Translations under genes and position numbers: made by a program
Source: an uncultured virus (IMG/VR IMGVR_UViG_3300020048_000049)
Lineage: Duplodnaviria; Heunggongvirae; Uroviricota; Caudoviricetes
Length of the DNA stretch: 57,420 nt
Direction: 5' to 3' (one strand)
Virus record (IMG/VR): IMGVR_UViG_3300020048_000049
Shown: piece by piece, positions 1 through 57,420 of the stretch
Position numbering within the stretch: the first letter of the stretch is position 1
How the letters are laid out: every line of letters starts with the position of its first letter
The notes under the pieces: model-generated
The model's database searches: none
Told to the model about the DNA's origin: nothing
What the model saw: the letters and a program-made list of their open reading frames with translations, nothing else

Positions 1-84
1 GGGGCTTATTAAAGATGCGAGCCTAAATAGACCCCTTAATTGCACCCCTTAGACCCCTTAAATGAGCCTTCTAAGGGGTTTAAA

Positions 85-261
85 TTAGTCCCCTAAGTTA
101 AGGGCTTTCTTATGCTTTGGCTTTCGTGTGTAGTCCTTAGCGTTCTTGTGAGCCTTGTTTGTAGGACGGCTTATTCCTAATTCGATATCGACATTTCTAC
201 GAGCAGTGCGCTCCATGTTTAATATCTGCTTTGCCGTTATTGTTATCTTATTACGTTTCAT
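85..261 (-). CDS. Small basic protein (58 aa) with weak ArfA-like motif
   Basis: Translated by hand: MKRNKITITAKQ...HKNAKDYTRKPKHKK. ATG lies 5 nt after a minus-strand class I element. Confidence 0.6.
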   Translation of the reverse strand: MKRNKITITAKQILNMERTARRNVDIELGISRPTNKAHKNAKDYTRKPKHKKALNLGD

Positions 262-483
262 ATTGTTATAGGTCGTATAAATTAAAAAAAAGAATAGGGG
301 TTATTAGCCCCTTATCTTTAAGCTATTTTGTTTTTTTCCTTATTCCAAACACCATATGATTTTGCATAAGGATTACCTCCTACCATTTTATCATATACCT
401 TTACTACTGTACCTGTTGGCAGGTCGTTTAAGATACAACTGTTTGTACTAAACATATCATACTCAGTAGCTCCAATACGCTCG

Positions 484-764
484 TTATGTGCCATTTTAGG
501 ACACCCTTGCAATCTCATACACTTCATCAATTAAATGGTAGTGAGTTGCAAATTTCACCATTGCATAATTTAAACTACTTGCTTCAATATGTACCATTAA
601 ATCTTTATCCATACTTCTGTATTGGAATAAAAAACGGCACATAACAGCACCTAAAAAAGATGGCTTGCTTTGTTCTTCTAATAAACTTTTGTCTGTGTTC
701 ATAATTTTGTTCTTTTAATTAAGTTTCGAGGTATTAATCAGCCACCTCGTTTAGCTGCAAAACG
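484..764 (+). mobile_element. Integron-type gene cassette at a secondary GTT site
   Basis: Begins G|TTATGTGCC (483-492). Complementary GGCACATAAC at 636-645 opens an imperfect inverted repeat that ends at G|TT (764-766). Confidence 0.75.
496..702 (-). CDS. Cassette-borne hypothetical protein
   Basis: 68 aa ORF starting inside the attC-like site; stop lies next to the cassette end. Confidence 0.6.
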   Translation of the reverse strand: MNTDKSLLEEQSKPSFLGAVMCRFLFQYRSMDKDLMVHIEASSLNYAMVKFATHYHLIDEVYEIARVS

Positions 765-770
765 TTTAGG
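636..770 (+). other. attC-like recombination site
   Basis: GCACATAAC-agcac-CTAAAAAAGATGGCT ... AGCCACCTCGTTTAG-ctgcaaaac-GTT; the arms are partially complementary. Confidence 0.7.
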
Positions 771-880
771 GCTAATTTTTCGTTTAATGCTTTTTTGCTT
801 GCGGCTTTAATGTAGACTTGCATATTATATTTGGTTAGTTGGTTATATAGTTATAGGTCGTATAAATTAAAAAAAAGAAT

Positions 881-1078
881 TTAACGTGTATAGATTAATC
901 CATCATTTTTTGCTTTGATACGGCTTTTAATAGTGCCATCTTTTTTCAAAAATTCATCTTGAGTAAAATCTCTATAATGAATAGCTCCATAGCCGAATTT
1001 TATTTCATATTCAGTAGGCTTTCTGTGATAAGTAATTTCTTTATTTACTTTATTCCAAGGTAATTGTGATTTTTCCAT
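881..1078 (-). CDS. Hypothetical protein
   Basis: ORF between two minus-strand class I elements. Confidence 0.75.
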   Translation of the reverse strand: MEKSQLPWNKVNKEITYHRKPTEYEIKFGYGAIHYRDFTQDEFLKKDGTIKSRIKAKNDGLIYTR

Positions 1079-1166
1079 TGTGTTTGTTTTGGTTGGTATA
1101 TTGTTATAGGTCGTATAAATTAAAAAAAAGAAATTCTTTTTTATCTTACTATTGACCTATAACATT

Positions 1167-1388
1167 ATGAATAATGCAAAATTAGAAAATGTACATATAT
1201 CTCAAATTTCTTCAGGGGATACTATTGAGTTTGGCGGTAAATTAACTACTGTAAGCGCAAATAACATAAAGAGGGATTCCTTCATAGGTATTACCTTGTT
1301 TGGTGATAGCTATCATTTAGGACATAAACCCGTTAAAAAAGTTGTTGCATGGATTGGTGAAAACGGAAATTTAGTTCCTATCAGATAG
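1167..1388 (+). CDS. Hypothetical protein (leaderless)
   Basis: ATG 5 nt after GACCTATA. Confidence 0.75.
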   Translation: MNNAKLENVHISQISSGDTIEFGGKLTTVSANNIKRDSFIGITLFGDSYHLGHKPVKKVVAWIGENGNLVPIR

Positions 1389-1426
1389 GGACTTTCTTTT
1401 TTTCTGTTTGGTTGACCTATAATAAT

Positions 1427-1488
1427 ATAAACAGAAAGACCCCGAAAATGTAATAAGTTCGGCAGGGTTAATCCGCTCCTACCTTATA
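1427..1488 (+). ncRNA. Repeated structured small-RNA-like unit, copy 1 (CCGA/TCGG variant)
   Basis: Class I element, then core GGCAGGGTTAATCC...CCTTATA and T-run. Confidence 0.55.
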
Positions 1489-1643
1489 CTTTTTTTTGTT
1501 AAAATTTGGCTTTTCTTTTTTTTCTTTTTGTTGACCTATAAAGGTATAAGACAAACAAACAGAGTTTAATTTTAAAATAAAACAAATTCTTTTTTTTCTT
1601 ATTGTTGACCTATAACCATATAAACCACATAAACCAATATACT

Positions 1644-2207
1644 ATGAAAAATGTAATTTTATCAAAAAATCAATTAATTGCTGAATTAAGCGAATTTCGC
1701 AAAAATGTTTCAGCTACGGGAACGGCTTTTGGTTCTGTTGTTTACTTTGTTGACGAATCGGGTTCAAAAACAGTAAACAAGCAAAAAGTGTTACAAAAGT
1801 TGGTACGAGTTGCTATTACTTTAGGCTCTAACTACGAAGGACGTATCAATAGAGATTTAGTAAAAAATGAAGAAGAAGCAAATTTTACAGCACAATCAAT
1901 GAGTGGTAAAAAACACTTAAATGATGAAGGGGTTTTATTAACTGATACAAAAACAGAAACTAAAATTTACCTTAATGCAGTGGTTGAAAATCATGCTAAA
2001 CCCGATACAATTTACTTTCACGAAGGTAAGCGTATTAGCAAGGCTGATGCAATCGAGAAAGGTTTATTTATGCCTTCTTACTTCACTGAAAAAACAACAA
2101 TGGGGCGTGGCAATATGAGCGATGCAAAGGACTTTCACATTATCAATACGAATTTAGATAATGTTATTAGTATTACTTTAAACAAGGTAAAACGAATAGT
2201 AAAATAA
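1644..2207 (+). CDS. Hypothetical protein, paralog of 13185-13775
   Basis: Shared YFxDESGSxTVNKQKxLQKLVR and LFMPSYFT...GRGNMS blocks. Confidence 0.85.
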   Translation: MKNVILSKNQLIAELSEFRKNVSATGTAFGSVVYFVDESGSKTVNKQKVLQKLVRVAITLGSNYEGRINRDLVKNEEEANFTAQSMSGKKHLNDEGVLLTDTKTETKIYLNAVVENHAKPDTIYFHEGKRISKADAIEKGLFMPSYFTEKTTMGRGNMSDAKDFHIINTNLDNVISITLNKVKRIVK

Positions 2208-2213
2208 TAAGAT

Positions 2214-2242
2214 AGGGGGTTAAAATCCCCTTTCTTTTTTTT
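2214..2242 (+). terminator. Intrinsic terminator whose T-tract is the start of the next class I element
   Basis: AGGGGG-ttaaaa-TCCCCT followed by TTCTTTTTTTT. Confidence 0.7.
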
Positions 2243-2729
2243 CTTTTCTTTGACCTATAATAATATAACCAATCAAACTCTCCCTTATGAAATCAAATAT
2301 TAAAATTTTTATTGCATCTTCAATTTCATTCTTAGTAATTGTTAAATTGGTAATGGATTTTTTTGAGGTGAATTAAGTATCTCTCCCTTTCTTTTTTTTA
2401 AAAACTTTGACCTATAATAATATAACCAATTAAACTCTCCCTATATGCAAAAAATATTAGAATGTTCGTTAATTATAATAAGTAGCTTTAAAGGTTTCGT
2501 TTTATGCGGAATTGTAATTAGTTTAACTGTTGCGCTATTGTTATTTTAATTCTTTTTTTAAAAAACTTTGACCTATAATAATATGCGAAACAAAAACTTA
2601 AGGTAAAGATAGCCTACGACCAACTCTCCCTCTGTGAGAAACGCCTTTGTGCAAAATGTTTGTGAGTTAAACCACAAAGTACCCGCTGAGAAATTAGCGG
2701 GATTTTTTTATATCTCTCCCTAAAAAAAA

Positions 2730-2798
2730 GTTTGTTGCAGGGGTGGATTAACCCTGCCCATTTTGGGGGTAAGCTCCAGTGGCAAACTGTCTGCTTAT
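2730..2798 (-). ncRNA. Repeated small-RNA-like unit, copy 2 (inverted)
   Basis: Reverse complement of ATAAGCAGACAGTTTGCCACTGGAGCTTACCCCC...GGCAGGGTTAATCC, with its own minus-strand class I element. Confidence 0.6.
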
Positions 2799-2919
2799 AT
2801 TATTATAGGTCGTGTTTTTTAAAAAAAAGAAAAACTCTCCCTATTCTTTTTAGATTAAAACAAAATTCTTTTTTTTATTATTGTTGACCTATAATATTAT
2901 AACCAAGCAAACTAAAACC

Positions 2920-3114
2920 ATGGAAAATAACAGCAACATATTAATCAAAGGTATTGAGTTAACAGATGAGCAAAAGTCTTTATTAACATTCAGAGGTATG
3001 AGCAATCCTAAATTTGTTAAGAATCATTCTTTTTATTTCAAGGATGGTAAACCTTCAAATGAAGTTGGATTTATTTATCCCGTATGCCATTCATTTTCAC
3101 ATTTACCTTATTAG
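2920..3114 (+). CDS. Hypothetical protein
   Basis: ORF between class I elements. Confidence 0.7.
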   Translation: MENNSNILIKGIELTDEQKSLLTFRGMSNPKFVKNHSFYFKDGKPSNEVGFIYPVCHSFSHLPY

Positions 3115-3183
3115 TATTTCTTTTTTTTAATATCTTTGACCTATAATAATTTAACTAAACAAATAAAACTAAATAAATATATT

Positions 3184-3579
3184 ATGAAGATTATTTTAGA
3201 CAATGAAGAGAGTGAAAAGTTTTTCCATAATGCTTTATGCAATTCAATGGGAGAAGTATGTAGTTATGGTTTGTCTCTTGACTATTCAGATAAAGAGTAT
3301 AAAGCAGCCGTTAAAAAATTAAAAGAGGAAAGTCCAAATTCAGTTGTTTGTCGTGAAGATGTTTGGATGCAAATATTAAAAGATGGTGGCTCTTTAACCC
3401 TTACTGATGATGAAGATGAAGATGGAGAAAAGAACACTATAACATTAGCAGATGTTCATAAAAAAGTTAATGAAGTAGAGGATAGGCATTTGACTGATAT
3501 GGCAAATGAAAATGATGATGCATATACGGGAGATGCAATAATACAAACAGTATTTTTTGGAGAGATAGTTTATGGTTAA
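3184..3579 (+). CDS. Hypothetical acidic phage protein
   Basis: ORF ending DAYTGDAIIQTVFFGEIVYG. Confidence 0.8.
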   Translation: MKIILDNEESEKFFHNALCNSMGEVCSYGLSLDYSDKEYKAAVKKLKEESPNSVVCREDVWMQILKDGGSLTLTDDEDEDGEKNTITLADVHKKVNEVEDRHLTDMANENDDAYTGDAIIQTVFFGEIVYG

Positions 3580-3697
3580 GCAATAAGATAATTTATGTTT
3601 GGTTTAAAAAGCGTTGGGGTGGTAGCCAACAAAAGATAGAGACAAGGTTTAAACTTTGTCTCTTTTCTTTTTTTTATTTTTTCTGACCTATAAAGAT

Positions 3698-3770
3698 ATA
3701 ACAGAGAGATGCCTTACCAAGCAGAATCTACCTCCAAAACTGGGCAGGGTTAATCCACCTCTACCTTATA
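3698..3770 (+). ncRNA. Repeated small-RNA-like unit, copy 3 (diverged)
   Basis: Core GGGCAGGGTTAATCCAC..CCTTATA after class I element. Confidence 0.5.
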
Positions 3771-3845
3771 TTTTTTTTACAACTCTCCCTTTTCTTTTTT
3801 TTATTTTTTATGACCTATAAAGATATAACCAAACAAACTGAAATT

Positions 3846-4058
3846 ATGGATATTATGTTAGCTATTGTAATGGAACAACAAATAGTTCCAAGCAAAGAAA
3901 ATTTAACTTTTGAGGAAAAACAAGAATTAGCAATGTTATCAGTTTTTAAAGTTATCAACGTTAAACTTGATGAAGAACAACAAATTAAATTTGATTCTCT
4001 TATGATGAAAAAATTTGCCTTTGATTTATATAACAAAAAGCAAATTGCATTTAATTAA
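3846..4058 (+). CDS. Hypothetical protein
   Basis: ORF between class I elements. Confidence 0.7.
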   Translation: MDIMLAIVMEQQIVPSKENLTFEEKQELAMLSVFKVINVKLDEEQQIKFDSLMMKKFAFDLYNKKQIAFN

Positions 4059-4091
4059 TTCTTTTTTTATTAATCCTTGACCTATAATAAT

Positions 4092-4289
4092 ATGAAACAA
4101 CTAGTAATAGATTTACGAGCAGTTATAACTAAATTTCCTCAACTTAGCGAAGATGTAAATGGTATGTATCAGTTGTGTAAGGATGAGATTGAGGAGGGCG
4201 GTAGTCCTGACCATGAGATTGATTCTTGCAGACAAGCGGTTAGAGATTTGATTGATGATATTGGAGAAGATAGTTCTTTTTTTTACTAA
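4092..4289 (+). CDS. Hypothetical protein (leaderless)
   Basis: ATG 5 nt after GACCTATA. Confidence 0.7.
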   Translation: MKQLVIDLRAVITKFPQLSEDVNGMYQLCKDEIEEGGSPDHEIDSCRQAVRDLIDDIGEDSSFFY

Positions 4290-4306
4290 CCTTGACCTAT
4301 AATATT

Positions 4307-4558
4307 ATGAGCAATTTAAAAAATAAAACACTATTACAATTATGTAAATGCAATAATTGTGGACACATAATAATTGATGAAAATCCACAAGTTAATGCAC
4401 CTTTCTATGTTGCAAATATTAACAATGCTTATAGTATGCGACAAATATTAGATAGTGAAACAAATAGCTATTTTTGGGGTTGTGGAAAATGTGAAACAGA
4501 TTCATATCTAACTGATGATATAACAAAAGAGGATAGAGATAATGTATTTAAGGACTAA
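4307..4558 (+). CDS. Putative zinc-ribbon protein (leaderless)
   Basis: CNNC and CGKC pairs. Confidence 0.7.
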   Translation: MSNLKNKTLLQLCKCNNCGHIIIDENPQVNAPFYVANINNAYSMRQILDSETNSYFWGCGKCETDSYLTDDITKEDRDNVFKD

Positions 4559-4825
4559 AAATACTAATTCTTTTTTTTACTAACCTTGACCTATAAAGAT
4601 ATAACCAACTAAACCAAATATTATGTCAGAAACAGTAACGAGTAAAACAAAAGTTAGAAACGGTATTTATGCTTATAGATACTCTAATGGGTGGATTACA
4701 ATAAATGGGCACCGATTTTTATACTATTCAGTAAAAGAAGCAATAAAAATTTGGAGAAGTAAAAACTAATTTCTTTTTTTTAGTATTGTTGACCTATAAA
4801 GATATAACCAACTAATCCAAACATT

Positions 4826-5029
4826 ATGAAAGATAGCACTGCTCAAATTTACCATAAGGTAATTAGTCAAATAGTAAAAAAAGAAAATATTTCAATCGAA
4901 CAAGCAACTGAAATTGTTGATAAACACGAAACGTGGCTTATTGATATGGTTGAGGCTTTGGATGAAACAAATGTTTTTTACCTAGCAACTTGCATTTTCG
5001 ATTTTCATTGTGATGAAGTAAATAACTAA
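4826..5029 (+). CDS. Hypothetical protein
   Basis: ORF after class I element. Confidence 0.7.
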   Translation: MKDSTAQIYHKVISQIVKKENISIEQATEIVDKHETWLIDMVEALDETNVFYLATCIFDFHCDEVNN

Positions 5030-5045
5030 AAACAAATATAAAGCT

Positions 5046-5234
5046 ATGGCGTGTGATTTAAGATGTCCAAATTGCGAAGACAATTTAGGAAAAGACAAAG
5101 AAAATTCAGCACTTGCAAGTTGTGGAAATTGTGGGGAAACAAACATTTTCAATCCTTATGGAGATACTGACGAATTGACCGAAGAGGAAATGTCAATTTT
5201 CAAAAGTAAAATGAGAAAAAAGCGAGGGTATTAA
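5046..5234 (+). CDS. Putative zinc-ribbon protein
   Basis: CPNC and CGNC pairs. Confidence 0.7.
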   Translation: MACDLRCPNCEDNLGKDKENSALASCGNCGETNIFNPYGDTDELTEEEMSIFKSKMRKKRGY

Positions 5235-5518
5235 TCCCTTTCTTTTTTTTCTTTTAATTGACCTATAAAGATATAACCAACTAATCCAAATTAATATGGC
5301 AAAAAAATTATTCAACTGTTCTACTTGGACAAAAGATAAAAAATCAACAATTTCAATAAAAAGTATTTCTTTTGCAAATGCTTATTTAAAAGATAGTTTA
5401 AACCATTTAGAATGTGGTAAAATATCAAAAATTGAAGTAGATTATTCTTCTGAAAAATAATATTCTTTTTTTATTAATCTTTGACCTATAAGGATATAAC
5501 CAAACAAACATAAACTAT

Positions 5519-5707
5519 ATGAAAACTATTACAGCAATAAGAAACGCATTTTGGGATGTTCACACAGAGTTCAAATCTGAATTTCGTAAAACATACAGAC
5601 AAGACCAATACAGAACTGACATACGTTGTGCCTTTGTTGATTATGTTGACCATTTACAGAAAAATGGAGATATAAACGAAACATTAGCAAGACGAGTAAC
5701 ATTATAA
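5519..5707 (+). CDS. Hypothetical protein
   Basis: ORF between element and terminator. Confidence 0.75.
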   Translation: MKTITAIRNAFWDVHTEFKSEFRKTYRQDQYRTDIRCAFVDYVDHLQKNGDINETLARRVTL

Positions 5708-5772
5708 AGATAGGGGGAAATCCCCTTTCTTTTTTTTCTTTTCTTTGACCTATAATATAAAACCTAAAACAT

Positions 5773-6132
5773 ATGAAAAAAGTATTATTAATGTTATCAG
5801 CAGGAATTCAGTCTTCATCTGTTAAGACTCCTGAGTTTAAAGAATTTGCCCGTGCATTTAAAAGTATGTTGGCAAAAGAATTGCAGTCAGTGGGCGCAAA
5901 ATTAGAAGATTATAGCGTTGGACATTTCAATGTGAATGGCTTTTTTAAGAAAGATGAACAATTGTATTATTTCTCTTTTGGGGATGTTCGTGGAATGGAA
6001 TTTGTTATTAATAGGGGTGACAAGGTGCGAATGATGTATCGCACTGCAAAGCACTTAAAAGATTGGACAGGGGGTTCAAATCAGTGGGTTGATATTGAAG
6101 AAAATTTTGCGCAAAGAATGAGACTATCCTAA
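5773..6132 (+). CDS. Hypothetical phage protein
   Basis: ORF between elements; YRTAKHLKDWTGGSN motif. Confidence 0.8.
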   Translation: MKKVLLMLSAGIQSSSVKTPEFKEFARAFKSMLAKELQSVGAKLEDYSVGHFNVNGFFKKDEQLYYFSFGDVRGMEFVINRGDKVRMMYRTAKHLKDWTGGSNQWVDIEENFAQRMRLS

Positions 6133-6194
6133 AAGGGTAGTTTCTTTTTTTTCTTTTTGTTGACCTATAAGTATATAACCAAAAAAAACATATT

Positions 6195-6479
6195 ATGGCA
6201 GTTGTAAAAACACTTGAACAATTAAAAAAAGCAATAGAAGGAACTAAATTTGCTACTGACATGGGAACTTTCATGAAAGTAAATGATGGGCAAATGGCTC
6301 ATGGTACATGGAATTTAATTATTTCAATTCGTGACTGTAACCTTTATAGTAAGGGAATTAAACCTCATAGGAATTGGAGAATTTCAGATGTTAAGTGGTA
6401 TTTTGGAATCAGTGGCAGTGCTGAAAAGATGGCAAAAACGCTTGAGGGCTATCTCGAAATATTAAAAGCAGAAAAGTAA
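6195..6479 (+). CDS. Hypothetical protein
   Basis: ORF between element and terminator. Confidence 0.8.
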   Translation: MAVVKTLEQLKKAIEGTKFATDMGTFMKVNDGQMAHGTWNLIISIRDCNLYSKGIKPHRNWRISDVKWYFGISGSAEKMAKTLEGYLEILKAEK

Positions 6480-6555
6480 TCGAAGGGGCGCAAAGCCCTT
6501 TCTTTTTTTTCTTTTCTTTGACCTATAAAGATATAACCAACTAAACTAATATATT

Positions 6556-6867
6556 ATGGCAAAGGAAAAACTAACTCCCGCAGACAAAAAATTCATTGAG
6601 AAATTTTTCGGTGAAGTCAATTTTGACGCTACTGACATTACAAGAGAAAACCGATTTTCGGGGGTAAAAATTTCAGTAGACCCCGTATTTGCAAAGTGTT
6701 TTGATTTTGTGTTAAACCTTGAAGAGGCAATGGTATCACAAAGTGAAGTGAAAATGCAAAAAATTCATCCGTCACTTAAAATGACAAATGCAGTATCTAA
6801 TTTTGACAGAGCTCGAATGATTGCCTTAAAAATGGATGCAGATGCTTACATGGAACTTTTAGACTAA
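6556..6867 (+). CDS. Hypothetical protein
   Basis: ORF ending DAYMELLD, followed by a terminator. Confidence 0.8.
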   Translation: MAKEKLTPADKKFIEKFFGEVNFDATDITRENRFSGVKISVDPVFAKCFDFVLNLEEAMVSQSEVKMQKIHPSLKMTNAVSNFDRARMIALKMDADAYMELLD

Positions 6868-6920
6868 TTGAAGGGGCGCAAAGCCCTTTCTTTTTTTTCT
6901 TTTCTTTGACCTATAAAGAT

Positions 6921-6989
6921 ATAAGCAGACAGTTTGCCACTGGAGCTTACCCCCAAAAATGGGCAGGGTTAATCCGCCCCTACCTTATA
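6921..6989 (+). ncRNA. Repeated small-RNA-like unit, copy 4
   Basis: Full consensus copy after class I element. Confidence 0.6.
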
Positions 6990-7149
6990 TTTTTTTTTGT
7001 TAAAATTTGACTTTTCTTTTTTTTCTTTTCTTTGACCTATACGTTTTATGATTTTGTTTTATTTTAAATAAGTTTGTTTAGATTGAAACTAAATTCTTTT
7101 TTTTACGTATGATGACCTATAAGGATATAACCAATTAAAACTTAAAGAC

Positions 7150-8103
7150 ATGGCACACAATTTAAATGAAAAAGATGGCAAAACTAGTTTTGCAAGTACT
7201 GAAAACGCTTGGCACGGTTTAGGGCAAATCGTTGAAAAAGCAATGACTTCTGAAGAAGCTATTAAATTAGCTAATTTGGATTATGACGTAGTAAAAGAAC
7301 CAATTTTTTGCGAAGGGCAAAATGGTATCGGCTCGGTTATTCCAAATAACTTTGTAACAAAACGCACTGATAACAACGAGATTTTTGGAATCGTTGGGAA
7401 TCGTTACGAAATTGTTCAAAACCGTGATGCCTTTGGATTTTTTGATGCTATTGTTGGAACGGGACAAGCAATTTTTGAAACGGCAGGAGTTTTGGGCAAA
7501 GGGGAACGCATTTTCATATCTGCAAAAATGCCTTCATACGTTCGTATTAACGGCACTGATGATGTAACAGAGATGTATACCATGTTAACAAGCTCACATG
7601 ATGGCACGGGGGCAGTAATTGCAGCTATTACGCCTATTCGTGTGGTGTGTCAAAACACTTTAAAAATGGCTTTAAAGGATACGAAAAACAAAATTTCTAT
7701 TCGCCATACGACAAGTGCAGAATCAAAATTGGCAGATGCTCACAAATTATTAGGGATTGTTAACACTTATACAGAGGCTTTAAATGCTTCGGTTAACCAA
7801 CTCGCCCTAAAAAAAGTTTCTGACTTGCAAGTTAAAAACTTAATTGCTGAGTTATTCCCTAGCGATGCAAAGGTTGAAACTCGAATTACAAATATTCGTG
7901 ATGCAGTTTCTAAGTCGTATTTTGAGGGTGTTGGACAAGAAAAAGTTTTAGGTACAGCGTGGGGGTTCTTAAATGGTGTTACTCACTACTTAAGCCACGA
8001 AAAAGAGTACAAAGACTCTGACACTAAGTTTGAGAACCTTGTAATGGACGGGGCAAGCTCAAAGGTAACAGATAGAGCAATGGAATTATTAATGGCTTTA
8101 TAA
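7150..8103 (+). CDS. DUF932 family phage/plasmid protein (TIGR03299-like)
   Basis: AWHGLG, YEIVQNRDAF, FETAGVL, SSHDG, TPIRVVCQNTL, IRHT and GTAWGFLNGVT motifs. Confidence 0.9.
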   Translation: MAHNLNEKDGKTSFASTENAWHGLGQIVEKAMTSEEAIKLANLDYDVVKEPIFCEGQNGIGSVIPNNFVTKRTDNNEIFGIVGNRYEIVQNRDAFGFFDAIVGTGQAIFETAGVLGKGERIFISAKMPSYVRINGTDDVTEMYTMLTSSHDGTGAVIAAITPIRVVCQNTLKMALKDTKNKISIRHTTSAESKLADAHKLLGIVNTYTEALNASVNQLALKKVSDLQVKNLIAELFPSDAKVETRITNIRDAVSKSYFEGVGQEKVLGTAWGFLNGVTHYLSHEKEYKDSDTKFENLVMDGASSKVTDRAMELLMAL

Positions 8104-8349
8104 GGCTTAAAATGAAGGGGGGAGTTTTTAACTCTCCCTTTCTTTTTTTTCTTTTTGTTGACCTATAGAGATAGGAATCAATAAAATGAAAAACATGGAA
8201 AATCAAGAAGCACAATTGTACACTTTTCACGCTCCTATTTTAACTGCAAATGCAGTATCTAGTATGAGCAAGTAAAAGCAAAGTGTTAAGAGAATAGCGA
8301 AGGGATTAGGAACCCTTCGCTTTTTTATTTACTCTCCCCAGAAAAAAAG

Positions 8350-8416
8350 TATAAGGCAGGTGTGGATTAACCCTGCCCAATTTGGGGGTAGACTCCGAGT
8401 GGCAAACTGTCTGTCT
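8350..8416 (-). ncRNA. Repeated small-RNA-like unit, copy 5 (inverted)
   Basis: Reverse-complement copy with minus-strand class I element. Confidence 0.6.
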
Positions 8417-8524
8417 GATTATATAGGTCTCCCTTTTGAAAAAAAAGAAAGTTTGTTTTAATTTAAAAAGAATTCTTTTTTTTCTTATTGCTGACCTATA
8501 AGTTTAACCAAACAAACCAACGCC

Positions 8525-8734
8525 ATGAGCAAAATTATTATACCTCAGCCATTAACAAAAGAAGAAGTAAAGGAATTAAATCTATTGCTTAATCATATAA
8601 ACAGAGCAAGTAATTTAATGGATTATATTTCTGAAAGCGATGCAAACAGATATAACTTTGAGCGAATCAGAGTATTAAATTTAAAGCAAGCTGAACGTAA
8701 AGAATTTGTAACAAGCTTTTTTTCTCCTAACTAA
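8525..8734 (+). CDS. Hypothetical protein
   Basis: ORF between elements. Confidence 0.7.
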   Translation: MSKIIIPQPLTKEEVKELNLLLNHINRASNLMDYISESDANRYNFERIRVLNLKQAERKEFVTSFFSPN

Positions 8735-8979
8735 TAATTCTTTTTTTTAACTCTCCCTGACCTATAATATTATGGAAGAAACTACATTTGCCGCCTGGTA
8801 TGAATCAAACAAAGAAGATTTAAGAGATGAGTACAACTGTAAACTTTGCAGTGAGACACCTCCTGAAATTGTTCCAACTTTAAAGGAGTGGGCAAAAGAA
8901 AGATATGAATTGCTAAATAAATAAATTCTTTTTTTATAAATCTTTGACCTATAAAAGTATAACCTCTAAAAATATAGAA

Positions 8980-9306
8980 ATGAACTTCATACAAGAAATG
9001 CAAGAATATAAAGAAAAATCAATTGATAAGGTTACTGAGCTTGTTATCAATGGGATTGAAGCTGCATATTTAACAAGAAAATTAGGATATGACAATTGGA
9101 AAAAACATATGCACTATAATAGACCTTGTGTTTCATTTGCTTTTAGTACGGCAAATAGTAATGAAATACAAAGTATCAGTAAAGTAGATATTTCAATATT
9201 CGACAATATGTCTGAAATCGAAAGACGTGTAAATGCTAAACTTGGAGTTAAAGCTATTGAATATAGAATAGATAGAAAGAATCATTATTTCAAACTTATT
9301 GTTTAA
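8980..9306 (+). CDS. Hypothetical protein
   Basis: ORF between elements. Confidence 0.75.
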   Translation: MNFIQEMQEYKEKSIDKVTELVINGIEAAYLTRKLGYDNWKKHMHYNRPCVSFAFSTANSNEIQSISKVDISIFDNMSEIERRVNAKLGVKAIEYRIDRKNHYFKLIV

Positions 9307-9594
9307 ATAAATTCTTTTTTTAACTCTCCCTGACCTATAACATTATAACAAACAAAAGCAAAACATTATGAAATTAGTATTATTAGTAACATTAACAACA
9401 TTAGTAAGTTTAACTCCTCAATTAGCGGAAAAATCAAGCCGTGTACGTGTAAAAGGCGGAACTGTAAATGAGTACAAACAAAAAAACGGTAAAACGTTAA
9501 GATATTTTTAGTTCTTTATTTCTTTTTAATTGAATCTAACTCCCCTCGTAAATGAGGGGTTTTCTTTTTTTATTAATCTTTGACCTATAATAAT

Positions 9595-9858
9595 ATGAAA
9601 GCAAAAGAAACAAGTGTTGAAATATGGAAATTTCTTGATAAAAATTTCAAGGCAAGAAAAGATAAAAAGAGTGAACATACTATGGTTCATGTTGTCTCAA
9701 AAGATAAGGATTTACAGACTAATTTTGTTGCAGGCGGTTTATTGTATGTTATTGCAGAGAAATTTCCTGAAGTTAAAACAAACGTTTTAATACCAACAAA
9801 ATCTATTATAAAAGCATGGTGTAAATCAAAAACTGATTCTTTTTTTTCTAAACTCTGA
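9595..9858 (+). CDS. Hypothetical protein (leaderless)
   Basis: ATG 5 nt after GACCTATA. Confidence 0.7.
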   Translation: MKAKETSVEIWKFLDKNFKARKDKKSEHTMVHVVSKDKDLQTNFVAGGLLYVIAEKFPEVKTNVLIPTKSIIKAWCKSKTDSFFSKL

Positions 9859-10050
9859 CCTATAATAATATGAAAGAGATAACTGTACAAAGCAAATTCT
9901 GGAATAGCCCAAAGAGGGTTGTGTTACATGATGAATCAGATAATACAATTCATGTTAATGGACACGTATTTACATGGAATAATTTTTTTCAAGTTAATAG
10001 AATAGTTTAATTCTTTTTTTTAAATAACCTGACCTATAATAAAAAACGAT

Positions 10051-10311
10051 ATGAGCTTAAAAATAGATAAACCCGAAGATTTAGAAGAAATTGCCAAGTA
10101 TATGACAGAGGCGGTTAAGAAAACACCTAGTAAAAAACATGACCGTTTTTGGGATTTAAAGGACTTGATTTGTTACTTTGAAAATGATAATGGGTTTGAT
10201 TATAAAGTCCGAGTAAAGATTTGGGAAGAAATGAATGGGTATGAAATGAAAAAATCTTATGACAATATTTTGAAAATGTTAAAAGAAATAGTTGATGCAA
10301 ATAAAAAATAA
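10051..10311 (+). CDS. Hypothetical protein
   Basis: ORF between elements. Confidence 0.75.
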   Translation: MSLKIDKPEDLEEIAKYMTEAVKKTPSKKHDRFWDLKDLICYFENDNGFDYKVRVKIWEEMNGYEMKKSYDNILKMLKEIVDANKK

Positions 10312-10361
10312 AATTCTTTTTTTATTTTAATCTGACCTATAATAATATAAACAAAAACATT

Positions 10362-10553
10362 ATGAATTACGAAACTCTACATACTAGCTTTATTCAAAAG
10401 ATGTCTGAAAAAGGATTATCAGAAAGAACTATACGGGCATTTGATTCTTGCGATAACTTAGAAGAATTGGTATATGAGGTATCATTAAGAATATCCTCTA
10501 CTGAAGGAGACGAAAATAAAGCAGCAAGATATATTATACAGAATTTATTTTAA
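10362..10553 (+). CDS. Hypothetical protein
   Basis: ORF after element. Confidence 0.7.
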   Translation: MNYETLHTSFIQKMSEKGLSERTIRAFDSCDNLEELVYEVSLRISSTEGDENKAARYIIQNLF

Positions 10554-10559
10554 AGATAT

Positions 10560-10755
10560 AAAGATTTTTTAGTTTGGTTTGTAAAGTGTTGGGGTGGTAG
10601 CCAACAAAAAGATAGAGACGGGATTTATTTCTCGTCTCTTTTCTTTTTTTTAAATTCTATGACCTATAAAGATATAAGCAGACAGTTTGCCACTAGGAGC
10701 TTACCCCCAATTTTGGGCAGGGTTAATCCGCTCCTGCCTTATACTTTCGTTTGGC
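10560..10755 (+). repeat. ~195 bp near-identical duplication with 11471-11664 (two hairpins, class I element, small-RNA unit)
   Basis: AAAGATTTTTTAGTTTGGTTTGTAAAGTGTTGGGGTGGTAGCCAAC...CTCGTCTC is identical in both; diverged copy at ~3586-3778. Confidence 0.9.
10674..10743 (+). ncRNA. Repeated small-RNA-like unit, copy 6
   Basis: Full consensus copy. Confidence 0.6.
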
Positions 10756-10833
10756 TAATTTCTTTTTAGATTTAAAATTCTTTTTTTTCTTTTTGCTGAC
10801 CTATAATAATATAACCAACCAAAACTAAACGAT

Positions 10834-11175
10834 ATGAAAATTGGAGAAACAATAAACGTAGAAGAATTTAAAAAAGGTCGTATTTTTGATACAAAAGAAA
10901 TGATTGATTTTCTTATGTCACATAGACAAAGATTTTGGTGTTGGGGCTCAACAGCTTGGAGAATTATTACTAACAATAAAGAGCAGATAGCTTTAAGATT
11001 CGAGGTAAGTGGTTTATTGTTTCAAGGGCATGTTTACATACGTTGTAATTATATGGATAACATAGATGTTTATTTTGTAAATACAACAGGTACTATTGTA
11101 AACACATTAGAGGATATTGGTATAGAAAACTTATTTGATTGTATGGACGAAATTATAGAAATAAAAAGACGTTAA
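10834..11175 (+). CDS. Hypothetical protein
   Basis: ORF between elements. Confidence 0.8.
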   Translation: MKIGETINVEEFKKGRIFDTKEMIDFLMSHRQRFWCWGSTAWRIITNNKEQIALRFEVSGLLFQGHVYIRCNYMDNIDVYFVNTTGTIVNTLEDIGIENLFDCMDEIIEIKRR

Positions 11176-11235
11176 TATTTTCTTTTTTTTAAATAACTTG
11201 ACCTATAATAATATAACCAAATAACACTATATAAT

Positions 11236-11472
11236 ATGCCACTAATTAAACTAACATCAAAAAGATTTAAAGAATACGGCAAGAACGAGTTTAATATTAA
11301 CCCTATATTATTAGGCACTGAGCAAATAATAAAAGTAGAAAGAACTACTTTATCAAGTGGCTCATTTAAACTTGAATGCACTCAAATAGCAAGTGTTGGC
11401 GCTATGGTAACAACAAATTATGTTACTGAGACAATTGAAGAAATTGAAAAAATTATAAAGAAAGCAAAATAA
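11236..11472 (+). CDS. Hypothetical protein, weak FlbD-like pattern
   Basis: LIKLT...IIKVE...YVTETIEEI. Confidence 0.6.
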   Translation: MPLIKLTSKRFKEYGKNEFNINPILLGTEQIIKVERTTLSSGSFKLECTQIASVGAMVTTNYVTETIEEIEKIIKKAK

Positions 11473-11584
11473 AGATTTTTTAGTTTGGTTTGTAAAGTGT
11501 TGGGGTGGTAGCCAACAAAAAGATAGAGACGGGATTTATTTCTCGTCTCTTTTCTTTTTTTTATTTTCTCTGACCTATAAAGAT

Positions 11585-11652
11585 ATAAGCAGACAGTTTG
11601 CCACTGGAGCTTACCCCACAAAGTGGCAGGGTTAATCCGCTCCTGCCTTATA
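11585..11652 (+). ncRNA. Repeated small-RNA-like unit, copy 7 (CCAC/GTGG variant)
   Basis: Identical to copy 10 at 31965. Confidence 0.6.
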
Positions 11653-11738
11653 TTTTCGTTTGGTTAGTTCTTTTTAGATTTAAGGTTCTTTTTTTTCTTT
11701 TTATTGACCTATAATAATATAACCAAACAACCAAAGAT

Positions 11739-12128
11739 ATGAAAATCAACTTAATCGAAGTACCCACTCCAATGTTTAGTGAAATGCAATTATTTGCTAA
11801 CCCTGATTTAGAGCTTTTAAAAGAGAAAAAAACTATCCGTGTATCTGTACGCCAAAAAACTAAAACACGCATCTCAACGTCTATGACTTTAGGCAAGGCT
11901 TGTGTTAGAATTAACTTTCCAATGGAAGGATTTAAAACTCACAGTGAAAGTAGTTTAAATTATGGCACTTGCGAGAACGAGTCAAGTGATTATTTTGTAA
12001 AGTCCGCTAAACAAGATTTAAACGTGTATAAAGAGTATTTAAAGAAAGTTATTGAGCATATTGTAAAGGATATTTTTAAAGTTGAATTAGATGAAATTAC
12101 AATAGAATTAGAAGCTAAAAACTTCTAA
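11739..12128 (+). CDS. Hypothetical protein
   Basis: ORF between elements. Confidence 0.8.
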   Translation: MKINLIEVPTPMFSEMQLFANPDLELLKEKKTIRVSVRQKTKTRISTSMTLGKACVRINFPMEGFKTHSESSLNYGTCENESSDYFVKSAKQDLNVYKEYLKKVIEHIVKDIFKVELDEITIELEAKNF

Positions 12129-12161
12129 TTCTTTTTTTCTTTTTTAATGACCTATAAAGGT

Positions 12162-12231
12162 ATAAGACAGACAGTTTGCCACTGGAGTCTATCACCGAAA
12201 AGGGTTAGGATTAATCCGCTCCTGCCTTATA
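12162..12231 (+). ncRNA. Repeated small-RNA-like unit, copy 8 (diverged core)
   Basis: CAGACAGTTTGCCACTGGAG...TAATCCGCTCCTGCCTTATA. Confidence 0.55.
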
Positions 12232-12326
12232 TTTTCGTATTGATAAAATTTGTTTTTAGATTTAAAGCAATTCTTTTTTTTCTTTTCTTTGACCTATAAT
12301 AGTATAACCAACTAAACAAACGTATT

Positions 12327-12959
12327 ATGAAACAAGATGCAGTTAAGGAAATTAGAATTGAGAATAAAATTTTAAGAATTTTCCAGGATACATATGGCGA
12401 TGACCCTCGTACTTGGGATAACCTTGCAAAGATGATTTTTGTTGGCAAACATAAAGGCTTGGGTGACAAACATGACTTTGTTTTTGAAGGATTTTATAAT
12501 GGACGTCAAGATTTTATTGAAAAAGGGGAAATTGAATTGAGAAAACATTTTAAGGATGTTGCAGTTATTAAAGCCGTACATTTATACGAGCATAGCGGTA
12601 GTTCAATTTCAACAAAATTTGAATATCCATATGATTGTCATTGGGATTCAGGCACTATTGGCTTTGCAGTTATTACAAAGACTGATATTAAAGAAAATTT
12701 TAGTGTTAAACGTGTAACAAAGGCTTTATTAGAACAAGCTGAACGTATTTTGGAGGGGGAAATTGAAACGCTCGACCAATATATTACAGGGGACGTTTAT
12801 CGCTTTGAAGTTGTAAAAGTTTCTAAATGCGAACACGACCATGAGCATGAAGAGCATGAGGATAGCTGTGGAGGCTTTTACGGCAGTGATTTTGCCAACA
12901 ACGGTATAACTGACCATATTTCAGATGAACGTCTTAGAGAAGCTTTAAAAGCAGCTTAA
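12327..12959 (+). CDS. Hypothetical phage/plasmid protein
   Basis: LYEHSG, WDSGTIGF, YITGDVY and DSCGGFYG motifs. Confidence 0.85.
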   Translation: MKQDAVKEIRIENKILRIFQDTYGDDPRTWDNLAKMIFVGKHKGLGDKHDFVFEGFYNGRQDFIEKGEIELRKHFKDVAVIKAVHLYEHSGSSISTKFEYPYDCHWDSGTIGFAVITKTDIKENFSVKRVTKALLEQAERILEGEIETLDQYITGDVYRFEVVKVSKCEHDHEHEEHEDSCGGFYGSDFANNGITDHISDERLREALKAA

Positions 12960-13021
12960 AACGAAAGGGGGATTTAACAAGTCTCCCTTTCTTTTTTTTC
13001 TTTTCTTTGACCTATAATACT

Positions 13022-13091
13022 ATAAGCAGACAGTTTGCCACTAGGAGCTTACCCCCAATTTTGGGCAGGGTTAATCCGCTCCTACCTTATA
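13022..13091 (+). ncRNA. Repeated small-RNA-like unit, copy 9
   Basis: Full consensus copy. Confidence 0.6.
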
Positions 13092-13184
13092 TTTTTTTTT
13101 GTTAAAATTTGTTTTTAAATTAAAACAAATTCTTTTTTTTCTTTTTGCTGACCTATAAAGATATAACCACATAAACCAAACGAT

Positions 13185-13775
13185 ATGAAAACTAAAAGAG
13201 AAAAATTCGAAAAAGCAGTAGTAATTTCTACTAAACAATTAATTGATATTTTTGTGAATGAGGATAAACAATCTACGTTTAAAGGTTGTCAATTCGCTCA
13301 CATAGTATATTTCACTGACGAAAGTGGTTCTCGTACTGTAAACAAGCAAAAGGCTTTGCAAAAGTTGGTACGTACTTGTATTACAGTTGGCTCGTCTTAT
13401 CAAGATAGAATCAATAGAGATTTAGAAAAACGTGGGGAAGAGGGGAATTTTACTTCTCAATCTCAAAGTGGGCAAACTCCAATCAACAAGTATGTATCTC
13501 AATCTGACAAAAGTCAAAAGTACAATTTGAAAGCAGTGGTTGAATATTTCAACACTCCTGACACTATCTATTATGAAAATAATAAAGTAAGACACTTCAA
13601 AGATAATTTGGATAAAATTAATTCTGACTTGTTTATGCCGTCTTATTTCACTCCTTCTACTACAAGTGGACGAGGGAATATGAGTGAGGAAAAAGACTTT
13701 AGCTTTTTCACTGTGGGCTTTGATAAGATTTATTCTTTAAGAATCAAAGGAATTTTATATAAGGTAGAAAAATAA
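13185..13775 (+). CDS. Hypothetical protein, paralog of 1644-2207
   Basis: Shared sequence blocks. Confidence 0.85.
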   Translation: MKTKREKFEKAVVISTKQLIDIFVNEDKQSTFKGCQFAHIVYFTDESGSRTVNKQKALQKLVRTCITVGSSYQDRINRDLEKRGEEGNFTSQSQSGQTPINKYVSQSDKSQKYNLKAVVEYFNTPDTIYYENNKVRHFKDNLDKINSDLFMPSYFTPSTTSGRGNMSEEKDFSFFTVGFDKIYSLRIKGILYKVEK

Positions 13776-13833
13776 TAAGATAGGGAGTTAAACTCTCCCT
13801 TTCTTTTTTTTTAAAACTTTGACCTATAATGAT

Positions 13834-14157
13834 ATGAGAACTTCACAAGATGCAAAAAGACTTTCACTAGAGAACATAGATTCTCTGTTTGCTAATCAAA
13901 AAGCTGAGGAGCAAAGAAAAATAGATGAGAAGAAAAAATTCGATGCTCTCCCTATAATAGGATTCTACTTCACTATTATGAGTGATGATAGAGATTTATT
14001 AGAGGAGGAGGATGAAGACCCTTGTCAAAAATATTCTCAACGAGGATGGGGCAAAACGCAAGAACTTGCTAAGGAGGATTCTATTTCAAGATTCAAAGAA
14101 CAATGGGGACATGACTTAGAAATTTATTGGATTAAATGTAATGGAATAATTGATTAA
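13834..14157 (+). CDS. Hypothetical protein (leaderless)
   Basis: ATG 5 nt after GACCTATA. Confidence 0.75.
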   Translation: MRTSQDAKRLSLENIDSLFANQKAEEQRKIDEKKKFDALPIIGFYFTIMSDDRDLLEEEDEDPCQKYSQRGWGKTQELAKEDSISRFKEQWGHDLEIYWIKCNGIID

Positions 14158-14208
14158 CTCTCCCTTTCTTTTTTTAAATTAAACTGACCTATAATAAAAA
14201 AACCTACT

Positions 14209-14688
14209 ATGAATTATAAAGCATTAGTTAAACAAACTGAAAAACAAATTACAGCCCAAAATAATATAGCTAAGGCTGTGGCTAAGGAGCAGTCTGAAAT
14301 TCTTCTTGACTTCGCTAAAGATATTTTTGAGTATCTATTGTTCATAAATGATTCAAAAGATTTTAGATTTAGTGCAGAGGCACATTATTATAAAGGAAAT
14401 AAAACAAATCCGTTAATAGAGGAACGTGCTAAAATTGGCTCTAAAATACCTTATGCAATAGAAAGTGCTCAAAAAGATATTAAAGAAAACAAGTCACCGC
14501 AAATAAGAACCAACGGCATGAGTTATTTCTTTAGTTCTGTTGTAATTAAATTACATATCAACGAAAATTTTATTCCTAGCGTTTCTTATGAAACCGTATA
14601 CTTAGGTAAAGTTGATAAACATAACTTTACTGACAAAGAAGAATTTGTAAAGTCTTTTACTGAGTTTTTAATAAAGCACCGCAAATAA
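14209..14688 (+). CDS. Hypothetical protein
   Basis: ORF between elements. Confidence 0.8.
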   Translation: MNYKALVKQTEKQITAQNNIAKAVAKEQSEILLDFAKDIFEYLLFINDSKDFRFSAEAHYYKGNKTNPLIEERAKIGSKIPYAIESAQKDIKENKSPQIRTNGMSYFFSSVVIKLHINENFIPSVSYETVYLGKVDKHNFTDKEEFVKSFTEFLIKHRK

Positions 14689-14730
14689 CCTCTCCCTTTC
14701 TTTTTTTTAAAAACCTTGACCTATAATAAT

Positions 14731-14997
14731 ATGAAAAAAGCAACTAAAATAAAGAAAGGATTTTATCCTATCTCATACGCTGACATCAAAAGAATGATTG
14801 GCTATTGTGAGGGTTGGGGATATGGCAACAAAGATACTTGTAAGTATGTTGCTGAGAACACTATCGAGCAGATAGAATTAGAATACCCTGAATTGCCAAT
14901 CAAAAAAGACTTGCATAGCGACTTGATTAGCATTGCCCACGACATAAATAACGGGGCAAATGTTAAGGGTAAAGAATTGCTATTGCCAATAAATTAA
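14731..14997 (+). CDS. Hypothetical protein (leaderless)
   Basis: ATG 5 nt after GACCTATA. Confidence 0.75.
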   Translation: MKKATKIKKGFYPISYADIKRMIGYCEGWGYGNKDTCKYVAENTIEQIELEYPELPIKKDLHSDLISIAHDINNGANVKGKELLLPIN

Positions 14998-15038
14998 CTC
15001 TCCCTTTCTTTTTTTAAAAAACCTTGACCTATAATAAT

Positions 15039-15566
15039 ATGAAAGATTTAAAATTGAACCAGAAAATATTATCAAGTACAACTTCTTCAGAGCATGGAGA
15101 TATTGTAAAGGCTCGTTTAACAACTCTTGTAGATGCTATTGAGAAGAATGGCAAACTTAAAATTGTTCTTGGAGAAGGGCATTGGGGTGCTTGTCCTGAT
15201 AGAGAACGTGATGAAATAATTGCGAATAAAAAAGACATTAAATCATATTTTAAAAAAGAATCTGATTGGATGTTAAAAGCAGGATTAGAAAAACGAAATG
15301 TAGATTATGTAAATTTAGTCAAAGAGCGTAAAGGTGTTTTTCTTGTTGAGTTTTGGGAGGGTAATGGGTATCTGACTGTAAAGTTTTTAGATTACATGGG
15401 GAAAGTTAATTCTCTTAAAGATGGTGAATTTAATACTTATGGAAATAGAGATAAGTACAGTGTATCTCTTAAAGTGAAAGTAGGAGAAACTCACCCTAAA
15501 ATTTTCAGAAGTTTAGAAGATGCTTACAAACAATTTGAAAAGTTGGCAATTGGAGCATTAAAATAA
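15039..15566 (+). CDS. Hypothetical protein (leaderless)
   Basis: ATG 5 nt after GACCTATA. Confidence 0.8.
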   Translation: MKDLKLNQKILSSTTSSEHGDIVKARLTTLVDAIEKNGKLKIVLGEGHWGACPDRERDEIIANKKDIKSYFKKESDWMLKAGLEKRNVDYVNLVKERKGVFLVEFWEGNGYLTVKFLDYMGKVNSLKDGEFNTYGNRDKYSVSLKVKVGETHPKIFRSLEDAYKQFEKLAIGALK

Positions 15567-15619
15567 CTCTCCCTTTCTTTTTTAAAAAAACCTTGACCTA
15601 TAATATAAAACCAAACGAC

Positions 15620-16078
15620 ATGAAAATTTTAGAAAACATAACACAAGAAAAAACGGTATTAAATTTTGGGTTGCCTTGCTCACCATCAAGGAAAGTGGGA
15701 GAAGAAAAACATCATGCAAAAAAAGTTCTTTTAACTTATGGTGGAGGAATGGGAGGAGCTCATAAAGATATCTTTATAAAAGATAAGGAGATAAAATATA
15801 ACACTCATGGTATTGCAAAAGTAACTAACATCTTTACCAATGAGGTTATAGAGATAAATGCTAAGTATGTGGTTAGTGCAAATGATATAGATTTGTTATT
15901 TATTAAATTTGATACGACTGCACACTCTAATTATCACACACAAAAATATAAATACACGGAAACTATTCAAGTGTTTGCAATACCAAAAGGTGCGATTACA
16001 AAATTTGTAAGCGACTATCATGCACCTAAAAGCAAAGTTGAATGTGTAAATACTTTTAACAATGATATTAAGCTATAA
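15620..16078 (+). CDS. Hypothetical protein
   Basis: ORF between elements. Confidence 0.8.
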   Translation: MKILENITQEKTVLNFGLPCSPSRKVGEEKHHAKKVLLTYGGGMGGAHKDIFIKDKEIKYNTHGIAKVTNIFTNEVIEINAKYVVSANDIDLLFIKFDTTAHSNYHTQKYKYTETIQVFAIPKGAITKFVSDYHAPKSKVECVNTFNNDIKL

Positions 16079-16111
16079 ATCTTTTTTAAAAAAACCTTGA
16101 CCTATAATAAT

Positions 16112-16426
16112 ATGAAAAAACAAACATACATAATCAGCATTACAATAGGTTGTTTTGGAAACCTAAAGAATTTCTACAAAACTTTTGCTAAGGGCAATAG
16201 AGAAGTTATCCTGGAGAATATTGAATATGAAGGAGAACCTGACCAACACAATACGGGAATTCTGAAGGAGAAATTCACTTGCACTATAAATAAAGGGCAA
16301 AGCGAACATAAAGCTTTACAAAGTAGGGTTGAAAACTTTCTTGACAAAAGTAATTTGCATGGGGAATTTTTTTCCATAAGAAAAGAGGGTAGCAAAAAAG
16401 TACTATTCACTGAAGATGATTTTTAA
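16112..16426 (+). CDS. Hypothetical protein (leaderless)
   Basis: ATG 5 nt after GACCTATA. Confidence 0.75.
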   Translation: MKKQTYIISITIGCFGNLKNFYKTFAKGNREVILENIEYEGEPDQHNTGILKEKFTCTINKGQSEHKALQSRVENFLDKSNLHGEFFSIRKEGSKKVLFTEDDF

Positions 16427-16511
16427 ATTAAAAAGAAAAGGGGGACGTTAAACTCTCCCTTTCTTTTTTTTAAATAACTTGACCTATAAAGATATAACCA
16501 AAAAAAACATT

Positions 16512-17033
16512 ATGAAAATAGTAAACGGAAACGGCAAAATTGTAGAAGGGCAATATATAGCTAATCGTCAAGACCAGCTCGAAACTATGGCTTTAATTAA
16601 AGTTATGGAACAGCGAGTTAAGTCTATCATTGCTAAAAAGATTGGCAAAATGGACAAGTTAAAACCGACACGTTATTGGGCTTTGTTACAAGATGCAACC
16701 GCCTATTTGTTCACTCCTAAAATTTCAGTGAATGGACCAAATTTTCTTACTTATAAACAGGCTGCCGTTTTTGTATCAACAGGACATAACTCAAGTGGTT
16801 ATTCTAATGAAGTTGCAAAAAGATTCTTTACTATTTCTTTTGAGTTAACGGGAAATAGACGTTATAAACACCAAAAGAATTGGACAGAAGGTGCAACCGT
16901 ACTTAAAAAATATATCCTTGCAGATAGCATGGAGGATGCCATTAAGGAATTTGAAAATTGGATTCAAAATGATTATGACAAATTCTTTGCAATTCGCTTG
17001 CTACAAAACAAGACTTGGCAAGAATGTAGATAA
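16512..17033 (+). CDS. Hypothetical protein
   Basis: ORF between elements. Confidence 0.8.
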   Translation: MKIVNGNGKIVEGQYIANRQDQLETMALIKVMEQRVKSIIAKKIGKMDKLKPTRYWALLQDATAYLFTPKISVNGPNFLTYKQAAVFVSTGHNSSGYSNEVAKRFFTISFELTGNRRYKHQKNWTEGATVLKKYILADSMEDAIKEFENWIQNDYDKFFAIRLLQNKTWQECR

Positions 17034-17067
17034 ATTCTTTTTTTAAATTAAACTGACCTATAAGTCT

Positions 17068-17397
17068 ATGAAAGATAAGCTGATAATATTGAAAAACTAT
17101 TTAATTTGCGCCTTATGGACAGAGGAATTAGATAGTAGAGAGATTGAAGAAATTCATCCTAAAAGTTTAGAGCAAGCAAAAAAAGATGTTGATTCTTTCG
17201 TAAAAAAAGCTGGCAGTTTATTGGATGATATGAGTGAGGAGCAAATAGGACATGATTTTTGGCTAACTCGCAATGGACATGGTGCAGGATTTTGGGATAG
17301 AGGACTTGGAGAAATTGGAGATAAACTAACCAATATTGCACATGAGTTTAAAGGGATTGATGTAACAACTGATGAAACCACAATCTATATAGAATAA
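17068..17397 (+). CDS. Hypothetical phage protein (leaderless)
   Basis: GHDFWLTRNGHGAGFWDR motif. Confidence 0.85.
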   Translation: MKDKLIILKNYLICALWTEELDSREIEEIHPKSLEQAKKDVDSFVKKAGSLLDDMSEEQIGHDFWLTRNGHGAGFWDRGLGEIGDKLTNIAHEFKGIDVTTDETTIYIE

Positions 17398-17431
17398 ATT
17401 CTTTTTTTATAAATCTTTGACCTATAAGTCT

Positions 17432-17794
17432 ATGAAACAAACAGCTACAACAATCACAATGCCTGAGTACGAAAGTTCTCCAAAGGCAATTCTCCCTACA
17501 ACAAAGCTAATTTGTAATTGGCTTGGTAGATTTTATAGAGGTATTGAAACAGAGGACTTTATTTACTTCTGTAATTATCAAGAGGGGGATGAGAATGCAA
17601 ACGTAAAGATGTACAGAAAATCTGACTTTAGTTTGGCTTCTGACAACTACTTTGCTTATAACGATATGGTAAATGTTATTTTAGAAAAAAAATACACATA
17701 CCTTAGCAAATCAATGAAGTTCAATGCAAGAGAGATGCAAAAAGAAAATGATTTAGATGGGAAGAATATGGGCGTTACGTCTATGCCATTTTAA
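17432..17794 (+). CDS. Hypothetical protein (leaderless)
   Basis: ATG 5 nt after GACCTATA. Confidence 0.75.
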   Translation: MKQTATTITMPEYESSPKAILPTTKLICNWLGRFYRGIETEDFIYFCNYQEGDENANVKMYRKSDFSLASDNYFAYNDMVNVILEKKYTYLSKSMKFNAREMQKENDLDGKNMGVTSMPF

Positions 17795-17840
17795 TTCTTT
17801 TTTTTAAATAACCTGACCTATAATAATAAATAAAAACGAT

Positions 17841-18149
17841 ATGAGCAACCACGGACAAAAAGCAAATCTTATAGTTACACGAATTGACAGACGTGAAATT
17901 AATTGTAAAACATTAGTTGACATTTTAAAAGTTGATTTAGACTTTGAAGATACGGCTGAAGATATTTCTAATGAGATTTATTTAGAACATTTAGATGTTG
18001 AAGATGAAGGAGAACGTATTGATTCTATGATTAAAAGCTTATTTGAGGTTCCTAACTTCATCGGACAATCTTCTGCTTATGGAGATTATAAATATGAGAT
18101 AGTTGAAACTGAATTTGAATGGGTTGTTGCTATTTCTTATATTAATTAA
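17841..18149 (+). CDS. Hypothetical acidic protein
   Basis: D/E-rich ORF between elements. Confidence 0.75.
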   Translation: MSNHGQKANLIVTRIDRREINCKTLVDILKVDLDFEDTAEDISNEIYLEHLDVEDEGERIDSMIKSLFEVPNFIGQSSAYGDYKYEIVETEFEWVVAISYIN

Positions 18150-18448
18150 ATTCTTTTTTTAAAAAAACCTGACCTATAAGATTCTAAGACAAACAAACTT
18201 AAAACTTGAAATTATGAAGAAGTAAAACTCTCCCCGTTGTTCAGACGAGACACACTGACACCGCCACGTGATTTTCACATTTAATTTATTCATTATGAAC
18301 CCTGAAAGACCTCCACCTCTCCCCTGACTCCTAGTCGATAAACATTATAAGATAAACGTAAAAAGAAAACCCTCCCAACATAAAAATGGAGGGTTTTCTT
18401 TTTTTTAAATAACCTGACCTATAAGGTTATAACCAAAACAACCAAACC

Positions 18449-18661
18449 ATGAGTAAAACAATTAAAGTTATTGAACATGCCGAGTTCAGTGATGAAAAAA
18501 ACTTGTTCTTTGAACATAAAGGCGATGTAATCTGTTTGCATGATGACAAGAAAGGAGAACTAGGATGGTTCAAAGTCTGGTACGATGCAGAGATGGAAGA
18601 CAGAGAATATATAACCCTGAATGATACGATGGTGTATTTAGATACTCTTGATGAATTATAA
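18449..18661 (+). CDS. Hypothetical protein
   Basis: ORF after element. Confidence 0.7.
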   Translation: MSKTIKVIEHAEFSDEKNLFFEHKGDVICLHDDKKGELGWFKVWYDAEMEDREYITLNDTMVYLDTLDEL

Positions 18662-18729
18662 GATAAAGGGGCTAAAAACCCCTTTAAATTTAAAAGAAAT
18701 TGATTATATTTATAATTAAACAACTTACC

Positions 18730-18933
18730 ATGAAAACAGTGAATCAAGCACTCGATAAAATTTTCTCTTTATATGAAAAGAAAAACTTAACTGACTATCA
18801 GGACGTTCTAATTTTAAAACAAAATTTGGTTGAAATAAAACTAACTTTTGGCGGTAATACACCTCTTGAAAACCCAAAAGAAGTTGAGAGTATTATTAAG
18901 TTTGGCTCCGCAAACCCAAAGGATTGGAAATAA
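18730..18933 (+). CDS. Hypothetical protein
   Basis: ORF ending at the next element. Confidence 0.65.
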   Translation: MKTVNQALDKIFSLYEKKNLTDYQDVLILKQNLVEIKLTFGGNTPLENPKEVESIIKFGSANPKDWK

Positions 18934-18967
18934 ATTCTTTTTTTTAATTTCCTTGACCTATAATATC

Positions 18968-19327
18968 ATGGAACAGAAAATTATAACCGCACATTCAGCA
19001 TCTGATTTAAATGCAAGACTTGCAGACCTTATGAAAGAAGGCTGGAAACCAATCGGCTCGCATCAAGTTGTTGTGTCTCACGAGCAAAACAGATTTTCGG
19101 GGATGCAACATAAGGATACTATTGTTCAACATGAATACTCTTTGAGCGTTCAGAGAGAGCATACACCTTCTGAGGGACAAGCAGAGGTTGTTGAAAACTA
19201 TTTAAAAGATTTAACAAACATATTAGAGACAAAGACAGATGACCTTGCAGATATTTTAAATTTGCGCACTGCTACAATACAATTCCTTTCTATCTTAAAA
19301 GAAAAAGAAGAACAAATAAAATCATAA
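18968..19327 (+). CDS. DUF1737-like protein (leaderless)
   Basis: KIITA...LNARLADLMKEGWKPIGS pattern. Confidence 0.65.
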   Translation: MEQKIITAHSASDLNARLADLMKEGWKPIGSHQVVVSHEQNRFSGMQHKDTIVQHEYSLSVQREHTPSEGQAEVVENYLKDLTNILETKTDDLADILNLRTATIQFLSILKEKEEQIKS

Positions 19328-19382
19328 TTCTTTTTTTCTTTTTGTTTGACCTATATAGATATAACCAAAAAAAATAAACCAA

Positions 19383-19637
19383 ATGGGAAAAGTAGCAACA
19401 GCTGAAACAGCAGAGAGAGCTTATGATTTAGGAGCTTATGTATTATGTCGCAAACCTGAAAAAACAGCAGCAGCGGCTTTGAAAAAACACCACAAGGAAT
19501 TAGAAAAAGTTATTGGAGATAAATATGCTCCTGCAGTTCCTTTAATTGTCGATGCTTTCTATAACATGGACAATTACGCTCCTGATGGCGTGCCATTAGA
19601 TGAGTTGTACAGAATGATTGAAAATGATGCAAGTTAA
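19383..19637 (+). CDS. Hypothetical protein
   Basis: ORF between element and terminator. Confidence 0.75.
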   Translation: MGKVATAETAERAYDLGAYVLCRKPEKTAAAALKKHHKELEKVIGDKYAPAVPLIVDAFYNMDNYAPDGVPLDELYRMIENDAS

Positions 19638-19754
19638 ATGATTGGGAGCTAAAGTCTCCCTTTCTTTTTTTTAAATTCCTTGACCTATAATATCATGTTC
19701 GCAGAACAGAGTTCGGCAAAGAGCTGAACGCTCAACCCACAAAACCCCCAGACA

Positions 19755-20099
19755 ATGAAAAAGTTATCATTCGTATTTAATGGAGAAGAAATTCACAACA
19801 CACAAGCTAATGAGCTTGACACTGAAACTATTGAAAAGTTTAAATCTGCATTGGCGGCAAGTAAAGGTATTGACTGTACATTAATTGAGGTTATATTTGA
19901 AGAGGGACGTACAGATTTAAGTGACTGTTATGTAAGAGGTATTGACAATTCTTTAATGTGGCATCCAAAGGGAAATACTTATCCTAAATATGTTGAGAGT
20001 CCAATTCCTGCAATGGATATTAGCCATGAAGTATTATTTAATGAATTTTTGGATTTAATTATTAAAGGAGATATTGATAATGCAATAATTTTTTCTTAA
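19755..20099 (+). CDS. Hypothetical protein
   Basis: 114 aa ORF. Confidence 0.75.
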   Translation: MKKLSFVFNGEEIHNTQANELDTETIEKFKSALAASKGIDCTLIEVIFEEGRTDLSDCYVRGIDNSLMWHPKGNTYPKYVESPIPAMDISHEVLFNEFLDLIIKGDIDNAIIFS

Positions 20100-20124
20100 C
20101 TTTGTTTAAGATAAAAACAAATAT

Positions 20125-20198
20125 GGTTCCTTAGCTCATTTGGATAGAGCAACAGCCTTCTAAGCTGTGGGTGATTGGTTCGAATCCAATAGGGACTA
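20125..20198 (+). tRNA. tRNA-Arg(TCT)
   Basis: Acceptor GGTTCCT/AGGGACT; anticodon arm ACAGC-CT-TCT-AA-GCTGT; T arm ATTGG-TTCGAAT-CCAAT. Confidence 0.95.
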
Positions 20199-20268
20199 CG
20201 ATTAAAAAGCCAGGATAAATTCTGGCTTTCTTTTTTTTTTAAATCCTGACCTATAAATAAAAAACAAT

Positions 20269-20451
20269 ATGTCAAAATCGAGAATTAAAGAATTAGATAA
20301 AGAGCTAGGTATTCTAGAGGCTTCTTGCGATGCAGACAGCGATAAGGAATTTAGAGACGATTATCTAATATGTATTAAAGAAATAAACAAGGAGCTAATA
20401 GAATTAGGGGCAAAGAAATATTGCTCGGATTATGTAGATAATAACTCCTAA
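20269..20451 (+). CDS. Hypothetical protein
   Basis: ORF after element. Confidence 0.65.
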   Translation: MSKSRIKELDKELGILEASCDADSDKEFRDDYLICIKEINKELIELGAKKYCSDYVDNNS

Positions 20452-20507
20452 TAGCAAAGTCTCCATTTCTTTTTTTCTTTTTTATTGACCTATAAAATAA
20501 AAACGAT

Positions 20508-20702
20508 ATGTATATATTCGACTTAAATAATGCAAAAGACCGAGCAGTTTATTCAGGCTGTTATTTTCCAAGACAATACGGTTATATGAGTTCGGCAAAT
20601 CGAGCAATTAAAAACTTTAAGAAGAAATATGGAAATAGAAAGTTCTCTATAAATCAACTTGATGAAAATTGCTTTGAAGTGAACTTGCACAGAAAAAATT
20701 AA
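20508..20702 (+). CDS. Hypothetical protein
   Basis: ORF between elements. Confidence 0.65.
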   Translation: MYIFDLNNAKDRAVYSGCYFPRQYGYMSSANRAIKNFKKKYGNRKFSINQLDENCFEVNLHRKN

Positions 20703-20754
20703 ATAAGTTTTCTTTTTTTTAAATAACCTGACCTATAATATAAAATCAACCGAC

Positions 20755-21018
20755 ATGAGCAATAAAGAAAAAATAAAACAAAGAACACTTGACTTGTTAA
20801 AAGAAAGTTATGAACAAGCCGTTAAAAAGGTTGATAAAGCCCTTAATTCAGGAGCTATAGATACTGAGGGCTGGGATGAAAATTCAAATCCAATGATTAC
20901 GCCAAAGGCAATCGTTGTGGCTATCTTAACAGATGAAGTTCATCAATACAATTGTGTTGGTAGCTCTTTTGAGAAGCAAATCAAAAAGGAATCAAAAAAC
21001 ATTTACGCAATGATTTAA
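20755..21018 (+). CDS. Hypothetical protein
   Basis: ORF between elements. Confidence 0.75.
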   Translation: MSNKEKIKQRTLDLLKESYEQAVKKVDKALNSGAIDTEGWDENSNPMITPKAIVVAILTDEVHQYNCVGSSFEKQIKKESKNIYAMI

Positions 21019-21075
21019 ATCTTTTTTTTAAATAATTTGACCTATAATAATATAATCTAATTAAAATAAAAAACA

Positions 21076-21519
21076 ATGGGAAGTTTCAGTTGGAATAAAG
21101 CAGACACACTAACAGATATTGAAAATATAGCTTATGACAAGCCTTTTAAATTTTTAATCCCAAAGGAATTTGGCGGTGGATTTATAAAAGATACATACCA
21201 AGATTATGGCTATTTGGGGACAAAAGAAGATGGCGAACCAAAACATGATATGTATGAAATTTTAGCTTTTTGGAATAAAGCAAAGGGTTTAAAATGTGAT
21301 GGTGAACACCCACACATGAAAGAGATTGACGAGCACACAGACCACAACAGAGGTTTAGGTATTGATATTGGGTGCTATGATAAAGACATATTAAAATTAA
21401 AATACCCTTTGAAATTGGTATCGGCATCTTTTACTGGGACTTATGAGGACTTGGATACTCCTAGTTTCGGTGACCCTGACCAAGGTTTTTGTAGCAGAAA
21501 AAGAAATAGTAGACGATAA
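21076..21519 (+). CDS. Hypothetical phage protein
   Basis: MGSFSW...YQDYG...YEILAFWN...DPDQG. Confidence 0.8.
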   Translation: MGSFSWNKADTLTDIENIAYDKPFKFLIPKEFGGGFIKDTYQDYGYLGTKEDGEPKHDMYEILAFWNKAKGLKCDGEHPHMKEIDEHTDHNRGLGIDIGCYDKDILKLKYPLKLVSASFTGTYEDLDTPSFGDPDQGFCSRKRNSRR

Positions 21520-21552
21520 TTCTTTTTTTTAAATAACTTGACCTATAACAGT

Positions 21553-21792
21553 ATGACAACAATATCAAACAAAAGAAATAGAGTATTAGATTATTTCATT
21601 CAAAATGATGATGATGAATCTTTATTGGAGAAAATGGGCTTCTTGGGCAATGAGCAAGAGCACTTGTATGGAGATTGTGTTAAAAAAAGAGATGCTGAAT
21701 ACGACTACATATTTAAAAAATTGTCTGTAAATTATACGGACTTAGAAATAGTAACGTATTTTGATGACTTAGGGCTTGAAGAAATAAATTAA
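21553..21792 (+). CDS. Hypothetical protein (leaderless)
   Basis: ATG 5 nt after GACCTATA. Confidence 0.7.
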   Translation: MTTISNKRNRVLDYFIQNDDDESLLEKMGFLGNEQEHLYGDCVKKRDAEYDYIFKKLSVNYTDLEIVTYFDDLGLEEIN

Positions 21793-21830
21793 ACTAATTC
21801 TTTTTTTTAAAAACCTTGACCTATAACAAT

Positions 21831-22037
21831 ATGAAAACTAAAACCGTAACAGTAACCGTTCAAATCCAAATGGATATTCTGGACAATGGAAATGAAGTAA
21901 GTCAGGTTCAGGATGCATTAGAAAATATGAATAGAATTGTATCTTCGACCTTTACAAATGAAGAGCCACAAATATTCATCTCTGATATTTCAGGGGCAGA
22001 TATTTTTGATGTTCCAAAAGATGAGGATGAAGATTAA
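21831..22037 (+). CDS. Hypothetical acidic protein (leaderless)
   Basis: ATG 5 nt after GACCTATA. Confidence 0.7.
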   Translation: MKTKTVTVTVQIQMDILDNGNEVSQVQDALENMNRIVSSTFTNEEPQIFISDISGADIFDVPKDEDED

Positions 22038-22070
22038 TTCTTTTTTTTAAAAACTCTGACCTATAATAAT

Positions 22071-22487
22071 ATGAGAGAAAAAGTTATATTTGTAAGAAAT
22101 GAAAAATTTGATAATTCTGATTGTGTGAATAAATTTCCATATGAAGGTAAATCTTTTTTTGCGGTAAAATCTATTCATTCTAATAGATATAAAAAATTCA
22201 TTAGTGCTCCAATACATAATTTGAATGTTGATGACTTCACTATTTTAGGTTCAGAAAATATTAATATTAACAAAGTAAAAGCATTAAATTATGAAGAAGT
22301 TTCTGATTATGTTTTAGGCAAATCTAAAAAAATACCTGAACTTATCTCTTTTAATCCAAAAGAACATACTTTAGAATGGAACGTAAATGAATTAGAGATT
22401 TTAGGAATAAGTAAAAACGAAATTGAATCTTTTGGTGGTTGTTATTTTCATCCCAAAATTAAGTTTCAAGTTTTAATTATGGATTAA
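22071..22487 (+). CDS. Hypothetical protein (leaderless)
   Basis: ATG 5 nt after GACCTATA. Confidence 0.75.
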   Translation: MREKVIFVRNEKFDNSDCVNKFPYEGKSFFAVKSIHSNRYKKFISAPIHNLNVDDFTILGSENININKVKALNYEEVSDYVLGKSKKIPELISFNPKEHTLEWNVNELEILGISKNEIESFGGCYFHPKIKFQVLIMD

Positions 22488-22541
22488 TTCTTTTTTTTAA
22501 AAACTCTGACCTATAAAGATATAACCCCTTAAAAAACTAAA

Positions 22542-22922
22542 ATGGAAACTATCAAAGTAAGTAAAAAAGATTTAAAAAAAGCAGAACGTAGAATAGCTTT
22601 ACTTCCCAATGGAATACCTCGTTATATTCGTTGTTATGATAATGGCGGTGCAAGTGCTGATAGCTACACTGTTGTATTTACAGGACGTTACACACACAAA
22701 ACAGGAAATGAATTTTGGTATTTGGGAATGAGTGCAAACCCTTTTCACCCACAAGGTATTGGTTCACATGGTTCATCTCCACGTCCAATTGACACACCAA
22801 CATATAAACATTTAGGAAAAAAAATAGAGTTTAATGATTTACCTGAAGATTGTCAAAGATTAGTTACACAAGATTATCTTTACTTGTGGGACTTCACTGA
22901 TGAACGTGGTAATACATTATAA
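22542..22922 (+). CDS. Hypothetical phage protein
   Basis: YDNGGASADSYTVVF, PFHPQG and HLGKKI.F.DLP motifs. Confidence 0.85.
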   Translation: METIKVSKKDLKKAERRIALLPNGIPRYIRCYDNGGASADSYTVVFTGRYTHKTGNEFWYLGMSANPFHPQGIGSHGSSPRPIDTPTYKHLGKKIEFNDLPEDCQRLVTQDYLYLWDFTDERGNTL

Positions 22923-22926
22923 AGAG

Positions 22927-23172
22927 ATGGGGTGTCGTATAGTACTTGCGAGAGTGCAGCGATTGTCAGGTGTAATATTGTACATAAAAACCTGAGAGTT
23001 TCTGTACTTGGGCCTTGAGTGGCTCCGCTCCGTACCCATTAAAAATATGAGGGGGACCTCTAGACAGGATGGCAAATCCCTGCACGAAGCTTTCGAAAAT
23101 CCAGTTTTTGCCTGTACGACCTGTTGACAAAGCGAACCTCTGAGAACCTAGACGTCTAGACTCAGGGGTTTC
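22927..23172 (+). ncRNA. Putative structured RNA of unknown family
   Basis: GC-rich ~245 nt island with several hairpins, ending in AACCTCTGAG...CTCAGGGGTT plus T-tract. Confidence 0.45.
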
Positions 23173-23202
23173 TTTTTTTATCTCTCCCTGACCTATAACA
23201 AT

Positions 23203-23466
23203 ATGAAAACTATTCCAGATAAAACAAAAAAGATTCAACAAGAAAACTTTTCATCCTATCGAGAGATGAGAGATTGGATGTCTAATAATGGTTTTAAATT
23301 AAAAGGATATGTCCTTGAGGAACCGTGGAGAGATTTATTTGTTGAGCGTTGGGAAAAAAACGACCTTGTGGCGCTCTCCCTAGATTTGACGTTTCTCCCT
23401 AATTTTATGGAGATTCCATTATTGTTATTGCAAAAACCTTATCAGGTTGACATAGCAAAAATCTAA
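23203..23466 (+). CDS. Hypothetical protein (leaderless)
   Basis: ATG 5 nt after GACCTATA. Confidence 0.7.
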   Translation: MKTIPDKTKKIQQENFSSYREMRDWMSNNGFKLKGYVLEEPWRDLFVERWEKNDLVALSLDLTFLPNFMEIPLLLLQKPYQVDIAKI

Positions 23467-23512
23467 ATTCTTTTTTTAAATTAAACTGACCTATAAAGAA
23501 AAACATAAACCT

Positions 23513-23734
23513 ATGGCAAAGAAAAAAATATTTACAATTACTGCTCAGGAACAAGTGTCTCAATGGCAAAATGTTACCTATGTAGTTGAGGCTAAAAATG
23601 AAGCTGAGGCAAAACGCAAGATTAAACAAAATCCCCAAGAGCACTGTATTAATGTAGATGAAGTATTAAACGATACAGAGAGCGTATTAACTGTTGACTT
23701 CACCAATAATTATACTTGCGAAGAAAATGATTAA
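23513..23734 (+). CDS. DpnD/PcfM-like small protein
   Basis: FTIT..E.....YVVEAKNEAEA pattern. Confidence 0.55.
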   Translation: MAKKKIFTITAQEQVSQWQNVTYVVEAKNEAEAKRKIKQNPQEHCINVDEVLNDTESVLTVDFTNNYTCEEND

Positions 23735-23791
23735 TTCTTTTTTTTCTTTTCCTTGACCTATAATAATATAACAAATAAAAACAAAACAAAC

Positions 23792-24295
23792 ATGAAAAAA
23801 ATCATCACAAACATCTTTTTCTTTGCATTGTTCTTAGCGGCAATCCAATTAGCAGACACACAATTTGCAAAAGCCTTCAATACAGTCGCTGTAACGAGCG
23901 ATACAATTCGAGGGGACACACACACTGTTTTGGCTACGATGTACTCTCCTGAGGTTTCCCAATGCGATAAAGACCCATTGACAACGGCAGGGATGTATAA
24001 GATACCACCTGACAAGGCAAGTGAGCAAAAGTGGATAGCCATGTCAAGAGATTTAATATCCAGGTGGGGAGGCAAATTTAGGTATGGCGATATGGTAGAG
24101 ATAAAGGGTGCAGGGCATAAGGATGGAATCTATCGAGTCGTTGACACAATGAATAAAAGGTTTACAAATAGGATTGATTTTTTAGAGGATGTTGGCACAA
24201 AGCAGTATAGGTTTGATAATGTAACTTTAACTAAAATAGAATGGAAAACGAACAACATAAATCAATCGGAATCACAACAAGCGGAACGAGTCTGA
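23792..24295 (+). CDS. Secreted 3D-domain (MltA-type lytic transglycosylase-like) protein
   Basis: Signal peptide; ATMYSP..QCDKDP.TTA, IAMSRDL and VVDTMNKRFTNRIDF motifs. Confidence 0.8.
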   Translation: MKKIITNIFFFALFLAAIQLADTQFAKAFNTVAVTSDTIRGDTHTVLATMYSPEVSQCDKDPLTTAGMYKIPPDKASEQKWIAMSRDLISRWGGKFRYGDMVEIKGAGHKDGIYRVVDTMNKRFTNRIDFLEDVGTKQYRFDNVTLTKIEWKTNNINQSESQQAERV

Positions 24296-24609
24296 GTATC
24301 ACAAACTTGATTAAAGAGTACGAAAGTAAAGGGATTGACGTGGTTGTGATGGGTGCAGGGGATGAACCTCGTGTCTTTTTGGAAAGAGCAATGTCAGAGA
24401 AAGGTCCTTGTGTGGTTGTTATTGAGGATATTGATTTGATAATGAGGGGCAAGAATTTAAGTGATGAGTTGAATGAGTTAAAAAACCCACCTATCCCTAT
24501 CAGGAATTATCGAATGTTAGAACCGTATCAGGAAACTTTTATTCAAGATAAAAAGAAACCTTGGGAATCACAGCGAAGAGTTAAGAAATTTAAAAGAGGG
24601 GGACGCTAA
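24241..24609 (+). CDS. Hypothetical protein (AAA Walker-B-like segment)
   Basis: PCVVVIEDIDLI; no clear Walker A. Confidence 0.55.
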   Translation: MENEQHKSIGITTSGTSLSITNLIKEYESKGIDVVVMGAGDEPRVFLERAMSEKGPCVVVIEDIDLIMRGKNLSDELNELKNPPIPIRNYRMLEPYQETFIQDKKKPWESQRRVKKFKRGGR

Positions 24610-24650
24610 GTCTCCCTTTCTTTTTTTTAAATAACCTGACCTATAATAAT

Positions 24651-24935
24651 ATGAGCAAACTAAAAGTATATCAAGCAAAAAATCCGACCTTCGGAATGGG
24701 TGGACATCCTGAATTCAATGAGCAGAATTTTGACCTTGTGGCAGAACTTACTGGCGAGCATTTAGACGATGCCTTTCATTTGACAAACCATATAGACAGA
24801 GATTGGACAGAACGAGTTCGTGAGGGGTTTATTGTGGTAAAAAAAGACAGCCGCTCCACTTCTGTTGGCGATGTGGTTGTTCAGGACGGAATTCCTTACC
24901 GCTGTGAAAATAGAGGGTGGAAAGAAATTAAGTAA
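24651..24935 (+). CDS. YodL-like domain protein (leaderless)
   Basis: LDDAFHLTN...RSTSVGDVVV pattern. Confidence 0.65.
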   Translation: MSKLKVYQAKNPTFGMGGHPEFNEQNFDLVAELTGEHLDDAFHLTNHIDRDWTERVREGFIVVKKDSRSTSVGDVVVQDGIPYRCENRGWKEIK

Positions 24936-24977
24936 ATTCTTTTTTTTAAATAACTTGACCTATAAATAAAAAACATT

Positions 24978-25208
24978 ATGGCAAATCATACAACTGGCGC
25001 AGAGAGACGCAATAAGCAATACAACAAGATATGGAGCAAGTATCATGAGATAGAGGCTGCAAAGAAGGACTATTTGCCTACCTGCACAGAGTATGCTTAT
25101 TTTTTAGATAAGGCTGTTGAGAAATTAAAAATCTCAAAGGACGAGGCTAGAAATAAATACGGCTCATTTACTTATGGGCAATGGAAAGAACTTTTGCAAG
25201 TGTGGTAA
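24978..25208 (+). CDS. Hypothetical protein
   Basis: ORF between elements. Confidence 0.75.
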   Translation: MANHTTGAERRNKQYNKIWSKYHEIEAAKKDYLPTCTEYAYFLDKAVEKLKISKDEARNKYGSFTYGQWKELLQVW

Positions 25209-25241
25209 TTCTTTTTTTATTAATCTTTGACCTATAATATT

Positions 25242-25511
25242 ATGAAAACAAAATATCAGGATAAATACAAAAAACTGGAGCAGGAAATATCTGTTAAGAT
25301 AGATGCTTTGATTAAGAGAAAAGGTGTTGTGAGTCAATTTTCAAACAAAAAAGTGTTGAAATTAAATGATGAAAATCAATATAACATGGTGGGCTGTAAT
25401 ACCTATGCTGTAGAGATTACAGGCAGTTATATTGTAGGAGAAAATGGACACGATTACTTTTATTCATCACTATCATTAGAAACACTTTGTAAAATTGTAG
25501 ATTCTTTTTAA
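25242..25511 (+). CDS. Hypothetical protein (leaderless)
   Basis: ATG 5 nt after GACCTATA. Confidence 0.7.
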   Translation: MKTKYQDKYKKLEQEISVKIDALIKRKGVVSQFSNKKVLKLNDENQYNMVGCNTYAVEITGSYIVGENGHDYFYSSLSLETLCKIVDSF

Positions 25512-25528
25512 ATTAAAAACAAAACGAC

Positions 25529-25735
25529 ATGATAGATATTAAACTTTCAAACGGAGACCTTTCAAGAGACCTTGAAAAAATCAAGGACTATCATAGACCA
25601 AAACTTGTTAAAAGTTCTTTTGATAATGATGGAGAAACGACATACACCATTGAGGTTTTGGATAACTCTTATTTCTATATAAATGTAGAAGATAGAGATG
25701 AAGATTTCAGAAAACTTTGGGAAGAAATATATTAA
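25529..25735 (+). CDS. Hypothetical protein
   Basis: ORF ending at the next element. Confidence 0.7.
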   Translation: MIDIKLSNGDLSRDLEKIKDYHRPKLVKSSFDNDGETTYTIEVLDNSYFYINVEDRDEDFRKLWEEIY

Positions 25736-25787
25736 TTCTTTTTTTTAACTCTCCCTGACCTATAAAGATATAACCAAAATAAATATT

Positions 25788-26090
25788 ATGACACGTATAA
25801 ATGCAAAAGAATTAGCTAAGGGCTTACTTGATAGTGAGTTCGATGAAGTAAATAATAATCCAGTTGATTATTGTGAGTCTATGGGCTGGGAAAAAGATGG
25901 AGCATCAACAAAAAGAGCTATCAAGAAAGCAGGTGTTATGAGTTATGATGAAGATGAACTTTTAAAGTTAACATTAATTATTGTTGACTTGGTTATGGAT
26001 AATGACATATTTGGAACCATTGAAATTTCAGAAAATGATAAAGTTTCAGATTTTTTGGTAAATTGTGTTGCTGAACATATTAATCGTTAA
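25788..26090 (+). CDS. Hypothetical protein
   Basis: ORF between elements. Confidence 0.75.
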   Translation: MTRINAKELAKGLLDSEFDEVNNNPVDYCESMGWEKDGASTKRAIKKAGVMSYDEDELLKLTLIIVDLVMDNDIFGTIEISENDKVSDFLVNCVAEHINR

Positions 26091-26123
26091 TTCTTTTTTT
26101 TAAATAACCTGACCTATAAGTTT

Positions 26124-26315
26124 ATGCAATACATAGTAAATAATATAAAATACGATACTGATGGCGAAGATATTAACTTGCCTGAAACTTTAACTGTTGA
26201 CGTTCCTAGTCATATAACAGACCCTGATGAAATTGGTGAGTTTGTGAGTGATGAAATAAGCAATCAAACAGGCTTTTGTCATCTTGGGTTTAGTACAACT
26301 CCTGAAATTCATTAA
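26124..26315 (+). CDS. Hypothetical acidic protein (leaderless)
   Basis: IKYDTDGE...LP...ISNQTGFCH. Confidence 0.75.
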   Translation: MQYIVNNIKYDTDGEDINLPETLTVDVPSHITDPDEIGEFVSDEISNQTGFCHLGFSTTPEIH

Positions 26316-26356
26316 TTCTTTTTTTTAATTAACCTGACCTATAAATAAAAAACATC

Positions 26357-26554
26357 ATGGAAAAATTCTTAAAAGATATTAACTTCAAAGACCTTAAAGG
26401 ACAAAAAGCTACTTTAGTTGAAATGGCTACAAAGTCTAAAGGTAAAGAAAAAGATGCGCTTGAATCTGTTATCTGCATACTTGATGCTTTGCAGGATGAA
26501 GCAGTAGACAATTACGGTTACAAAGAAGAAGAAGTGTTTGATTTAGAACCATAA
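26357..26554 (+). CDS. Hypothetical protein
   Basis: ORF after element. Confidence 0.7.
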   Translation: MEKFLKDINFKDLKGQKATLVEMATKSKGKEKDALESVICILDALQDEAVDNYGYKEEEVFDLEP

Positions 26555-26730
26555 AATTATGAACGAGCCAATAATCAAAGAACCTATGTTTGTTTCAGTT
26601 GAAACACACGCCTATCGCAAATATGTTGAGCAGGCAAAAACATATACCAAACCTCTCCCTTTCAAAAAGTGGTTGGATGAGATATTGAATTTAAGATTTA
26701 GTTGTTAATTCTTTTTAAAATAAAAACAAA

Positions 26731-26964
26731 ATGGCAAAAGTAGATATTAAAACAAGAGGAGTAAGAGGCGGTGAGTTCTCTGCAATAAAAGAAACAGCAC
26801 ATGTAGTTGTGTTTGTGGATGGTGCTGATTATATTTCAGTTGATTCTTTTGAAGGACAAGGAAATTCCTATAAAAAAAGAAATAAATCTCAAATAGAGAT
26901 TCAAATTGGAGACGCTTATTTCAAAGGCACAGCTGAGGAACTATATGAGATTTTAAAAAAGTAA
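26731..26964 (+). CDS. Hypothetical protein
   Basis: ORF ending at the next element. Confidence 0.7.
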   Translation: MAKVDIKTRGVRGGEFSAIKETAHVVVFVDGADYISVDSFEGQGNSYKKRNKSQIEIQIGDAYFKGTAEELYEILKK

Positions 26965-27021
26965 ATTCTTTTTTTCTTTTTTACTGACCTATAATGTTAT
27001 AACCCCCTAAATAAAATAACA

Positions 27022-27441
27022 ATGACAAAAGCAGAATTTTCAAAACAAGCTATGGCTCAATATAGAGCCACAATTGAAAAAGCAGTTAAAGGCACTGACT
27101 GGGTGTCTGAGATGAATTTTATCTACTCGCCCTCTTCAATTTTTCGTGTATGGTATGACCATGATGCTGAAAATGGTAAAGGGTTATTTATGCACCGTTG
27201 GTGTAGTGTTCAAAAAATTGAATCTCATGATGCAGAGCATAAAATCTTACGTCAAGCAGGGCAAATCTTATCAGCAGATACAGATAAAGAAATTAAAGTA
27301 ATGGTTGATATTTTGCGTAAAGCATTGACAGTAGACCCAAAACAAACAATTGATTATATTGATGGCATTAAAACTTGGCACAATGTAGAATATAGTTTTA
27401 CAGTTAAATCAGCTTGTGAGTATATTGGAATTGAGGTATAA
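27022..27441 (+). CDS. Hypothetical protein
   Basis: ORF after element. Confidence 0.8.
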   Translation: MTKAEFSKQAMAQYRATIEKAVKGTDWVSEMNFIYSPSSIFRVWYDHDAENGKGLFMHRWCSVQKIESHDAEHKILRQAGQILSADTDKEIKVMVDILRKALTVDPKQTIDYIDGIKTWHNVEYSFTVKSACEYIGIEV

Positions 27442-27527
27442 TATCAACAAAACAATTGAAAGTGTGGATAATAACCCACACTTTCTTTTTTTTAAATAAC
27501 CTGACCTATAAATAAAAAACAAACCCC

Positions 27528-27917
27528 ATGGACAAAATGAGAATTGCAACAATGAAAAAGAACACCAAGTATAATGATGGCAAAAGACTATCAATTGGCG
27601 AAGAAGTGGCTATACAAAAAACAGCATTAGCAGGTGGACGTGAATCCTATGTAGCTTCAAGACCTGAGGGTAAAGGATTGTTATCAATGGAGGTTACTCC
27701 CAGTATGTTTGAGTACACTGATGATGAAACGTTTATTGTATTTGTAAAACGTGAAATAACCTCTTATCGAAACGTGGAGGTAAAAGCAAGAACAAAAAAA
27801 GATGCTGAACGTTTGGCTTTGGAACTGGCTGTTAATTTACAGTTTGATGAACCTGAAACCAATCATACGTTTCATGGTGCTATGACTGAAAGTGAATATG
27901 CAAAACTTTTAAAATAA
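27528..27917 (+). CDS. Hypothetical protein, C-terminal DpnD/PcfM-like segment
   Basis: FIVFVKREITSYRNVEVKARTKKDAE. Confidence 0.65.
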   Translation: MDKMRIATMKKNTKYNDGKRLSIGEEVAIQKTALAGGRESYVASRPEGKGLLSMEVTPSMFEYTDDETFIVFVKREITSYRNVEVKARTKKDAERLALELAVNLQFDEPETNHTFHGAMTESEYAKLLK

Positions 27918-27924
27918 AAAAGAT

Positions 27925-28152
27925 ATGAAAGCAACCTATGTAAGTGTTTGGGACAATGGAGATAATATCTTCGAGAGTGAATGTGATTTTAATCCTGAAA
28001 CAAAGGAGGCAACAAATGTAGAGTCTTTGGATGTGGATGACGTTGAGTTGTTCTATGTTGATAAGGAATTTATTAGACTTGCCGATGGAACAGAAATTGA
28101 GGATTTTGTTTTAGATGGAACAGAATATAAAGATGGGCAACGAGAAGATTAA
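27925..28152 (+). CDS. Hypothetical acidic protein
   Basis: ATYVSVWD..G...C motif. Confidence 0.75.
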   Translation: MKATYVSVWDNGDNIFESECDFNPETKEATNVESLDVDDVELFYVDKEFIRLADGTEIEDFVLDGTEYKDGQRED

Positions 28153-28209
28153 ACTCTCCCTTTCTTTTTTTTAAATAACCTGACCTATAAAATTATAAAA
28201 CAAACAGCC

Positions 28210-28524
28210 ATGCAAAAAATAACAATCATAAAAAAGATTAAAAGTATTATAACAGACTATGGTACATTTAACATTCAAGAAGTAGAAAACTGTAACGGAG
28301 TTGTAGTTAATGAAATGGGCAAACTCGTTTCAATAGCAGAGGCTTTTACACATAGTGGGGTAGAGGTAGCGGTTTATGAACCAAGTAGCTTTAGTAGTGA
28401 TGGCAGTGATGAACACGAAATTTTATATGAAGACTTATCAAAGGAAATTTTAGAAGAGTTGTTAGTAATTGCCGAACTTTATGAAGTTGACCAAGAAAAA
28501 ACAGTAAAACGTTGTTCTAATTAA
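28210..28524 (+). CDS. Hypothetical protein
   Basis: ORF between elements. Confidence 0.75.
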   Translation: MQKITIIKKIKSIITDYGTFNIQEVENCNGVVVNEMGKLVSIAEAFTHSGVEVAVYEPSSFSSDGSDEHEILYEDLSKEILEELLVIAELYEVDQEKTVKRCSN

Positions 28525-28801
28525 ATTCTTTTTTTAACTCTCCCTGACCTATAAATAAAAAACAACATGGCAAAATTTAAAATAGTTGACAGCTTTGATA
28601 ACCATTGCTTTAAATCAAAAAGCTTTAATAGTTATGAAGATGGGTGGGATTTTTTATATCAAAAATATCCTGTAATCAAGAATGCTGACGGTACACAAAA
28701 CGACAGGGATGAAGAATTGGGAGAATACTTTGTTGTAAAAAAATAATTCTTTTTTTAAATTAAACTGACCTATAACAGTATAACCAAAAAAATTAAACAA
28801 C

Positions 28802-29191
28802 ATGAAATCATTTAAAGTTCGTTTCCACTTAGCTAAAGGCAAAAACTTTCAGAAATGGCAGATAACAAACCCCTGTGGCAATATCGCATATTTCGACCCA
28901 GCAGAGGTAGAGTTGGTTTTAAGTGATTGTGTGTTGAAGAACCACAAAAAAGTTGCTCAAAGCATCTTTAATGGAGCAAATAAAACTGTTTGTGCTTGGG
29001 TATTATGTAATGAAGTAATTATACGCAGCTCGATAAAATCAACACCTTTTGGGGTAGACCCTGACATGCAGGTATCTTATAATCCTAGAGTTATGCCGAA
29101 CTGGATGTTTGAGAATGCGGCTGTTGATAATCAAAAGTTTAATCAACTGGTTAGTTTCAATAGAAAATTGTATGTAAATAAAATTGTATAA
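28802..29191 (+). CDS. Hypothetical phage protein
   Basis: KVRFHLAKGKNFQKWQ, KTVCAWV and YNPRV.P.W motifs. Confidence 0.8.
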   Translation: MKSFKVRFHLAKGKNFQKWQITNPCGNIAYFDPAEVELVLSDCVLKNHKKVAQSIFNGANKTVCAWVLCNEVIIRSSIKSTPFGVDPDMQVSYNPRVMPNWMFENAAVDNQKFNQLVSFNRKLYVNKIV

Positions 29192-29195
29192 GACT

Positions 29196-29762
29196 ATGAA
29201 ACCGATGCAAATAGAAATAGGAGAATGGTGGTATAAAGGTTGTTTTATACAAAAACAAGACCATCCACAATTAGCTAAATATGTTATATTTGCTGACACA
29301 AAAGGGCAGGAACATATCAATACAGCTTGGACTTTTGCTGAAGCTAAGAAGATTGCTTCTGATAATGAAGTAAAGGAATATAATTTAGGCATTGAAGCAT
29401 TTGGTTTTAAAAAACCAACAGCAAAGAAACTTAAACAATACAGGATACACATGATGTACCGAGGAATGCAACCTACATATGTTGTATGTGCATATACTAA
29501 AAAAGAAGCTTGTGAGCTGTTAGATATATCAATGGGTTACCTTAGCGGTTATGCTAATGTAACAGATGAGCCAAATGAACAGGTATGTATTGATAACCCA
29601 CATAAGGTTTATGCTTGTCTTGACAGCGGAGAGTTTATGTATGTGCATAAGGAATTGATGCGTGTTTATATGCCTAGAGAGGAATTACACACATTGATAG
29701 AAGCGCACAGGAAAAAGTACCCAACATACCAAGATATGTTAAATGCTTTAAAACTAGATTAA
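29196..29762 (+). CDS. Hypothetical protein
   Basis: Long ORF in a three-gene unit. Confidence 0.8.
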   Translation: MKPMQIEIGEWWYKGCFIQKQDHPQLAKYVIFADTKGQEHINTAWTFAEAKKIASDNEVKEYNLGIEAFGFKKPTAKKLKQYRIHMMYRGMQPTYVVCAYTKKEACELLDISMGYLSGYANVTDEPNEQVCIDNPHKVYACLDSGEFMYVHKELMRVYMPREELHTLIEAHRKKYPTYQDMLNALKLD

Positions 29763-29953
29763 TGGACAAATACCCAAAAGATAAAGAGCTAGAGGGCATA
29801 TACGTCAAAAGATGTAAGTGTGGCGCAAGACCTTATTATGATAGGGTTTGCAGCGGAGGTGGTGGCGAGTGGATTGCATGTAATTGTGGCAGGACTGGTG
29901 AAAGTGGATTGACTAAACAGGAAGCTATTGATAATTGGAATGCAGCTAAATAA
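29762..29953 (+). CDS. Lar-like restriction-alleviation protein
   Basis: KRCKCG...IACNCG...TKQEAIDNWN pattern. Confidence 0.65.
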   Translation: MDKYPKDKELEGIYVKRCKCGARPYYDRVCSGGGGEWIACNCGRTGESGLTKQEAIDNWNAAK

Positions 29954-29988
29954 AATTCTTTTTTTTAAAAAACCTGACCTATAACATT

Positions 29989-30246
29989 ATGAAAAATATA
30001 TATGAAATGTATACAGCAGCTGGCGAGAGAGCGTGTGACAGCTTAGTAAAGCGTGTTACCAAAAAGATACAAGGAACCAAGCGTGTAACAGCCAAGGAGA
30101 TTGAGGATATGGTAGATAAGGGTATGGAGAAAATTGCTGTTAAGCATGGTGAAGTATTTGATACTGAACCTAGATGGCATATAAAAGATTATGTTGATAA
30201 AGCCATGGCTGATAATGGATATAAAAAAGTTTATGCTGATTGGTAA
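29989..30246 (+). CDS. Hypothetical protein (leaderless)
   Basis: ATG 5 nt after GACCTATA. Confidence 0.75.
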   Translation: MKNIYEMYTAAGERACDSLVKRVTKKIQGTKRVTAKEIEDMVDKGMEKIAVKHGEVFDTEPRWHIKDYVDKAMADNGYKKVYADW

Positions 30247-30293
30247 ATTCTTTTTTTTAACGACCCTGACCTATAACATTAAATACACCAGCT

Positions 30294-30605
30294 ATGAAAA
30301 AAAATAAAATAATAAACTCGATTCTAATTCACAATTTTAACATTTGGAGCAATCCTAAAAGTAAAATCGGCAGACAGTCAGAAGATTGTGAATATTGTGG
30401 AAAGAAGGCTGCCATACCAGCTCTATATGTTCACATTATGACCAGCGGATTAATTGTCCCTAATACAATAACGGAAAAACATATTGAAAAAATTGGACAG
30501 CAAAGCCAAGGATGTTTTCCAATACATGATAAGTGCGCCAAAATACTTATGGGTGACTTTGTAGAAGATTACACTCAAAGGGATTCTTTGACTCCAATAA
30601 AGTAA
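30294..30605 (+). CDS. Hypothetical protein (Cys/His metal-binding pattern)
   Basis: CEYCG...GCFPIHDKCA. Confidence 0.75.
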   Translation: MKKNKIINSILIHNFNIWSNPKSKIGRQSEDCEYCGKKAAIPALYVHIMTSGLIVPNTITEKHIEKIGQQSQGCFPIHDKCAKILMGDFVEDYTQRDSLTPIK

Positions 30606-30639
30606 ATTCTTTTTTTTATTTTCATTGACCTATAGGAAT

Positions 30640-31056
30640 ATGGAAAATAAATATACAGTCGATTACGACAAGAAAATAGTAACACTTCACTTTGATGGTG
30701 AGATTTTTAACTTCAACCTTAACGAGGGGGATGTAGGGGATTTTTGGCACAGCTTTACAACTAAAGCAGGTATTATCAAAGATGTAAACTTCTATCGAGA
30801 AGATGCAGGTGAAGTACCAAACTTTTCAGTCTATGGAGTTAAAAAATCCAAAGGTGGCTTTTTAATTGACACAAGTGATGAGATTTATATCTCTAACTTT
30901 GAGCAGGTGGGCAATCCCGTAAATTACTTTGGAGAAGATGGAGAAGAAATAAGCGAAGACAGAAAGTCATGTGACAATTGTGATAGCACAAATGGTTCCA
31001 ATAACAGCAGTAGTGAATTTCAGTGCAATAACTGTGGACATTCAGAAACTGAGTAA
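30640..31056 (+). CDS. Hypothetical protein with C-terminal zinc ribbon (leaderless)
   Basis: CDNC and CNNC pairs. Confidence 0.75.
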   Translation: MENKYTVDYDKKIVTLHFDGEIFNFNLNEGDVGDFWHSFTTKAGIIKDVNFYREDAGEVPNFSVYGVKKSKGGFLIDTSDEIYISNFEQVGNPVNYFGEDGEEISEDRKSCDNCDSTNGSNNSSSEFQCNNCGHSETE

Positions 31057-31089
31057 TTCTTTTTTTTAAAAACCTAGACCTATAATATT

Positions 31090-31308
31090 ATGGAAATAGA
31101 AAAGCAATATGCCGAACGAGTAATGTGGGAAACCATTAGACAGGATTGTAAGTTACCCGAAGCTGATAACAATGATGGTTTTATCTATGGATTGCACCTT
31201 ATTGACCATGAAGGCGAAGGCGACATATTGGATAGCCAGTGGTTTAAAGAAAGCCAAGAACGAGAAGATTTTATTGTTGAAAATAATTTGGAAATTGTAT
31301 TTGATTAA
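31090..31308 (+). CDS. Hypothetical protein (leaderless)
   Basis: ATG 5 nt after GACCTATA. Confidence 0.7.
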   Translation: MEIEKQYAERVMWETIRQDCKLPEADNNDGFIYGLHLIDHEGEGDILDSQWFKESQEREDFIVENNLEIVFD

Positions 31309-31345
31309 ATAATTCTTTTTTTTAAAAACCTAGACCTATAATGTT

Positions 31346-31618
31346 ATGAGAAAACTAACAGCAAGCCAAAAAAAATTATTGGACCAATTCTTTGAGTCTC
31401 GTAAACGTAAAAACGAAGATGAAATTTCTATCTATGGCTCAGTATTTAAAGCAGGAGACCACAATATAGGTATTGATGAAGTATTTAAACATGATGATTT
31501 GCTGTTTGCCAGACTTGAGCAAATAAATGATACTGAAATTTTACACCAAACAGTTGACAACTATTTAAACGACAAAAGTTCAGATTGGGTTTATAATCGA
31601 AATAACAAAAAAAGATAA
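31346..31618 (+). CDS. Hypothetical protein (leaderless)
   Basis: ATG 5 nt after GACCTATA. Confidence 0.7.
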   Translation: MRKLTASQKKLLDQFFESRKRKNEDEISIYGSVFKAGDHNIGIDEVFKHDDLLFARLEQINDTEILHQTVDNYLNDKSSDWVYNRNNKKR

Positions 31619-31812
31619 TGGCACTATCAACTGAAGAAAAAGCAGAGTTTAATACGTTAAAACGTGAACTATTAGAGTATCATCATTTTGGCTGTACTCA
31701 CTATAATTCAAAGAAAGAACGTTATAACGAGCTGTGGGATAAAAATGCTAAAGGCGTTTTAAAAGCTTTGAACCATTTTGTTTTAATTGAAAAACAAATT
31801 GAACAAAATTAA
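31618..31812 (+). CDS. Hypothetical protein
   Basis: TAATG overlap with upstream ORF. Confidence 0.7.
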   Translation: MALSTEEKAEFNTLKRELLEYHHFGCTHYNSKKERYNELWDKNAKGVLKALNHFVLIEKQIEQN

Positions 31813-31964
31813 TTCTTTTTTTAAAGTTTGCGGACCTATAAGAATAAAAGCGGCCATAAGGCCATAAAGATAATAAATTGTTAATGGGGGTTAACAATGA
31901 GAGGGGCCATCTTCGCAAGGAGTTGGCCTCTTTCTTTTTTTTCTTTTTGTTGACCTATAATAAT

Positions 31965-32032
31965 ATAAGCAGACAGTTTGCCACTGGAGCTTACCCCACA
32001 AAGTGGCAGGGTTAATCCGCTCCTGCCTTATA
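31965..32032 (+). ncRNA. Repeated small-RNA-like unit, copy 10
   Basis: Identical to copy 7, which lies 20 kb away. Confidence 0.6.
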
Positions 32033-32210
32033 TTTTCACTTTGGCTATAATAAGTGGTATAAAAAATATATTTATAGCCAATTCTTTTTTTTCTTTTTGT
32101 TGACCTATATAATTGGTGCATAATATTTTATAAATTTACTATATGTCTGCAGTTTTCTTTTTTTTCTTTTTGTTGACCTATAACAATATAACCTCTAAAA
32201 AACTAAAGAT

Positions 32211-33002
32211 ATGAAAACTGAAAAAAGAAAGCCATTATTAAGTACAAATAATGCTAAAACAATCAAAGGCGCAAAATTAGGCTATATTACATATATCCTT
32301 TATATGTCACCTTTCAAGCTAAACAGTCAAAAGAAAAATGTATGTAGCCATGCATCTAAGGGCTGTGTTGAAAGCTGTTTAGTTGGTAGTGGCTTTGGCG
32401 GTATGTTTACTGCTGTTATGGCAGGTCGTGTGGCTCGTACTGAGTACTTCTTAAAAAACAGAATTGAGTTCCTTAACCAGGTTAAAACTGAGATTGAAAA
32501 AGCTTTAAAAAAGAATAAAGATAAAGCAATTGTAACTATTCGTTTAAATGGTACGTCCGATATTCCATACGAAAATTTACGTGTGTTTGAGGGAAATAAA
32601 AATATCTTTGAGATGTTTCCAAAAGTAAAGTTTTACGATTATACAAAAAACTATTTACGTTTTGATAAACCTTTACCAAAAAATTATACCTTAACTTTCA
32701 GCCGTTCTGAAACTAATCACGACAAGGCAATGGAAATTTTAGCTCGTGGTTTTAATGTAGCAATGGTTTTCGACAAAACTCCTAAAAAGTTTGAAGGTTA
32801 CAAGGTTATTAATGGGGACAAGGACGATTTAAGATTTAAAGACACTAAAAATGTTATTGTAGGTTTACGTTATAAAAAAATGACTGGCAAAGGTGCTGAT
32901 AACTCAAAAGCATTCACTAGTGGCTTTGCTATCAAAACAAATAATGTAATAGCTCTCCCTGTAGTTAAGAAAGCTAAGCAAAAATTAAGAAAGGCAGCAT
33001 AA
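32211..33002 (+). CDS. GP88-like phage protein
   Basis: NVCSHASKGCVESCL, IRLNGTSDI, FYDYTK, LTFSRSE, NVAMVF and GDKDDLRF motifs. Confidence 0.75.
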   Translation: MKTEKRKPLLSTNNAKTIKGAKLGYITYILYMSPFKLNSQKKNVCSHASKGCVESCLVGSGFGGMFTAVMAGRVARTEYFLKNRIEFLNQVKTEIEKALKKNKDKAIVTIRLNGTSDIPYENLRVFEGNKNIFEMFPKVKFYDYTKNYLRFDKPLPKNYTLTFSRSETNHDKAMEILARGFNVAMVFDKTPKKFEGYKVINGDKDDLRFKDTKNVIVGLRYKKMTGKGADNSKAFTSGFAIKTNNVIALPVVKKAKQKLRKAA

Positions 33003-33081
33003 ACATTAAGAAAGGGGGATATTAAAGTCTCCCTTTCTTTTTTTTAAATTCTTTGACCTATAACAATATAAACATAAAAAC

Positions 33082-33579
33082 ATGACTCTAAGATTTTATA
33101 ATAAACTGATAAACTCCCTTGAGAAGGTTGAGACAGTTACGCTTGAAGAAAGAAATGATAAGGCAGATGCTATAGTTGCCATTACGGCAATAATTGCAAA
33201 ACGGGGCGGTTCTGTAACTTGGAATAAAACTAAGTGGAAAGTTACAGAAGCTGTTAAGTCTCCCTATGAATTAACAAGTGAGGATACTATTCATGTAGTG
33301 GGTTCAGGTGGGGTTAAATTGAATGAAAAAATTTGTCAAGAAGATTTACACGAATATTCTATAGTTCACAGAACTAGTTTCATTGATGAGCTTACTCGTT
33401 GGATTACTGAGGCAAGAAGTTCAGACAAAATTTTAATGCAGGAAGATTTAAAAATGTTGATGGATGTAGAAGATGATTACATTTTTAGTTCTAATTCAAC
33501 TAACAAATATATTACAAAATCCGATTCAGAATTTGAGGAAACTTGTAAACAACTAATTGAATTAAATAAAACTTTATAA
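33082..33579 (+). CDS. Hypothetical protein
   Basis: ORF between elements. Confidence 0.8.
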   Translation: MTLRFYNKLINSLEKVETVTLEERNDKADAIVAITAIIAKRGGSVTWNKTKWKVTEAVKSPYELTSEDTIHVVGSGGVKLNEKICQEDLHEYSIVHRTSFIDELTRWITEARSSDKILMQEDLKMLMDVEDDYIFSSNSTNKYITKSDSEFEETCKQLIELNKTL

Positions 33580-33629
33580 TTCTTTTTTTAACTCTCCCTG
33601 ACCTATAACAATATAAAACAAAGAAAAAT

Positions 33630-34208
33630 ATGGAAAATCTATTTATTAAGAACAGCAAATTTGATATTGATAAGTTAAAAGAGAACAAGGAATTTTTACA
33701 CTCCTTAATTGGTCAAATACAAAGCGCATTCATTGTTAGGCATCATCGTGAATATACTCGCCAAGATAGCATGGAAATAGAAATTGGCACAAGAGAACAC
33801 GTGTATCACAAGTTCGAAGTAGATGCTAAAGGCGTTATTAGTTTTAGCTCCCATTCCTTCAGAATTTTAAATAAAGAAGCGGAAAGACTTTTAAAAAAAT
33901 ATCCTAACAGTTCAGTACAGTGGGTAAAAAGTCCTAACTGCTATGTTGATGGTACAGGCATTTACGGCTTTAATAAGTTAGCTGAAACGCCACATTCACC
34001 CAATAGCCCGTATGAGAAAGACCTGTACACAGAAGAACGTGTAAACAGTTCGGTATACAAAGTTAGACAGTTAAAGAAGAAATTTCAATATGCATATGTT
34101 ACTTTGAATATTAACAGTATTACAAAGAAAAATATAGAAAATATTGTAAAAGATATTGTAATAGCTTTAGAAGGTAGTGGGGATGCAAGTTTATGCTTAA
34201 GACGATAA
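33630..34208 (+). CDS. Hypothetical protein
   Basis: ORF between elements. Confidence 0.8.
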   Translation: MENLFIKNSKFDIDKLKENKEFLHSLIGQIQSAFIVRHHREYTRQDSMEIEIGTREHVYHKFEVDAKGVISFSSHSFRILNKEAERLLKKYPNSSVQWVKSPNCYVDGTGIYGFNKLAETPHSPNSPYEKDLYTEERVNSSVYKVRQLKKKFQYAYVTLNINSITKKNIENIVKDIVIALEGSGDASLCLRR

Positions 34209-34260
34209 TTCTTTTTTTAACTCTCCCTGACCTATAACAGTATAAAACAAAACAAACATT

Positions 34261-34485
34261 ATGACTTTAGTTGATTTAAAAGAAGAATACAAAAGAGAAT
34301 TAGGAAACAAGCAATGTGAAAAACAATTGCCAATGGAAGACCTTGACCAAATGTTTGGTGAAATAGATGATGCTACAAACTTGCAGGATTTTTTGGATGT
34401 TGTTGGATTATGGTCGCAGGATGCAGTAAGGATTGGGGCGGCAATGGTTGTCTTAAAAAATGTAATTGATTTACACGACCAATAA
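34261..34485 (+). CDS. Hypothetical protein
   Basis: ORF between elements. Confidence 0.7.
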   Translation: MTLVDLKEEYKRELGNKQCEKQLPMEDLDQMFGEIDDATNLQDFLDVVGLWSQDAVRIGAAMVVLKNVIDLHDQ

Positions 34486-34536
34486 CATTTTCTTTTTTTA
34501 ACTCTCCCTGACCTATAACATTATAAACAAACATAC

Positions 34537-35037
34537 ATGAAAATAGAATTAAAGAAAATAAAAGTAGCTGAACACATGAGTGAAGAGACTACAGCGTTCA
34601 CAGCAGAATTATTTGCCGATGGAAAAAACATTGGCTATGTAAAAAATGATGGTCGTGGCGGCTGCACTGACTACTACAGCAACCCTGATGCAAATTCTAG
34701 AAAAAAATTACAAGAGGCTGAGGCTTTCTGCCAAACTCTCCCCGATATTGACTATGGTTCATTTAAACATAAAATGAATTTAGAAAATTTCATTGATGAG
34801 TTATTGGAAAAACATTTGAAAGAAAAAGACCAAGTTAAGTTAAATAATAAAATGGTTAATACAATCATGTGGGGTGTTCCAAATGGTCACAGCTATATGC
34901 AGGTTAAACTCTCAAAACCATTAGCTGAATGTAACGTAGTCTCCCTGCAAAATACTATTGATAAGTATAAAAAAGAATTTAAGGCAGGTGAACAATTTTT
35001 AAATACAAATCTTGAAGCCCTAGGAATAAAACTGTAA
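34537..35037 (+). CDS. Hypothetical phage/plasmid protein
   Basis: SEETTAFTA...NDGRGG motif. Confidence 0.85.
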   Translation: MKIELKKIKVAEHMSEETTAFTAELFADGKNIGYVKNDGRGGCTDYYSNPDANSRKKLQEAEAFCQTLPDIDYGSFKHKMNLENFIDELLEKHLKEKDQVKLNNKMVNTIMWGVPNGHSYMQVKLSKPLAECNVVSLQNTIDKYKKEFKAGEQFLNTNLEALGIKL

Positions 35038-35081
35038 TTCTTTTTTTTAAACTCATTGACCTATAAGATAAACAAACAGCC

Positions 35082-35444
35082 ATGAAAAAGACAAATTTTG
35101 CCAAGCAAATTCAGGAAGCTTCTGTAGTAACTCAAAAGGCTACGAAGTTTATTGAGAATGCTCCTTTAGAAAAAGGACAGACTCTTCAATTCTATATAGA
35201 AGATGAAGATGATATTAATGAAATGCCTACCGTAACACGTGTAGATAAACACAACTGTTACGATGAGTTCGGAGTGGTTGCTGTATCAAAACCTGAGGAT
35301 AAAGTTTTAATTCACCTGCAAGGAAAAGGTGAGGCAAGTGATGAGACAAAAGTATTTCCAATAACTGAACTAGGTGCTTATTATTCAATGGACGATTACT
35401 ATACTTGCTTACTGGCAGATTTTATTTCAGAAAAACTTCAATAA
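35082..35444 (+). CDS. Hypothetical protein
   Basis: ORF after element. Confidence 0.75.
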   Translation: MKKTNFAKQIQEASVVTQKATKFIENAPLEKGQTLQFYIEDEDDINEMPTVTRVDKHNCYDEFGVVAVSKPEDKVLIHLQGKGEASDETKVFPITELGAYYSMDDYYTCLLADFISEKLQ

Positions 35445-35446
35445 CC

Positions 35447-35743
35447 ATGAACAAAGATAAATTCACAACCGTAGAGGTAGAAACAGAGTCAAACATTGCA
35501 GTCCTAAGACTTGAGGGTTTGAACGAAATAAATACAGATGATTTAAAATCATTCTTTACAGATAAGGTAGAACCAAAACTGGTCGAGGCTTTAGCTGAAC
35601 ACTTCGCTTGTCCAGTTAAGATTAGAGTACCTGCCAATATCAAAACAATGCACCCAGTTACAGTAGAGTACATTATACTGGTCGAGTCAGACGGTGAAGA
35701 CTATCAAGAAACTGTAACGCTAAATGAAATATGGTTATATTAA
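35447..35743 (+). CDS. Hypothetical protein
   Basis: ATG 2 nt after upstream stop. Confidence 0.7.
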   Translation: MNKDKFTTVEVETESNIAVLRLEGLNEINTDDLKSFFTDKVEPKLVEALAEHFACPVKIRVPANIKTMHPVTVEYIILVESDGEDYQETVTLNEIWLY

Positions 35744-35911
35744 AGATATAGAATGCAGTTACGGACACGGTTAGTGAAAGTCGTTGCCACATCTCCAAAA
35801 AGCTATTGGACATGATGATTACCTGAAATAGCGGTTTTATTCTTAGGAGGGGAGGCGAAAGTCTCCCTTTCTTTTTTTCTTTTTTCTTGACCTATAAATA
35901 AAAACAACAAT

Positions 35912-36421
35912 ATGAAACACTTCAAAGTAAATCCAAACAACTACGCCTTATTCGACTACACTCCGTTTTTAGATAGAAACTGCAATCCAGTTCCACGTCC
36001 AAAAAATCCAAAGTATGACCTTGGAGATGTTGTGTATATCAAAACTCAAAACTCTATTGGAGTTGTAATAGGCTGTATCGACCATGTAGGCGAAGACTTG
36101 CGAACTGATGTTGATGGTATGCAATGCTTTGATGATATTGAATTTGCAACTGCAAAACACTTTGAATTAAAAGATGTTTACTTTGCTGATGCTTTGAAAG
36201 AAGAAATTTTTCTTGAGAATAAAAAAGAAAATTCGCAAGTAATTGGATTGGTTACACATATCAAAGCAAAAGACTTTGATTATCATACAGCCAAACAAAT
36301 TAAAAAAATACATCCGCTTGGAACTGTATATGAGATTGGTAGAACTGGCTATGTAGCAAATGGTTATGACTGGTGGAAATTCCCTGTGGCTAAGTTAGAA
36401 TTTATAAATGATAACCATTAG
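35912..36421 (+). CDS. Hypothetical protein
   Basis: ORF between elements. Confidence 0.8.
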   Translation: MKHFKVNPNNYALFDYTPFLDRNCNPVPRPKNPKYDLGDVVYIKTQNSIGVVIGCIDHVGEDLRTDVDGMQCFDDIEFATAKHFELKDVYFADALKEEIFLENKKENSQVIGLVTHIKAKDFDYHTAKQIKKIHPLGTVYEIGRTGYVANGYDWWKFPVAKLEFINDNH

Positions 36422-36468
36422 CTTTCTTTTTTTATAATTCATTGACCTATAATATTAAACTAGAAACT

Positions 36469-37053
36469 ATGGCATCGAAAATTCAAATGGAAAAGTTCAA
36501 CAAGAAAGTTGAAAAGATTGTTTTAGATATGGGCGGAACTTTAAAATCTCCCCTGCCTTACCGTTGGTCTGTTCAAACTAAAGCAGGCAAGTTGTTTGTT
36601 ACAGTACATGAGGCTGAGGCTTCAAAACTGTTTTCTATCTTCTGTTGCTTTGATGACCCTAAATTGGCAAATGAAGTTTTGAGTTCTTTTAATAAATCAA
36701 ACCTTAATCCATATTCAGGAAAATGGAATTATCATTCTCAACATGAGAACGATTGTTTAAATAGCTTTCAAGAAAGTTTGGAAAAAATTGAATCCGAATC
36801 TGAACTCGCAAACCTTTATGACCTTCGCATTCCTTTTAGTTCAGAGATATCAGGTGAAGAGCGAATTGCTCGTGCTATCAGAGATTGTTTTAATAGGCAT
36901 AATGGCAAATTAAATAAGGCATTGATGGATGAAACCATTAAGGTTGTTGGTAAAAACACACCTGCTTATAAAAAAGTTTGGGCAGACTTCAAAAAAACTT
37001 TTGAGATTAAAACAAAAGTTGGTGAATATGTAAATCCTTTTTATATAGAGTAA
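36469..37053 (+). CDS. Hypothetical protein
   Basis: ORF after element; NPYSGKWNYH motif. Confidence 0.8.
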   Translation: MASKIQMEKFNKKVEKIVLDMGGTLKSPLPYRWSVQTKAGKLFVTVHEAEASKLFSIFCCFDDPKLANEVLSSFNKSNLNPYSGKWNYHSQHENDCLNSFQESLEKIESESELANLYDLRIPFSSEISGEERIARAIRDCFNRHNGKLNKALMDETIKVVGKNTPAYKKVWADFKKTFEIKTKVGEYVNPFYIE

Positions 37054-37223
37054 AATATTACGCATAATCAAATACTGACAGCACACCCTAGGGACAGCAC
37101 ACTATGAATTGATTATGTTGTATAAGATGAAGTGGCAAAGCTTTGTCTTTGAGAGGGGGAGTTTTTGCTAAACTCTCCCTTTCTTTTTTTTCCTAATTCT
37201 AACCTATAATAAAAAACAAAAAC

Positions 37224-37490
37224 ATGAAAACAAAATTCTTATACATAGAAGTAGTTGAAACAAATGGTGAAAGAGAATATACTCACCGAGTTTTAAGAGA
37301 AGTATCTTCTCAAATAAAAGATATGGCTGCTTGGGCAGATAAAAATATAGCTGCTGGAATTTATGGCGATAAACCTAAAAACGTTGACGGCAAATGGGAG
37401 TATAGTGATGGAGAAGTTATTTGCGAGTTATATAAAGTTATGGAAATAACTAAAATGCAATATGAAGTTTTAACTAAATTTATTCAATAA
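37224..37490 (+). CDS. Hypothetical protein
   Basis: Follows variant element (AACCTATA). Confidence 0.75.
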   Translation: MKTKFLYIEVVETNGEREYTHRVLREVSSQIKDMAAWADKNIAAGIYGDKPKNVDGKWEYSDGEVICELYKVMEITKMQYEVLTKFIQ

Positions 37491-37523
37491 TTCTTTTTTT
37501 TAAATAACCTGACCTATAAAGAC

Positions 37524-37892
37524 ATGAGTATAACAAAAAAAGTACCAGACATAAATCATGCAACTCCATGGACTTGCACTGACCCTGATAATTTTCAGTA
37601 CGGACGTAAACTCTCCCCAGGCGTTTATCAATTCAAAGAATGGATTGGTGGAGGTAAGTTGGATGAAAAAGTAACAGAAACTATTGAGAAAGAATTTAAT
37701 GTATCTGGCAATTGGGAAGAAGATACCATTGTTCTGGCAAACTTCAATGAGCAGGAAATTCGTGGACACGTCTCAGCCTACTACAATTCATTAGAGGAGC
37801 TTAAAGAAATTTATAGTGACAAATCAAATGTTGTAGATTGGGAATGGATTGTTGCTGAGTGTATTTTTGAACAGCAAAGCAAATTGTATTAA
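37524..37892 (+). CDS. Hypothetical protein (leaderless)
   Basis: WTCTDPDNFQY...IVAECIFE. Confidence 0.8.
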   Translation: MSITKKVPDINHATPWTCTDPDNFQYGRKLSPGVYQFKEWIGGGKLDEKVTETIEKEFNVSGNWEEDTIVLANFNEQEIRGHVSAYYNSLEELKEIYSDKSNVVDWEWIVAECIFEQQSKLY

Positions 37893-37925
37893 TTCTTTTT
37901 TTTAAATAACCTGACCTATAACAAC

Positions 37926-38213
37926 ATGAAACAAAACGTAGCAACCAGAGAAGAAATGTTAGCCCAAATTAATAAGGCTTATCCAAAGTTATTCACAAAG
38001 ACCACAGAGGAATTTGATGGCGGAAAAGGAGGAATCTGGAGCAGCGGAGAATCTGGTGTTACAGCTAAGGATGGTTATAGACTATTCAATTACTATGCAG
38101 AAGGTAATAAATATGACATAGGCGTTCATAATGAAATTGGAAAGCTGCTTGAAAAAAATGGGTGGTACGCTGAGTGGTATGATTGTGGAACCATTATGTT
38201 CTGGCTAATCTAA
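37926..38213 (+). CDS. Hypothetical protein (leaderless)
   Basis: GWYAEWYDCGT motif. Confidence 0.8.
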   Translation: MKQNVATREEMLAQINKAYPKLFTKTTEEFDGGKGGIWSSGESGVTAKDGYRLFNYYAEGNKYDIGVHNEIGKLLEKNGWYAEWYDCGTIMFWLI

Positions 38214-38254
38214 TTCTTTTTTTATAAATCATTGACCTATAAATAAAAAACAAC

Positions 38255-38452
38255 ATGGCACAGACACGTAAAGAACAGGCATTAAAAATTATTGCCAAGC
38301 AAATAAAAGAACTTGATAACAATGATATTTTGTTACAGGAAGTAGGTTTTCGTTTTCACAGCCAAGAAATAAGATTGCGCCTGTGGGATATGATTACTAC
38401 TAATGGCTATACATTAGAGGCAAACACTTATAAACTTATTGAGAAAAAATAG
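38255..38452 (+). CDS. Hypothetical protein
   Basis: ORF after element. Confidence 0.7.
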   Translation: MAQTRKEQALKIIAKQIKELDNNDILLQEVGFRFHSQEIRLRLWDMITTNGYTLEANTYKLIEKK

Positions 38453-38454
38453 TT

Positions 38455-38730
38455 ATGGGAATAGCAACAGCAAAAAAACCGTGGTACAGAATTAGTAAGG
38501 ATGTTGAATATTCAACCGACTTCAAGTTTTTCAAAGAACACCAAGTTATGCTTTATAACCATGGCACGATAAATAACTTCAACAGCCGTCTTGAAACAAA
38601 ATGTTTTCGTACAGTTAACTCAGTTTTCAGCAATGGAGAAATACCTCAACCTGATTCTGATTTAATCCTAATGCAAATTCATAAGGAAATTTTAGCAGGT
38701 AAACATGGTGTAGGTAAACTAGTAGATTAA
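38455..38730 (+). CDS. Hypothetical protein
   Basis: ORF ending at the next element. Confidence 0.7.
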   Translation: MGIATAKKPWYRISKDVEYSTDFKFFKEHQVMLYNHGTINNFNSRLETKCFRTVNSVFSNGEIPQPDSDLILMQIHKEILAGKHGVGKLVD

Positions 38731-38764
38731 ATTCTTTTTTTAAATATCTTTGACCTATAACATT

Positions 38765-38971
38765 ATGAAAGACTTAAACAAACAGGCAGATGGCTATTGC
38801 GAAGTTCGTAAGGACTTGTTAAAAAAAGGATTGGCTGTCTCAATTGGAGATAAGTACTGCTCTCCCTCTCAAAAACTCCAATACCGTTGGAATGAAGATG
38901 ATACAGTTTTCCAAGTATTGTACTGTGGTGAATGGCAAGATGCCGAATCAATTGATTTTAATTTTAAATAA
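38765..38971 (+). CDS. Hypothetical protein (leaderless)
   Basis: ATG 5 nt after GACCTATA. Confidence 0.7.
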   Translation: MKDLNKQADGYCEVRKDLLKKGLAVSIGDKYCSPSQKLQYRWNEDDTVFQVLYCGEWQDAESIDFNFK

Positions 38972-38972
38972 C

Positions 38973-39293
38973 ATGGAAAATTTTTGGTGTAAAATAGGAT
39001 TGCATGATTGGTATAAAGGAAGTTTTTCTTTTCCTGTCTGGGGTAGATATGAAAGACATTGTTTGTGCTGTGATAAAAAACAATACAGAGTATATAAACC
39101 AAAAGGTAAATGGATAACTTTTTTATTCATAGTCTCCCTGTTTTTTGTTTCATGTCAAACAAAAACTGAAACTCAAGTTCAAGCTGAAAAAATTCAACAG
39201 CAGGCAAGAGCTGAAATGAATAATCTCCCTGTACCTGCTATTGACTCAGCAGATATTGACTGGGGCGCACCTGAATCAACTTGTCATCATTAG
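38973..39293 (+). CDS. Hypothetical protein with internal hydrophobic segment
   Basis: CKIGLHDW N-terminus; ITFLFIVSLFFVSC. Confidence 0.6.
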   Translation: MENFWCKIGLHDWYKGSFSFPVWGRYERHCLCCDKKQYRVYKPKGKWITFLFIVSLFFVSCQTKTETQVQAEKIQQQARAEMNNLPVPAIDSADIDWGAPESTCHH

Positions 39294-39296
39294 TAG

Positions 39297-39369
39297 TAAC
39301 CCATATCGGAATCGAACCGATATTCCAAGCTTGAGGGGCTTGTTTCCTATTCCATTAGAAGAATGGGTC
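39297..39369 (-). tRNA. tRNA-Glu(CTC)
   Basis: Acceptor GACCCAT/ATGGGTT; CAAGC-CC-CTC-AA-GCTTG; ATCGG-TTCGATT-CCGAT. Confidence 0.9.
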
Positions 39370-39374
39370 ATTTG

Positions 39375-39445
39375 TAGCGCCACGGATAATTGAAATCCGA
39401 TTTACGAGGTGAAAGCCCGTTGTCCTACCCTTAGACGATGGCGCC
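39375..39445 (-). tRNA. tRNA-Glu(TTC), atypical T arm
   Basis: GGCGCCA/TGGCGCT; ACGGG-CT-TTC-AC-CTCGT; CGGAT-TTCAATT-ATCCG. Confidence 0.85.
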
Positions 39446-39453
39446 ATTTTTTG

Positions 39454-39527
39454 TATCCCTGACGGTAATCGAAACCGCATCTGCTGATTGAAAGTCAACT
39501 ATCCTGTACCACTTAGAAGACAGGGAC
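39454..39527 (-). tRNA. tRNA-Glu(TTC), atypical T arm
   Basis: GTCCCTG/CAGGGAT; GTTGA-CT-TTC-AA-TCAGC; GCGGT-TTCGATT-ACCGT. Confidence 0.85.
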
Positions 39528-39723
39528 AAATTTATATATAAAAAAAAAGAGGCAATCATTTCTGACTACCTCTCGCAATAAGTGGGCTTCACACCCTAAA
39601 CTTCCTTATTAACACAAAGCATAGCCAGTAACTAGAGTTTCCTCTTGTTCGGCTAAACGTTCTATGTTAATTAAATTTCTCATTTTGTTTTGTTCTTTTT
39701 ACTTTTTGTGTTCTTTGGTCTTG

Positions 39724-39797
39724 TAGCAGGAGAGCGATTCGAACGCCCGATTTCCACATTATGAGCGTGGTGAGATAAACCCCTTCTCCATCCTGCA
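39724..39797 (-). tRNA. tRNA-Met(CAT), initiator-like
   Basis: TGCAGGA/TCCTGCT with 1:72 mismatch; A11-U24; CCACG-CT-CAT-AA-TGTGG; TTCGAAT loop. Confidence 0.9.
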
Positions 39798-39837
39798 ATG
39801 TATCTTTAAATAGTTTACTTTTTTATTAATTAATAAG

Positions 39838-39876
39838 TTATACGCAAATATATAATTAAAGTTTCAAAAAAACAAG
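39838..39876 (-). promoter_or_regulatory. Overlapping ECF-type and Bacteroidota sigma-A-type promoters upstream of the tRNA cluster
   Basis: GAAAC-N16-CGTATAA (39865-39838) and CTTG-N20-TATATTTG (39876-39845). Confidence 0.65.
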
Positions 39877-40731
39877 CATTTCTTTAAATTTTTCTTCAAC
39901 AAATGTTTTTTTATATTTTCCCATGTCTTTAATTACATAAGATTCATATCCTTTTTCGGCTATTTCTTTTAATTTAATCTTGTCTCTATTTTGAACTTGT
40001 TCAACAGAATGTTTTTCAGTTATCTTTTCATAGTGCCACTTACCATTCCAAAGAACAGCTAATTTTAAATCTTCAATTATTACATCTGCGTCCCAACCAT
40101 TAAACATTGGCTCGTTAAATTTAACCTCATTAAATCTTTTTTCACATAGCTCTGCAAAATAAGTTTCATTTTTACTTCGTCTATTTTTACTTTGAACTGA
40201 AACAGAAGCAAGGCCGCCTTTCCTGCCACGACCATTTAAGTTTCCTGATGTTGCGGCACAGCTTCTAGAACAAAAATTTATATTCGTAGTTAATTTTTCA
40301 CAATGTGGACATTTATGTTTACTTTTTTCAAGTCTCTCTTTTTTTTCTTTTTTTTGTTTTATTTTAAACGGGTTCCTTTTTAATGATTCTGTAATTTTTA
40401 ACTTGCTTTCTTCTGAATGTTTCCTTAATTTACCATTAAATGTACCAGCACAATTCATTGAGCAAAAGTTGTTTCTACCTTGTTTTATTTCACATAATTT
40501 TTTAAAAAAAATATTTCCGCAATTTGCACATGGTATGTCTTTAGCTGTACTTACATATTGACTACTACATTTAACAGAGCAAAATTTAACTCGCCCCCTG
40601 TTATGGACTAGTTCGTGTTTAATGTTTGATTTATTAACATAAAATGTATTTTGACAATTATAACATTCACATGGTAGTTTTTCTTTTGATTTAGATAAAT
40701 CAAATTGTTCATTTGTATAAAGTGGTTTCAT
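39856..40731 (-). CDS. Putative homing endonuclease (Cys-rich repeats, NUMOD3-like motif, PD-(D/E)xK/DUF559-like C-terminus)
   Basis: Repeated FCSxxC; HSEESKLKITES; SKNE...WDADV...WNGKWHY...RDKIK. Confidence 0.75.
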   Translation of the reverse strand: MKPLYTNEQFDLSKSKEKLPCECYNCQNTFYVNKSNIKHELVHNRGRVKFCSVKCSSQYVSTAKDIPCANCGNIFFKKLCEIKQGRNNFCSMNCAGTFNGKLRKHSEESKLKITESLKRNPFKIKQKKEKKERLEKSKHKCPHCEKLTTNINFCSRSCAATSGNLNGRGRKGGLASVSVQSKNRRSKNETYFAELCEKRFNEVKFNEPMFNGWDADVIIEDLKLAVLWNGKWHYEKITEKHSVEQVQNRDKIKLKEIAEKGYESYVIKDMGKYKKTFVEEKFKEMLVFLKL

Positions 40732-40820
40732 TTTTCTTTTGTTTATAAATAGTAATAAAAAAGTAGCGCAATTCAAAGTCGAACTAAATCTTTTTTTTAT
40801 TTTTGTTGACCTATACCAAT

Positions 40821-41096
40821 ATGAAAGAAGTAGAAGGCATAAAACAAAAGGTATCAATATCACTATTTGTATACCATATCACAGGATTTGGACTGAACTA
40901 TATTTGCTATGGAGATGCTAAACGCCTTGTAATTGCTGACTCCGATGGATTGGGAGATATAATCTCAGATACTGAATATAAAGGAGAACTTTATTATGAA
41001 GAGTTTCTTGAGATTGCAAAAAACCTACACTTAAAAATGATTGAAGAACAGCTAACGCCTTTTGTGAGAGATGTTAAATGTGGTCTCAATAACTAA
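40821..41096 (+). CDS. Hypothetical protein (leaderless)
   Basis: ATG 5 nt after GACCTATA. Confidence 0.7.
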   Translation: MKEVEGIKQKVSISLFVYHITGFGLNYICYGDAKRLVIADSDGLGDIISDTEYKGELYYEEFLEIAKNLHLKMIEEQLTPFVRDVKCGLNN

Positions 41097-41131
41097 AATT
41101 CTTTTTTTTAATTTAACTGACCTATATTTTT

Positions 41132-41575
41132 ATGAAACATAGACAAAGCATATTCGCAAAATTAGCCACAGCATTAAGTCTAAACAACGATAGGACTGCT
41201 GAGGAGATGCTGGAGCAATACATAAAAGATAATAAGCATACGACCTTATTAGAGAGAATTAAGGCTATTAGAAATAATAGTTACTTTGTTCCTGACTATA
41301 ATAAGCCAAAAGCCTATGCTGATATGGTTATTTATTTTCAGGAAACACCAACGTCTGAGCTTAAACCAATAAGTACTGAAACAATTACCACCTATAAAAG
41401 ACCAGTTGATTTTGGGAATGATATTCAAAGTTGGTTCGATTCTATTCATGCTGACCATTTAAAGGAAATTTCTATTGAGAATAAAAACAAAAAGAAAGAG
41501 GCTTTCGAGCAAATGATGAACGAAAGATATGTAAATGTAAATAAGTTCTTTAACAGAATGTTGCGTGTAGACTAA
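41132..41575 (+). CDS. Hypothetical protein (leaderless)
   Basis: ATG 5 nt after GACCTATA. Confidence 0.75.
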   Translation: MKHRQSIFAKLATALSLNNDRTAEEMLEQYIKDNKHTTLLERIKAIRNNSYFVPDYNKPKAYADMVIYFQETPTSELKPISTETITTYKRPVDFGNDIQSWFDSIHADHLKEISIENKNKKKEAFEQMMNERYVNVNKFFNRMLRVD

Positions 41576-41624
41576 GTTTCTTTTTTTTCTTTTATCTGAC
41601 CTATAATATTATAAAACAAACAAT

Positions 41625-41870
41625 ATGAAAACTCAAACATTTACAGTTACTCTTACTTTCTCAGGCAAAGTTACCAGTGACGATGAAATAAAAGAAACAG
41701 CATTTAAAATTGCCGATGCCCTGCGCCATGAATGTGATTCTGGAAATGGTCTTGCGCCAGAGGATTCTGATTCATATACAAAAGAAATTATTGTATCACA
41801 TGATTTTGTTCCAGAGGCATCAACAGTTGTTGATTTGTCTAAAGCAGCTTCTAAAATTAAACAAGGATAA
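41625..41870 (+). CDS. Hypothetical protein
   Basis: ORF after element. Confidence 0.7.
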   Translation: MKTQTFTVTLTFSGKVTSDDEIKETAFKIADALRHECDSGNGLAPEDSDSYTKEIIVSHDFVPEASTVVDLSKAASKIKQG

Positions 41871-41872
41871 AT

Positions 41873-42229
41873 ATGGAAAAAGAAAACATCTGGAGCGAAA
41901 TTCGCTCTGACTATACAAGCGATGAAGGATTAACTCACATTGACGCATGGGTAAATCCAGACGATGATGAGGACGGAAGAACAATCGCATATATTGATGA
42001 GCGTGGAGCTGTAATCTATAATGATGAACGTGCAAAGACTGATAAGTATGCACAGGAAATGATTACTGAGGCTATTACCAGAATTGATGATGAACGCCAT
42101 GAGCTGGTTGATAAAGTAATTGAAAAACTTAAACAGGATTTTAGAGACGGGGACTATACTGTCATTGATGAGATTCTGGTTCACAACGTATCAATGAGCG
42201 TTCTTAGAAATTCATTGCCAGAAGACTAA
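41873..42229 (+). CDS. Hypothetical acidic protein
   Basis: ORF ending at the next element. Confidence 0.75.
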   Translation: MEKENIWSEIRSDYTSDEGLTHIDAWVNPDDDEDGRTIAYIDERGAVIYNDERAKTDKYAQEMITEAITRIDDERHELVDKVIEKLKQDFRDGDYTVIDEILVHNVSMSVLRNSLPED

Positions 42230-42286
42230 GTTTCTTTTTTTTAAATAACCTGACCTATAAAGATATAACCAATTAAACAAAAAGAT

Positions 42287-42610
42287 ATGGCTGGCCATTT
42301 TCCCCTTAATAAAAAAGAAGAACCAAAGTTATTTAAACTGGTAGAAGATTTAAGAGTTCAACTTCTAATTGCATACTTCAAAGCAAGTGAGTTTGGTAAA
42401 AAACCTGTAGCAAAAAAATATGAGATTATGCACCTGCCAAAGGATTATGCGGACGCCTCAAATGAAATTGTTCTAGCTTTTGGACCAGTCTCCCTGGAGA
42501 GCATAACAGATGAACATCCGTCTCTCACACAGGGTATTAAAGTACAGGTTCATTTTCAAAAAGTCGCAGGAGAAGAAATTGCACTAAAAACAATCTACTG
42601 GGTAGCCTAA
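42287..42610 (+). CDS. Hypothetical protein
   Basis: ORF between elements. Confidence 0.75.
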   Translation: MAGHFPLNKKEEPKLFKLVEDLRVQLLIAYFKASEFGKKPVAKKYEIMHLPKDYADASNEIVLAFGPVSLESITDEHPSLTQGIKVQVHFQKVAGEEIALKTIYWVA

Positions 42611-42643
42611 TTCTTTTTTTTAAAAACTCTGACCTATAAGTTT

Positions 42644-43042
42644 ATGGAAACAAAAAATAAACACACAGGAAAGTTCATGATTGCCTACGACACATTATGT
42701 GAAGGCTGGCAATGTGCAAAAGATGAGGATGAAAATCCAGACCCAATCTTATTCGACAGCTACGATGAAGCTATGGTTGAATTGTTTGGAGATGCTATTG
42801 ATATGCTCGTCAACAAAACAGCCGATGAACTTGAAGAACTTGCTATTACACAGGAGCAGTTTGATGAAATGCAAGCTGTATTAAAAACTGGAGATGCAGG
42901 TTTGATGAAATCTTTCTTAGACCAAAACGAAAGTTGCAACTACAATGATGAGTTCATCATCCCTGCTGATGAGTTTATCTTAGGACGCCAAGCAATTTTT
43001 GGTAGCGAAGGATTAGTAATTACAGGAAAGAAACTCTCTTAA
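42644..43042 (+). CDS. Hypothetical acidic protein (leaderless)
   Basis: D/E-rich; ATG 5 nt after GACCTATA. Confidence 0.75.
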   Translation: METKNKHTGKFMIAYDTLCEGWQCAKDEDENPDPILFDSYDEAMVELFGDAIDMLVNKTADELEELAITQEQFDEMQAVLKTGDAGLMKSFLDQNESCNYNDEFIIPADEFILGRQAIFGSEGLVITGKKLS

Positions 43043-43107
43043 CAGGGAGTTTCTTTTTTTTCTTTTTAATGACCTATAACAATATAACCTCCTAAAATAA
43101 AATAACA

Positions 43108-43299
43108 ATGGCAAAAAAAACGCAAACAGTTTACAACGTATCTTTCTTAGATAAAGACGGTGAACAAATTGACCAAACTCAGATTGATGAAAAAAGTGAT
43201 GATTTGGCGTGGGAACTATTTAAAGAATTTGGACATACCAAAGAAAAAGGAATGTACCTTGAATGGGAAGAAGAAGAGGAAGAAATGGACGAAGATTAA
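43108..43299 (+). CDS. Small, very acidic protein
   Basis: Ends EWEEEEEEMDED. Confidence 0.7.
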   Translation: MAKKTQTVYNVSFLDKDGEQIDQTQIDEKSDDLAWELFKEFGHTKEKGMYLEWEEEEEEMDED

Positions 43300-43410
43300 A
43301 TTAATCATATTGATAATCAGGGAGTTATGAAATATTCATCTCTCCCTTTCTTTTTTTTCTTTCTTCAGACCTATAATTTTAGAAGGAATATAAACACAGA
43401 ATGAGAACTT

Positions 43411-43902
43411 ATGAATACCGATTTTAGAATACTTGCTGAGGAGACTTTTACCTTTAAAGGTGGAAAGTTATATGTTATGTTATTACGTGAAGATGCAAAA
43501 TTTGGCGTTGAAGTGGTTAACCGTGAAAAAACGTTTGGTCGTTTATTTTCTGATGACCGCCAATCAGCTGAATTTCTTTTTGATTCAGTTAAAAACAGAT
43601 TGTTATTATATAAAAAAATAGGAGATGCGGAAGATGCTATTGTATTGTGCTTTGGATTAAAGTCGATGAGCAAGATATTGTTTTCTTTGACTATGGGAGA
43701 CAGAGTAACAAACAATGCTGATATGAAAGAAATTAGATATAAATTTGACCATGATATTCGTCTTAAGTTTGGATACAAAAAGAAGTTAAAAGAATTAAAT
43801 GGTTTGACAATTTACATCTATGAATCAAGAACCTCAAGAAAGCCTTTTGCGCTTTTGTATGGAACCGATAGAGGTGATGATATGTTGTTTGAATTACTTT
43901 AA
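43411..43902 (+). CDS. Hypothetical protein
   Basis: 163 aa ORF after element. Confidence 0.75.
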   Translation: MNTDFRILAEETFTFKGGKLYVMLLREDAKFGVEVVNREKTFGRLFSDDRQSAEFLFDSVKNRLLLYKKIGDAEDAIVLCFGLKSMSKILFSLTMGDRVTNNADMKEIRYKFDHDIRLKFGYKKKLKELNGLTIYIYESRTSRKPFALLYGTDRGDDMLFELL

Positions 43903-43956
43903 AATAAAAAGAAAAACATTTGATTTTTATATCTCTTAATATTATATTTTATATAA

Positions 43957-44030
43957 GAAGAGGTAGCTCAGGTGATAGAGCAATAGTTTGAAACGCTATG
44001 TGTCGCTGGTTTAACTCCATGCTCTCTTCA
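43957..44030 (+). tRNA. tRNA-Phe(GAA), degenerate or pseudo
   Basis: GAAGAGG/TCTCTTC; ATAGT-TT-GAA-AC-GCTAT; irregular T arm GCTGG-TTTAACT-CCATGC. Confidence 0.7.
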
Positions 44031-44114
44031 CTCAGAAATTGTTGTTGTTTGTTTAAGATTAGCCTGGAGAAATTCAGGCTTTTCTTTTTTCTGGAAATCC
44101 TGACCTATAACAAT

Positions 44115-44372
44115 ATGGAAACAAAAACAAATAAAACAGGCGCAACAATTTTAAGAATTGTAGCTAAATGCAGCGATAACTGTTATGCCTCTCTTGAAAC
44201 AAAAGATGGTACAATATTAAAGGAACGTAATTCTTATGTGCCTGAAATGATGCCTGGTGAACACTATGGCGATTATGTTGAAATTGATATCGACATTGCT
44301 ACAGGTAAAATTCTGAATTGGAAAAAACCAAGCGAAGCAGCTCTTAATCGTTTTATTAAAACAGGAAAGTAA
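44115..44372 (+). CDS. Hypothetical phage protein (leaderless)
   Basis: AKCSD...YVP..MPGEHYGDYV.IDID..TG.ILNWKKP. Confidence 0.8.
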   Translation: METKTNKTGATILRIVAKCSDNCYASLETKDGTILKERNSYVPEMMPGEHYGDYVEIDIDIATGKILNWKKPSEAALNRFIKTGK

Positions 44373-44405
44373 TTCTTTTTTTTAAAAACCCTGACCTATA
44401 ACAAT

Positions 44406-44720
44406 ATGATACAAAATATTAAAAATCCGAAATACTTTTTTGTCTGGATAGAAGGCTTCGAACCTAAAACAGGAGAAAAGATAAAGCACTTCAGAAATGA
44501 TGGCAGCATTGAGTATACCTGCGAAATGATGGACGCTATGCGTGTACGCAAAAAAGATATCCCTGCCGTTGAAGAAAAAATGCGCAGCCATGGAATTGCC
44601 AACTGGGTAATGGAAAGTCAGAACACTTTCATTTCAACTTCTTATGCTCCTAAAGGAACAATCTTCGGCAGCGCAGAATATGTTAAACAATTAAATAATA
44701 AAAGACATGGCAGATATTAA
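44406..44720 (+). CDS. Hypothetical protein (leaderless)
   Basis: ATG 5 nt after GACCTATA. Confidence 0.75.
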   Translation: MIQNIKNPKYFFVWIEGFEPKTGEKIKHFRNDGSIEYTCEMMDAMRVRKKDIPAVEEKMRSHGIANWVMESQNTFISTSYAPKGTIFGSAEYVKQLNNKRHGRY

Positions 44721-44901
44721 AGCGCACCATAAACTATATCACCTTTGGGCTGAAGTTAAAGCTGAAGGTAACTCATCTGATTATATTGATGAGATGTGTA
44801 CTCAACTTGAATTGTTTGGAACTGAAAGTAACGGTTTAACCAAACAGGCGATTCATGATAAGTTAGAAAAAGTATTAACTAAGATAAAAGCAACTCTATG
44901 A
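44707..44901 (+). CDS. Hypothetical protein
   Basis: Overlaps neighbours; ATGA coupling downstream. Confidence 0.65.
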   Translation: MADIKAHHKLYHLWAEVKAEGNSSDYIDEMCTQLELFGTESNGLTKQAIHDKLEKVLTKIKATL

Positions 44902-45257
44902 GCTATATACACGAGAAGTTAAGAAAATCGTTTGAACGCACCTTAAAAACTAAGACTGCTAAGAAAAACGAAAAGTATCCAAATGATTTTTGGAAGTGGG
45001 CAGTTAAAAATAAGAACTGTAAGATTGAGTATTACATTTCTTCCTTAGATGACAGCGGCAGAGAAGACCAAAATTATTTTAAGACAAGAAAAGAAATGAC
45101 AGCAGCATGGAAAGAGATGAAACCAGTCAATTATGACATGCACTCTTATAAGTGTCTTACATTGGTTACAGGCGAAGGTGACAATGAGCAAGAAGATTTA
45201 GTTGATGATGAAATTATCAACAGTTTTTATAACGCTGAAGAAGATAATGATGCCTAA
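44898..45257 (+). CDS. Hypothetical protein
   Basis: ORF ending at the next element. Confidence 0.75.
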   Translation: MSYIHEKLRKSFERTLKTKTAKKNEKYPNDFWKWAVKNKNCKIEYYISSLDDSGREDQNYFKTRKEMTAAWKEMKPVNYDMHSYKCLTLVTGEGDNEQEDLVDDEIINSFYNAEEDNDA

Positions 45258-45396
45258 TTCTTTTTTTAAAAAACCTTGACCTATAGATATGAAAGCAGGG
45301 TTTAAAACAAGCCGACATAAAGCAATTCATTGCAAGACTCCGAGATTTACCTGCTTTCTTTTTTTTAAATAACCTGACCTATAAATAAAAAACATT

Positions 45397-45639
45397 ATGG
45401 CAAAAAAACGAAAAAAAACAGAAGGATTTTTTAAATTAGTTAATCATAGAAGTTCTAGAGGATTAGGTGATTTAAAGTCAGCCCATGAAGCTTGTATGCA
45501 ATGTATACAGTTAGCTTTAAGCGAAAAAAGAGACGCAAGTGTTTATTATGTTTTACTAGATACTGACAAAATAATCTCTGAGGAATTAATTTTTTCTTAT
45601 AACATAGAAAGAATTAAGCAGCTGGAGGATGAAATGTAA
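45397..45639 (+). CDS. Hypothetical protein
   Basis: ORF between elements. Confidence 0.7.
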   Translation: MAKKRKKTEGFFKLVNHRSSRGLGDLKSAHEACMQCIQLALSEKRDASVYYVLLDTDKIISEELIFSYNIERIKQLEDEM

Positions 45640-45674
45640 AATTCTTTTTTTTAAATAACCTGACTTATAACATT

Positions 45675-46019
45675 ATGAAAACAAAAGCTTTAAAAATAAT
45701 TCTAATTGGCGTAGAAGGATACGACTTAGAACGTAAAGATGCTGAACACATCCAAGGACAAACATTTACCACTGAGGCATTGGCTAGAACAAAACTTATT
45801 AATAAAGCCTTTCCCATTGACACGGAGATTCGTATCTTAACTCCTGATGAATTCAAAAAGACTTACAGCAAAAAAGTTGCCAAGTCTTTTGATATAGCTT
45901 TAGCTAATGAGGACAAAAGCCAATGCTATAATTTATCTGAGTTTATGGATGAGTTTAATAATCAGGAATTTGGAAGAAAAACTGATGACAATTGGTTCAC
46001 TTACATTTATGTTGCATAA
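45675..46019 (+). CDS. Hypothetical protein (leaderless)
   Basis: Follows variant element GACTTATA. Confidence 0.75.
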   Translation: MKTKALKIILIGVEGYDLERKDAEHIQGQTFTTEALARTKLINKAFPIDTEIRILTPDEFKKTYSKKVAKSFDIALANEDKSQCYNLSEFMDEFNNQEFGRKTDDNWFTYIYVA

Positions 46020-46052
46020 TTCTTTTTTTAAAAAACCTTGACCTATAACAAT

Positions 46053-46556
46053 ATGAAAACAAAAATCAGAACACAAATATCAGACAGCAATGCAATGGGC
46101 TCAGCCTATAAGCACATGTACATACAAATATTAACAGGTCGTTATGGCTCAAAGGATGACGAAAATCTTGAGACTATGGGCTCGATTACTTTTCAAGCAA
46201 ATGCTAGCGAACCCAATTACTGGTATGGAATGAGATTTGTTATCGAAACTGACAGACCTGATTATATTAAGCGCATGGCGCAACTTGCTAAATTTATCAA
46301 AGATAAACGCAGCGATTATAGCGCACAGCCTAAAGAAATTTTAGAAATAATTGGCGCTGAAGAATATGTTCATTTTGATTCAATTGGTTTCGTACCTAGA
46401 GCTTCATATGGCATGGGAGTATTTAAAGTGATGACCGATAAAGGCGGACTATATTCTTATATCATTGCTGAAAATGAAGCAAAGGCTTCTAAACAGCTGG
46501 TAAAGAAAAACATAGCAGGAGCTACACTGGAATTCTATAAAGCAGTAATCTTTTAA
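46053..46556 (+). CDS. Hypothetical protein (leaderless)
   Basis: ATG 5 nt after GACCTATA. Confidence 0.8.
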   Translation: MKTKIRTQISDSNAMGSAYKHMYIQILTGRYGSKDDENLETMGSITFQANASEPNYWYGMRFVIETDRPDYIKRMAQLAKFIKDKRSDYSAQPKEILEIIGAEEYVHFDSIGFVPRASYGMGVFKVMTDKGGLYSYIIAENEAKASKQLVKKNIAGATLEFYKAVIF

Positions 46557-46571
46557 ATATCTAAATCTCCC

Positions 46572-46602
46572 TTTGTTGGGAGATTTTTTTTTAATATATT
46601 TG
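46572..46602 (+). promoter_or_regulatory. Bacteroidota sigma-A-type promoter
   Basis: TTTG-N19-TATATTTG. Confidence 0.55.
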
Positions 46603-46605
46603 TAC

Positions 46606-47667
46606 ATGGCAAAAAAACCCGACATAGGCTCCAAAGAATTTACAAAGCTGCTTGAGCAAACAGCTCATCTCCCTCATAAAAATTACATCAAACGAATTGA
46701 CTCGAAGATGTTTTCTTTAGATTTAAATAAAGTTTATAATTATAAACCAGAGCTACTTGCCATTAAAGAATTCATTCGCTGTGTAGATTTGCTACAGGCT
46801 AGAAATCCTGGAATCTCCCTGCAAGATGCTGCCTTAAGAATCCCTGGCGTACAAAAACTGATAATAAAAGCTGAGTCTCCCCACAGGCCAAAGCTCGAAG
46901 AGCTGGCTATAAATACCATTAGAGAAATATATCAGGTCCCTGAATATATTGATATGAAAGTTTTTATCCAGCCAAGACTCTCCCTGGATACTGAACAGGA
47001 CCATAACCCTGATTCCTTTCTAGGATTAACTCTGGAACAAAAGAATAATATGAGAGATGAAATACAGAAGCGAGTTATCCTGAACGGGCTGGTTCACGGA
47101 AGCAGCATGCATGTCTGGAAAGAAATTTATTATTTGGTATCCAGTGAGCTGGACGAAATCTCTTCAGACTTAAAAGAACTTTATGATTACTATACCTCAA
47201 CACTTGGAATTCAATTATGGTTAATGGACCCAGATGAGTTTCAGGAAACGATTGAAGAAGGAAATCAGATGACTCAAGGATTTAATGAGCTGAAGTTTGA
47301 TAAACAAAAAGGATTTGGTGGACAGGTCCAGGCTAAGGCAATTAATTTCCCTGTCCTGCTTCATGAACTTAATAAAGGAGTCATCGACTGGTTAATATCT
47401 GGCGCCATTCCAAAAGAATATTCTGAAGAAGAATTAAAATATTATTATTCTAAAGCTGATGACTATATCAATGAACCCTGGCATTATACGCTGTCTCCAA
47501 CACTTTGGTCAGGCCTGTTGGATGTGGCTAAGGTGCCAAATGAAAAAATTCCTAAATTAATTTCACATTTAGTGAAACTTTCTTACGAAGAACTCGTACA
47601 ACTGTTTCGAATGATTCAGGATTCACCTGAACAGGCAACTCAAAAAATTAAAGGATGGAATCTCTAA
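46606..47667 (+). CDS. Hypothetical large-phage protein
   Basis: 353 aa; KRVILNGLVHGSS and FPVLLHELNKGV motifs. Confidence 0.85.
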   Translation: MAKKPDIGSKEFTKLLEQTAHLPHKNYIKRIDSKMFSLDLNKVYNYKPELLAIKEFIRCVDLLQARNPGISLQDAALRIPGVQKLIIKAESPHRPKLEELAINTIREIYQVPEYIDMKVFIQPRLSLDTEQDHNPDSFLGLTLEQKNNMRDEIQKRVILNGLVHGSSMHVWKEIYYLVSSELDEISSDLKELYDYYTSTLGIQLWLMDPDEFQETIEEGNQMTQGFNELKFDKQKGFGGQVQAKAINFPVLLHELNKGVIDWLISGAIPKEYSEEELKYYYSKADDYINEPWHYTLSPTLWSGLLDVAKVPNEKIPKLISHLVKLSYEELVQLFRMIQDSPEQATQKIKGWNL

Positions 47668-47843
47668 TAGATTATACAAATAGATTAGCTGCTGAAAATT
47701 GGTTGTGGTCTCGTACTGGAATTGAAATAGCGCCAGCTCCTGTTACAAAACCATCTCCTGTTATTACTCCAGCTCCCAGTCAGGATGACCCATTCAATGT
47801 GCCAGCTCCCAAAATAAATCCTACACCCAAAGGATTCTTATAG
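47655..47843 (+). CDS. Small proline-rich protein
   Basis: PAPVTKPSPVITPAPSQDDPFNVPAPKINPTPKG. Confidence 0.65.
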   Translation: MESLIDYTNRLAAENWLWSRTGIEIAPAPVTKPSPVITPAPSQDDPFNVPAPKINPTPKGFL

Positions 47844-47894
47844 CTGCTTTCTTTTTTTTATTTTATATGACCTATAATAAAAAACAAAGAAGCA

Positions 47895-48098
47895 ATGAGA
47901 AAATATATCGAAATAGTTAAAGACAAAACAGGCGTGGTAGTTGACCGTATTGATATTACGGACAAGAGCGAACGCTCTATAGAAAGATGTGAAGGCGGAG
48001 TTTTAATCAACCTGAATCATAAAGAATTCCACACCAGAGTGAGAGAATACAAATTTAGAATGCCGAAGTCAGATGAGTCTTTGGAAACCCAAAATTGA
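47895..48098 (+). CDS. Hypothetical protein
   Basis: ORF between elements. Confidence 0.7.
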   Translation: MRKYIEIVKDKTGVVVDRIDITDKSERSIERCEGGVLINLNHKEFHTRVREYKFRMPKSDESLETQN

Positions 48099-48164
48099 CC
48101 TCTTTCTTTTTTTTTAAATAACCTGACCTATAATAATATAAACAACAACTTAATACTGAAAATT

Positions 48165-48881
48165 ATGAAAACTACTGAAAACAAAAAAGCAAAACAAGTT
48201 GAACAAGTAGCACTTGATAAAGCGTGTGCAACCGCAATGCAAACAGGAACAAAATCTGAGGCAAGCAATGCTTTCAATCAATTATATAAGCGTTACAATA
48301 AAGCGATTACTTTTGAGTTAATGAAATTCGTTAAGGCTGACAAAGAAGTAATTGAAGATTTGACGCAAGAAGTTTTTATCAAAGTATTTGAGAAAATCAA
48401 TACATATAATTTCTCTGTTGTTTTTTCAACTTGGTTATACAAAATTGCACACAATCACGCAATTGATTACAAGCGTAATGATAAAGTTGAAATATTAAGT
48501 GTTGAGAAATTATCTAAAGGATTTAATGGAGATGAGGATTCTGGTGAGTTATCTTTTCAACTTAAAGATTTAACTATTCAAGAGTTCCAAGGCTTAGAAA
48601 GAAAAGAACGTGCTGAAATGGTTCTTGATGCCTTAGCAAACATTAAGTCTGATGATGCAAGACAAATCGTTAAGTTATTATTTCTTGAAGATATGTCTTA
48701 TGAGAAAGTAGCCGAAGAAGTTAAAATGCCTTTAGGTACAATCAAAGCATTAATGTTTCGTGCTAAAGAAGAGATGAAAAATTATCTTTCAGTTAAAAGA
48801 AAAGATTTCGAATACGGTAGACTTTGCACCACAAAATTAAAAGTTACACACCGTGAAACTGAAGATGTAGAGTTGTCATAA
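48165..48881 (+). CDS. ECF-type RNA polymerase sigma-70 factor (SigW-like)
   Basis: Region 2: AFNQLYKRY...EDLTQEVFIKVF...FSTWLYKIAHNHAIDYKR. Region 4: MSYEKVAEEVKMPLGTIKALMFRAK. Confidence 0.95.
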   Translation: MKTTENKKAKQVEQVALDKACATAMQTGTKSEASNAFNQLYKRYNKAITFELMKFVKADKEVIEDLTQEVFIKVFEKINTYNFSVVFSTWLYKIAHNHAIDYKRNDKVEILSVEKLSKGFNGDEDSGELSFQLKDLTIQEFQGLERKERAEMVLDALANIKSDDARQIVKLLFLEDMSYEKVAEEVKMPLGTIKALMFRAKEEMKNYLSVKRKDFEYGRLCTTKLKVTHRETEDVELS

Positions 48882-48896
48882 AAAAATAAAATAAAT

Positions 48897-48939
48897 AAAA
48901 AGTCCTACCGATTCAACATTGGTGGGACTTTTGTTTTTT
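48897..48939 (+). terminator. Intrinsic terminator after the sigma gene
   Basis: AAAAGTCCTACC...GGTGGGACTTTT plus T-run. Confidence 0.7.
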
Positions 48940-48961
48940 ATTTCCATATTTAGAATTAATA

Positions 48962-49225
48962 ATGGAACTTAAAAAAGCAAAATCTCTAGTCAATGATATC
49001 TTAGATATCTGTGCTCAGTTTGAAGACGAGACATTAAGTGAGGCGTGTTCGGGAATTTATAATGATATCCAAGCTGCTAAAAACGTTGAAAACGTTATCT
49101 CCAGCGCAAGAGAATTAATGGTGTTTTTAAACGACTCTCCCTGGGAAGATTCAGAAGTTTCAGAATTAAAAGATGAGGCTGAAGATATCTTCAATAAATT
49201 AATGGAAGAGTATGACGAGTTTTAA
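48962..49225 (+). CDS. Hypothetical acidic protein
   Basis: D/E-rich 87 aa ORF. Confidence 0.75.
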   Translation: MELKKAKSLVNDILDICAQFEDETLSEACSGIYNDIQAAKNVENVISSARELMVFLNDSPWEDSEVSELKDEAEDIFNKLMEEYDEF

Positions 49226-49257
49226 TTTGCTTTTAATTTAAACTTTTTTTATATTTG
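49226..49257 (+). promoter_or_regulatory. Bacteroidota sigma-A-type promoter
   Basis: TTTG-N20-TATATTTG. Confidence 0.7.
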
Positions 49258-49281
49258 TAGGGTAATTTTAAATCTAAACAA

Positions 49282-49800
49282 ATGAAATCGTTAATTCCTG
49301 TAATCTCCCTAGCTCTCATTATTTTTTCTTCAGTATTAGCCTCAATATTTGGTATTGGAATTATGGTCATGGACCTGTACACAGGAGGAGATGATTTCAT
49401 GATGGGCTTCACCACGTTTTTTTTAGGAACAATTTTATTCTTCGTATGTGTCATCGCATATATCTGTACAAAAATTAATGATAAGCTTTCTGTAGTTGTA
49501 GACTCAATGATAAACTTTTTTGATTTCGAAATTAATAAAGGAGTTTCTCCTGCAGCTCTATCAAATCTATTTTCAGGATTCACTGGACAGCCAGCTGAAA
49601 TAAAAGTGATGGGCTCAGAACAAAGTGAAGAAGCTGATAAACTAATCAAACTATTGTTTGGACAAAATGTAAAAACAAAAAAAACATTAGAACAAATGAA
49701 TGCAACTGAGCTGGAAGCTGAGAAAGCTAAAGCTGTTGATGTTCAGGATTTTGAAACAGCCGCAAAGATACAGGTGCTAATTGATGCTCTAAAAAAGTAA
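49282..49800 (+). CDS. Membrane protein with C-terminal UVR (UvrB/C) motif
   Basis: Two hydrophobic helices; EKAKAVDVQDFETAAKIQ. Confidence 0.7.
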   Translation: MKSLIPVISLALIIFSSVLASIFGIGIMVMDLYTGGDDFMMGFTTFFLGTILFFVCVIAYICTKINDKLSVVVDSMINFFDFEINKGVSPAALSNLFSGFTGQPAEIKVMGSEQSEEADKLIKLLFGQNVKTKKTLEQMNATELEAEKAKAVDVQDFETAAKIQVLIDALKK

Positions 49801-49802
49801 CT

Positions 49803-49830
49803 GAAACTTTCCTGTTTCGTTTTCGTATAA
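49803..49830 (+). promoter_or_regulatory. Class II ECF-type promoter
   Basis: GAAAC-N16-CGTATAA. Confidence 0.75.
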
Positions 49831-49836
49831 TAACTT

Positions 49837-50061
49837 ATGAAAACATTATTCCTTTTTATCTCAATTATATTTCTTGCTTCCTGTGAGAAAAATAAAAACT
49901 GTACCTGCCAGGTGAGAACTGATATCACAGTAAGGACCAGCATCGGCAGCTACATGACAACAACAAAAAGTACATCCACAAAAAAGAAAGCTACATGCGA
50001 CAGCTATGTCGTAACTTCTGGATACACAACAACTTACAACTCCTGTACAGAAATTCCTTAA
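49837..50061 (+). CDS. Small Cys-rich lipoprotein
   Basis: Lipobox FLASC followed by KNCTC. Confidence 0.75.
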   Translation: MKTLFLFISIIFLASCEKNKNCTCQVRTDITVRTSIGSYMTTTKSTSTKKKATCDSYVVTSGYTTTYNSCTEIP

Positions 50062-50067
50062 TTAATT

Positions 50068-50095
50068 GAAACTTTTTTAAATTCCTGACGTATAA
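50068..50095 (+). promoter_or_regulatory. Class II ECF-type promoter
   Basis: GAAAC-N16-CGTATAA. Confidence 0.75.
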
Positions 50096-50217
50096 ATATT
50101 TGAAAAGAGCTGCTTTGCCATAGTCGCTTATTTATTTCAATCGGAAGAAACTTCAGGACCCTACTCTTGAAGTTTCTTTTTTTTAAATAACCTGACCTAT
50201 AAAAGAAAAAACACACT

Positions 50218-50661
50218 ATGGAAAATAATACACCGCCCATCTCAAAAGCTCAAAGAGCATTAAGACTAATCATATTTAGTTTAATTTTGATAACTCCTCC
50301 TGTAGGAATATTCTTATTCTTAAATTCTGGTTCTCCAGCTGTTTCTTTTGCATCTATTGGGCTTGCTGCTGTTGCAGGTATATTTCTTGCATTTACCTGT
50401 AATGCAGATTACTATTTTAGAATAGAGCTCTTAGAATACAGGGTATTAAAAATTACAACTCAATCAGTTGGATTAGATTCAGTTATAACAAATGAAATAA
50501 CATTTGTTGTGCAGCAAAAAACTTATGGCGTAATCAGAAATGAATTTAATTGGATTACAATTGAAACAGAACTTACTGAAGAAGAGTCAATTAGAATTGT
50601 TGATAATAAGTTTGTAACTTTAAGTGAGCCTGTTGAGGAAGAAATTTATAGAAAACCTTAA
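50218..50661 (+). CDS. Membrane protein
   Basis: Two N-terminal hydrophobic helices. Confidence 0.75.
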   Translation: MENNTPPISKAQRALRLIIFSLILITPPVGIFLFLNSGSPAVSFASIGLAAVAGIFLAFTCNADYYFRIELLEYRVLKITTQSVGLDSVITNEITFVVQQKTYGVIRNEFNWITIETELTEEESIRIVDNKFVTLSEPVEEEIYRKP

Positions 50662-50668
50662 TAAGCCT

Positions 50669-50696
50669 GAAACTTTTTCAAACAGGATACGTATAA
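50669..50696 (+). promoter_or_regulatory. Class II ECF-type promoter
   Basis: GAAAC-N16-CGTATAA. Confidence 0.75.
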
Positions 50697-50714
50697 TAAA
50701 GAAATTAGATAATT

Positions 50715-51188
50715 ATGGATAACTCGAAGGACATAGATTTTAAGTTTGCAAAGAATTGGAAATCTTTTCTTGCGTGGCATGATGCTTATGAAACAAAAGC
50801 AAAATGTTCTCCTATGTGGGATGACCAAGCAAAAAAAATTGAATCCTGCTTTGAATCAACAAATCCAAATATTGTGGATTGGAAATCATTATGGAAAGAT
50901 TTTGCTAAATGGTATAAAACTCTTTGGGATACAAAAGGTATTGTTCTTTGGGCTGAACAAAGACGCCAAATAGAAACCTGTATGCTTAAACAATTAAATA
51001 GCCTGAATAGCGAATCATTCGTTCTAGTTTATTTAATGAATGGCAAACCGCAGGTAGATTCTAATACCATGAATTATTGGGACGCAGTTCGTACAAAAAA
51101 AGAACTTGACGGTGATTCAAATGGATTTGGCGGAGATGAACGTATGGACAAGATTACTATTATTAACCTGAATAAATTAATATCATAA
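50715..51188 (+). CDS. Trp-rich hypothetical protein with internal repeat
   Basis: WKSF..W...WDDQAKKIESC resembles WKDF..W...WAEQRRQIETC. Confidence 0.75.
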   Translation: MDNSKDIDFKFAKNWKSFLAWHDAYETKAKCSPMWDDQAKKIESCFESTNPNIVDWKSLWKDFAKWYKTLWDTKGIVLWAEQRRQIETCMLKQLNSLNSESFVLVYLMNGKPQVDSNTMNYWDAVRTKKELDGDSNGFGGDERMDKITIINLNKLIS

Positions 51189-51189
51189 T

Positions 51190-51417
51190 ATGCATGTACT
51201 AGATTTAATAATGTATTTCGTTTGTGTTGCCGCTATTTGGGGCATCATGGAATTCGGATGGAAAGGAAATATCACACAGGAAATTGGTGGTCTTATAGGG
51301 ATGTTTGTCATAATTATATTTACAATTATATACATAATCTTTTTTGTACTGGCAGGTTATAACTGGTGCGACTTTAATATTAATTGGACTGCTGTGTCTG
51401 GCTGGTTCAAATGGTAA
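51190..51417 (+). CDS. Small membrane protein
   Basis: Two hydrophobic segments. Confidence 0.7.
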   Translation: MHVLDLIMYFVCVAAIWGIMEFGWKGNITQEIGGLIGMFVIIIFTIIYIIFFVLAGYNWCDFNINWTAVSGWFKW

Positions 51418-51428
51418 ATTAAAATAAT

Positions 51429-51626
51429 ATGGTTGTAAATATTGTAACAAAAACTGTAACACTCAATAAGCTGGACATGACAGGAGAATCCTGGAGAGGT
51501 GATGTATACGGCATAAAGTTTAAAGATGTACGTACAGATACAAAAAAAGAAATAGAGCAGCTTGCTGGTTATAAAGTAATTTATGCCCATAGGAATAAAA
51601 AAGTGTTAATGATTTATAATAAATAA
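51429..51626 (+). CDS. Hypothetical protein
   Basis: ORF ending before the next element. Confidence 0.65.
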   Translation: MVVNIVTKTVTLNKLDMTGESWRGDVYGIKFKDVRTDTKKEIEQLAGYKVIYAHRNKKVLMIYNK

Positions 51627-51674
51627 ACAGGATTCTTTTTTTAAGAATCTTTGACCTATAAATAAAAAAACAAT

Positions 51675-51908
51675 ATGAAAACTACACTTCCAGACAATGT
51701 GATGACACAGATTTCTGATATCACAGAGAATAAACTTAAAAAAAACAATATCCCATTCACAAGAAATGATACTGTTTTTGATTTAAAAAAAGAACATCAA
51801 ATGAAACTTATGCAATTTCAAAGCGAGGCTACACTGGAATTGGTAGAGTCTGGTGTTATTACTCCAGAAATGATTGAAGCTGAAATGAAAATGTTTGCAC
51901 GTGGATAG
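51675..51908 (+). CDS. Hypothetical protein
   Basis: ORF after element. Confidence 0.7.
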   Translation: MKTTLPDNVMTQISDITENKLKKNNIPFTRNDTVFDLKKEHQMKLMQFQSEATLELVESGVITPEMIEAEMKMFARG

Positions 51909-52119
51909 CAAATACAAAGACAGGGTTGACGCCTGGCGTCAAGATACAGAGTTGGTAGTTCATAAACATATCTTTGGTAACTGGTCCGTAAGAGGAAACG
52001 TTACCAATTTCTTTTATAAGCTGGAGATGGATGAGGATAAAGCAAATACATATGCGGCAGAGCTAAACAGGAACAAAGTCAGTGAACAAGATATTTTTTT
52101 AAAAGATTTGCAATATTAA
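51895..52119 (+). CDS. Hypothetical protein
   Basis: Overlaps upstream stop; start uncertain. Confidence 0.55.
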   Translation: MHVDSKYKDRVDAWRQDTELVVHKHIFGNWSVRGNVTNFFYKLEMDEDKANTYAAELNRNKVSEQDIFLKDLQY

Positions 52120-52138
52120 AATATTTGTTATATATTTG
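52107..52138 (+). promoter_or_regulatory. Bacteroidota sigma-A-type promoter
   Basis: TTTG-N20-TATATTTG. Confidence 0.7.
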
Positions 52139-52243
52139 TCCTGTTGTAAAAAATTATAATTTTGTTTTCATATGCACTTAGTAAAGTTTACAACAACAAG
52201 AAATCCTGCCTGAAAGACTGCCTGGTCCTACAGGATGTGGAAT

Positions 52244-52278
52244 AAAAAAACCCCTGATGTACGAGTCAGGGGTTTTTT
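52244..52278 (+). terminator. Intrinsic terminator (possibly bidirectional)
   Basis: AAAAAAACCCCTGA-tgtacgag-TCAGGGGTTTTTT. Confidence 0.8.
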
Positions 52279-52334
52279 GTTTTGACTGTTTACTGTCAAT
52301 GGTCAAATTGCTTTAGATTTAAATAAAAATACCT

Positions 52335-52362
52335 GAAACTTTTTTAAGTTTTTTACGTACAA
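52335..52362 (+). promoter_or_regulatory. Class II ECF-type promoter
   Basis: GAAAC-N16-CGTACAA. Confidence 0.65.
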
Positions 52363-52463
52363 AGAAGTCCACGGGAGTTAATGACTCCTGAAATTATTTC
52401 CTGGTTCTGAGCTGTACTTGCAAAGCGTGGCGAAAGTTCCAGGGAATTTTTTATCGTATCACT

Positions 52464-52493
52464 ATCGGATATTATCGGATATTATCGGATATT
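52464..52493 (+). repeat. Tandem repeat (ATCGGATATT)x3
   Basis: Read directly. Confidence 0.85.
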
Positions 52494-52589
52494 CTTTTTT
52501 TTATAATACCTGACCTATATAATTGGTGCCCATAACTTTTATTCAGGATTCTACTTTTCTTTTTTTTAAATAACCTGACCTATACCAAT

Positions 52590-52742
52590 ATGAAACCAGA
52601 CTTTACAAAACTAAAATACTACAGCGAGTCAGCGTACTGCTGTCCAAGCTGCGGAACCCCTTCTAGTGAATGTGAGAGCAATGGAAACTGGGGTTACATC
52701 TGTTCTAACTGTGGTGAGGATTTTGAAACTCCTGATACATAG
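52590..52742 (+). CDS. Small zinc-ribbon protein (50 aa, leaderless)
   Basis: Translated by hand; CPSC and CSNC pairs. Confidence 0.65.
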   Translation: MKPDFTKLKYYSESAYCCPSCGTPSSECESNGNWGYICSNCGEDFETPDT

Positions 52743-52777
52743 GATTCTTTTTTTTTAAATCCTTGACCTATAATAAT

Positions 52778-52838
52778 AGAAACACAAAGACCCCGACTTG
52801 AAATAGACTCGGCAGGGTTAATCCACCCCTGCCTTATA
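52778..52838 (+). ncRNA. Repeated small-RNA-like unit, copy 11 (CCGA/TCGG variant)
   Basis: AAAGACCCCGA...TCGGCAGGGTTAATCC, as in copy 1. Confidence 0.55.
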
Positions 52839-52892
52839 TTTTCCTCCGAGATTCTATTTTTCTTTTTTTCCTTTTTCCTGACCTATAATAAT

Positions 52893-52988
52893 ATGAGCTA
52901 ACATCCACATATATTACGGCAGGCAGTTTATCACTGAAGCCCACCCCACAAAAAAAATGTGGCAGGGTTAATCCACTCCTGCCTTATA
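52893..52988 (+). ncRNA. Repeated small-RNA-like unit, copy 12 (extended 5' end)
   Basis: CCACA/TGTGG stem plus conserved core. Confidence 0.5.
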
Positions 52989-52997
52989 TTTTCCTAT

Positions 52998-53248
52998 TGT
53001 TAATAACTTGTTAATAACTATTTTTGAAACTTTATTAACATTCTAACGTATAACAATGTTAATAACTATTATGTGCTTAAACTCTGTTATGGTGCTGTGC
53101 GTAAACTCTGTTATGGTGCTATTTTTTTATAGCATCTCGGATGCGTATACTTAAATAAATTTATGGGCCAGGCCCATGTATTAAAATTAGGTTTTCCTGC
53201 TGTACTAAAATTAGGTTTACGTGCTTGATTATTTTAAAGTTATTAACA
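52998..53248. repeat. Cluster of TGTTAATAA/TTATTAACA boxes and direct repeats
   Basis: Boxes at 52998, 53009, 53032, 53057, 53240; TAAACTCTGTTATGGTGCT x2; TAAAATTAGGTTT x2. Confidence 0.7.
53026..53053 (+). promoter_or_regulatory. Class II ECF-type promoter
   Basis: GAAAC-N16-CGTATAA. Confidence 0.7.
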
Positions 53249-53295
53249 TTTTATGATATTTCATATTTTGTGTCTATTTACACAAAAGAGATATT

Positions 53296-53730
53296 ATGAA
53301 ATACAACCTTAAAAAGAAATACCAAATTGCTATGCGCAGAGCATATGCAACTGAAACTCCAGCTAAAGAAATTATAACTTTACTTGGAATTGATAAACAA
53401 GGGTTTAAAAACCATATTGATAAATATTTAATGCCAGGCATGAATGCTGAAAATTTTGGTAAGGAGTGGGGGTTAGACCATATAGTTCCCGTGGAACTTT
53501 TTGACTTAAATTCTGAAAATGAAACTAAAATTTGCTATAGCTATTTAAATATAATTCCTATGTTTAATAATGACAACAGAATGAAAGGTGCATCGGTGCA
53601 TTTCTCCCTGGAAAAGCTTAATAGTTTATTGTTAAAAAAAGTAGACGTAATTCAACAAAAAACTATAGGTAAATTAATTGACAAATGCAAGTCTGAAATT
53701 GAAAATATTTATTCTAAATATATTATCTAG
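53296..53730 (+). CDS. HNH-like endonuclease
   Basis: MNAENFGKEWGLDHIVP...CYSYLNIIPMF...NRMKG. Confidence 0.7.
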   Translation: MKYNLKKKYQIAMRRAYATETPAKEIITLLGIDKQGFKNHIDKYLMPGMNAENFGKEWGLDHIVPVELFDLNSENETKICYSYLNIIPMFNNDNRMKGASVHFSLEKLNSLLLKKVDVIQQKTIGKLIDKCKSEIENIYSKYII

Positions 53731-53990
53731 TTTTAAGCGCCTCTCCCTAACTATTTTAAGGGCCTAATTTAATAAGCATTGTAACTGCTTGATTGCTAGG
53801 TGTGTGTGAGCAGGCTCAAATTGCGTGCCATAGATTGCTAAAATCCTTTAAATTTTTAAAATAATGAAGGTTGAAAAACGAGGTGGGTTGGTACACGCAA
53901 AAAGTTTGGCGAACAGGACCAAAAAAATAATATACCTTATATTCCACTTTCCCTATCTAACTACCTGACATTCTGTCACTTACCCTTTTC

Positions 53991-54020
53991 NNNNNNNNNN
54001 NNNNNNNNNNNNNNNNNNNN
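53991..54020. other. Assembly gap
   Basis: Run of N. Confidence 1.
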
Positions 54021-54337
54021 CTTTTCACCCTCTCCCTTACCGAACATTTGCACCAACCAAATCCTTGAAATTTCGATGGTTTCCCTTACCAAATTATACC
54101 ACAAACTACCACAAATTACCACCTTAATTATCTGCTCTAATTAGGCTCAAAAACAGTGCCTCTCCCCAGATGAAATAAGGGGTCAAAATAGGGTTAATTA
54201 ATTGCTTAAAATGATGCTGTAATTGATGCTCTAATTGACACTGTAAATGATGCTGTAAATAATTGTAACCTTTCATTAATTATAGCGTATAATAGGTTAT
54301 AAACTCTCCCTGAGACGGGCTTAATTAGGGGTGATAA

Positions 54338-54751
54338 TTATGAGTTTAATTTAAAGTATATTTGGGAGTACTTTTCAACATCTTGCACTAAATAATTAAA
54401 GAAACCGATAAGGTCGTTTTCGTCTTTTGTCAAGCCTTTTTTAATTGGTTTAAAATTAAGTTCTAGGTATTTAAGTCTGAATAGTTCTATTTGGTTGTCT
54501 TTCATAAATTCTCCTAAGTCTTTATAATGGCAATTTTTGTATGTGAGGGGGAATTGGTTTTTTATTTTTATTCTAATCGTGTCATGTAAATTATCGGCAA
54601 TTATTTCAGCGTTCTTTACGGTTTTAATATAATATTGACTATACTCTTTATTATTAATTAGGCTGAAGTTTATAATTTCTTCTCTGAGTTTTGTGAGAGG
54701 AATTACAAAATTATTATTGATATATGTCCATTGTTTGACTTTAGGAATCAT
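54338..54751 (-). CDS. Hypothetical protein
   Basis: 137 aa ORF. Confidence 0.7.
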   Translation of the reverse strand: MIPKVKQWTYINNNFVIPLTKLREEIINFSLINNKEYSQYYIKTVKNAEIIADNLHDTIRIKIKNQFPLTYKNCHYKDLGEFMKDNQIELFRLKYLELNFKPIKKGLTKDENDLIGFFNYLVQDVEKYSQIYFKLNS

Positions 54752-54911
54752 CTTTGACGTCTTGCTTTAACGATAATAGGTTTTGTTTTACCAGCAATCA
54801 TATCTGCTTGTTTAAGTACATTTTCTATTATTTCAGTAGTTATCTCAACTTTATAAAATTGGTCTTGTATTATTTTCCACTGTCCAACTTTGAGTATTTT
54901 ACGGTTTTCTT

Positions 54912-55106
54912 TCATTTTCTGCTTGCCATCATTTTTAAATATGCTTTATGATATTTTTCTTGCCTGTCTATTGGTTTTTCTTTGCTTATAAAAACATTTA
55001 GGTGTTTGGTATTAAAGTGTTGGTTAATTTCTTTTAAGAAGGCTTCGGCTTTTTGTTTTTCTACCCATTCTTTAACTTTGAGTATTTTAAGGTTTTCCTC
55101 TTCCAT
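54912..55106 (-). CDS. Hypothetical protein
   Basis: Shares KILxVKEW with the upstream ORF. Confidence 0.6.
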   Translation of the reverse strand: MEEENLKILKVKEWVEKQKAEAFLKEINQHFNTKHLNVFISKEKPIDRQEKYHKAYLKMMASRK

Positions 55107-55353
55107 ATTTTCTTTTAGACAATGCATCCAAAGATGCTATTTCTTTGGTTAAATCTAATCCAACAGAGCTTTTATCTAAAAGCTCTTTTAATTCTTCAAC
55201 CAGTTTTTTATTTCTAATCCATTCTTTAACTGTAAGTATTTTCTCTGGAATCACATAATCAGGACTTAAGTCTTGGGCTAGTTCTCTGGTCCAGGTTGCT
55301 CTTAACTTTCTGGTTACAGTTGGAACGACAACTGATTCTATTTTAAGGTTCAT
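55087..55353 (-). CDS. Small protein with a T4-gp23-like capsid fragment
   Basis: LKIESVVVPTVTRKLRATWTRELAQDL. Confidence 0.6.
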   Translation of the reverse strand: MNLKIESVVVPTVTRKLRATWTRELAQDLSPDYVIPEKILTVKEWIRNKKLVEELKELLDKSSVGLDLTKEIASLDALSKRKYGRGKP

Positions 55354-55438
55354 ATGATTATATTTTCTATAAAGATAAAAAAACATTTTGATATAAGCAA
55401 GTGAAAAAATGATAACTCTCCCCTGGAGAATAGGGGCC

Positions 55439-55747
55439 TTAAAATGGCAGGTCTTCGGTTCCGCTTAGGTCTTCGAATTTCTTAATTAGGAGATAGTCGT
55501 GGATGTTCATTATCCTATTATGGGTTTCATTTGACTCTACGGTGAATGTTTTCCATTCTTGGTCAAATTCCAGGAGCATGCGTATAATTTCCTTACGTAG
55601 TTCTTCTGTGGTGGGTTTTTTATTATGGAAGATTTCGTTTAGTTCATTGACGATTTCATTAAGGGTATATTGGTCTATGGGTTTACCATCTATGGTAATG
55701 GATATTTCTCCTTGTTCTAGTAGTTTTTCGTCTATGTGGTAGTTCAT
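55439..55747 (-). CDS. Hypothetical protein
   Basis: 102 aa ORF ending EDLPF. Confidence 0.7.
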   Translation of the reverse strand: MNYHIDEKLLEQGEISITIDGKPIDQYTLNEIVNELNEIFHNKKPTTEELRKEIIRMLLEFDQEWKTFTVESNETHNRIMNIHDYLLIKKFEDLSGTEDLPF

Positions 55748-55905
55748 ATATGATTTGGTTTAAAATATAACCCGCCTTCGGCTCCTGAGCCTTATAAGGA
55801 TAGTTATTGGTATTAGTGTGGGGATTTTTATAAATGCCAAATTAATTGTGCTGTGGGGAAAAATATCCTTGGGCACAATTAATCAGGCATTGAAGTGGGT
55901 TTTTT

Positions 55906-56085
55906 TTATTCTTTCTTATTGGGAACAAAGGTGATGATTAGGATATAGACCATTCCCAGTATTGTTGCAGCTCCGATTAAAATTCCTAGCCATGGGCTAA
56001 TGTTATTAAATGTGAATACTGCTACTTGTAAAAGAACTAAGAATAGTAATATTAACCCGATTGTTTTAAAAATTATGGTTTTCAT
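55906..56085 (-). CDS. Small two-helix membrane protein (59 aa)
   Basis: Translated by hand: MKTIIFKTIGLILLFLVLLQVAVF...; follows the SPFH gene. Confidence 0.65.
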   Translation of the reverse strand: MKTIIFKTIGLILLFLVLLQVAVFTFNNISPWLGILIGAATILGMVYILIITFVPNKKE

Positions 56086-56249
56086 GTTTATTTAGCTTTA
56101 GGTTTTGTTTTATTTTCTGGTCTACTTTTGATATCAGACATAATAAATGGTAGGGGCAAACCGTTTCNNNNNNNNNNATACTGCTACTTGTAAAAGAACT
56201 GAGAATAGTAATATTAAACCGATTGTTTTAAAAATTATGGTTTTCATGT

Positions 56250-57098
56250 TTATTTAGCTTTTGTTTGGGGTTTATTTTTGATATCAGACATAATAAATGG
56301 TAGGGGCAAACCGTTTCCGCTGTAATATGTTGGGTAATGACCATCCCATTTAGCGATACGTCTTGCTTCAAGAATTTCAGGAGTTAGTGCTCTTGACTGG
56401 ATTAAGGCGAAGTCAGTTCTTAATTCTTCTAATTGGTTTATTTTTAGCTGTTGTATAATCTCTTGGTCTAATGTAGAGACGCTGGTTGAAACTTCAAGTC
56501 TTTTATCAAGCGTTTCCATAATCTTATTTGAATACGTAAGTTGTATGGTAATTGCGTCAAGTTTAAACCCTTTGCTTTCAAAGAATGCTCTGATTATATC
56601 TTCACATTCTTTCTCGAATTTTAATGAACCTCCGTTATTCATAAGTGAATCGGCTAAATGTTTTCGGCTCTGTTCTTTAATAATATCATATATGGCCATT
56701 TCTAAAACATTATCTTCAATCTGTTTAAGGAAGGAGCCACCATCTGAGCTATTTTGCTTTGCTATTTGAGAGTTGTTGAATACAACATCGACTAATCTGC
56801 CTTTTAAGATTGAATAGGCGTATTTGGGGTAGCAAGTCATTACGTTGTTCTTGCTATCTTGCATGTGAAGTGTATCTTCAACAGAGGCACGTTGTTGCCA
56901 TAATGGAACCTGGAATAATTGTGTACCCCATCCCCAATCGCTAACTCGTCCAAATTGTTCTGAGTAGTCAGATTTTCCTGATTTACCATAATTCTGCATA
57001 AGTACACCGCCATAATTTGGTTGTACAACTGTTGAGCAAGATGACATTAAAATACCTACTGAGATAATTAATGCTAATAATTTAATTGTTTTTTTCAT
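56250..57098 (-). CDS. SPFH / band 7 / prohibitin-domain lipoprotein
   Basis: Lipobox MSSC; VQPNYGGVL; LTPEIL...IAKWDGHYP C-terminus. Confidence 0.8.
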   Translation of the reverse strand: MKKTIKLLALIISVGILMSSCSTVVQPNYGGVLMQNYGKSGKSDYSEQFGRVSDWGWGTQLFQVPLWQQRASVEDTLHMQDSKNNVMTCYPKYAYSILKGRLVDVVFNNSQIAKQNSSDGGSFLKQIEDNVLEMAIYDIIKEQSRKHLADSLMNNGGSLKFEKECEDIIRAFFESKGFKLDAITIQLTYSNKIMETLDKRLEVSTSVSTLDQEIIQQLKINQLEELRTDFALIQSRALTPEILEARRIAKWDGHYPTYYSGNGLPLPFIMSDIKNKPQTKAK

Positions 57099-57127
57099 TT
57101 TTTATTTGTTTTTATTGATTTATTATA

Positions 57128-57286
57128 TTATACGTTATAAAATTAAAAAAGTTTCTAAATTATATATTTTAACCCGCCTTCGGCTCCTGAGCCTTATATA
57201 GATTGTTATTAATTTAATCGTTTTTTTCATTTTTTATTTTTTTAATTGATTTATTATATTATACGTTATAAAATTAAAAAAGTTTC
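57128..57286 (-). promoter_or_regulatory. Two tandem class II ECF-type promoters in a ~130 bp duplication
   Basis: GAAAC-N16-CGTATAA at 57155-57128 and 57286-57259. Confidence 0.75.
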
Positions 57287-57420
57287 AGCCATTGTTTAAT
57301 TTTTATTAATTTCCCGCCTTCGGCTCCTGAGCCTTATATAGATTGTTATTATGAATAGAAGTATTGGTTAGACGGTTTTTGGGTTCTTTGCAGCCGCAGT
57401 TATGATAATAGCAGCAATGT

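Follow-up and report, generated by a model that had tools for sequence, protein, structure and literature searches.

A 52-kb phage gene array whose 125 unit-heading repeats are most likely private ECF-type promoters

Introduction

Integron cassette arrays combine IntI, attI and attC with promoterless cassettes that lie under one promoter, and SPO1-like phages carry host-takeover modules of clustered small early genes with many promoters. Closer to the array described here are the PeSLs of the T4-type phages RB49, phi1, PST and nt-1, repeated intergenic promoter elements that stand ahead of single ORFans in variable regions and for which extrachromosomal mini-circles have been demonstrated (available portions of PMC2839356 and PMC4122927). 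According to the same portions, a PeSL joins a host sigma70-like promoter to a terminator stem-loop and a Shine-Dalgarno site, and ~52 copies per genome are spread over several regions. The host-takeover modules of Kayvirus cluster small early genes with many promoters; these modules and those of SPO1-like phages measure ~8 kb and use host-type promoters (for Kayvirus, the available portion of PMC6445280).

Phages may also bring their own promoter specificity. Jumbo phages without an RNA polymerase encode sigma factors that are thought to read phage-specific promoters; the available portions of PMC7824862 and PMC13282480 name minimal and RpoD-like sigmas and leave ECF factors unmentioned ("ECF" has 0 matches in PMC7824862). 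In Bacillus subtilis, the ECF promoters of sigmaW and sigmaV consist of a -35 hexamer, an adjoining T-tract that is a functional part of the promoter, a 16-17-nt spacer and a C-x-T-A -10 (available portion of PMC5758882). Here, we analyze a window of 57,420 nucleotides, the whole stretch of DNA under study, from a giant, uncultured freshwater phage of the Caudoviricetes (IMGVR_UViG_3300020048_000049). It belongs to an incomplete 119-kb scaffold (G000) that reaches 62 kb to the left and 4.5 kb to the right of the array.

Results

A repeated element heads 125 units

A preliminary description had proposed about 125 mostly single-gene units, each headed by an element of fixed geometry and recurring about every 400 bp, and our counts agree with it. 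The element, TTCTTTTTTT-N10-GACCTATA, occurs exactly 114 times in the window (109 on the plus strand and 5 on the minus strand), from 267-294 (minus) to 52860-52887 (plus), whereas 100 dinucleotide shuffles give 0.00 expected matches and a maximum of 0. Under a relaxed rule, 120 copies lie on the plus strand, 117 with the usual spacing and 3 with a spacing one base longer; together with the 5 minus-strand copies, they make up the array of 125 units at 267..52887. In the copy at 1394..1421 (plus), for example, TTC and a T-tract (putative -35 region) are followed by a 10-nt spacer and GACCTATA (putative -10). Unit spacing has a median of 354 bp and a mean of 435, rising from 340 across the first 60 units to 622 across the last 30, and the stop codon of the upstream gene adjoins the element in 75/120, a feature already noticed. 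The array is unlikely to be an assembly artefact, because the interval 267-52892 contains 0 N gaps and three other studies supply contigs that bridge many elements.

Across the leftmost 62 kb of the 119-kb scaffold, the genome-wide motif scan suggested in that description revealed no good copy, only five weak, chance-like matches, and the exact element has four single matches and no arrays in IMG/VR. In another reading, a host ECF sigma factor would recognize the element as its promoter, and phage lineages would differ through their different hosts. Bacteroidota carry many ECF sigmas, the geometry of the element is ECF-like, and no priming would be needed. The element is nonetheless found in 0/81 Bacteroidia genomes and in 3/401 Ignavibacteria-class genomes, the latter as single matches at the level of the control with neither array nor excess (both sets are samples), and we regard a host ECF sigma as very improbable for its reader.

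Small genes, tRNAs and a non-coding family fill the units

One ORF of at least 40 aa is present in 86 of the 120 plus-strand units, none in 20 and two to four in 14; of the 82 window proteins, only 8 match a Pfam family at all. Back-to-back elements at 1105..1161 (both strands) mark the divergence point of the array, from which three minus-strand units run leftward (elements 267-294, 852-879 and 1105-1132; ORFs 85-261, 734-823 and 881-1078); the array of the relative G001 begins with a like divergent arrangement. The cargo includes a DUF932 gene (7150..8103, plus) common to G001 (60%) and G405 (56%), and a GP88-family gene (32211..33002, plus) common to all arrays compared. Inside units lie tRNA genes for Arg (20125-20199, plus), Phe (43956-44029, plus), and Glu (three) and Met (39296-39797, minus). 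A Gp23-like stretch is confined to 34 aa of a 99-aa ORF; the core genes lie outside the scaffold.

Twelve non-coding units of ~75 nt, each at an element, form a family scattered over 1427..52996, on the plus strand except for two members: 1427-1496, 2723-2798 (minus), 3701-3778, 6921-6997, 8342-8418 (minus), 10674-10751, 11585-11660, 12163-12239, 13022-13099, 31965-32040, 52778-52846 and 52915-52996. They fold into three hairpins with 91% pairing; an alternative with paired 5' and 3' ends was weaker (83%, outer helix 72%). A likeness to cobalamin riboswitch words was dropped, as Rfam gives it no support: only tRNAs reach the gathering score, and nothing comes near threshold for these units.

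The element has the signature of a promoter

Downstream of the element, T occupies +12 in 96/120 and A occupies +13 in 114/120 plus-strand copies, and ORFs begin exactly at +13 in 35/120 but at +14 to +19 in none. The pattern in G001 is alike, with A at +13 in 98/101 and 24 ORF starts there. Transcription would almost certainly begin 5 nt beyond GACCTATA, often at the ATG itself. These 35 genes are leaderless, and a Shine-Dalgarno site precedes 0 of the 64 leadered genes. Consistent with starts at this position, 6 of the 20 orthologous pairs that lead units match a leaderless gene in one phage with a leadered one in the second.

The element further combines a -35 hexamer and T-tract, a 16-17-nt spacer, a C-x-T-A -10 and a fixed distance to the start, as in ECF promoters, with a hexamer that matches no known consensus. 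It differs from the B. subtilis examples in the available portion of PMC5758882 by its TTCTTT and GACCTATA, and in being phage-borne and present in 125 copies, one per gene. As the preliminary description had stated, it does not resemble the Bacteroidota sigma-A consensus; it also differs from that of sigma70. Bacteroidota sigma-A-type sites number 16 elsewhere in the scaffold, a few of them inside genes by chance. In 23/120 copies, the T-tract doubles as the U-tract of a terminator hairpin (control 0.5%), as compared with 12/101 in G001.

Comparison with other phages places this promoter type among several that serve the same slots. Other Bacteroidota jumbo phages (G406, G407, G408, L196-L203 and L206) have arrays with the same layout, small one-gene units and A-rich leaders, and share 2-10 cargo genes per stretch compared; the layout is thus not unique. 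Those arrays use the host sigma-A pattern TTTG-N19/21-TAnnTTTG instead of the element, at fewer and more widely spaced sites: stretches of 80 kb have 71 in G408 and 26 in G406, and 100 kb of G407 has 32, by a loose pattern. Upstream of the GP88 gene, 8 of 9 loci in other jumbo phages have a host sigma-A promoter, and a tenth locus has the G405 element, so that this gene is headed by three promoter types across phages, and all nine unit-leading genes common to G405 stand there behind G405's own element (9/9). In the literature searched, which included few subscription papers, we found nothing on this element, on an ECF-driven phage array or on sigma-A arrays in Bacteroidota phages. The earlier proposal of a phage-specific promoter is well supported by the start signature, the leaderless starts and this slot equivalence with host sigma-A promoters, and we take the 125 repeats to be, most likely, ECF-type promoters private to the phage.

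The array contains an ECF sigma gene

A gene for an ECF-type sigma-70 factor lies within the array at 48165..48881 (plus; Pfam Sigma70_r2 8.7e-13, r4_2 5.4e-08; TIGR02937 above cut-off). An element directly upstream (48104..48132, plus) is one of the three copies with the longer spacing, and a terminator-like hairpin follows directly 3' (48898..48932, plus). Farther upstream, another such hairpin (46563..46586, plus) closes the preceding units, and a host Bacteroidota sigma-A-type promoter (TTTG...TATATTTG; 46572..46602, plus), a putative priming promoter, precedes a 353-aa protein gene of no known family (46606..47667, plus). We found no terminator between this promoter and the sigma gene, and all four genomes examined have a TAnnTTTG box ahead of the sigma gene without a strict terminator (4/4). 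The 353-aa protein is a syntenic marker in all four (46-63% identity); its best value in the ESM Atlas, 0.89, falls in unnamed clusters and is a lead only.

In 5/5 genomes or fragments (G000, G001, L018, G405 and G409), the sigma gene is found at this locus and stands behind the element of its own lineage. As most genes of the array have such a copy, it is weak evidence by itself; an autoregulatory copy also lies ahead of the sigmaW and sigmaV genes (available portion of PMC5758882). Three element types exclude one another by genome (117/0/0, 104/0/0, 0/69/0 and 0/0/12 in four genomes). Sigma identity is 49% between genomes with the same element (60% over the fragment in L018) and 29-38%, with different region-4.2 residues, between those with different elements; compared as three lineages, each with an element of its own, the sigmas are 30-37% identical at this locus. 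This co-variation comprises three known element types, three states that also track phylogeny. Residues N97, D101 and R104, which read the -10, are invariant across lineages, and the sigma does not clearly evolve faster than its neighbors (29-49% versus 31-63%). With one element and one diverged sigma per lineage, the array sigma and the element probably form a private pair. G409 (189 kb) encodes only this ECF sigma and an RpoD/RpoS-like one; all the genomes are fragments, whose remaining parts may encode further sigmas or recombinases.

Neither single-sequence nor alignment searches of viral contigs revealed a close relative of the sigma, and metagenome and genome scans gave at least two true relatives among the 160 loci listed. 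Identity to crAss-like phages is 26-32%. No close named phage was found for the virus: three other proteins have no match, and its NAPRTase is 52% identical to that of an unannotated 462-kb record. Among bacteria, its nearest relatives belong to Acidobacteria (the sigmas are 35-37% identical), and these have, upstream of their own sigma genes, a different motif (TGAAAC/CGTA word pair, 21/79 upstream regions) instead of the element.

A second promoter class and the main rival reading

That motif recurs in the phage. Sites of the form TGAAAC-N16-CGTA(T/C)A, here termed class II, number 16 genome-wide against 0.2 expected and match the tGAAACnTTTt/CGTA type of B. subtilis sigmaW and sigmaV (available portion of PMC5758882). 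In and beside the array, they lie at 49803, 50068, 50669, 52335 and 53026 (plus; range 49803..53052) and at 39865, 57155 and 57286 (minus); one at 47574 falls within a gene. Class II is present in all four genomes, across the three element types, and is not enriched above control in the 81 Bacteroidia genomes, which lends no support to a host reader for it. If the -10 is used to align the promoters, TTCTTT, ATATTC and TTAAGT occupy the position of the TGAAAC hexamer in class II, with T's after each.

The sigma may therefore read class II instead, given the motif carried by its Acidobacteria relatives and its invariant -10-reading residues. After the comparison of elements among lineages, this reading stands as the main rival. 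The element would then be an immediate-early promoter for an unseen phage factor, such as a virion-carried sigma or polymerase, and the array sigma would serve the class II promoters of middle genes; unit turnover would be unchanged. In its favor are the autoregulation of the sigma's relatives through class II, the metabolic genes that class II heads across the genome (16 sites in G000 and 21 in G409), and the equivalent arrays on host sigma-A elsewhere, which fit an immediate-early role. Such a factor, however, must also change with each lineage, and none is found in the 119 kb of G000 or the 189 kb of G409; the class II -35 is constant, although region 4.2 of the sigma differs per lineage; and a host promoter leading into the sigma gene would be redundant. 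We consider this alternative unlikely.

Units appear to be gained and lost at the element

The element had also been proposed as a cassette boundary, and this gains support at strain level and from gene content that is shared with G001 but reordered. The breakpoints were read from contigs of 85% likeness, from the aligned stretches alone and for the 32 pieces listed out of 836. Of 13 alignment ends with at least 40 nt unaligned, 7 fall no more than 12 nt from an element (11.9% expected, p 3e-4), and 6 lie away from elements. At 18932..18962 (plus), contigs of two other studies (X4 and X5) both imply one extra 337-nt unit, which comprises a 324-nt insert and a 13-nt T-tract duplication or overlap at 18932-18944, as judged from piece ends and equal depths. 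At a second polymorphic slot, 15565..15605 (plus), contigs of X4 and X5 cease matching at the element; an X4 contig enters from 356 nt of other sequence, and X4 also has the reference neighbor. Neighboring spacers are identical in 16/119 cases versus 3.5 shuffled (G001, 12/97 versus 3.9), and a pair of paralogous cargo genes at 1644-2207 and 13185-13775 (plus, 49% aa) sits in DNA that is similar from element to element (1570-2266 with 13113-13835). Homologs in G001 were found for only 38 ORFs of the array (122 ORFs of at least 40 aa). As far as these comparisons reach, related strains appear to gain and lose whole genes at the element.

Fast intergenic divergence could also end alignments at elements. 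Were the repeats promoters only, kept for strong expression, the breaks would reflect such divergence together with contig breaks at repeats, a reading that suits the six ends off elements, the mere 18 fixed bases common to the copies, and a contig-joints table that we discarded because most of it stems from repeats, its short sides of 22-57 nt consisting largely of element plus leader. That table contained no clean go-back joint of the kind expected from unit circles. A 324-nt insert common to two studies, the two neighbors in X4 at 15565, the excess of identical spacers and the element-to-element paralogue all argue against the promoter-only reading, and we judge it the least probable explanation of all.

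A site-specific recombinase that moves units at the element, with preference for the divergent head as in an integron, would explain the unit-precise insertion with its 13-nt duplication, the shorter units near the head, and a gene order that is conserved in the distal part (Kendall tau 0.88, 29 genes) but scrambled toward the head (tau -0.25, 9 genes). The long same-strand row of unrelated single genes with one more variable end is likewise integron-like. Unlike an integron, however, the array has a promoter in every unit; the position profile of the element shows no dyad symmetry of the kind expected of a palindromic attC; breaks vary from -12 to +4 around it; and we found no PF00589 match in the G000 scaffold and no recombinase among the 82 window and 63 other proteins scanned. 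Integron-like movement is very improbable on these grounds. For a library that is dedicated and expandable through a recombinase of its own, this scaffold, in which no integrase was found, offers no support. G001 has two integrases, on contigs without listed elements.

Discussion

On balance, we lean toward an account in which the repeats are ECF-type private promoters, the array sigma is probably their reader, and the same repeats double as short homology sites for the gain and loss of units. The same 28-bp element opens every unit. It is reasonably probable that host sigma-A RNA polymerase transcribes from 46572 into the sigma gene, that the sigma then fires the 125 copies, including its own, in positive feedback, and that class II is read by another ECF sigma. 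Insertion and deletion of units would very likely run from T-tract to T-tract, as the contigs suggest. Short-homology recombination or unequal crossing-over during replication is the likely means, which would homogenize neighboring promoters and require no integrase.

The analogy to PeSLs drawn in the preliminary description stands for function but not for construction. As in the available portions of PMC2839356 and PMC4122927, an upstream stop lies nearby, indels between close relatives appear to fall at the element, and no dedicated recombinase has been found. In contrast to PeSLs as described there, the element is non-host and ECF-like, lacks a Shine-Dalgarno site, numbers 125 copies in one 52-kb run and has a candidate cognate sigma within the array. 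With a terminator at only 23/120 copies, it works like the T4 PeSLs without being one. The ECF sigma gene, the second promoter class and the absence of a stem-loop at most copies go beyond what had been described.

More tentatively, a clade of giant Bacteroidota phages may run its whole set of accessory genes through an ECF sigma/promoter pair that is private and self-amplifying and has been re-keyed at least twice, the sigma and more than 100 promoters changing together by concerted evolution and shared genes being re-headed in each lineage. An incoming unit would stay silent until in its slot, so that the promoter is also the landing site of integrase-free, orthogonally locked cassettes. The evolutionary question that this raises is how a reader and its more than 100 promoters come to switch sequence jointly. 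The comparison also offers candidate orthogonal sigma/promoter pairs, at least three in number, that are open to direct testing in vitro and would serve as expression parts for Bacteroidota; for each of them, 12 to 125 promoter examples are aligned. For the phages themselves, PeSL-type gene shuffling, so far a feature of T4-like coliphages, would extend to uncultured megaphages and there reach more than double the copy number. The ~120 small genes, most of them unknown, would make up one likely host-directed regulon together with a 12-copy small RNA candidate.

An array of single-gene units

The window forms the right-hand end, 57 kb long, of a virus record of 119,420 bp, and between 267 and 52887 its units are headed by a repeated element of about 28 bp with fixed ends around a variable ten-nucleotide middle. 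The element occurs in 114 exact copies, against none in 100 shuffles, and a relaxed rule raises the plus-strand count to 120, to which five minus-strand copies are added; the array reported in the preliminary description is thereby confirmed. A scan of the first 62 kb of the scaffold found no good copy. The median plus-strand unit is 354 bp long; of the 120, 86 hold one ORF of at least 40 aa, 20 hold none and 14 hold several. Pfam families could be assigned to only eight of the 82 window proteins. No N gaps were found inside the array, many of whose elements are spanned by contigs from other studies. What the sequence shows is a very large array of predicted promoters, one per gene, whose motifs are specific to the lineage.

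The heptamer CTCTCCC has 42 copies on the plus strand of the array half and one elsewhere, serving as terminator arm, spacer or leader, and it is also common in the spacers of the related phage G405. Outside the array, a near-duplicate stretch flanking an N gap (56060-56290) is probably a scaffolding overlap.

The element as a predicted promoter

Numbered from the G in GACCTATA, the 120 copies carry T at +12 in 96 cases and A at +13 in 114. Position +13 is the first base of 35 ORFs, and no ORF begins between +14 and +19. The same element, with the same start signature, occurs 105 times in the related phage G001, which consists of four contigs within a bin labelled as an archaeon. Six of 20 unit-leading genes orthologous between the window and G001 have a leader in only one of the two phages. 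The array layout recurs in other Bacteroidota jumbo phages, where a host sigma-A promoter occupies the slot of the element, as it does ahead of the GP88 cargo gene in eight of nine such loci. Because the start signature, the leaderless and leadered orthologs and the sigma-A equivalence all mark this as a promoter slot, we regard a promoter as the most likely identity of the element, in support of the phage-specific promoter first proposed for it.

Short empty units at 32082-32154 and 52492-52556, and in the relative G409 (L373, ~12540-12720), have an element followed by TAATTGGTGC and lack the T/A start signature; they are kept across two lineages whose elements differ. G405 (L357/L358) has 11 inverted elements opposite the array strand, all followed by (G/A)GTTGGC, which are possible antisense starts or decoy sites.

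An ECF sigma gene and lineage-specific elements

An ECF sigma gene lies inside the array at 48165-48881, with an element ahead. Upstream are a terminator (46563) and, after it, a host-type promoter (46572); no terminator was found between this promoter and the sigma gene, and one stands directly 3' of the gene. Host polymerase could read the sigma-containing unit first, from the 46572 promoter to the terminator past sigma. All four genomes have a TAnnTTTG box upstream of sigma with no strict terminator in between; in G405 the -33 box is weak.

Each of the four genomes carries its own element alone: that of G405 is TTAAGTT-N13-(T/C)TTCTATA (69 copies in 33.6 kb), and that of G409 is ATATTCTTT-N12-CCCTATA (12 copies at a contig end). 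In each compared relative, sigma occupies the same locus behind the lineage's own element; its identity is 49% between genomes with the same element and 29-38% between genomes with different ones, and the latter also differ in the region-4.2 residues of sigma. In G405, its own element heads all nine unit-leading genes common to the window and G405. A second promoter-like motif, class II (TGAAAC-N16-CGTA(T/C)A), occurs 15, 4, 1 and 21 times in this scaffold, G001, G405 and G409, respectively (16 versus 0.2 expected here with a slightly wider pattern), and on alignment its geometry fits all three lineage elements. In ECF promoters, a T-tract beside the -35 contributes to function (PMC5758882). 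The element was found in none of 81 Bacteroidia genomes, and a search of 401 Ignavibacteria-class genomes returned single matches only, in three. From the locus, the exclusivity of each element, the divergence of sigma, the re-heading in G405, the ECF geometry and the lack of more than single matches in the bacterial genomes searched, we consider it somewhat probable that the array sigma and the element form a private sigma/promoter pair, one that would have been re-keyed across lineages.

Several observations count against such a pair. Bacterial sigmas related to the array sigma at 35-37% identity are themselves encoded downstream of class II, the sigma residues that read the -10 are invariant across lineages, and sigma is not clearly faster-evolving than its neighboring genes. 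Across Bacteroidia genomes, class II shows no excess over control. The three element states also follow phylogeny, and every genome compared is a fragment.

Probable turnover of units

Among 122 array ORFs of at least 40 aa, 38 have G001 homologs. Gene order is conserved in the distal part (tau 0.88, 29 genes) but not near the head (tau -0.25, nine genes), with the G001 contig order set by us from gene overlaps and synteny. We aligned contigs of four runs to 13140-31800; among the 32 pieces listed of 836, 7 of 13 ends with at least 40 nt unaligned lie no more than 12 nt from an element (expected 11.9%, p 3e-4), and the other six lie 20, 45 or 52 nt downstream of an element, at a tRNA or within genes. 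Two contig sets from other studies, X4 and X5, each appear to have 324 additional nt inserted between 18944 and 18932 with a 13-nt T-tract overlap, amounting to one extra 337-nt unit, as judged from piece ends and equal depths; a third set, X3, likewise breaks at 18932. The proposed role of the element as a cassette boundary is supported at strain level by the seven ends near elements and the apparent X4/X5 insert; the six other ends do not lie at elements.

Of 119 pairs of neighboring spacers, 16 are identical versus 3.5 when shuffled, a pattern that unequal crossing-over or conversion would produce. A stop codon adjoins the T-tract in 75 of 120 copies and a strict hairpin in only 23 (control 0.5%), so most units would be without insulation. 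The preliminary description saw no recombinase in the window; extending the search to the whole scaffold, we found no integrase.

X3 also has a 130-nt stretch in place of 40 nt just past an element (19693-19734), and in X3 and X4 positions 19734 and 23400 are joined on opposite strands. The minus-strand stretch 39296-40863, inserted against the array direction, contains four tRNAs and an uncharacterized 335-aa gene; a class II site at 39865 (minus strand) lies just upstream of the tRNAs.

Non-coding units

A 75-nt non-coding sequence occupies 12 units in the window, seven in G001 and two in G409, and is absent from G405 and from the sigma-A-type stretches searched; 18 of these copies had been used to build the search model. 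Three predicted hairpins show 91% pairing and 15 two-sided changes, the sequences being related and the structure partly fitted, and one loop is invariant. An Rfam search returned no family; our guess is a small RNA, encoded in multiple copies, that would act on the host.

Inverted non-coding units at 2723-2893 and 8342-8500, and in G001 (L186, 4256-4399 and 9745-9911), occupy matching places in the two phages, each facing a short upstream unit; one of them lies just past a DUF932 gene. A repeat ending in CTCCTGAGCCTTATA, resembling the 3' end of non-coding units, has three copies (55770-55800, 57170-57200 and 57312-57345) close to class II promoters of the opposite strand.

Genome type and probable host

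The left half of the scaffold encodes NAD-salvage, Thy1, kinase, CCA-type and amidase genes. Genes outside the array are headed by sites of the Bacteroidota sigma-A type, TTTG-N19/22-TAnnTTTG, and a Shine-Dalgarno word precedes none of 64 leadered array genes; together these point to a Bacteroidota host. Homologs of the array sigma occur on contigs of up to 538 kb; 33 aligned relatives are of the window's type and about 70 of the G405 type, with a 393-kb contig also among those that encode them. In G409, 176 kb have almost no match to the left half of the scaffold, and genomes of this family therefore probably exceed 300 kb. Part of the window is present in 20 runs of 16 studies, mostly freshwater, with no RNA runs among them.

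A 99-aa ORF (55087-55386, minus strand) includes a 34-aa stretch resembling the major capsid protein Gp23. The 176-kb arm of G409 (L377-L386) encodes an RpoD/RpoS-like sigma, RecD2, RNase R, glutamate-tRNA ligase, DnaJ, RtcB and an IS1595 transposase, and the G409 array contains ligase-like and ParB-like genes. A genome bin labelled Woesearchaeota includes phage array contigs (L098, L186-L189), and bins labelled Pacebacteria and Ignavibacteria also hold sigma homologs; mis-binning of phage contigs is the probable explanation in all three.

Comparison with known systems

With no integrase found in the scaffold, the array is unlikely to be an integron. The analogy first drawn with the promoter/stem-loop (PeSL) cassettes of T4-type phages stands insofar as the two work alike, judging from the available portions of PMC2839356 and PMC4122927, but three defining features of PeSL, a host sigma70-like promoter, a stem-loop at each element (hairpins here adjoin 23 of 120) and a Shine-Dalgarno sequence, have no match in the array. 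Jumbo-phage sigmas with likely phage-specific promoters have been described, and the available portions of those papers mention no ECF-driven array (PMC7824862, PMC13282480). A literature search found no published description of the element. The preliminary observation is thus borne out, and its overall reading only in part. The exciting part, if true, would be the re-keyed sigma/promoter pair, which is open to in vitro test.

Follow-up and report, generated by a model that had tools for sequence, protein, structure and literature searches.

Twelve dispersed copies of a promoter-associated structured unit in an uncultured phage: candidate small RNA genes of a phage family

Results

Twelve copies of one non-coding unit in the window

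The window, by which we mean the whole 57,420-nt stretch of DNA analysed, from an uncultured virus of the Caudoviricetes, carries 12 copies of a non-coding unit of roughly 70 bases located among the phage's early genes (Table 1). A covariance model of 70 long-form members, run unfiltered across the whole window, returned 12 matches at 43.3-91.2 bits, bearing out the positions given by an earlier, sequence-only reading; the remaining 45 matches listed reached at most 15.9 bits (E >= 0.089). When up to two mismatches were allowed, the core 12-mer CAGGGTTAATCC matched 13 times against 3.0 expected, a count reached in 0 of 100 shuffles. Eleven of these matches are exact and one, at 12206, has two mismatches. 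The thirteenth (47023, minus strand) was considered as a unit and rejected as a chance match, confirmed by no model. The ACC core that the reading described holds for 11 of the 12 copies, but not for the copy at 12162, in which ACC...CAGGGTTAATCC is replaced by the compensated form ATC...TAGGATTAATCC.

Table 1. Coordinates and distinguishing parts of the 12 units in the window.
Unit	Form	Coordinates	Strand	Model match (bits)	Core	Other parts and surroundings
1	short	1414..1500	+	1419-1494 (44.8)	CAGGGTTAATCC 1463-1474	GACCTATAA 1414-1422; without 5' hairpin; P2 long-looped; box GCTCCTACC, then CTTATAC and T-run
2	inverted, long type 2	2720..2811	-	2725-2798(-) (76.7)	2756-2745	minus strand: GACCTATAA 2811-2803; tail CAACAAAC and T8, then AGGGAGAG
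3	long type 1 (5' AGAGAGATGCCTTACCAAGCAGAATC)	3685..3785	+	3701-3776 (91.2)	3745-3756	box ACCTCTACC
4	long type 2	6908..7005	+	6921-6995 (84.2)	6964-6975	downstream: gene-less cassette and DUF932 gene (7150-8103)
5	inverted, long type 2	8340..8429	-	8344-8418(-) (87.0)	8375-8364	promoter variant GACCTATAT
6	long type 2	10661..10755	+	10674-10749 (80.2)	10718-10729	upstream: 3-copy element GTTGGGGTGGTAGCCAAC at 10588
7	long type 2	11572..11665	+	11585-11658 (79.2)	11627-11638	P2 inner stem CCAC/GTGG
8	long type 2	12149..12245	+	12163-12237 (79.6)	TAGGATTAATCC 12206-12217	compensated outer stem ATC/GAT
9	long type 2	13009..13105	+	13022-13097 (81.1)	13066-13077	
10	long type 2 (CCAC/GTGG)	31952..32045	+	31965-32038 (79.5)	32007-32018	downstream: GP88-family gene 32211-33002
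11	short	52765..52850	+	52772-52844 (43.3)	52813-52824	first of tandem pair closing plus-strand gene block
12	5'-extended, leader GAGCTAACATCCACATATA...	52880..53000	+	52915-52994 (68.2)	52963-52974	then cluster of TGTTAATAAC words

The class of promoter-like element represented by GACCTATAA has 112 members in the window and, as had been proposed, one stands ahead of each copy, as exact GACCTATAA in 11 of the 12 and as GACCTATAT at 8350(-). The element did not fit a canonical sigma-70 promoter (60 sites against 62.6 expected in that scan). At the other end, CCTTATA and a T-rich run close 11 copies, in line with the reading; the exception is the copy at 2730(-) (Table 1). Downstream of the units, terminator-like sites are dense: 14 kb holds 38 of them where 6.4 would be expected. 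The orientation of the units is independent of that of the genes: two of the 12 are inverted, each together with its own promoter as previously noted, and two stand in tandem at the end of a plus-strand block, facing minus-strand genes. Another promoter-like element lies between every plus-strand unit and the next ORF. Right after the last unit, TGTTAATAAC occurs 4 times against 0.49 expected.

The unit recurs outside this phage

A degenerate 20-base core pattern found 146 sites outside the window, in viral, MAG and metagenome contigs; by inspection, about 129 have the hairpin and 17 are chance-like. The same predicted RNA recurs in many uncultured freshwater phages as a widespread family. Its members lie behind at least four promoter variants, and four subtypes (type 1, type 2, short and 5'-extended) recur across phages, distant ones included. 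Relatives of 88-189 kb have 2-3 model matches each (E <= 0.01), one or two of them full-length, against 12 here. Some relatives hold two constant modules within one unit, and the UAAUCC-RCNCCUGCC box is also fused to other hairpins. In many members the hairpin is not immediately followed by a U-run (tails CCAAAC, AATAAACTCTCCC). About 10-15% of the units elsewhere in the family are inverted, and tandem pairs are present in other contigs as well. Among 111 distinct family units with at least 100 nt of downstream sequence, the first downstream signature was a same-strand promoter in 60 and an opposite-strand one in 11, with none in 40; 15 of the 111 show an inverted GGGAGAG mark. In metagenome contigs of relatives, different subtypes occupy the same loci, and assemblies break at the units.

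The sequence-only reading had not recognised the family, and an Rfam check likewise gave no match to any family. Taken together, Rfam, the literature, phage records and whole-genome scans tied the unit to no described family, to no CRISPR array and to no toxin partner. A scan of 185,579 species, one genome apiece, with the 20-base pattern met no array-like locus; it gave 20 loci, of which the true members are all on short, phage-like contigs of MAGs, spaced hundreds of bases or more apart, and the others are single chance sites. Pfam matched 9 of the 127 window ORFs, none to a toxin, Cas or RNA-binding family. No CAT/PRD-type antiterminator was found among these ORFs, nor was an N-, Q- or Nun-like protein recognised.

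Covarying helices and an overlapping 3' hairpin

Three helices covary: P0 and P1, which make up a 5' hairpin around an internal loop (AGA/GA) that is conserved, and P2, a bulged hairpin made of ACC, a 3-4 bp stem, the loop, the stem, a CAG bulge and GGU. The 5' hairpin is optional and the 3' module constant. Following P2 are UAAUCC, unchanged in all 123 distinct aligned members, the box RCNCCURCC, with three freely varying positions (R, N, R), and an A/U tail. Across P1 and P2, 97.3% of 1089 cells are paired, against 74.5% in shuffles, and 233 cells show double changes against 72, a figure matched by 0 of 500 shuffles; for P0, the paired share is 62.8% where shuffles give 43.6%, and double changes are seen in 91 cells where shuffles give 40. 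RNAalifold recovered the P2 inner stem from an unfitted MAFFT alignment, and the covariation reported for that stem (CCCA/TGGG, CCAC/GTGG, CCGA/TCGG) is seen as described, together with ACC/GGT. Single-sequence folding is unremarkable (z +0.82 to -2.61). The comparison of members shows that the structure of the unit is under selection. Because P2 contains 21 G-U/U-G cells and no A-C cells, it is the sense strand that folds, as an RNA rather than a DNA hairpin. With its copies, promoters and P1/P2 pairing beyond shuffles, the unit agrees with the reading's account of an amplified, promoter-driven non-coding element with a covarying hairpin.

The alternative GGCAGG/CCTGCC hairpin that the reading pointed out is able to form. 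It is 90% paired, a level reached by 275 of 500 shuffles, with compensatory change in 0 of 7 pairs, and it is in competition with P2's outer ACC/GGU pairs; since both use GGCAGGGU, P2 and the 3' hairpin are unable to both form fully. Folding energies are +3.7 to -4.9 kcal/mol for P1 and P2 together and -2.5 to -13.5 kcal/mol for the 3' hairpin. On these predicted folds, a covarying P2 overlapping a stronger 3' hairpin is the layout of an attenuator. The 3' module can alternate between two forms: the complete bulged hairpin, which leaves the C-rich tail unpaired, and the 3' hairpin, which has UAAUCC in its loop.

Discussion

The main rival to the reading that we prefer (below) is that the unit is a cis-acting conditional terminator cassette, which we regard as somewhat unlikely. 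The promoter would yield a short leader in which P2 serves as an antiterminator overlapping the terminator hairpin, and a protein, or the leader RNA itself acting on RNA polymerase, would set a stop at the T-run against run-on through the terminators, as in RAT/BglG-type attenuators, HK022 put, lambda nut or the lambda PR'-tR' gate. Consistent with this are the promoter-like element immediately upstream, the mutual exclusion of the full P2 and the 3' hairpin via GGCAGGGU, the weakness of the covarying P2 beside a stronger hairpin with a U-rich tail, and the excess of terminator-like sites downstream. Homologous genes also stand behind units in the window and in one relative (G005:C16): three unit-gene adjacencies, at 51-64% protein identity, are common to both. 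Units directly precede genes of a 187/196-aa family and a 210-aa family in each, and a DUF932 gene follows a unit in each, in the relative after one small intervening gene; these adjacencies could mean cis control. In BglG/SacY-type RAT attenuators, a weak bulged antiterminator overlaps, through its 3' half, the 5' half of a terminator that is stronger; the units share this arrangement, but here the 3' hairpin is without covariation, the downstream genes have promoter-like elements of their own and the 127 ORFs hold no CAT/PRD protein. HK022 put RNAs are promoter-proximal, some 65-70 nt long and folded into two stem-loops, and lambda nut is a hairpin with a conserved single-stranded box; both lie upstream of terminators. 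Compared by description only, the units resemble them as promoter-proximal structured RNAs ahead of terminators; unlike them, 4 of the 12 are inverted, tandem or at a block end, each unit is followed by a fresh promoter-like element, and the N-, Q- or Nun-like protein is not recognised here. Further against a cassette, every downstream gene is separated from its unit by a promoter-like element of its own, units run against gene flow or face convergent genes here and are inverted elsewhere, tandem and two-module units make little sense in cis, and many members are missing the U-run directly 3' of the hairpin. Nor does the scheme give the 5' hairpin and its conserved internal loop a role.

Less probable again is a base-pairing regulatory RNA on the pattern of FopS/GibS of Bacteroides, with the invariant UAAUCC, exposed in a loop or in the C-rich single strand RCNCCUGCC, as seed for a G-rich site in host or phage RNA. 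Its most invariant letters do fall in a loop or an unpaired strand, multicopy seed-bearing families such as FopS are described in Bacteroidota (PMC11697453), and a G-rich target would stand out because phage mRNA leaders here are G-poor. However, a duplex scan with the box over both window strands gave no site that clearly exceeded the shuffles: the strongest, at -27.6 kcal/mol, falls within a small zinc-finger-like ORF (29762-29953), and the best sites of shuffles reached -25.4. Complementarity to 16S rRNA from a MAG relative was equalled by 18 and 19 of 60 shuffled queries, and free variation at three box positions is odd for a seed. We consider very unlikely a DNA-level element, in which the near-palindrome GGGTTAATCC, promoter and T-run would form a protein-binding or recombination cassette with RNA as a by-product, likened to the PeSLs of T4-type phages or to a site associated with the TGTTAATAAC cluster. 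PeSLs, which combine a strong early promoter with a terminator stem-loop, are described as flanking small genes in hyperplastic regions and driving shuffling (PMC2839356), and the window, with its 112 promoter-like elements and terminator excess, is made of similar cassettes. The perfect palindrome GGATTAATCC in unit 8, the differing subtypes at the same loci and the assembly breaks at units, and the repeated TGTTAATAAC point the same way. Three covarying helices with one-strand wobbles are unexplained by a duplex DNA site, the conserved part far exceeds a protein site in size, and subtypes are kept between distant phages; the available account of PeSLs describes no conserved RNA body, whereas the units hold a covarying RNA of 60-100 nt between promoter and T-run. 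The mobile DNA hairpin that the reading entertained is also disfavoured, as the P2 wobbles fit folding of the transcribed-sense strand only. Less likely still, finally, is another of its suggestions, a mimic of a CRISPR repeat (an RNA anti-CRISPR) or of a type III antitoxin that soaks up Cas or toxin. Racrs, small non-coding units that are solitary in viral genomes and titrate a protein, do resemble the units as single promoter-driven elements with a hairpin and constant flanks, as far as the accessible account describes them (PMC10651486). The units differ in keeping one sequence across many phages, in the extra covarying 5' hairpin and in their up to 12 copies, and no CRISPR repeat resembling their core occurs in the scanned genome collection. 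The copies are scattered and do not form tandem 34-36-nt repeats, and neither a ToxN-like nor a Cas ORF adjoins them. That phages with different promoters have kept the family suggests a target shared by many hosts rather than the repeat of one host.

We return to the reading that we tentatively prefer, without holding it to be probable: that the units are small RNA genes that stand alone, are expressed early and have been amplified for dose, and that they titrate a protein. The decoy that the sequence-only reading suggested may likewise hold. Inverted with their promoter, tandem at a block end and, on the plus strand, each followed by a fresh promoter-like element, they appear to behave as independent genes. 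Each would encode a structured RNA of about 60-100 nt, whose early transcription would probably start from the unit's own promoter-like element and probably stop at its own T-rich tail. We infer that this RNA works in trans and that its constant module would be the docking site of a host or phage protein, which the RNA titrates or escorts; the phage lineage may have raised the gene number from 1-3 copies to 12 for a higher dose. A dose-dependent binding site fits the 12 copies against 2-3 matches in relatives, the two-module units and the shared box. In CsrB/RsmZ sponges some 20 GGA sites in one RNA titrate a protein. The proposed units would likewise raise titration capacity by repeating a short motif in loops or single strands, but their motif is UAAUCC...CCUGCC and its multiplicity comes from gene copies, with at most two modules per RNA. 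FopS and GibS of Bacteroides are also paralogous multicopy short RNAs, each with its promoter; FopS is described as having 12-15 copies per genome, one copy in a phage, a 5' single-stranded seed, a terminator and a deposited Rfam family, and as binding RbpB, a global RNA-binding protein (PMC11697453). Unlike FopS as described there, the units have their constant part at the 3' end, where it includes a bulged hairpin, and no Rfam family matches them. There is a slight indication that the host phylum of this phage is that of the FopS/GibS hosts.

Copies of the unit in the window

The sequence-only reading had reported twelve dispersed copies of a short folded RNA unit, and this was borne out by a covariance model trained on 70 long-form members of the family (the twelve units and their relatives elsewhere). 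Run unfiltered over the window, the model returned exactly these 12 copies, each where it had been placed, at 43.3-91.2 bits, with the next match at 15.9 bits. The 12-mer CAGGGTTAATCC gave 13 matches in the window at up to two mismatches, compared with 3.0 expected, and 11 of them were exact; the reported copies account for 12 of the 13. The other match, at 47023 on the minus strand, was rejected as a unit, having nothing else in common with the twelve. The conserved 3' box, AATCCRCNCCTRCC, is confined in the window to these copies. Ten units lie on the plus strand; the other two, as had also been noted, are inverted and carry their own promoter-like element with them. The closest pair, whose starts are 115 bases apart, has a separate promoter-like element for each member.

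An RNA fold maintained by compensating changes

We aligned 127 matches (123 distinct) from 100 sources, the window and 99 other loci, to the covariance model, leaving out duplicates and loci judged to be chance. The unit comprises two 5' helices (P0 and P1) and a bulged hairpin (P2). The 10 pairs of P1 and P2 can form in 97.3% of 1089 cells, compared with 74.5% in shuffles, a score favored by the fact that the 123-member alignment was fitted to the structure; double-change cells numbered 233 relative to 72 in shuffles, and none of 500 shuffles reached either value. When the partners were slid out of register, pairing was 8-56%. RNAalifold, applied to an unfitted MAFFT alignment, recovered the inner stem of P2 as well, with compensatory changes, and the proposal that this stem covaries is upheld. 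One pair of P0 was revealed by mutual information between leader and linker (A-U, G-C, C-G, or U-A; 90% Watson-Crick over 114 sequences); as a four-pair helix, P0 is paired in 62.8% of cells relative to 43.6%, with 91 double-change cells relative to 40. It closes P1 across an internal loop (AGA facing GA) whose purines are nearly invariant.

P2 consists of ACC, a stem of 3-4 bp, a free loop, the returning stem, a CAG bulge, and GGU. In three members, from three different phages, ACC/GGU is replaced by AUC/GAU, a compensated change, and the bulge tolerates UAG, UCG, CUG, CGA, and CAA. Wobble cells in P2 are G-U or U-G in 21 cases and A-C in none; therefore, the fold belongs to the sense strand. 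Downstream of P2, UAAUCC is unchanged in all 123 distinct members, which is partly forced by the search pattern, and also in the copies found by the covariance model alone. It is followed by R (A 79, G 44), C, N (U 59, C 48, A 15, G 1), and CCU, then by R (G 101, A 22), CC, and the tail NNAWAYUYU, which together make up the constant 3' part. Most members were gathered with a pattern that demanded the exact core; this by itself accounts for part of the core's invariance and leaves few variants on which to test the outer P2 stem and the 3' hairpin.

A further helix enclosing P2 (P3, GGAGC/GCTCC) was rejected, as the same linker occurs with ACUCC, GCCCC, and ACCCC and there is no covariation. The single-sequence folding energy of the units showed nothing unusual, and the case therefore rests on covariation. 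We infer the ends of the RNA from promoter geometry, the covariation of P0, and the T-run.

A 3' module with two states

The alternative 3' hairpin (GGCAGG/CCTGCC) proposed in the sequence-only reading held in part: among the 123 distinct members, GGCAGGG/YCCUGCC can pair in 90% of cells, but compensatory change was seen at none of its seven pairs, and 275 of 500 shuffles pair as well. Both RNAalifold and the folding of single sequences favored a slipped form, where GGGU pairs with RCNC, or with RC-CC with N bulged out, and UAAUCC forms a hexaloop. The slipped form would account both for the restriction of R to purines (U-A or U-G) and for the freedom at N. The 3' hairpin and the outer ACC/GGU pairs compete for one G-G-U, and thus the module has two states: the P2 state is supported by the compensated AUC/GAU variants, and the slipped-hairpin state by the purine rule. 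The structure with P1 and P2 has a calculated energy of +3.7 to -4.9 kcal/mol, and the 3' hairpin one of -2.5 to -13.5 kcal/mol. In 11 of the 12 window copies TTATA(T/C)TTT lies 3' of the hairpin. A scan for the intrinsic-terminator consensus made no call on the unit strand, its loop limit being 3-8 nt as against 9 here; in many relatives the U-run is set off by 5-6 non-U bases.

Spread and subtypes of the family

Since a plain 14-mer scan of viral contigs gave mostly chance matches, members were collected with a 20-base degenerate pattern, CAGGGTTAATCCRCNYCTRC. In the 14-mer scan at least two flank marks were present in only 6 of 119 stretches; inspection by eye assigned three of these (L020, L061, L116) to the family and the other three to one unrelated hairpin. 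The degenerate pattern found 4 loci in IMG/VR contigs (88-189 kb), 20 in genome contigs, and 112 in metagenome contigs. The 146 sites outside the window were divided by eye, on the presence of the ACC-hairpin, into 129 family members and 17 chance matches. No genome-contig locus lies in an isolate chromosome; the members there are all in MAG contigs of 2.6-54 kb that resemble co-binned phage, under labels as diverse as Saccharibacteria, Woesearchaeota, Elusimicrobiales, and Crocinitomicaceae. At least half of the words sampled from a 2.6-kb stretch are held by 2 DNA runs and parts by 18 more, mostly lake, freshwater, sediment, and subsurface metagenomes from 14 studies. Near and distant DNA searches of 50,697 phage records with 6.4 kb of the window gave no match.

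Members stand behind different promoter variants (GACCTATAA, CAATCTATAA, CACCGTATAAG, CCCTATATA, and CGCTATA), so it is the RNA body, and not the cassette, that is conserved. We describe a well-defined RNA family of about 130 members, with three helices kept by compensating changes and an invariant core, all of them from uncultured phages of fresh water or from MAG-binned contigs that look like phage.

The 88- to 189-kb relatives have two or three model matches each at E <= 0.01, including one full-length copy each (42-79 bits); a second unit in one of them (G002) is a diverged short form at 30.5 bits, and the remaining matches (21-23 bits) cover the 3' box only. One variant in the relatives has an 8-bp hairpin followed by UAAGAG-UAAUCC-ACUCCUGCC, without any CAGGG, and another a small hairpin followed by GGUGCAG-UAAUCC-ACNCCUGCC. 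Three units (in contig C23 of G005, L154, and L162) carry two modules in series, the second being a 7-bp hairpin followed by GG-U(A/G)(A/C)AAUCC-RCCCCUGCC. The fused-hairpin and two-module variants therefore reduce the constant element to a minimum of one hairpin with YAAUCC-RCNCCUGCC after it. Four subtypes are seen repeatedly in different phages: type 1, with the 5' sequence AGAGAGAUGCCUUACCAAGCAGAAUC (one window unit); type 2, beginning CAGACAGUUUGCCACUGGAGY (eight); a short form without the 5' hairpin and with UGAAA in the P2 loop (two); and a 5'-extended form (one). At 10600-13200, contigs of relatives from two metagenome runs (X1 and X3) join across units of another subtype, being of the short form or type 1 where the window has type 2, and assemblies also break at units; both fit an exchange of cassettes between strains.

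Genome setting

The window has a G+C content of 32% and consists almost entirely of small plus-strand genes, with 15 ORFs of at least 180 aa. An alternative genetic code was considered for the scarcity of long ORFs and rejected, as removal of single stops brought no coherent gain; the genes are truly small. The word GACCTATAA occurs 112 times (108 plus, 4 minus) relative to 0.47 expected and precedes nearly every small gene (e.g., 1154-52888), with a hairpin and a TTTCTTTTTTTT run before each; from this position we infer that it is a promoter. A scan for canonical sigma-70 promoters found 60 sites (62.6 expected), that is, no enrichment, and GACCTATAA is unlike that consensus. An ATG-led ORF of at least 30 aa lies 18-60 nt downstream of 73 of the 123 GACCTATA sites. 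Hairpins with a T-run are six-fold enriched in the first 14 kb (38 relative to 6.4 expected), just upstream of GACCTATAA words. Small genes, GACCTATAA, and terminator-like sites therefore compose a string of self-promoted, self-terminated single-gene cassettes.

Pfam families were matched at E <= 0.001 by 9 of the 127 window ORFs, including DUF932, GP88, a sigma-70-type factor, a UVR motif, and a 34-residue gp23-like stretch; no RNA-binding, Cas, or toxin family was found among the 127. ARAGORN and Rfam together gave six tRNAs, none of them at a unit, and a search of 15 flanking loci in relatives found none.

Features of the window outside the small-RNA units
Feature	Position	Strand	Remark
tRNA-Arg	20125-20199	plus	
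tRNA cluster	39296-39797	minus	three tRNA-Glu and tRNA-Met
tRNA-Phe	43956-44029	plus	
364-aa protein	46573-47667		core gene of the phage clade; adjoins the sigma factor
Sigma factor	48165-48881		
HNH/endonuclease VII-like ORF	53296-53730		after the early block
Run of N	53991-54021		
Short gp23-like (major head protein) match	55087-55383	minus	after the early block

The heptamer CTCTCCC has 42 plus-strand sites (e.g., 2278, 8132, 14158, 33592) and none on the minus strand. It is placed in the 3' arm of a terminator hairpin (GGGAG...CTCCC), alone before a T-run, or in the gap between T-run and GACCTATAA; its exact complement, GGGAGAG, is the 5' end of some type-1 RNAs in relatives.

Conserved neighbors of the units

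Homologs of window proteins were found in the relatives G005 (contigs C16 and C23), G001, and G002. The order of a 364-aa protein, a sigma factor, a few small genes, the small-RNA pair (52778 and 52893 in the window), and a stretch with TGTTAATAAC is kept in the window, G001, G002, and contig C23, suggesting that this pair at the end of the block is probably the ancestral locus, from which the ten other copies expanded in this lineage. One lineage would thus have amplified the RNA to 12 early genes, and the family may serve as a marker for a phage clade that shares the sigma-factor module. In both the window and contig C16, a unit lies directly upstream of the homologs of the 187/196-aa and 210-aa genes, and another precedes the DUF932 gene, from which it is separated by one small gene in the relative. 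Each of these genes is set apart from its unit by a fresh promoter-like element in both phages.

The 364-aa protein has 259 homologs at E <= 1e-5, the best 120 of which share 51-91% identity; some are on contigs of up to 538 kb, and close ones are on several 55- to 60-kb contigs, similar in length to the window. Its structural model is confident (pLDDT 86.5, pTM 0.85). Considered as a partner of the RNA on grounds of synteny, it was set aside, with no match to a Pfam, PHROG, Atlas (best 0.89), or PDB fold. There are only hints of a Bacteroidota host: leaders that are poor in G and lack Shine-Dalgarno sequences, distant matches to crAss-like phage proteins, and Atlas and NCBI labels.

Possible modes of action

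We tentatively favor the reading that each unit is an independent small RNA gene whose product would act in trans, as a docking site titrating a putative protein partner. The weak, strictly maintained bulged hairpin beside an invariant loop, repeated within RNAs and among copies, resembles such a site: hairpin and invariant loop or single strand would be bound by the protein, and repetition of the module within RNAs and across gene copies would supply titration capacity. An independent gene acting in trans is suggested by the promoter-like element of each unit and by the inversion of two of the 12 copies. Action in trans is also suggested by (i) a promoter-like element at every downstream gene, (ii) the tandem pair facing convergent genes at the end of the block, (iii) tandem pairs and two-module units elsewhere, and (iv) the inversion of about 10-15% of units elsewhere relative to their neighbors. 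Against this stands a cis-acting conditional terminator, which we consider doubtful and keep alive on two grounds: P2 overlaps a stronger hairpin with a U-tail, the layout of an attenuator, and unit-gene adjacencies are common to the window and a relative. Were it true, it would reveal how early genes are timed in phages made up of single-gene cassettes with their own promoters. It is rather unlikely that the titrating RNA goes further and serves takeover or counter-defense, the bulged-hairpin and UAAUCC module capturing a conserved host RNA-binding factor (a defense nuclease, a termination factor, or a global RNA chaperone would be candidates) and the variable 5' hairpins of the four subtypes providing every isoform with a second partner of its own. 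Up to 12 early genes would then yield very large amounts of RNA, and a modular decoy or adaptor RNA system would be common to a large clade of freshwater phages; such a decoy would be a new kind of RNA weapon.

That the RNA acts by base pairing is improbable, as scanning the window and one 16S rRNA gave nothing beyond shuffles. The core looked complementary, with a 3-base gap, to the helix-24 loop of 16S rRNA, which we judged to be chance; with the 16S rRNA of a MAG relative (L296) it reaches -10.5 kcal/mol, and 18 of 60 shuffled cores did at least as well. A phage-encoded target was likewise rejected, the best duplex site falling within a coding ORF and exceeding shuffles only slightly. The box finds its best chance complement in a 63-aa ORF (29762-29953) with two Cys pairs (CKCG...CNCG) that appears zinc-finger-like. 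The mobile DNA hairpin suggested from the sequence alone fares worse, the wobble pairs of P2 being on one strand only, and we regard any element acting at the DNA level as very unlikely. Least probable of all is another suggestion made there, a mimic of CRISPR repeats or of an antitoxin: none of the 20 genome-contig loci is array-like, and the units are dispersed rather than arranged as tandem repeats of about 36 nt, as in ToxI-like type III antitoxins beside an endoribonuclease toxin gene, and Pfam gave no toxin family among the 127 ORFs.

Relation to known systems

Phage small RNAs that work through dose, RNA anti-CRISPRs (Racrs) and antitoxin mimics among them, form a class that is recent and has been sampled only thinly. 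At gathering thresholds, Rfam 15 matched only five tRNAs in the whole window, and in E-value mode unit 4 and eight diverse members gave only sub-threshold, unrelated matches. The best of these, RAGATH-23 (24.6 bits, cut-off 92.6), lies beside a unit on the other strand. A full-text literature search with four spellings of the core gave, among the matches listed and judged by subject, only unrelated topics. The Rfam result extends to FopS as well, since its authors state that it was deposited there (PMC11697453).

The units resemble Racrs in being solitary, each behind its own, putative promoter in a viral genome, but the scan of genome contigs found no repeat of a host CRISPR array that they would mimic in full; a partial mimic is conceivable. 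As for nut/put-type signals, 8 of the 12 units lie upstream of terminators in operon orientation, whereas two are inverted and two end the block. Attenuators of the RAT/BglG type are similar in layout only, in that one G-G-U serves both the outer P2 stem and the 3' hairpin, and differ in that no CAT/PRD Pfam family occurs among the 127 ORFs of the window, which is part of a genome. The setting of the window, though not the RNA body, resembles the promoter-early stem-loop (PeSL) cassettes described for T4-type phages (PMC2839356), in the abundance of GACCTATAA, the ORFs that follow GACCTATA sites, and the excess of terminator-like sites. We rate the units as a new RNA family within a kind already known, the phage small non-coding RNAs.

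Other elements beside the units

An intergenic element with a small hairpin, GTTGGGGTGGTAGCCAACAAAAG, occurs at 3613-3635, 10588-10610, and 11499-11521 (zero expected by chance), each copy followed by a terminator hairpin and directly upstream of a small-RNA unit. Two gene-less cassettes (approximately 1533-1600 and 7034-7110), each with a promoter-like element, an ORF-free stretch of about 45-70 nt, an A/T hairpin, and a T-run, separate a small-RNA unit from the gene that follows it. Immediately beyond the last unit, 52998-53248 contains four copies of TGTTAATAAC (0.49 expected) and two of AAACTCTGTTATGGTGCT, and looks like iterons, an operator, or an origin region; TGTTAATAAC also adjoins the small-RNA cluster in G002 and contig C23. 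In the 189-kb relative, locus L278 (G002:C1:176200-176450, minus strand) has two tandem copies of a different promoter-driven unit of about 75 nt (TTGGTGCCTATTACTTTCGTAAG...), directly upstream of the small RNA, which suggests a cluster of small-RNA genes.
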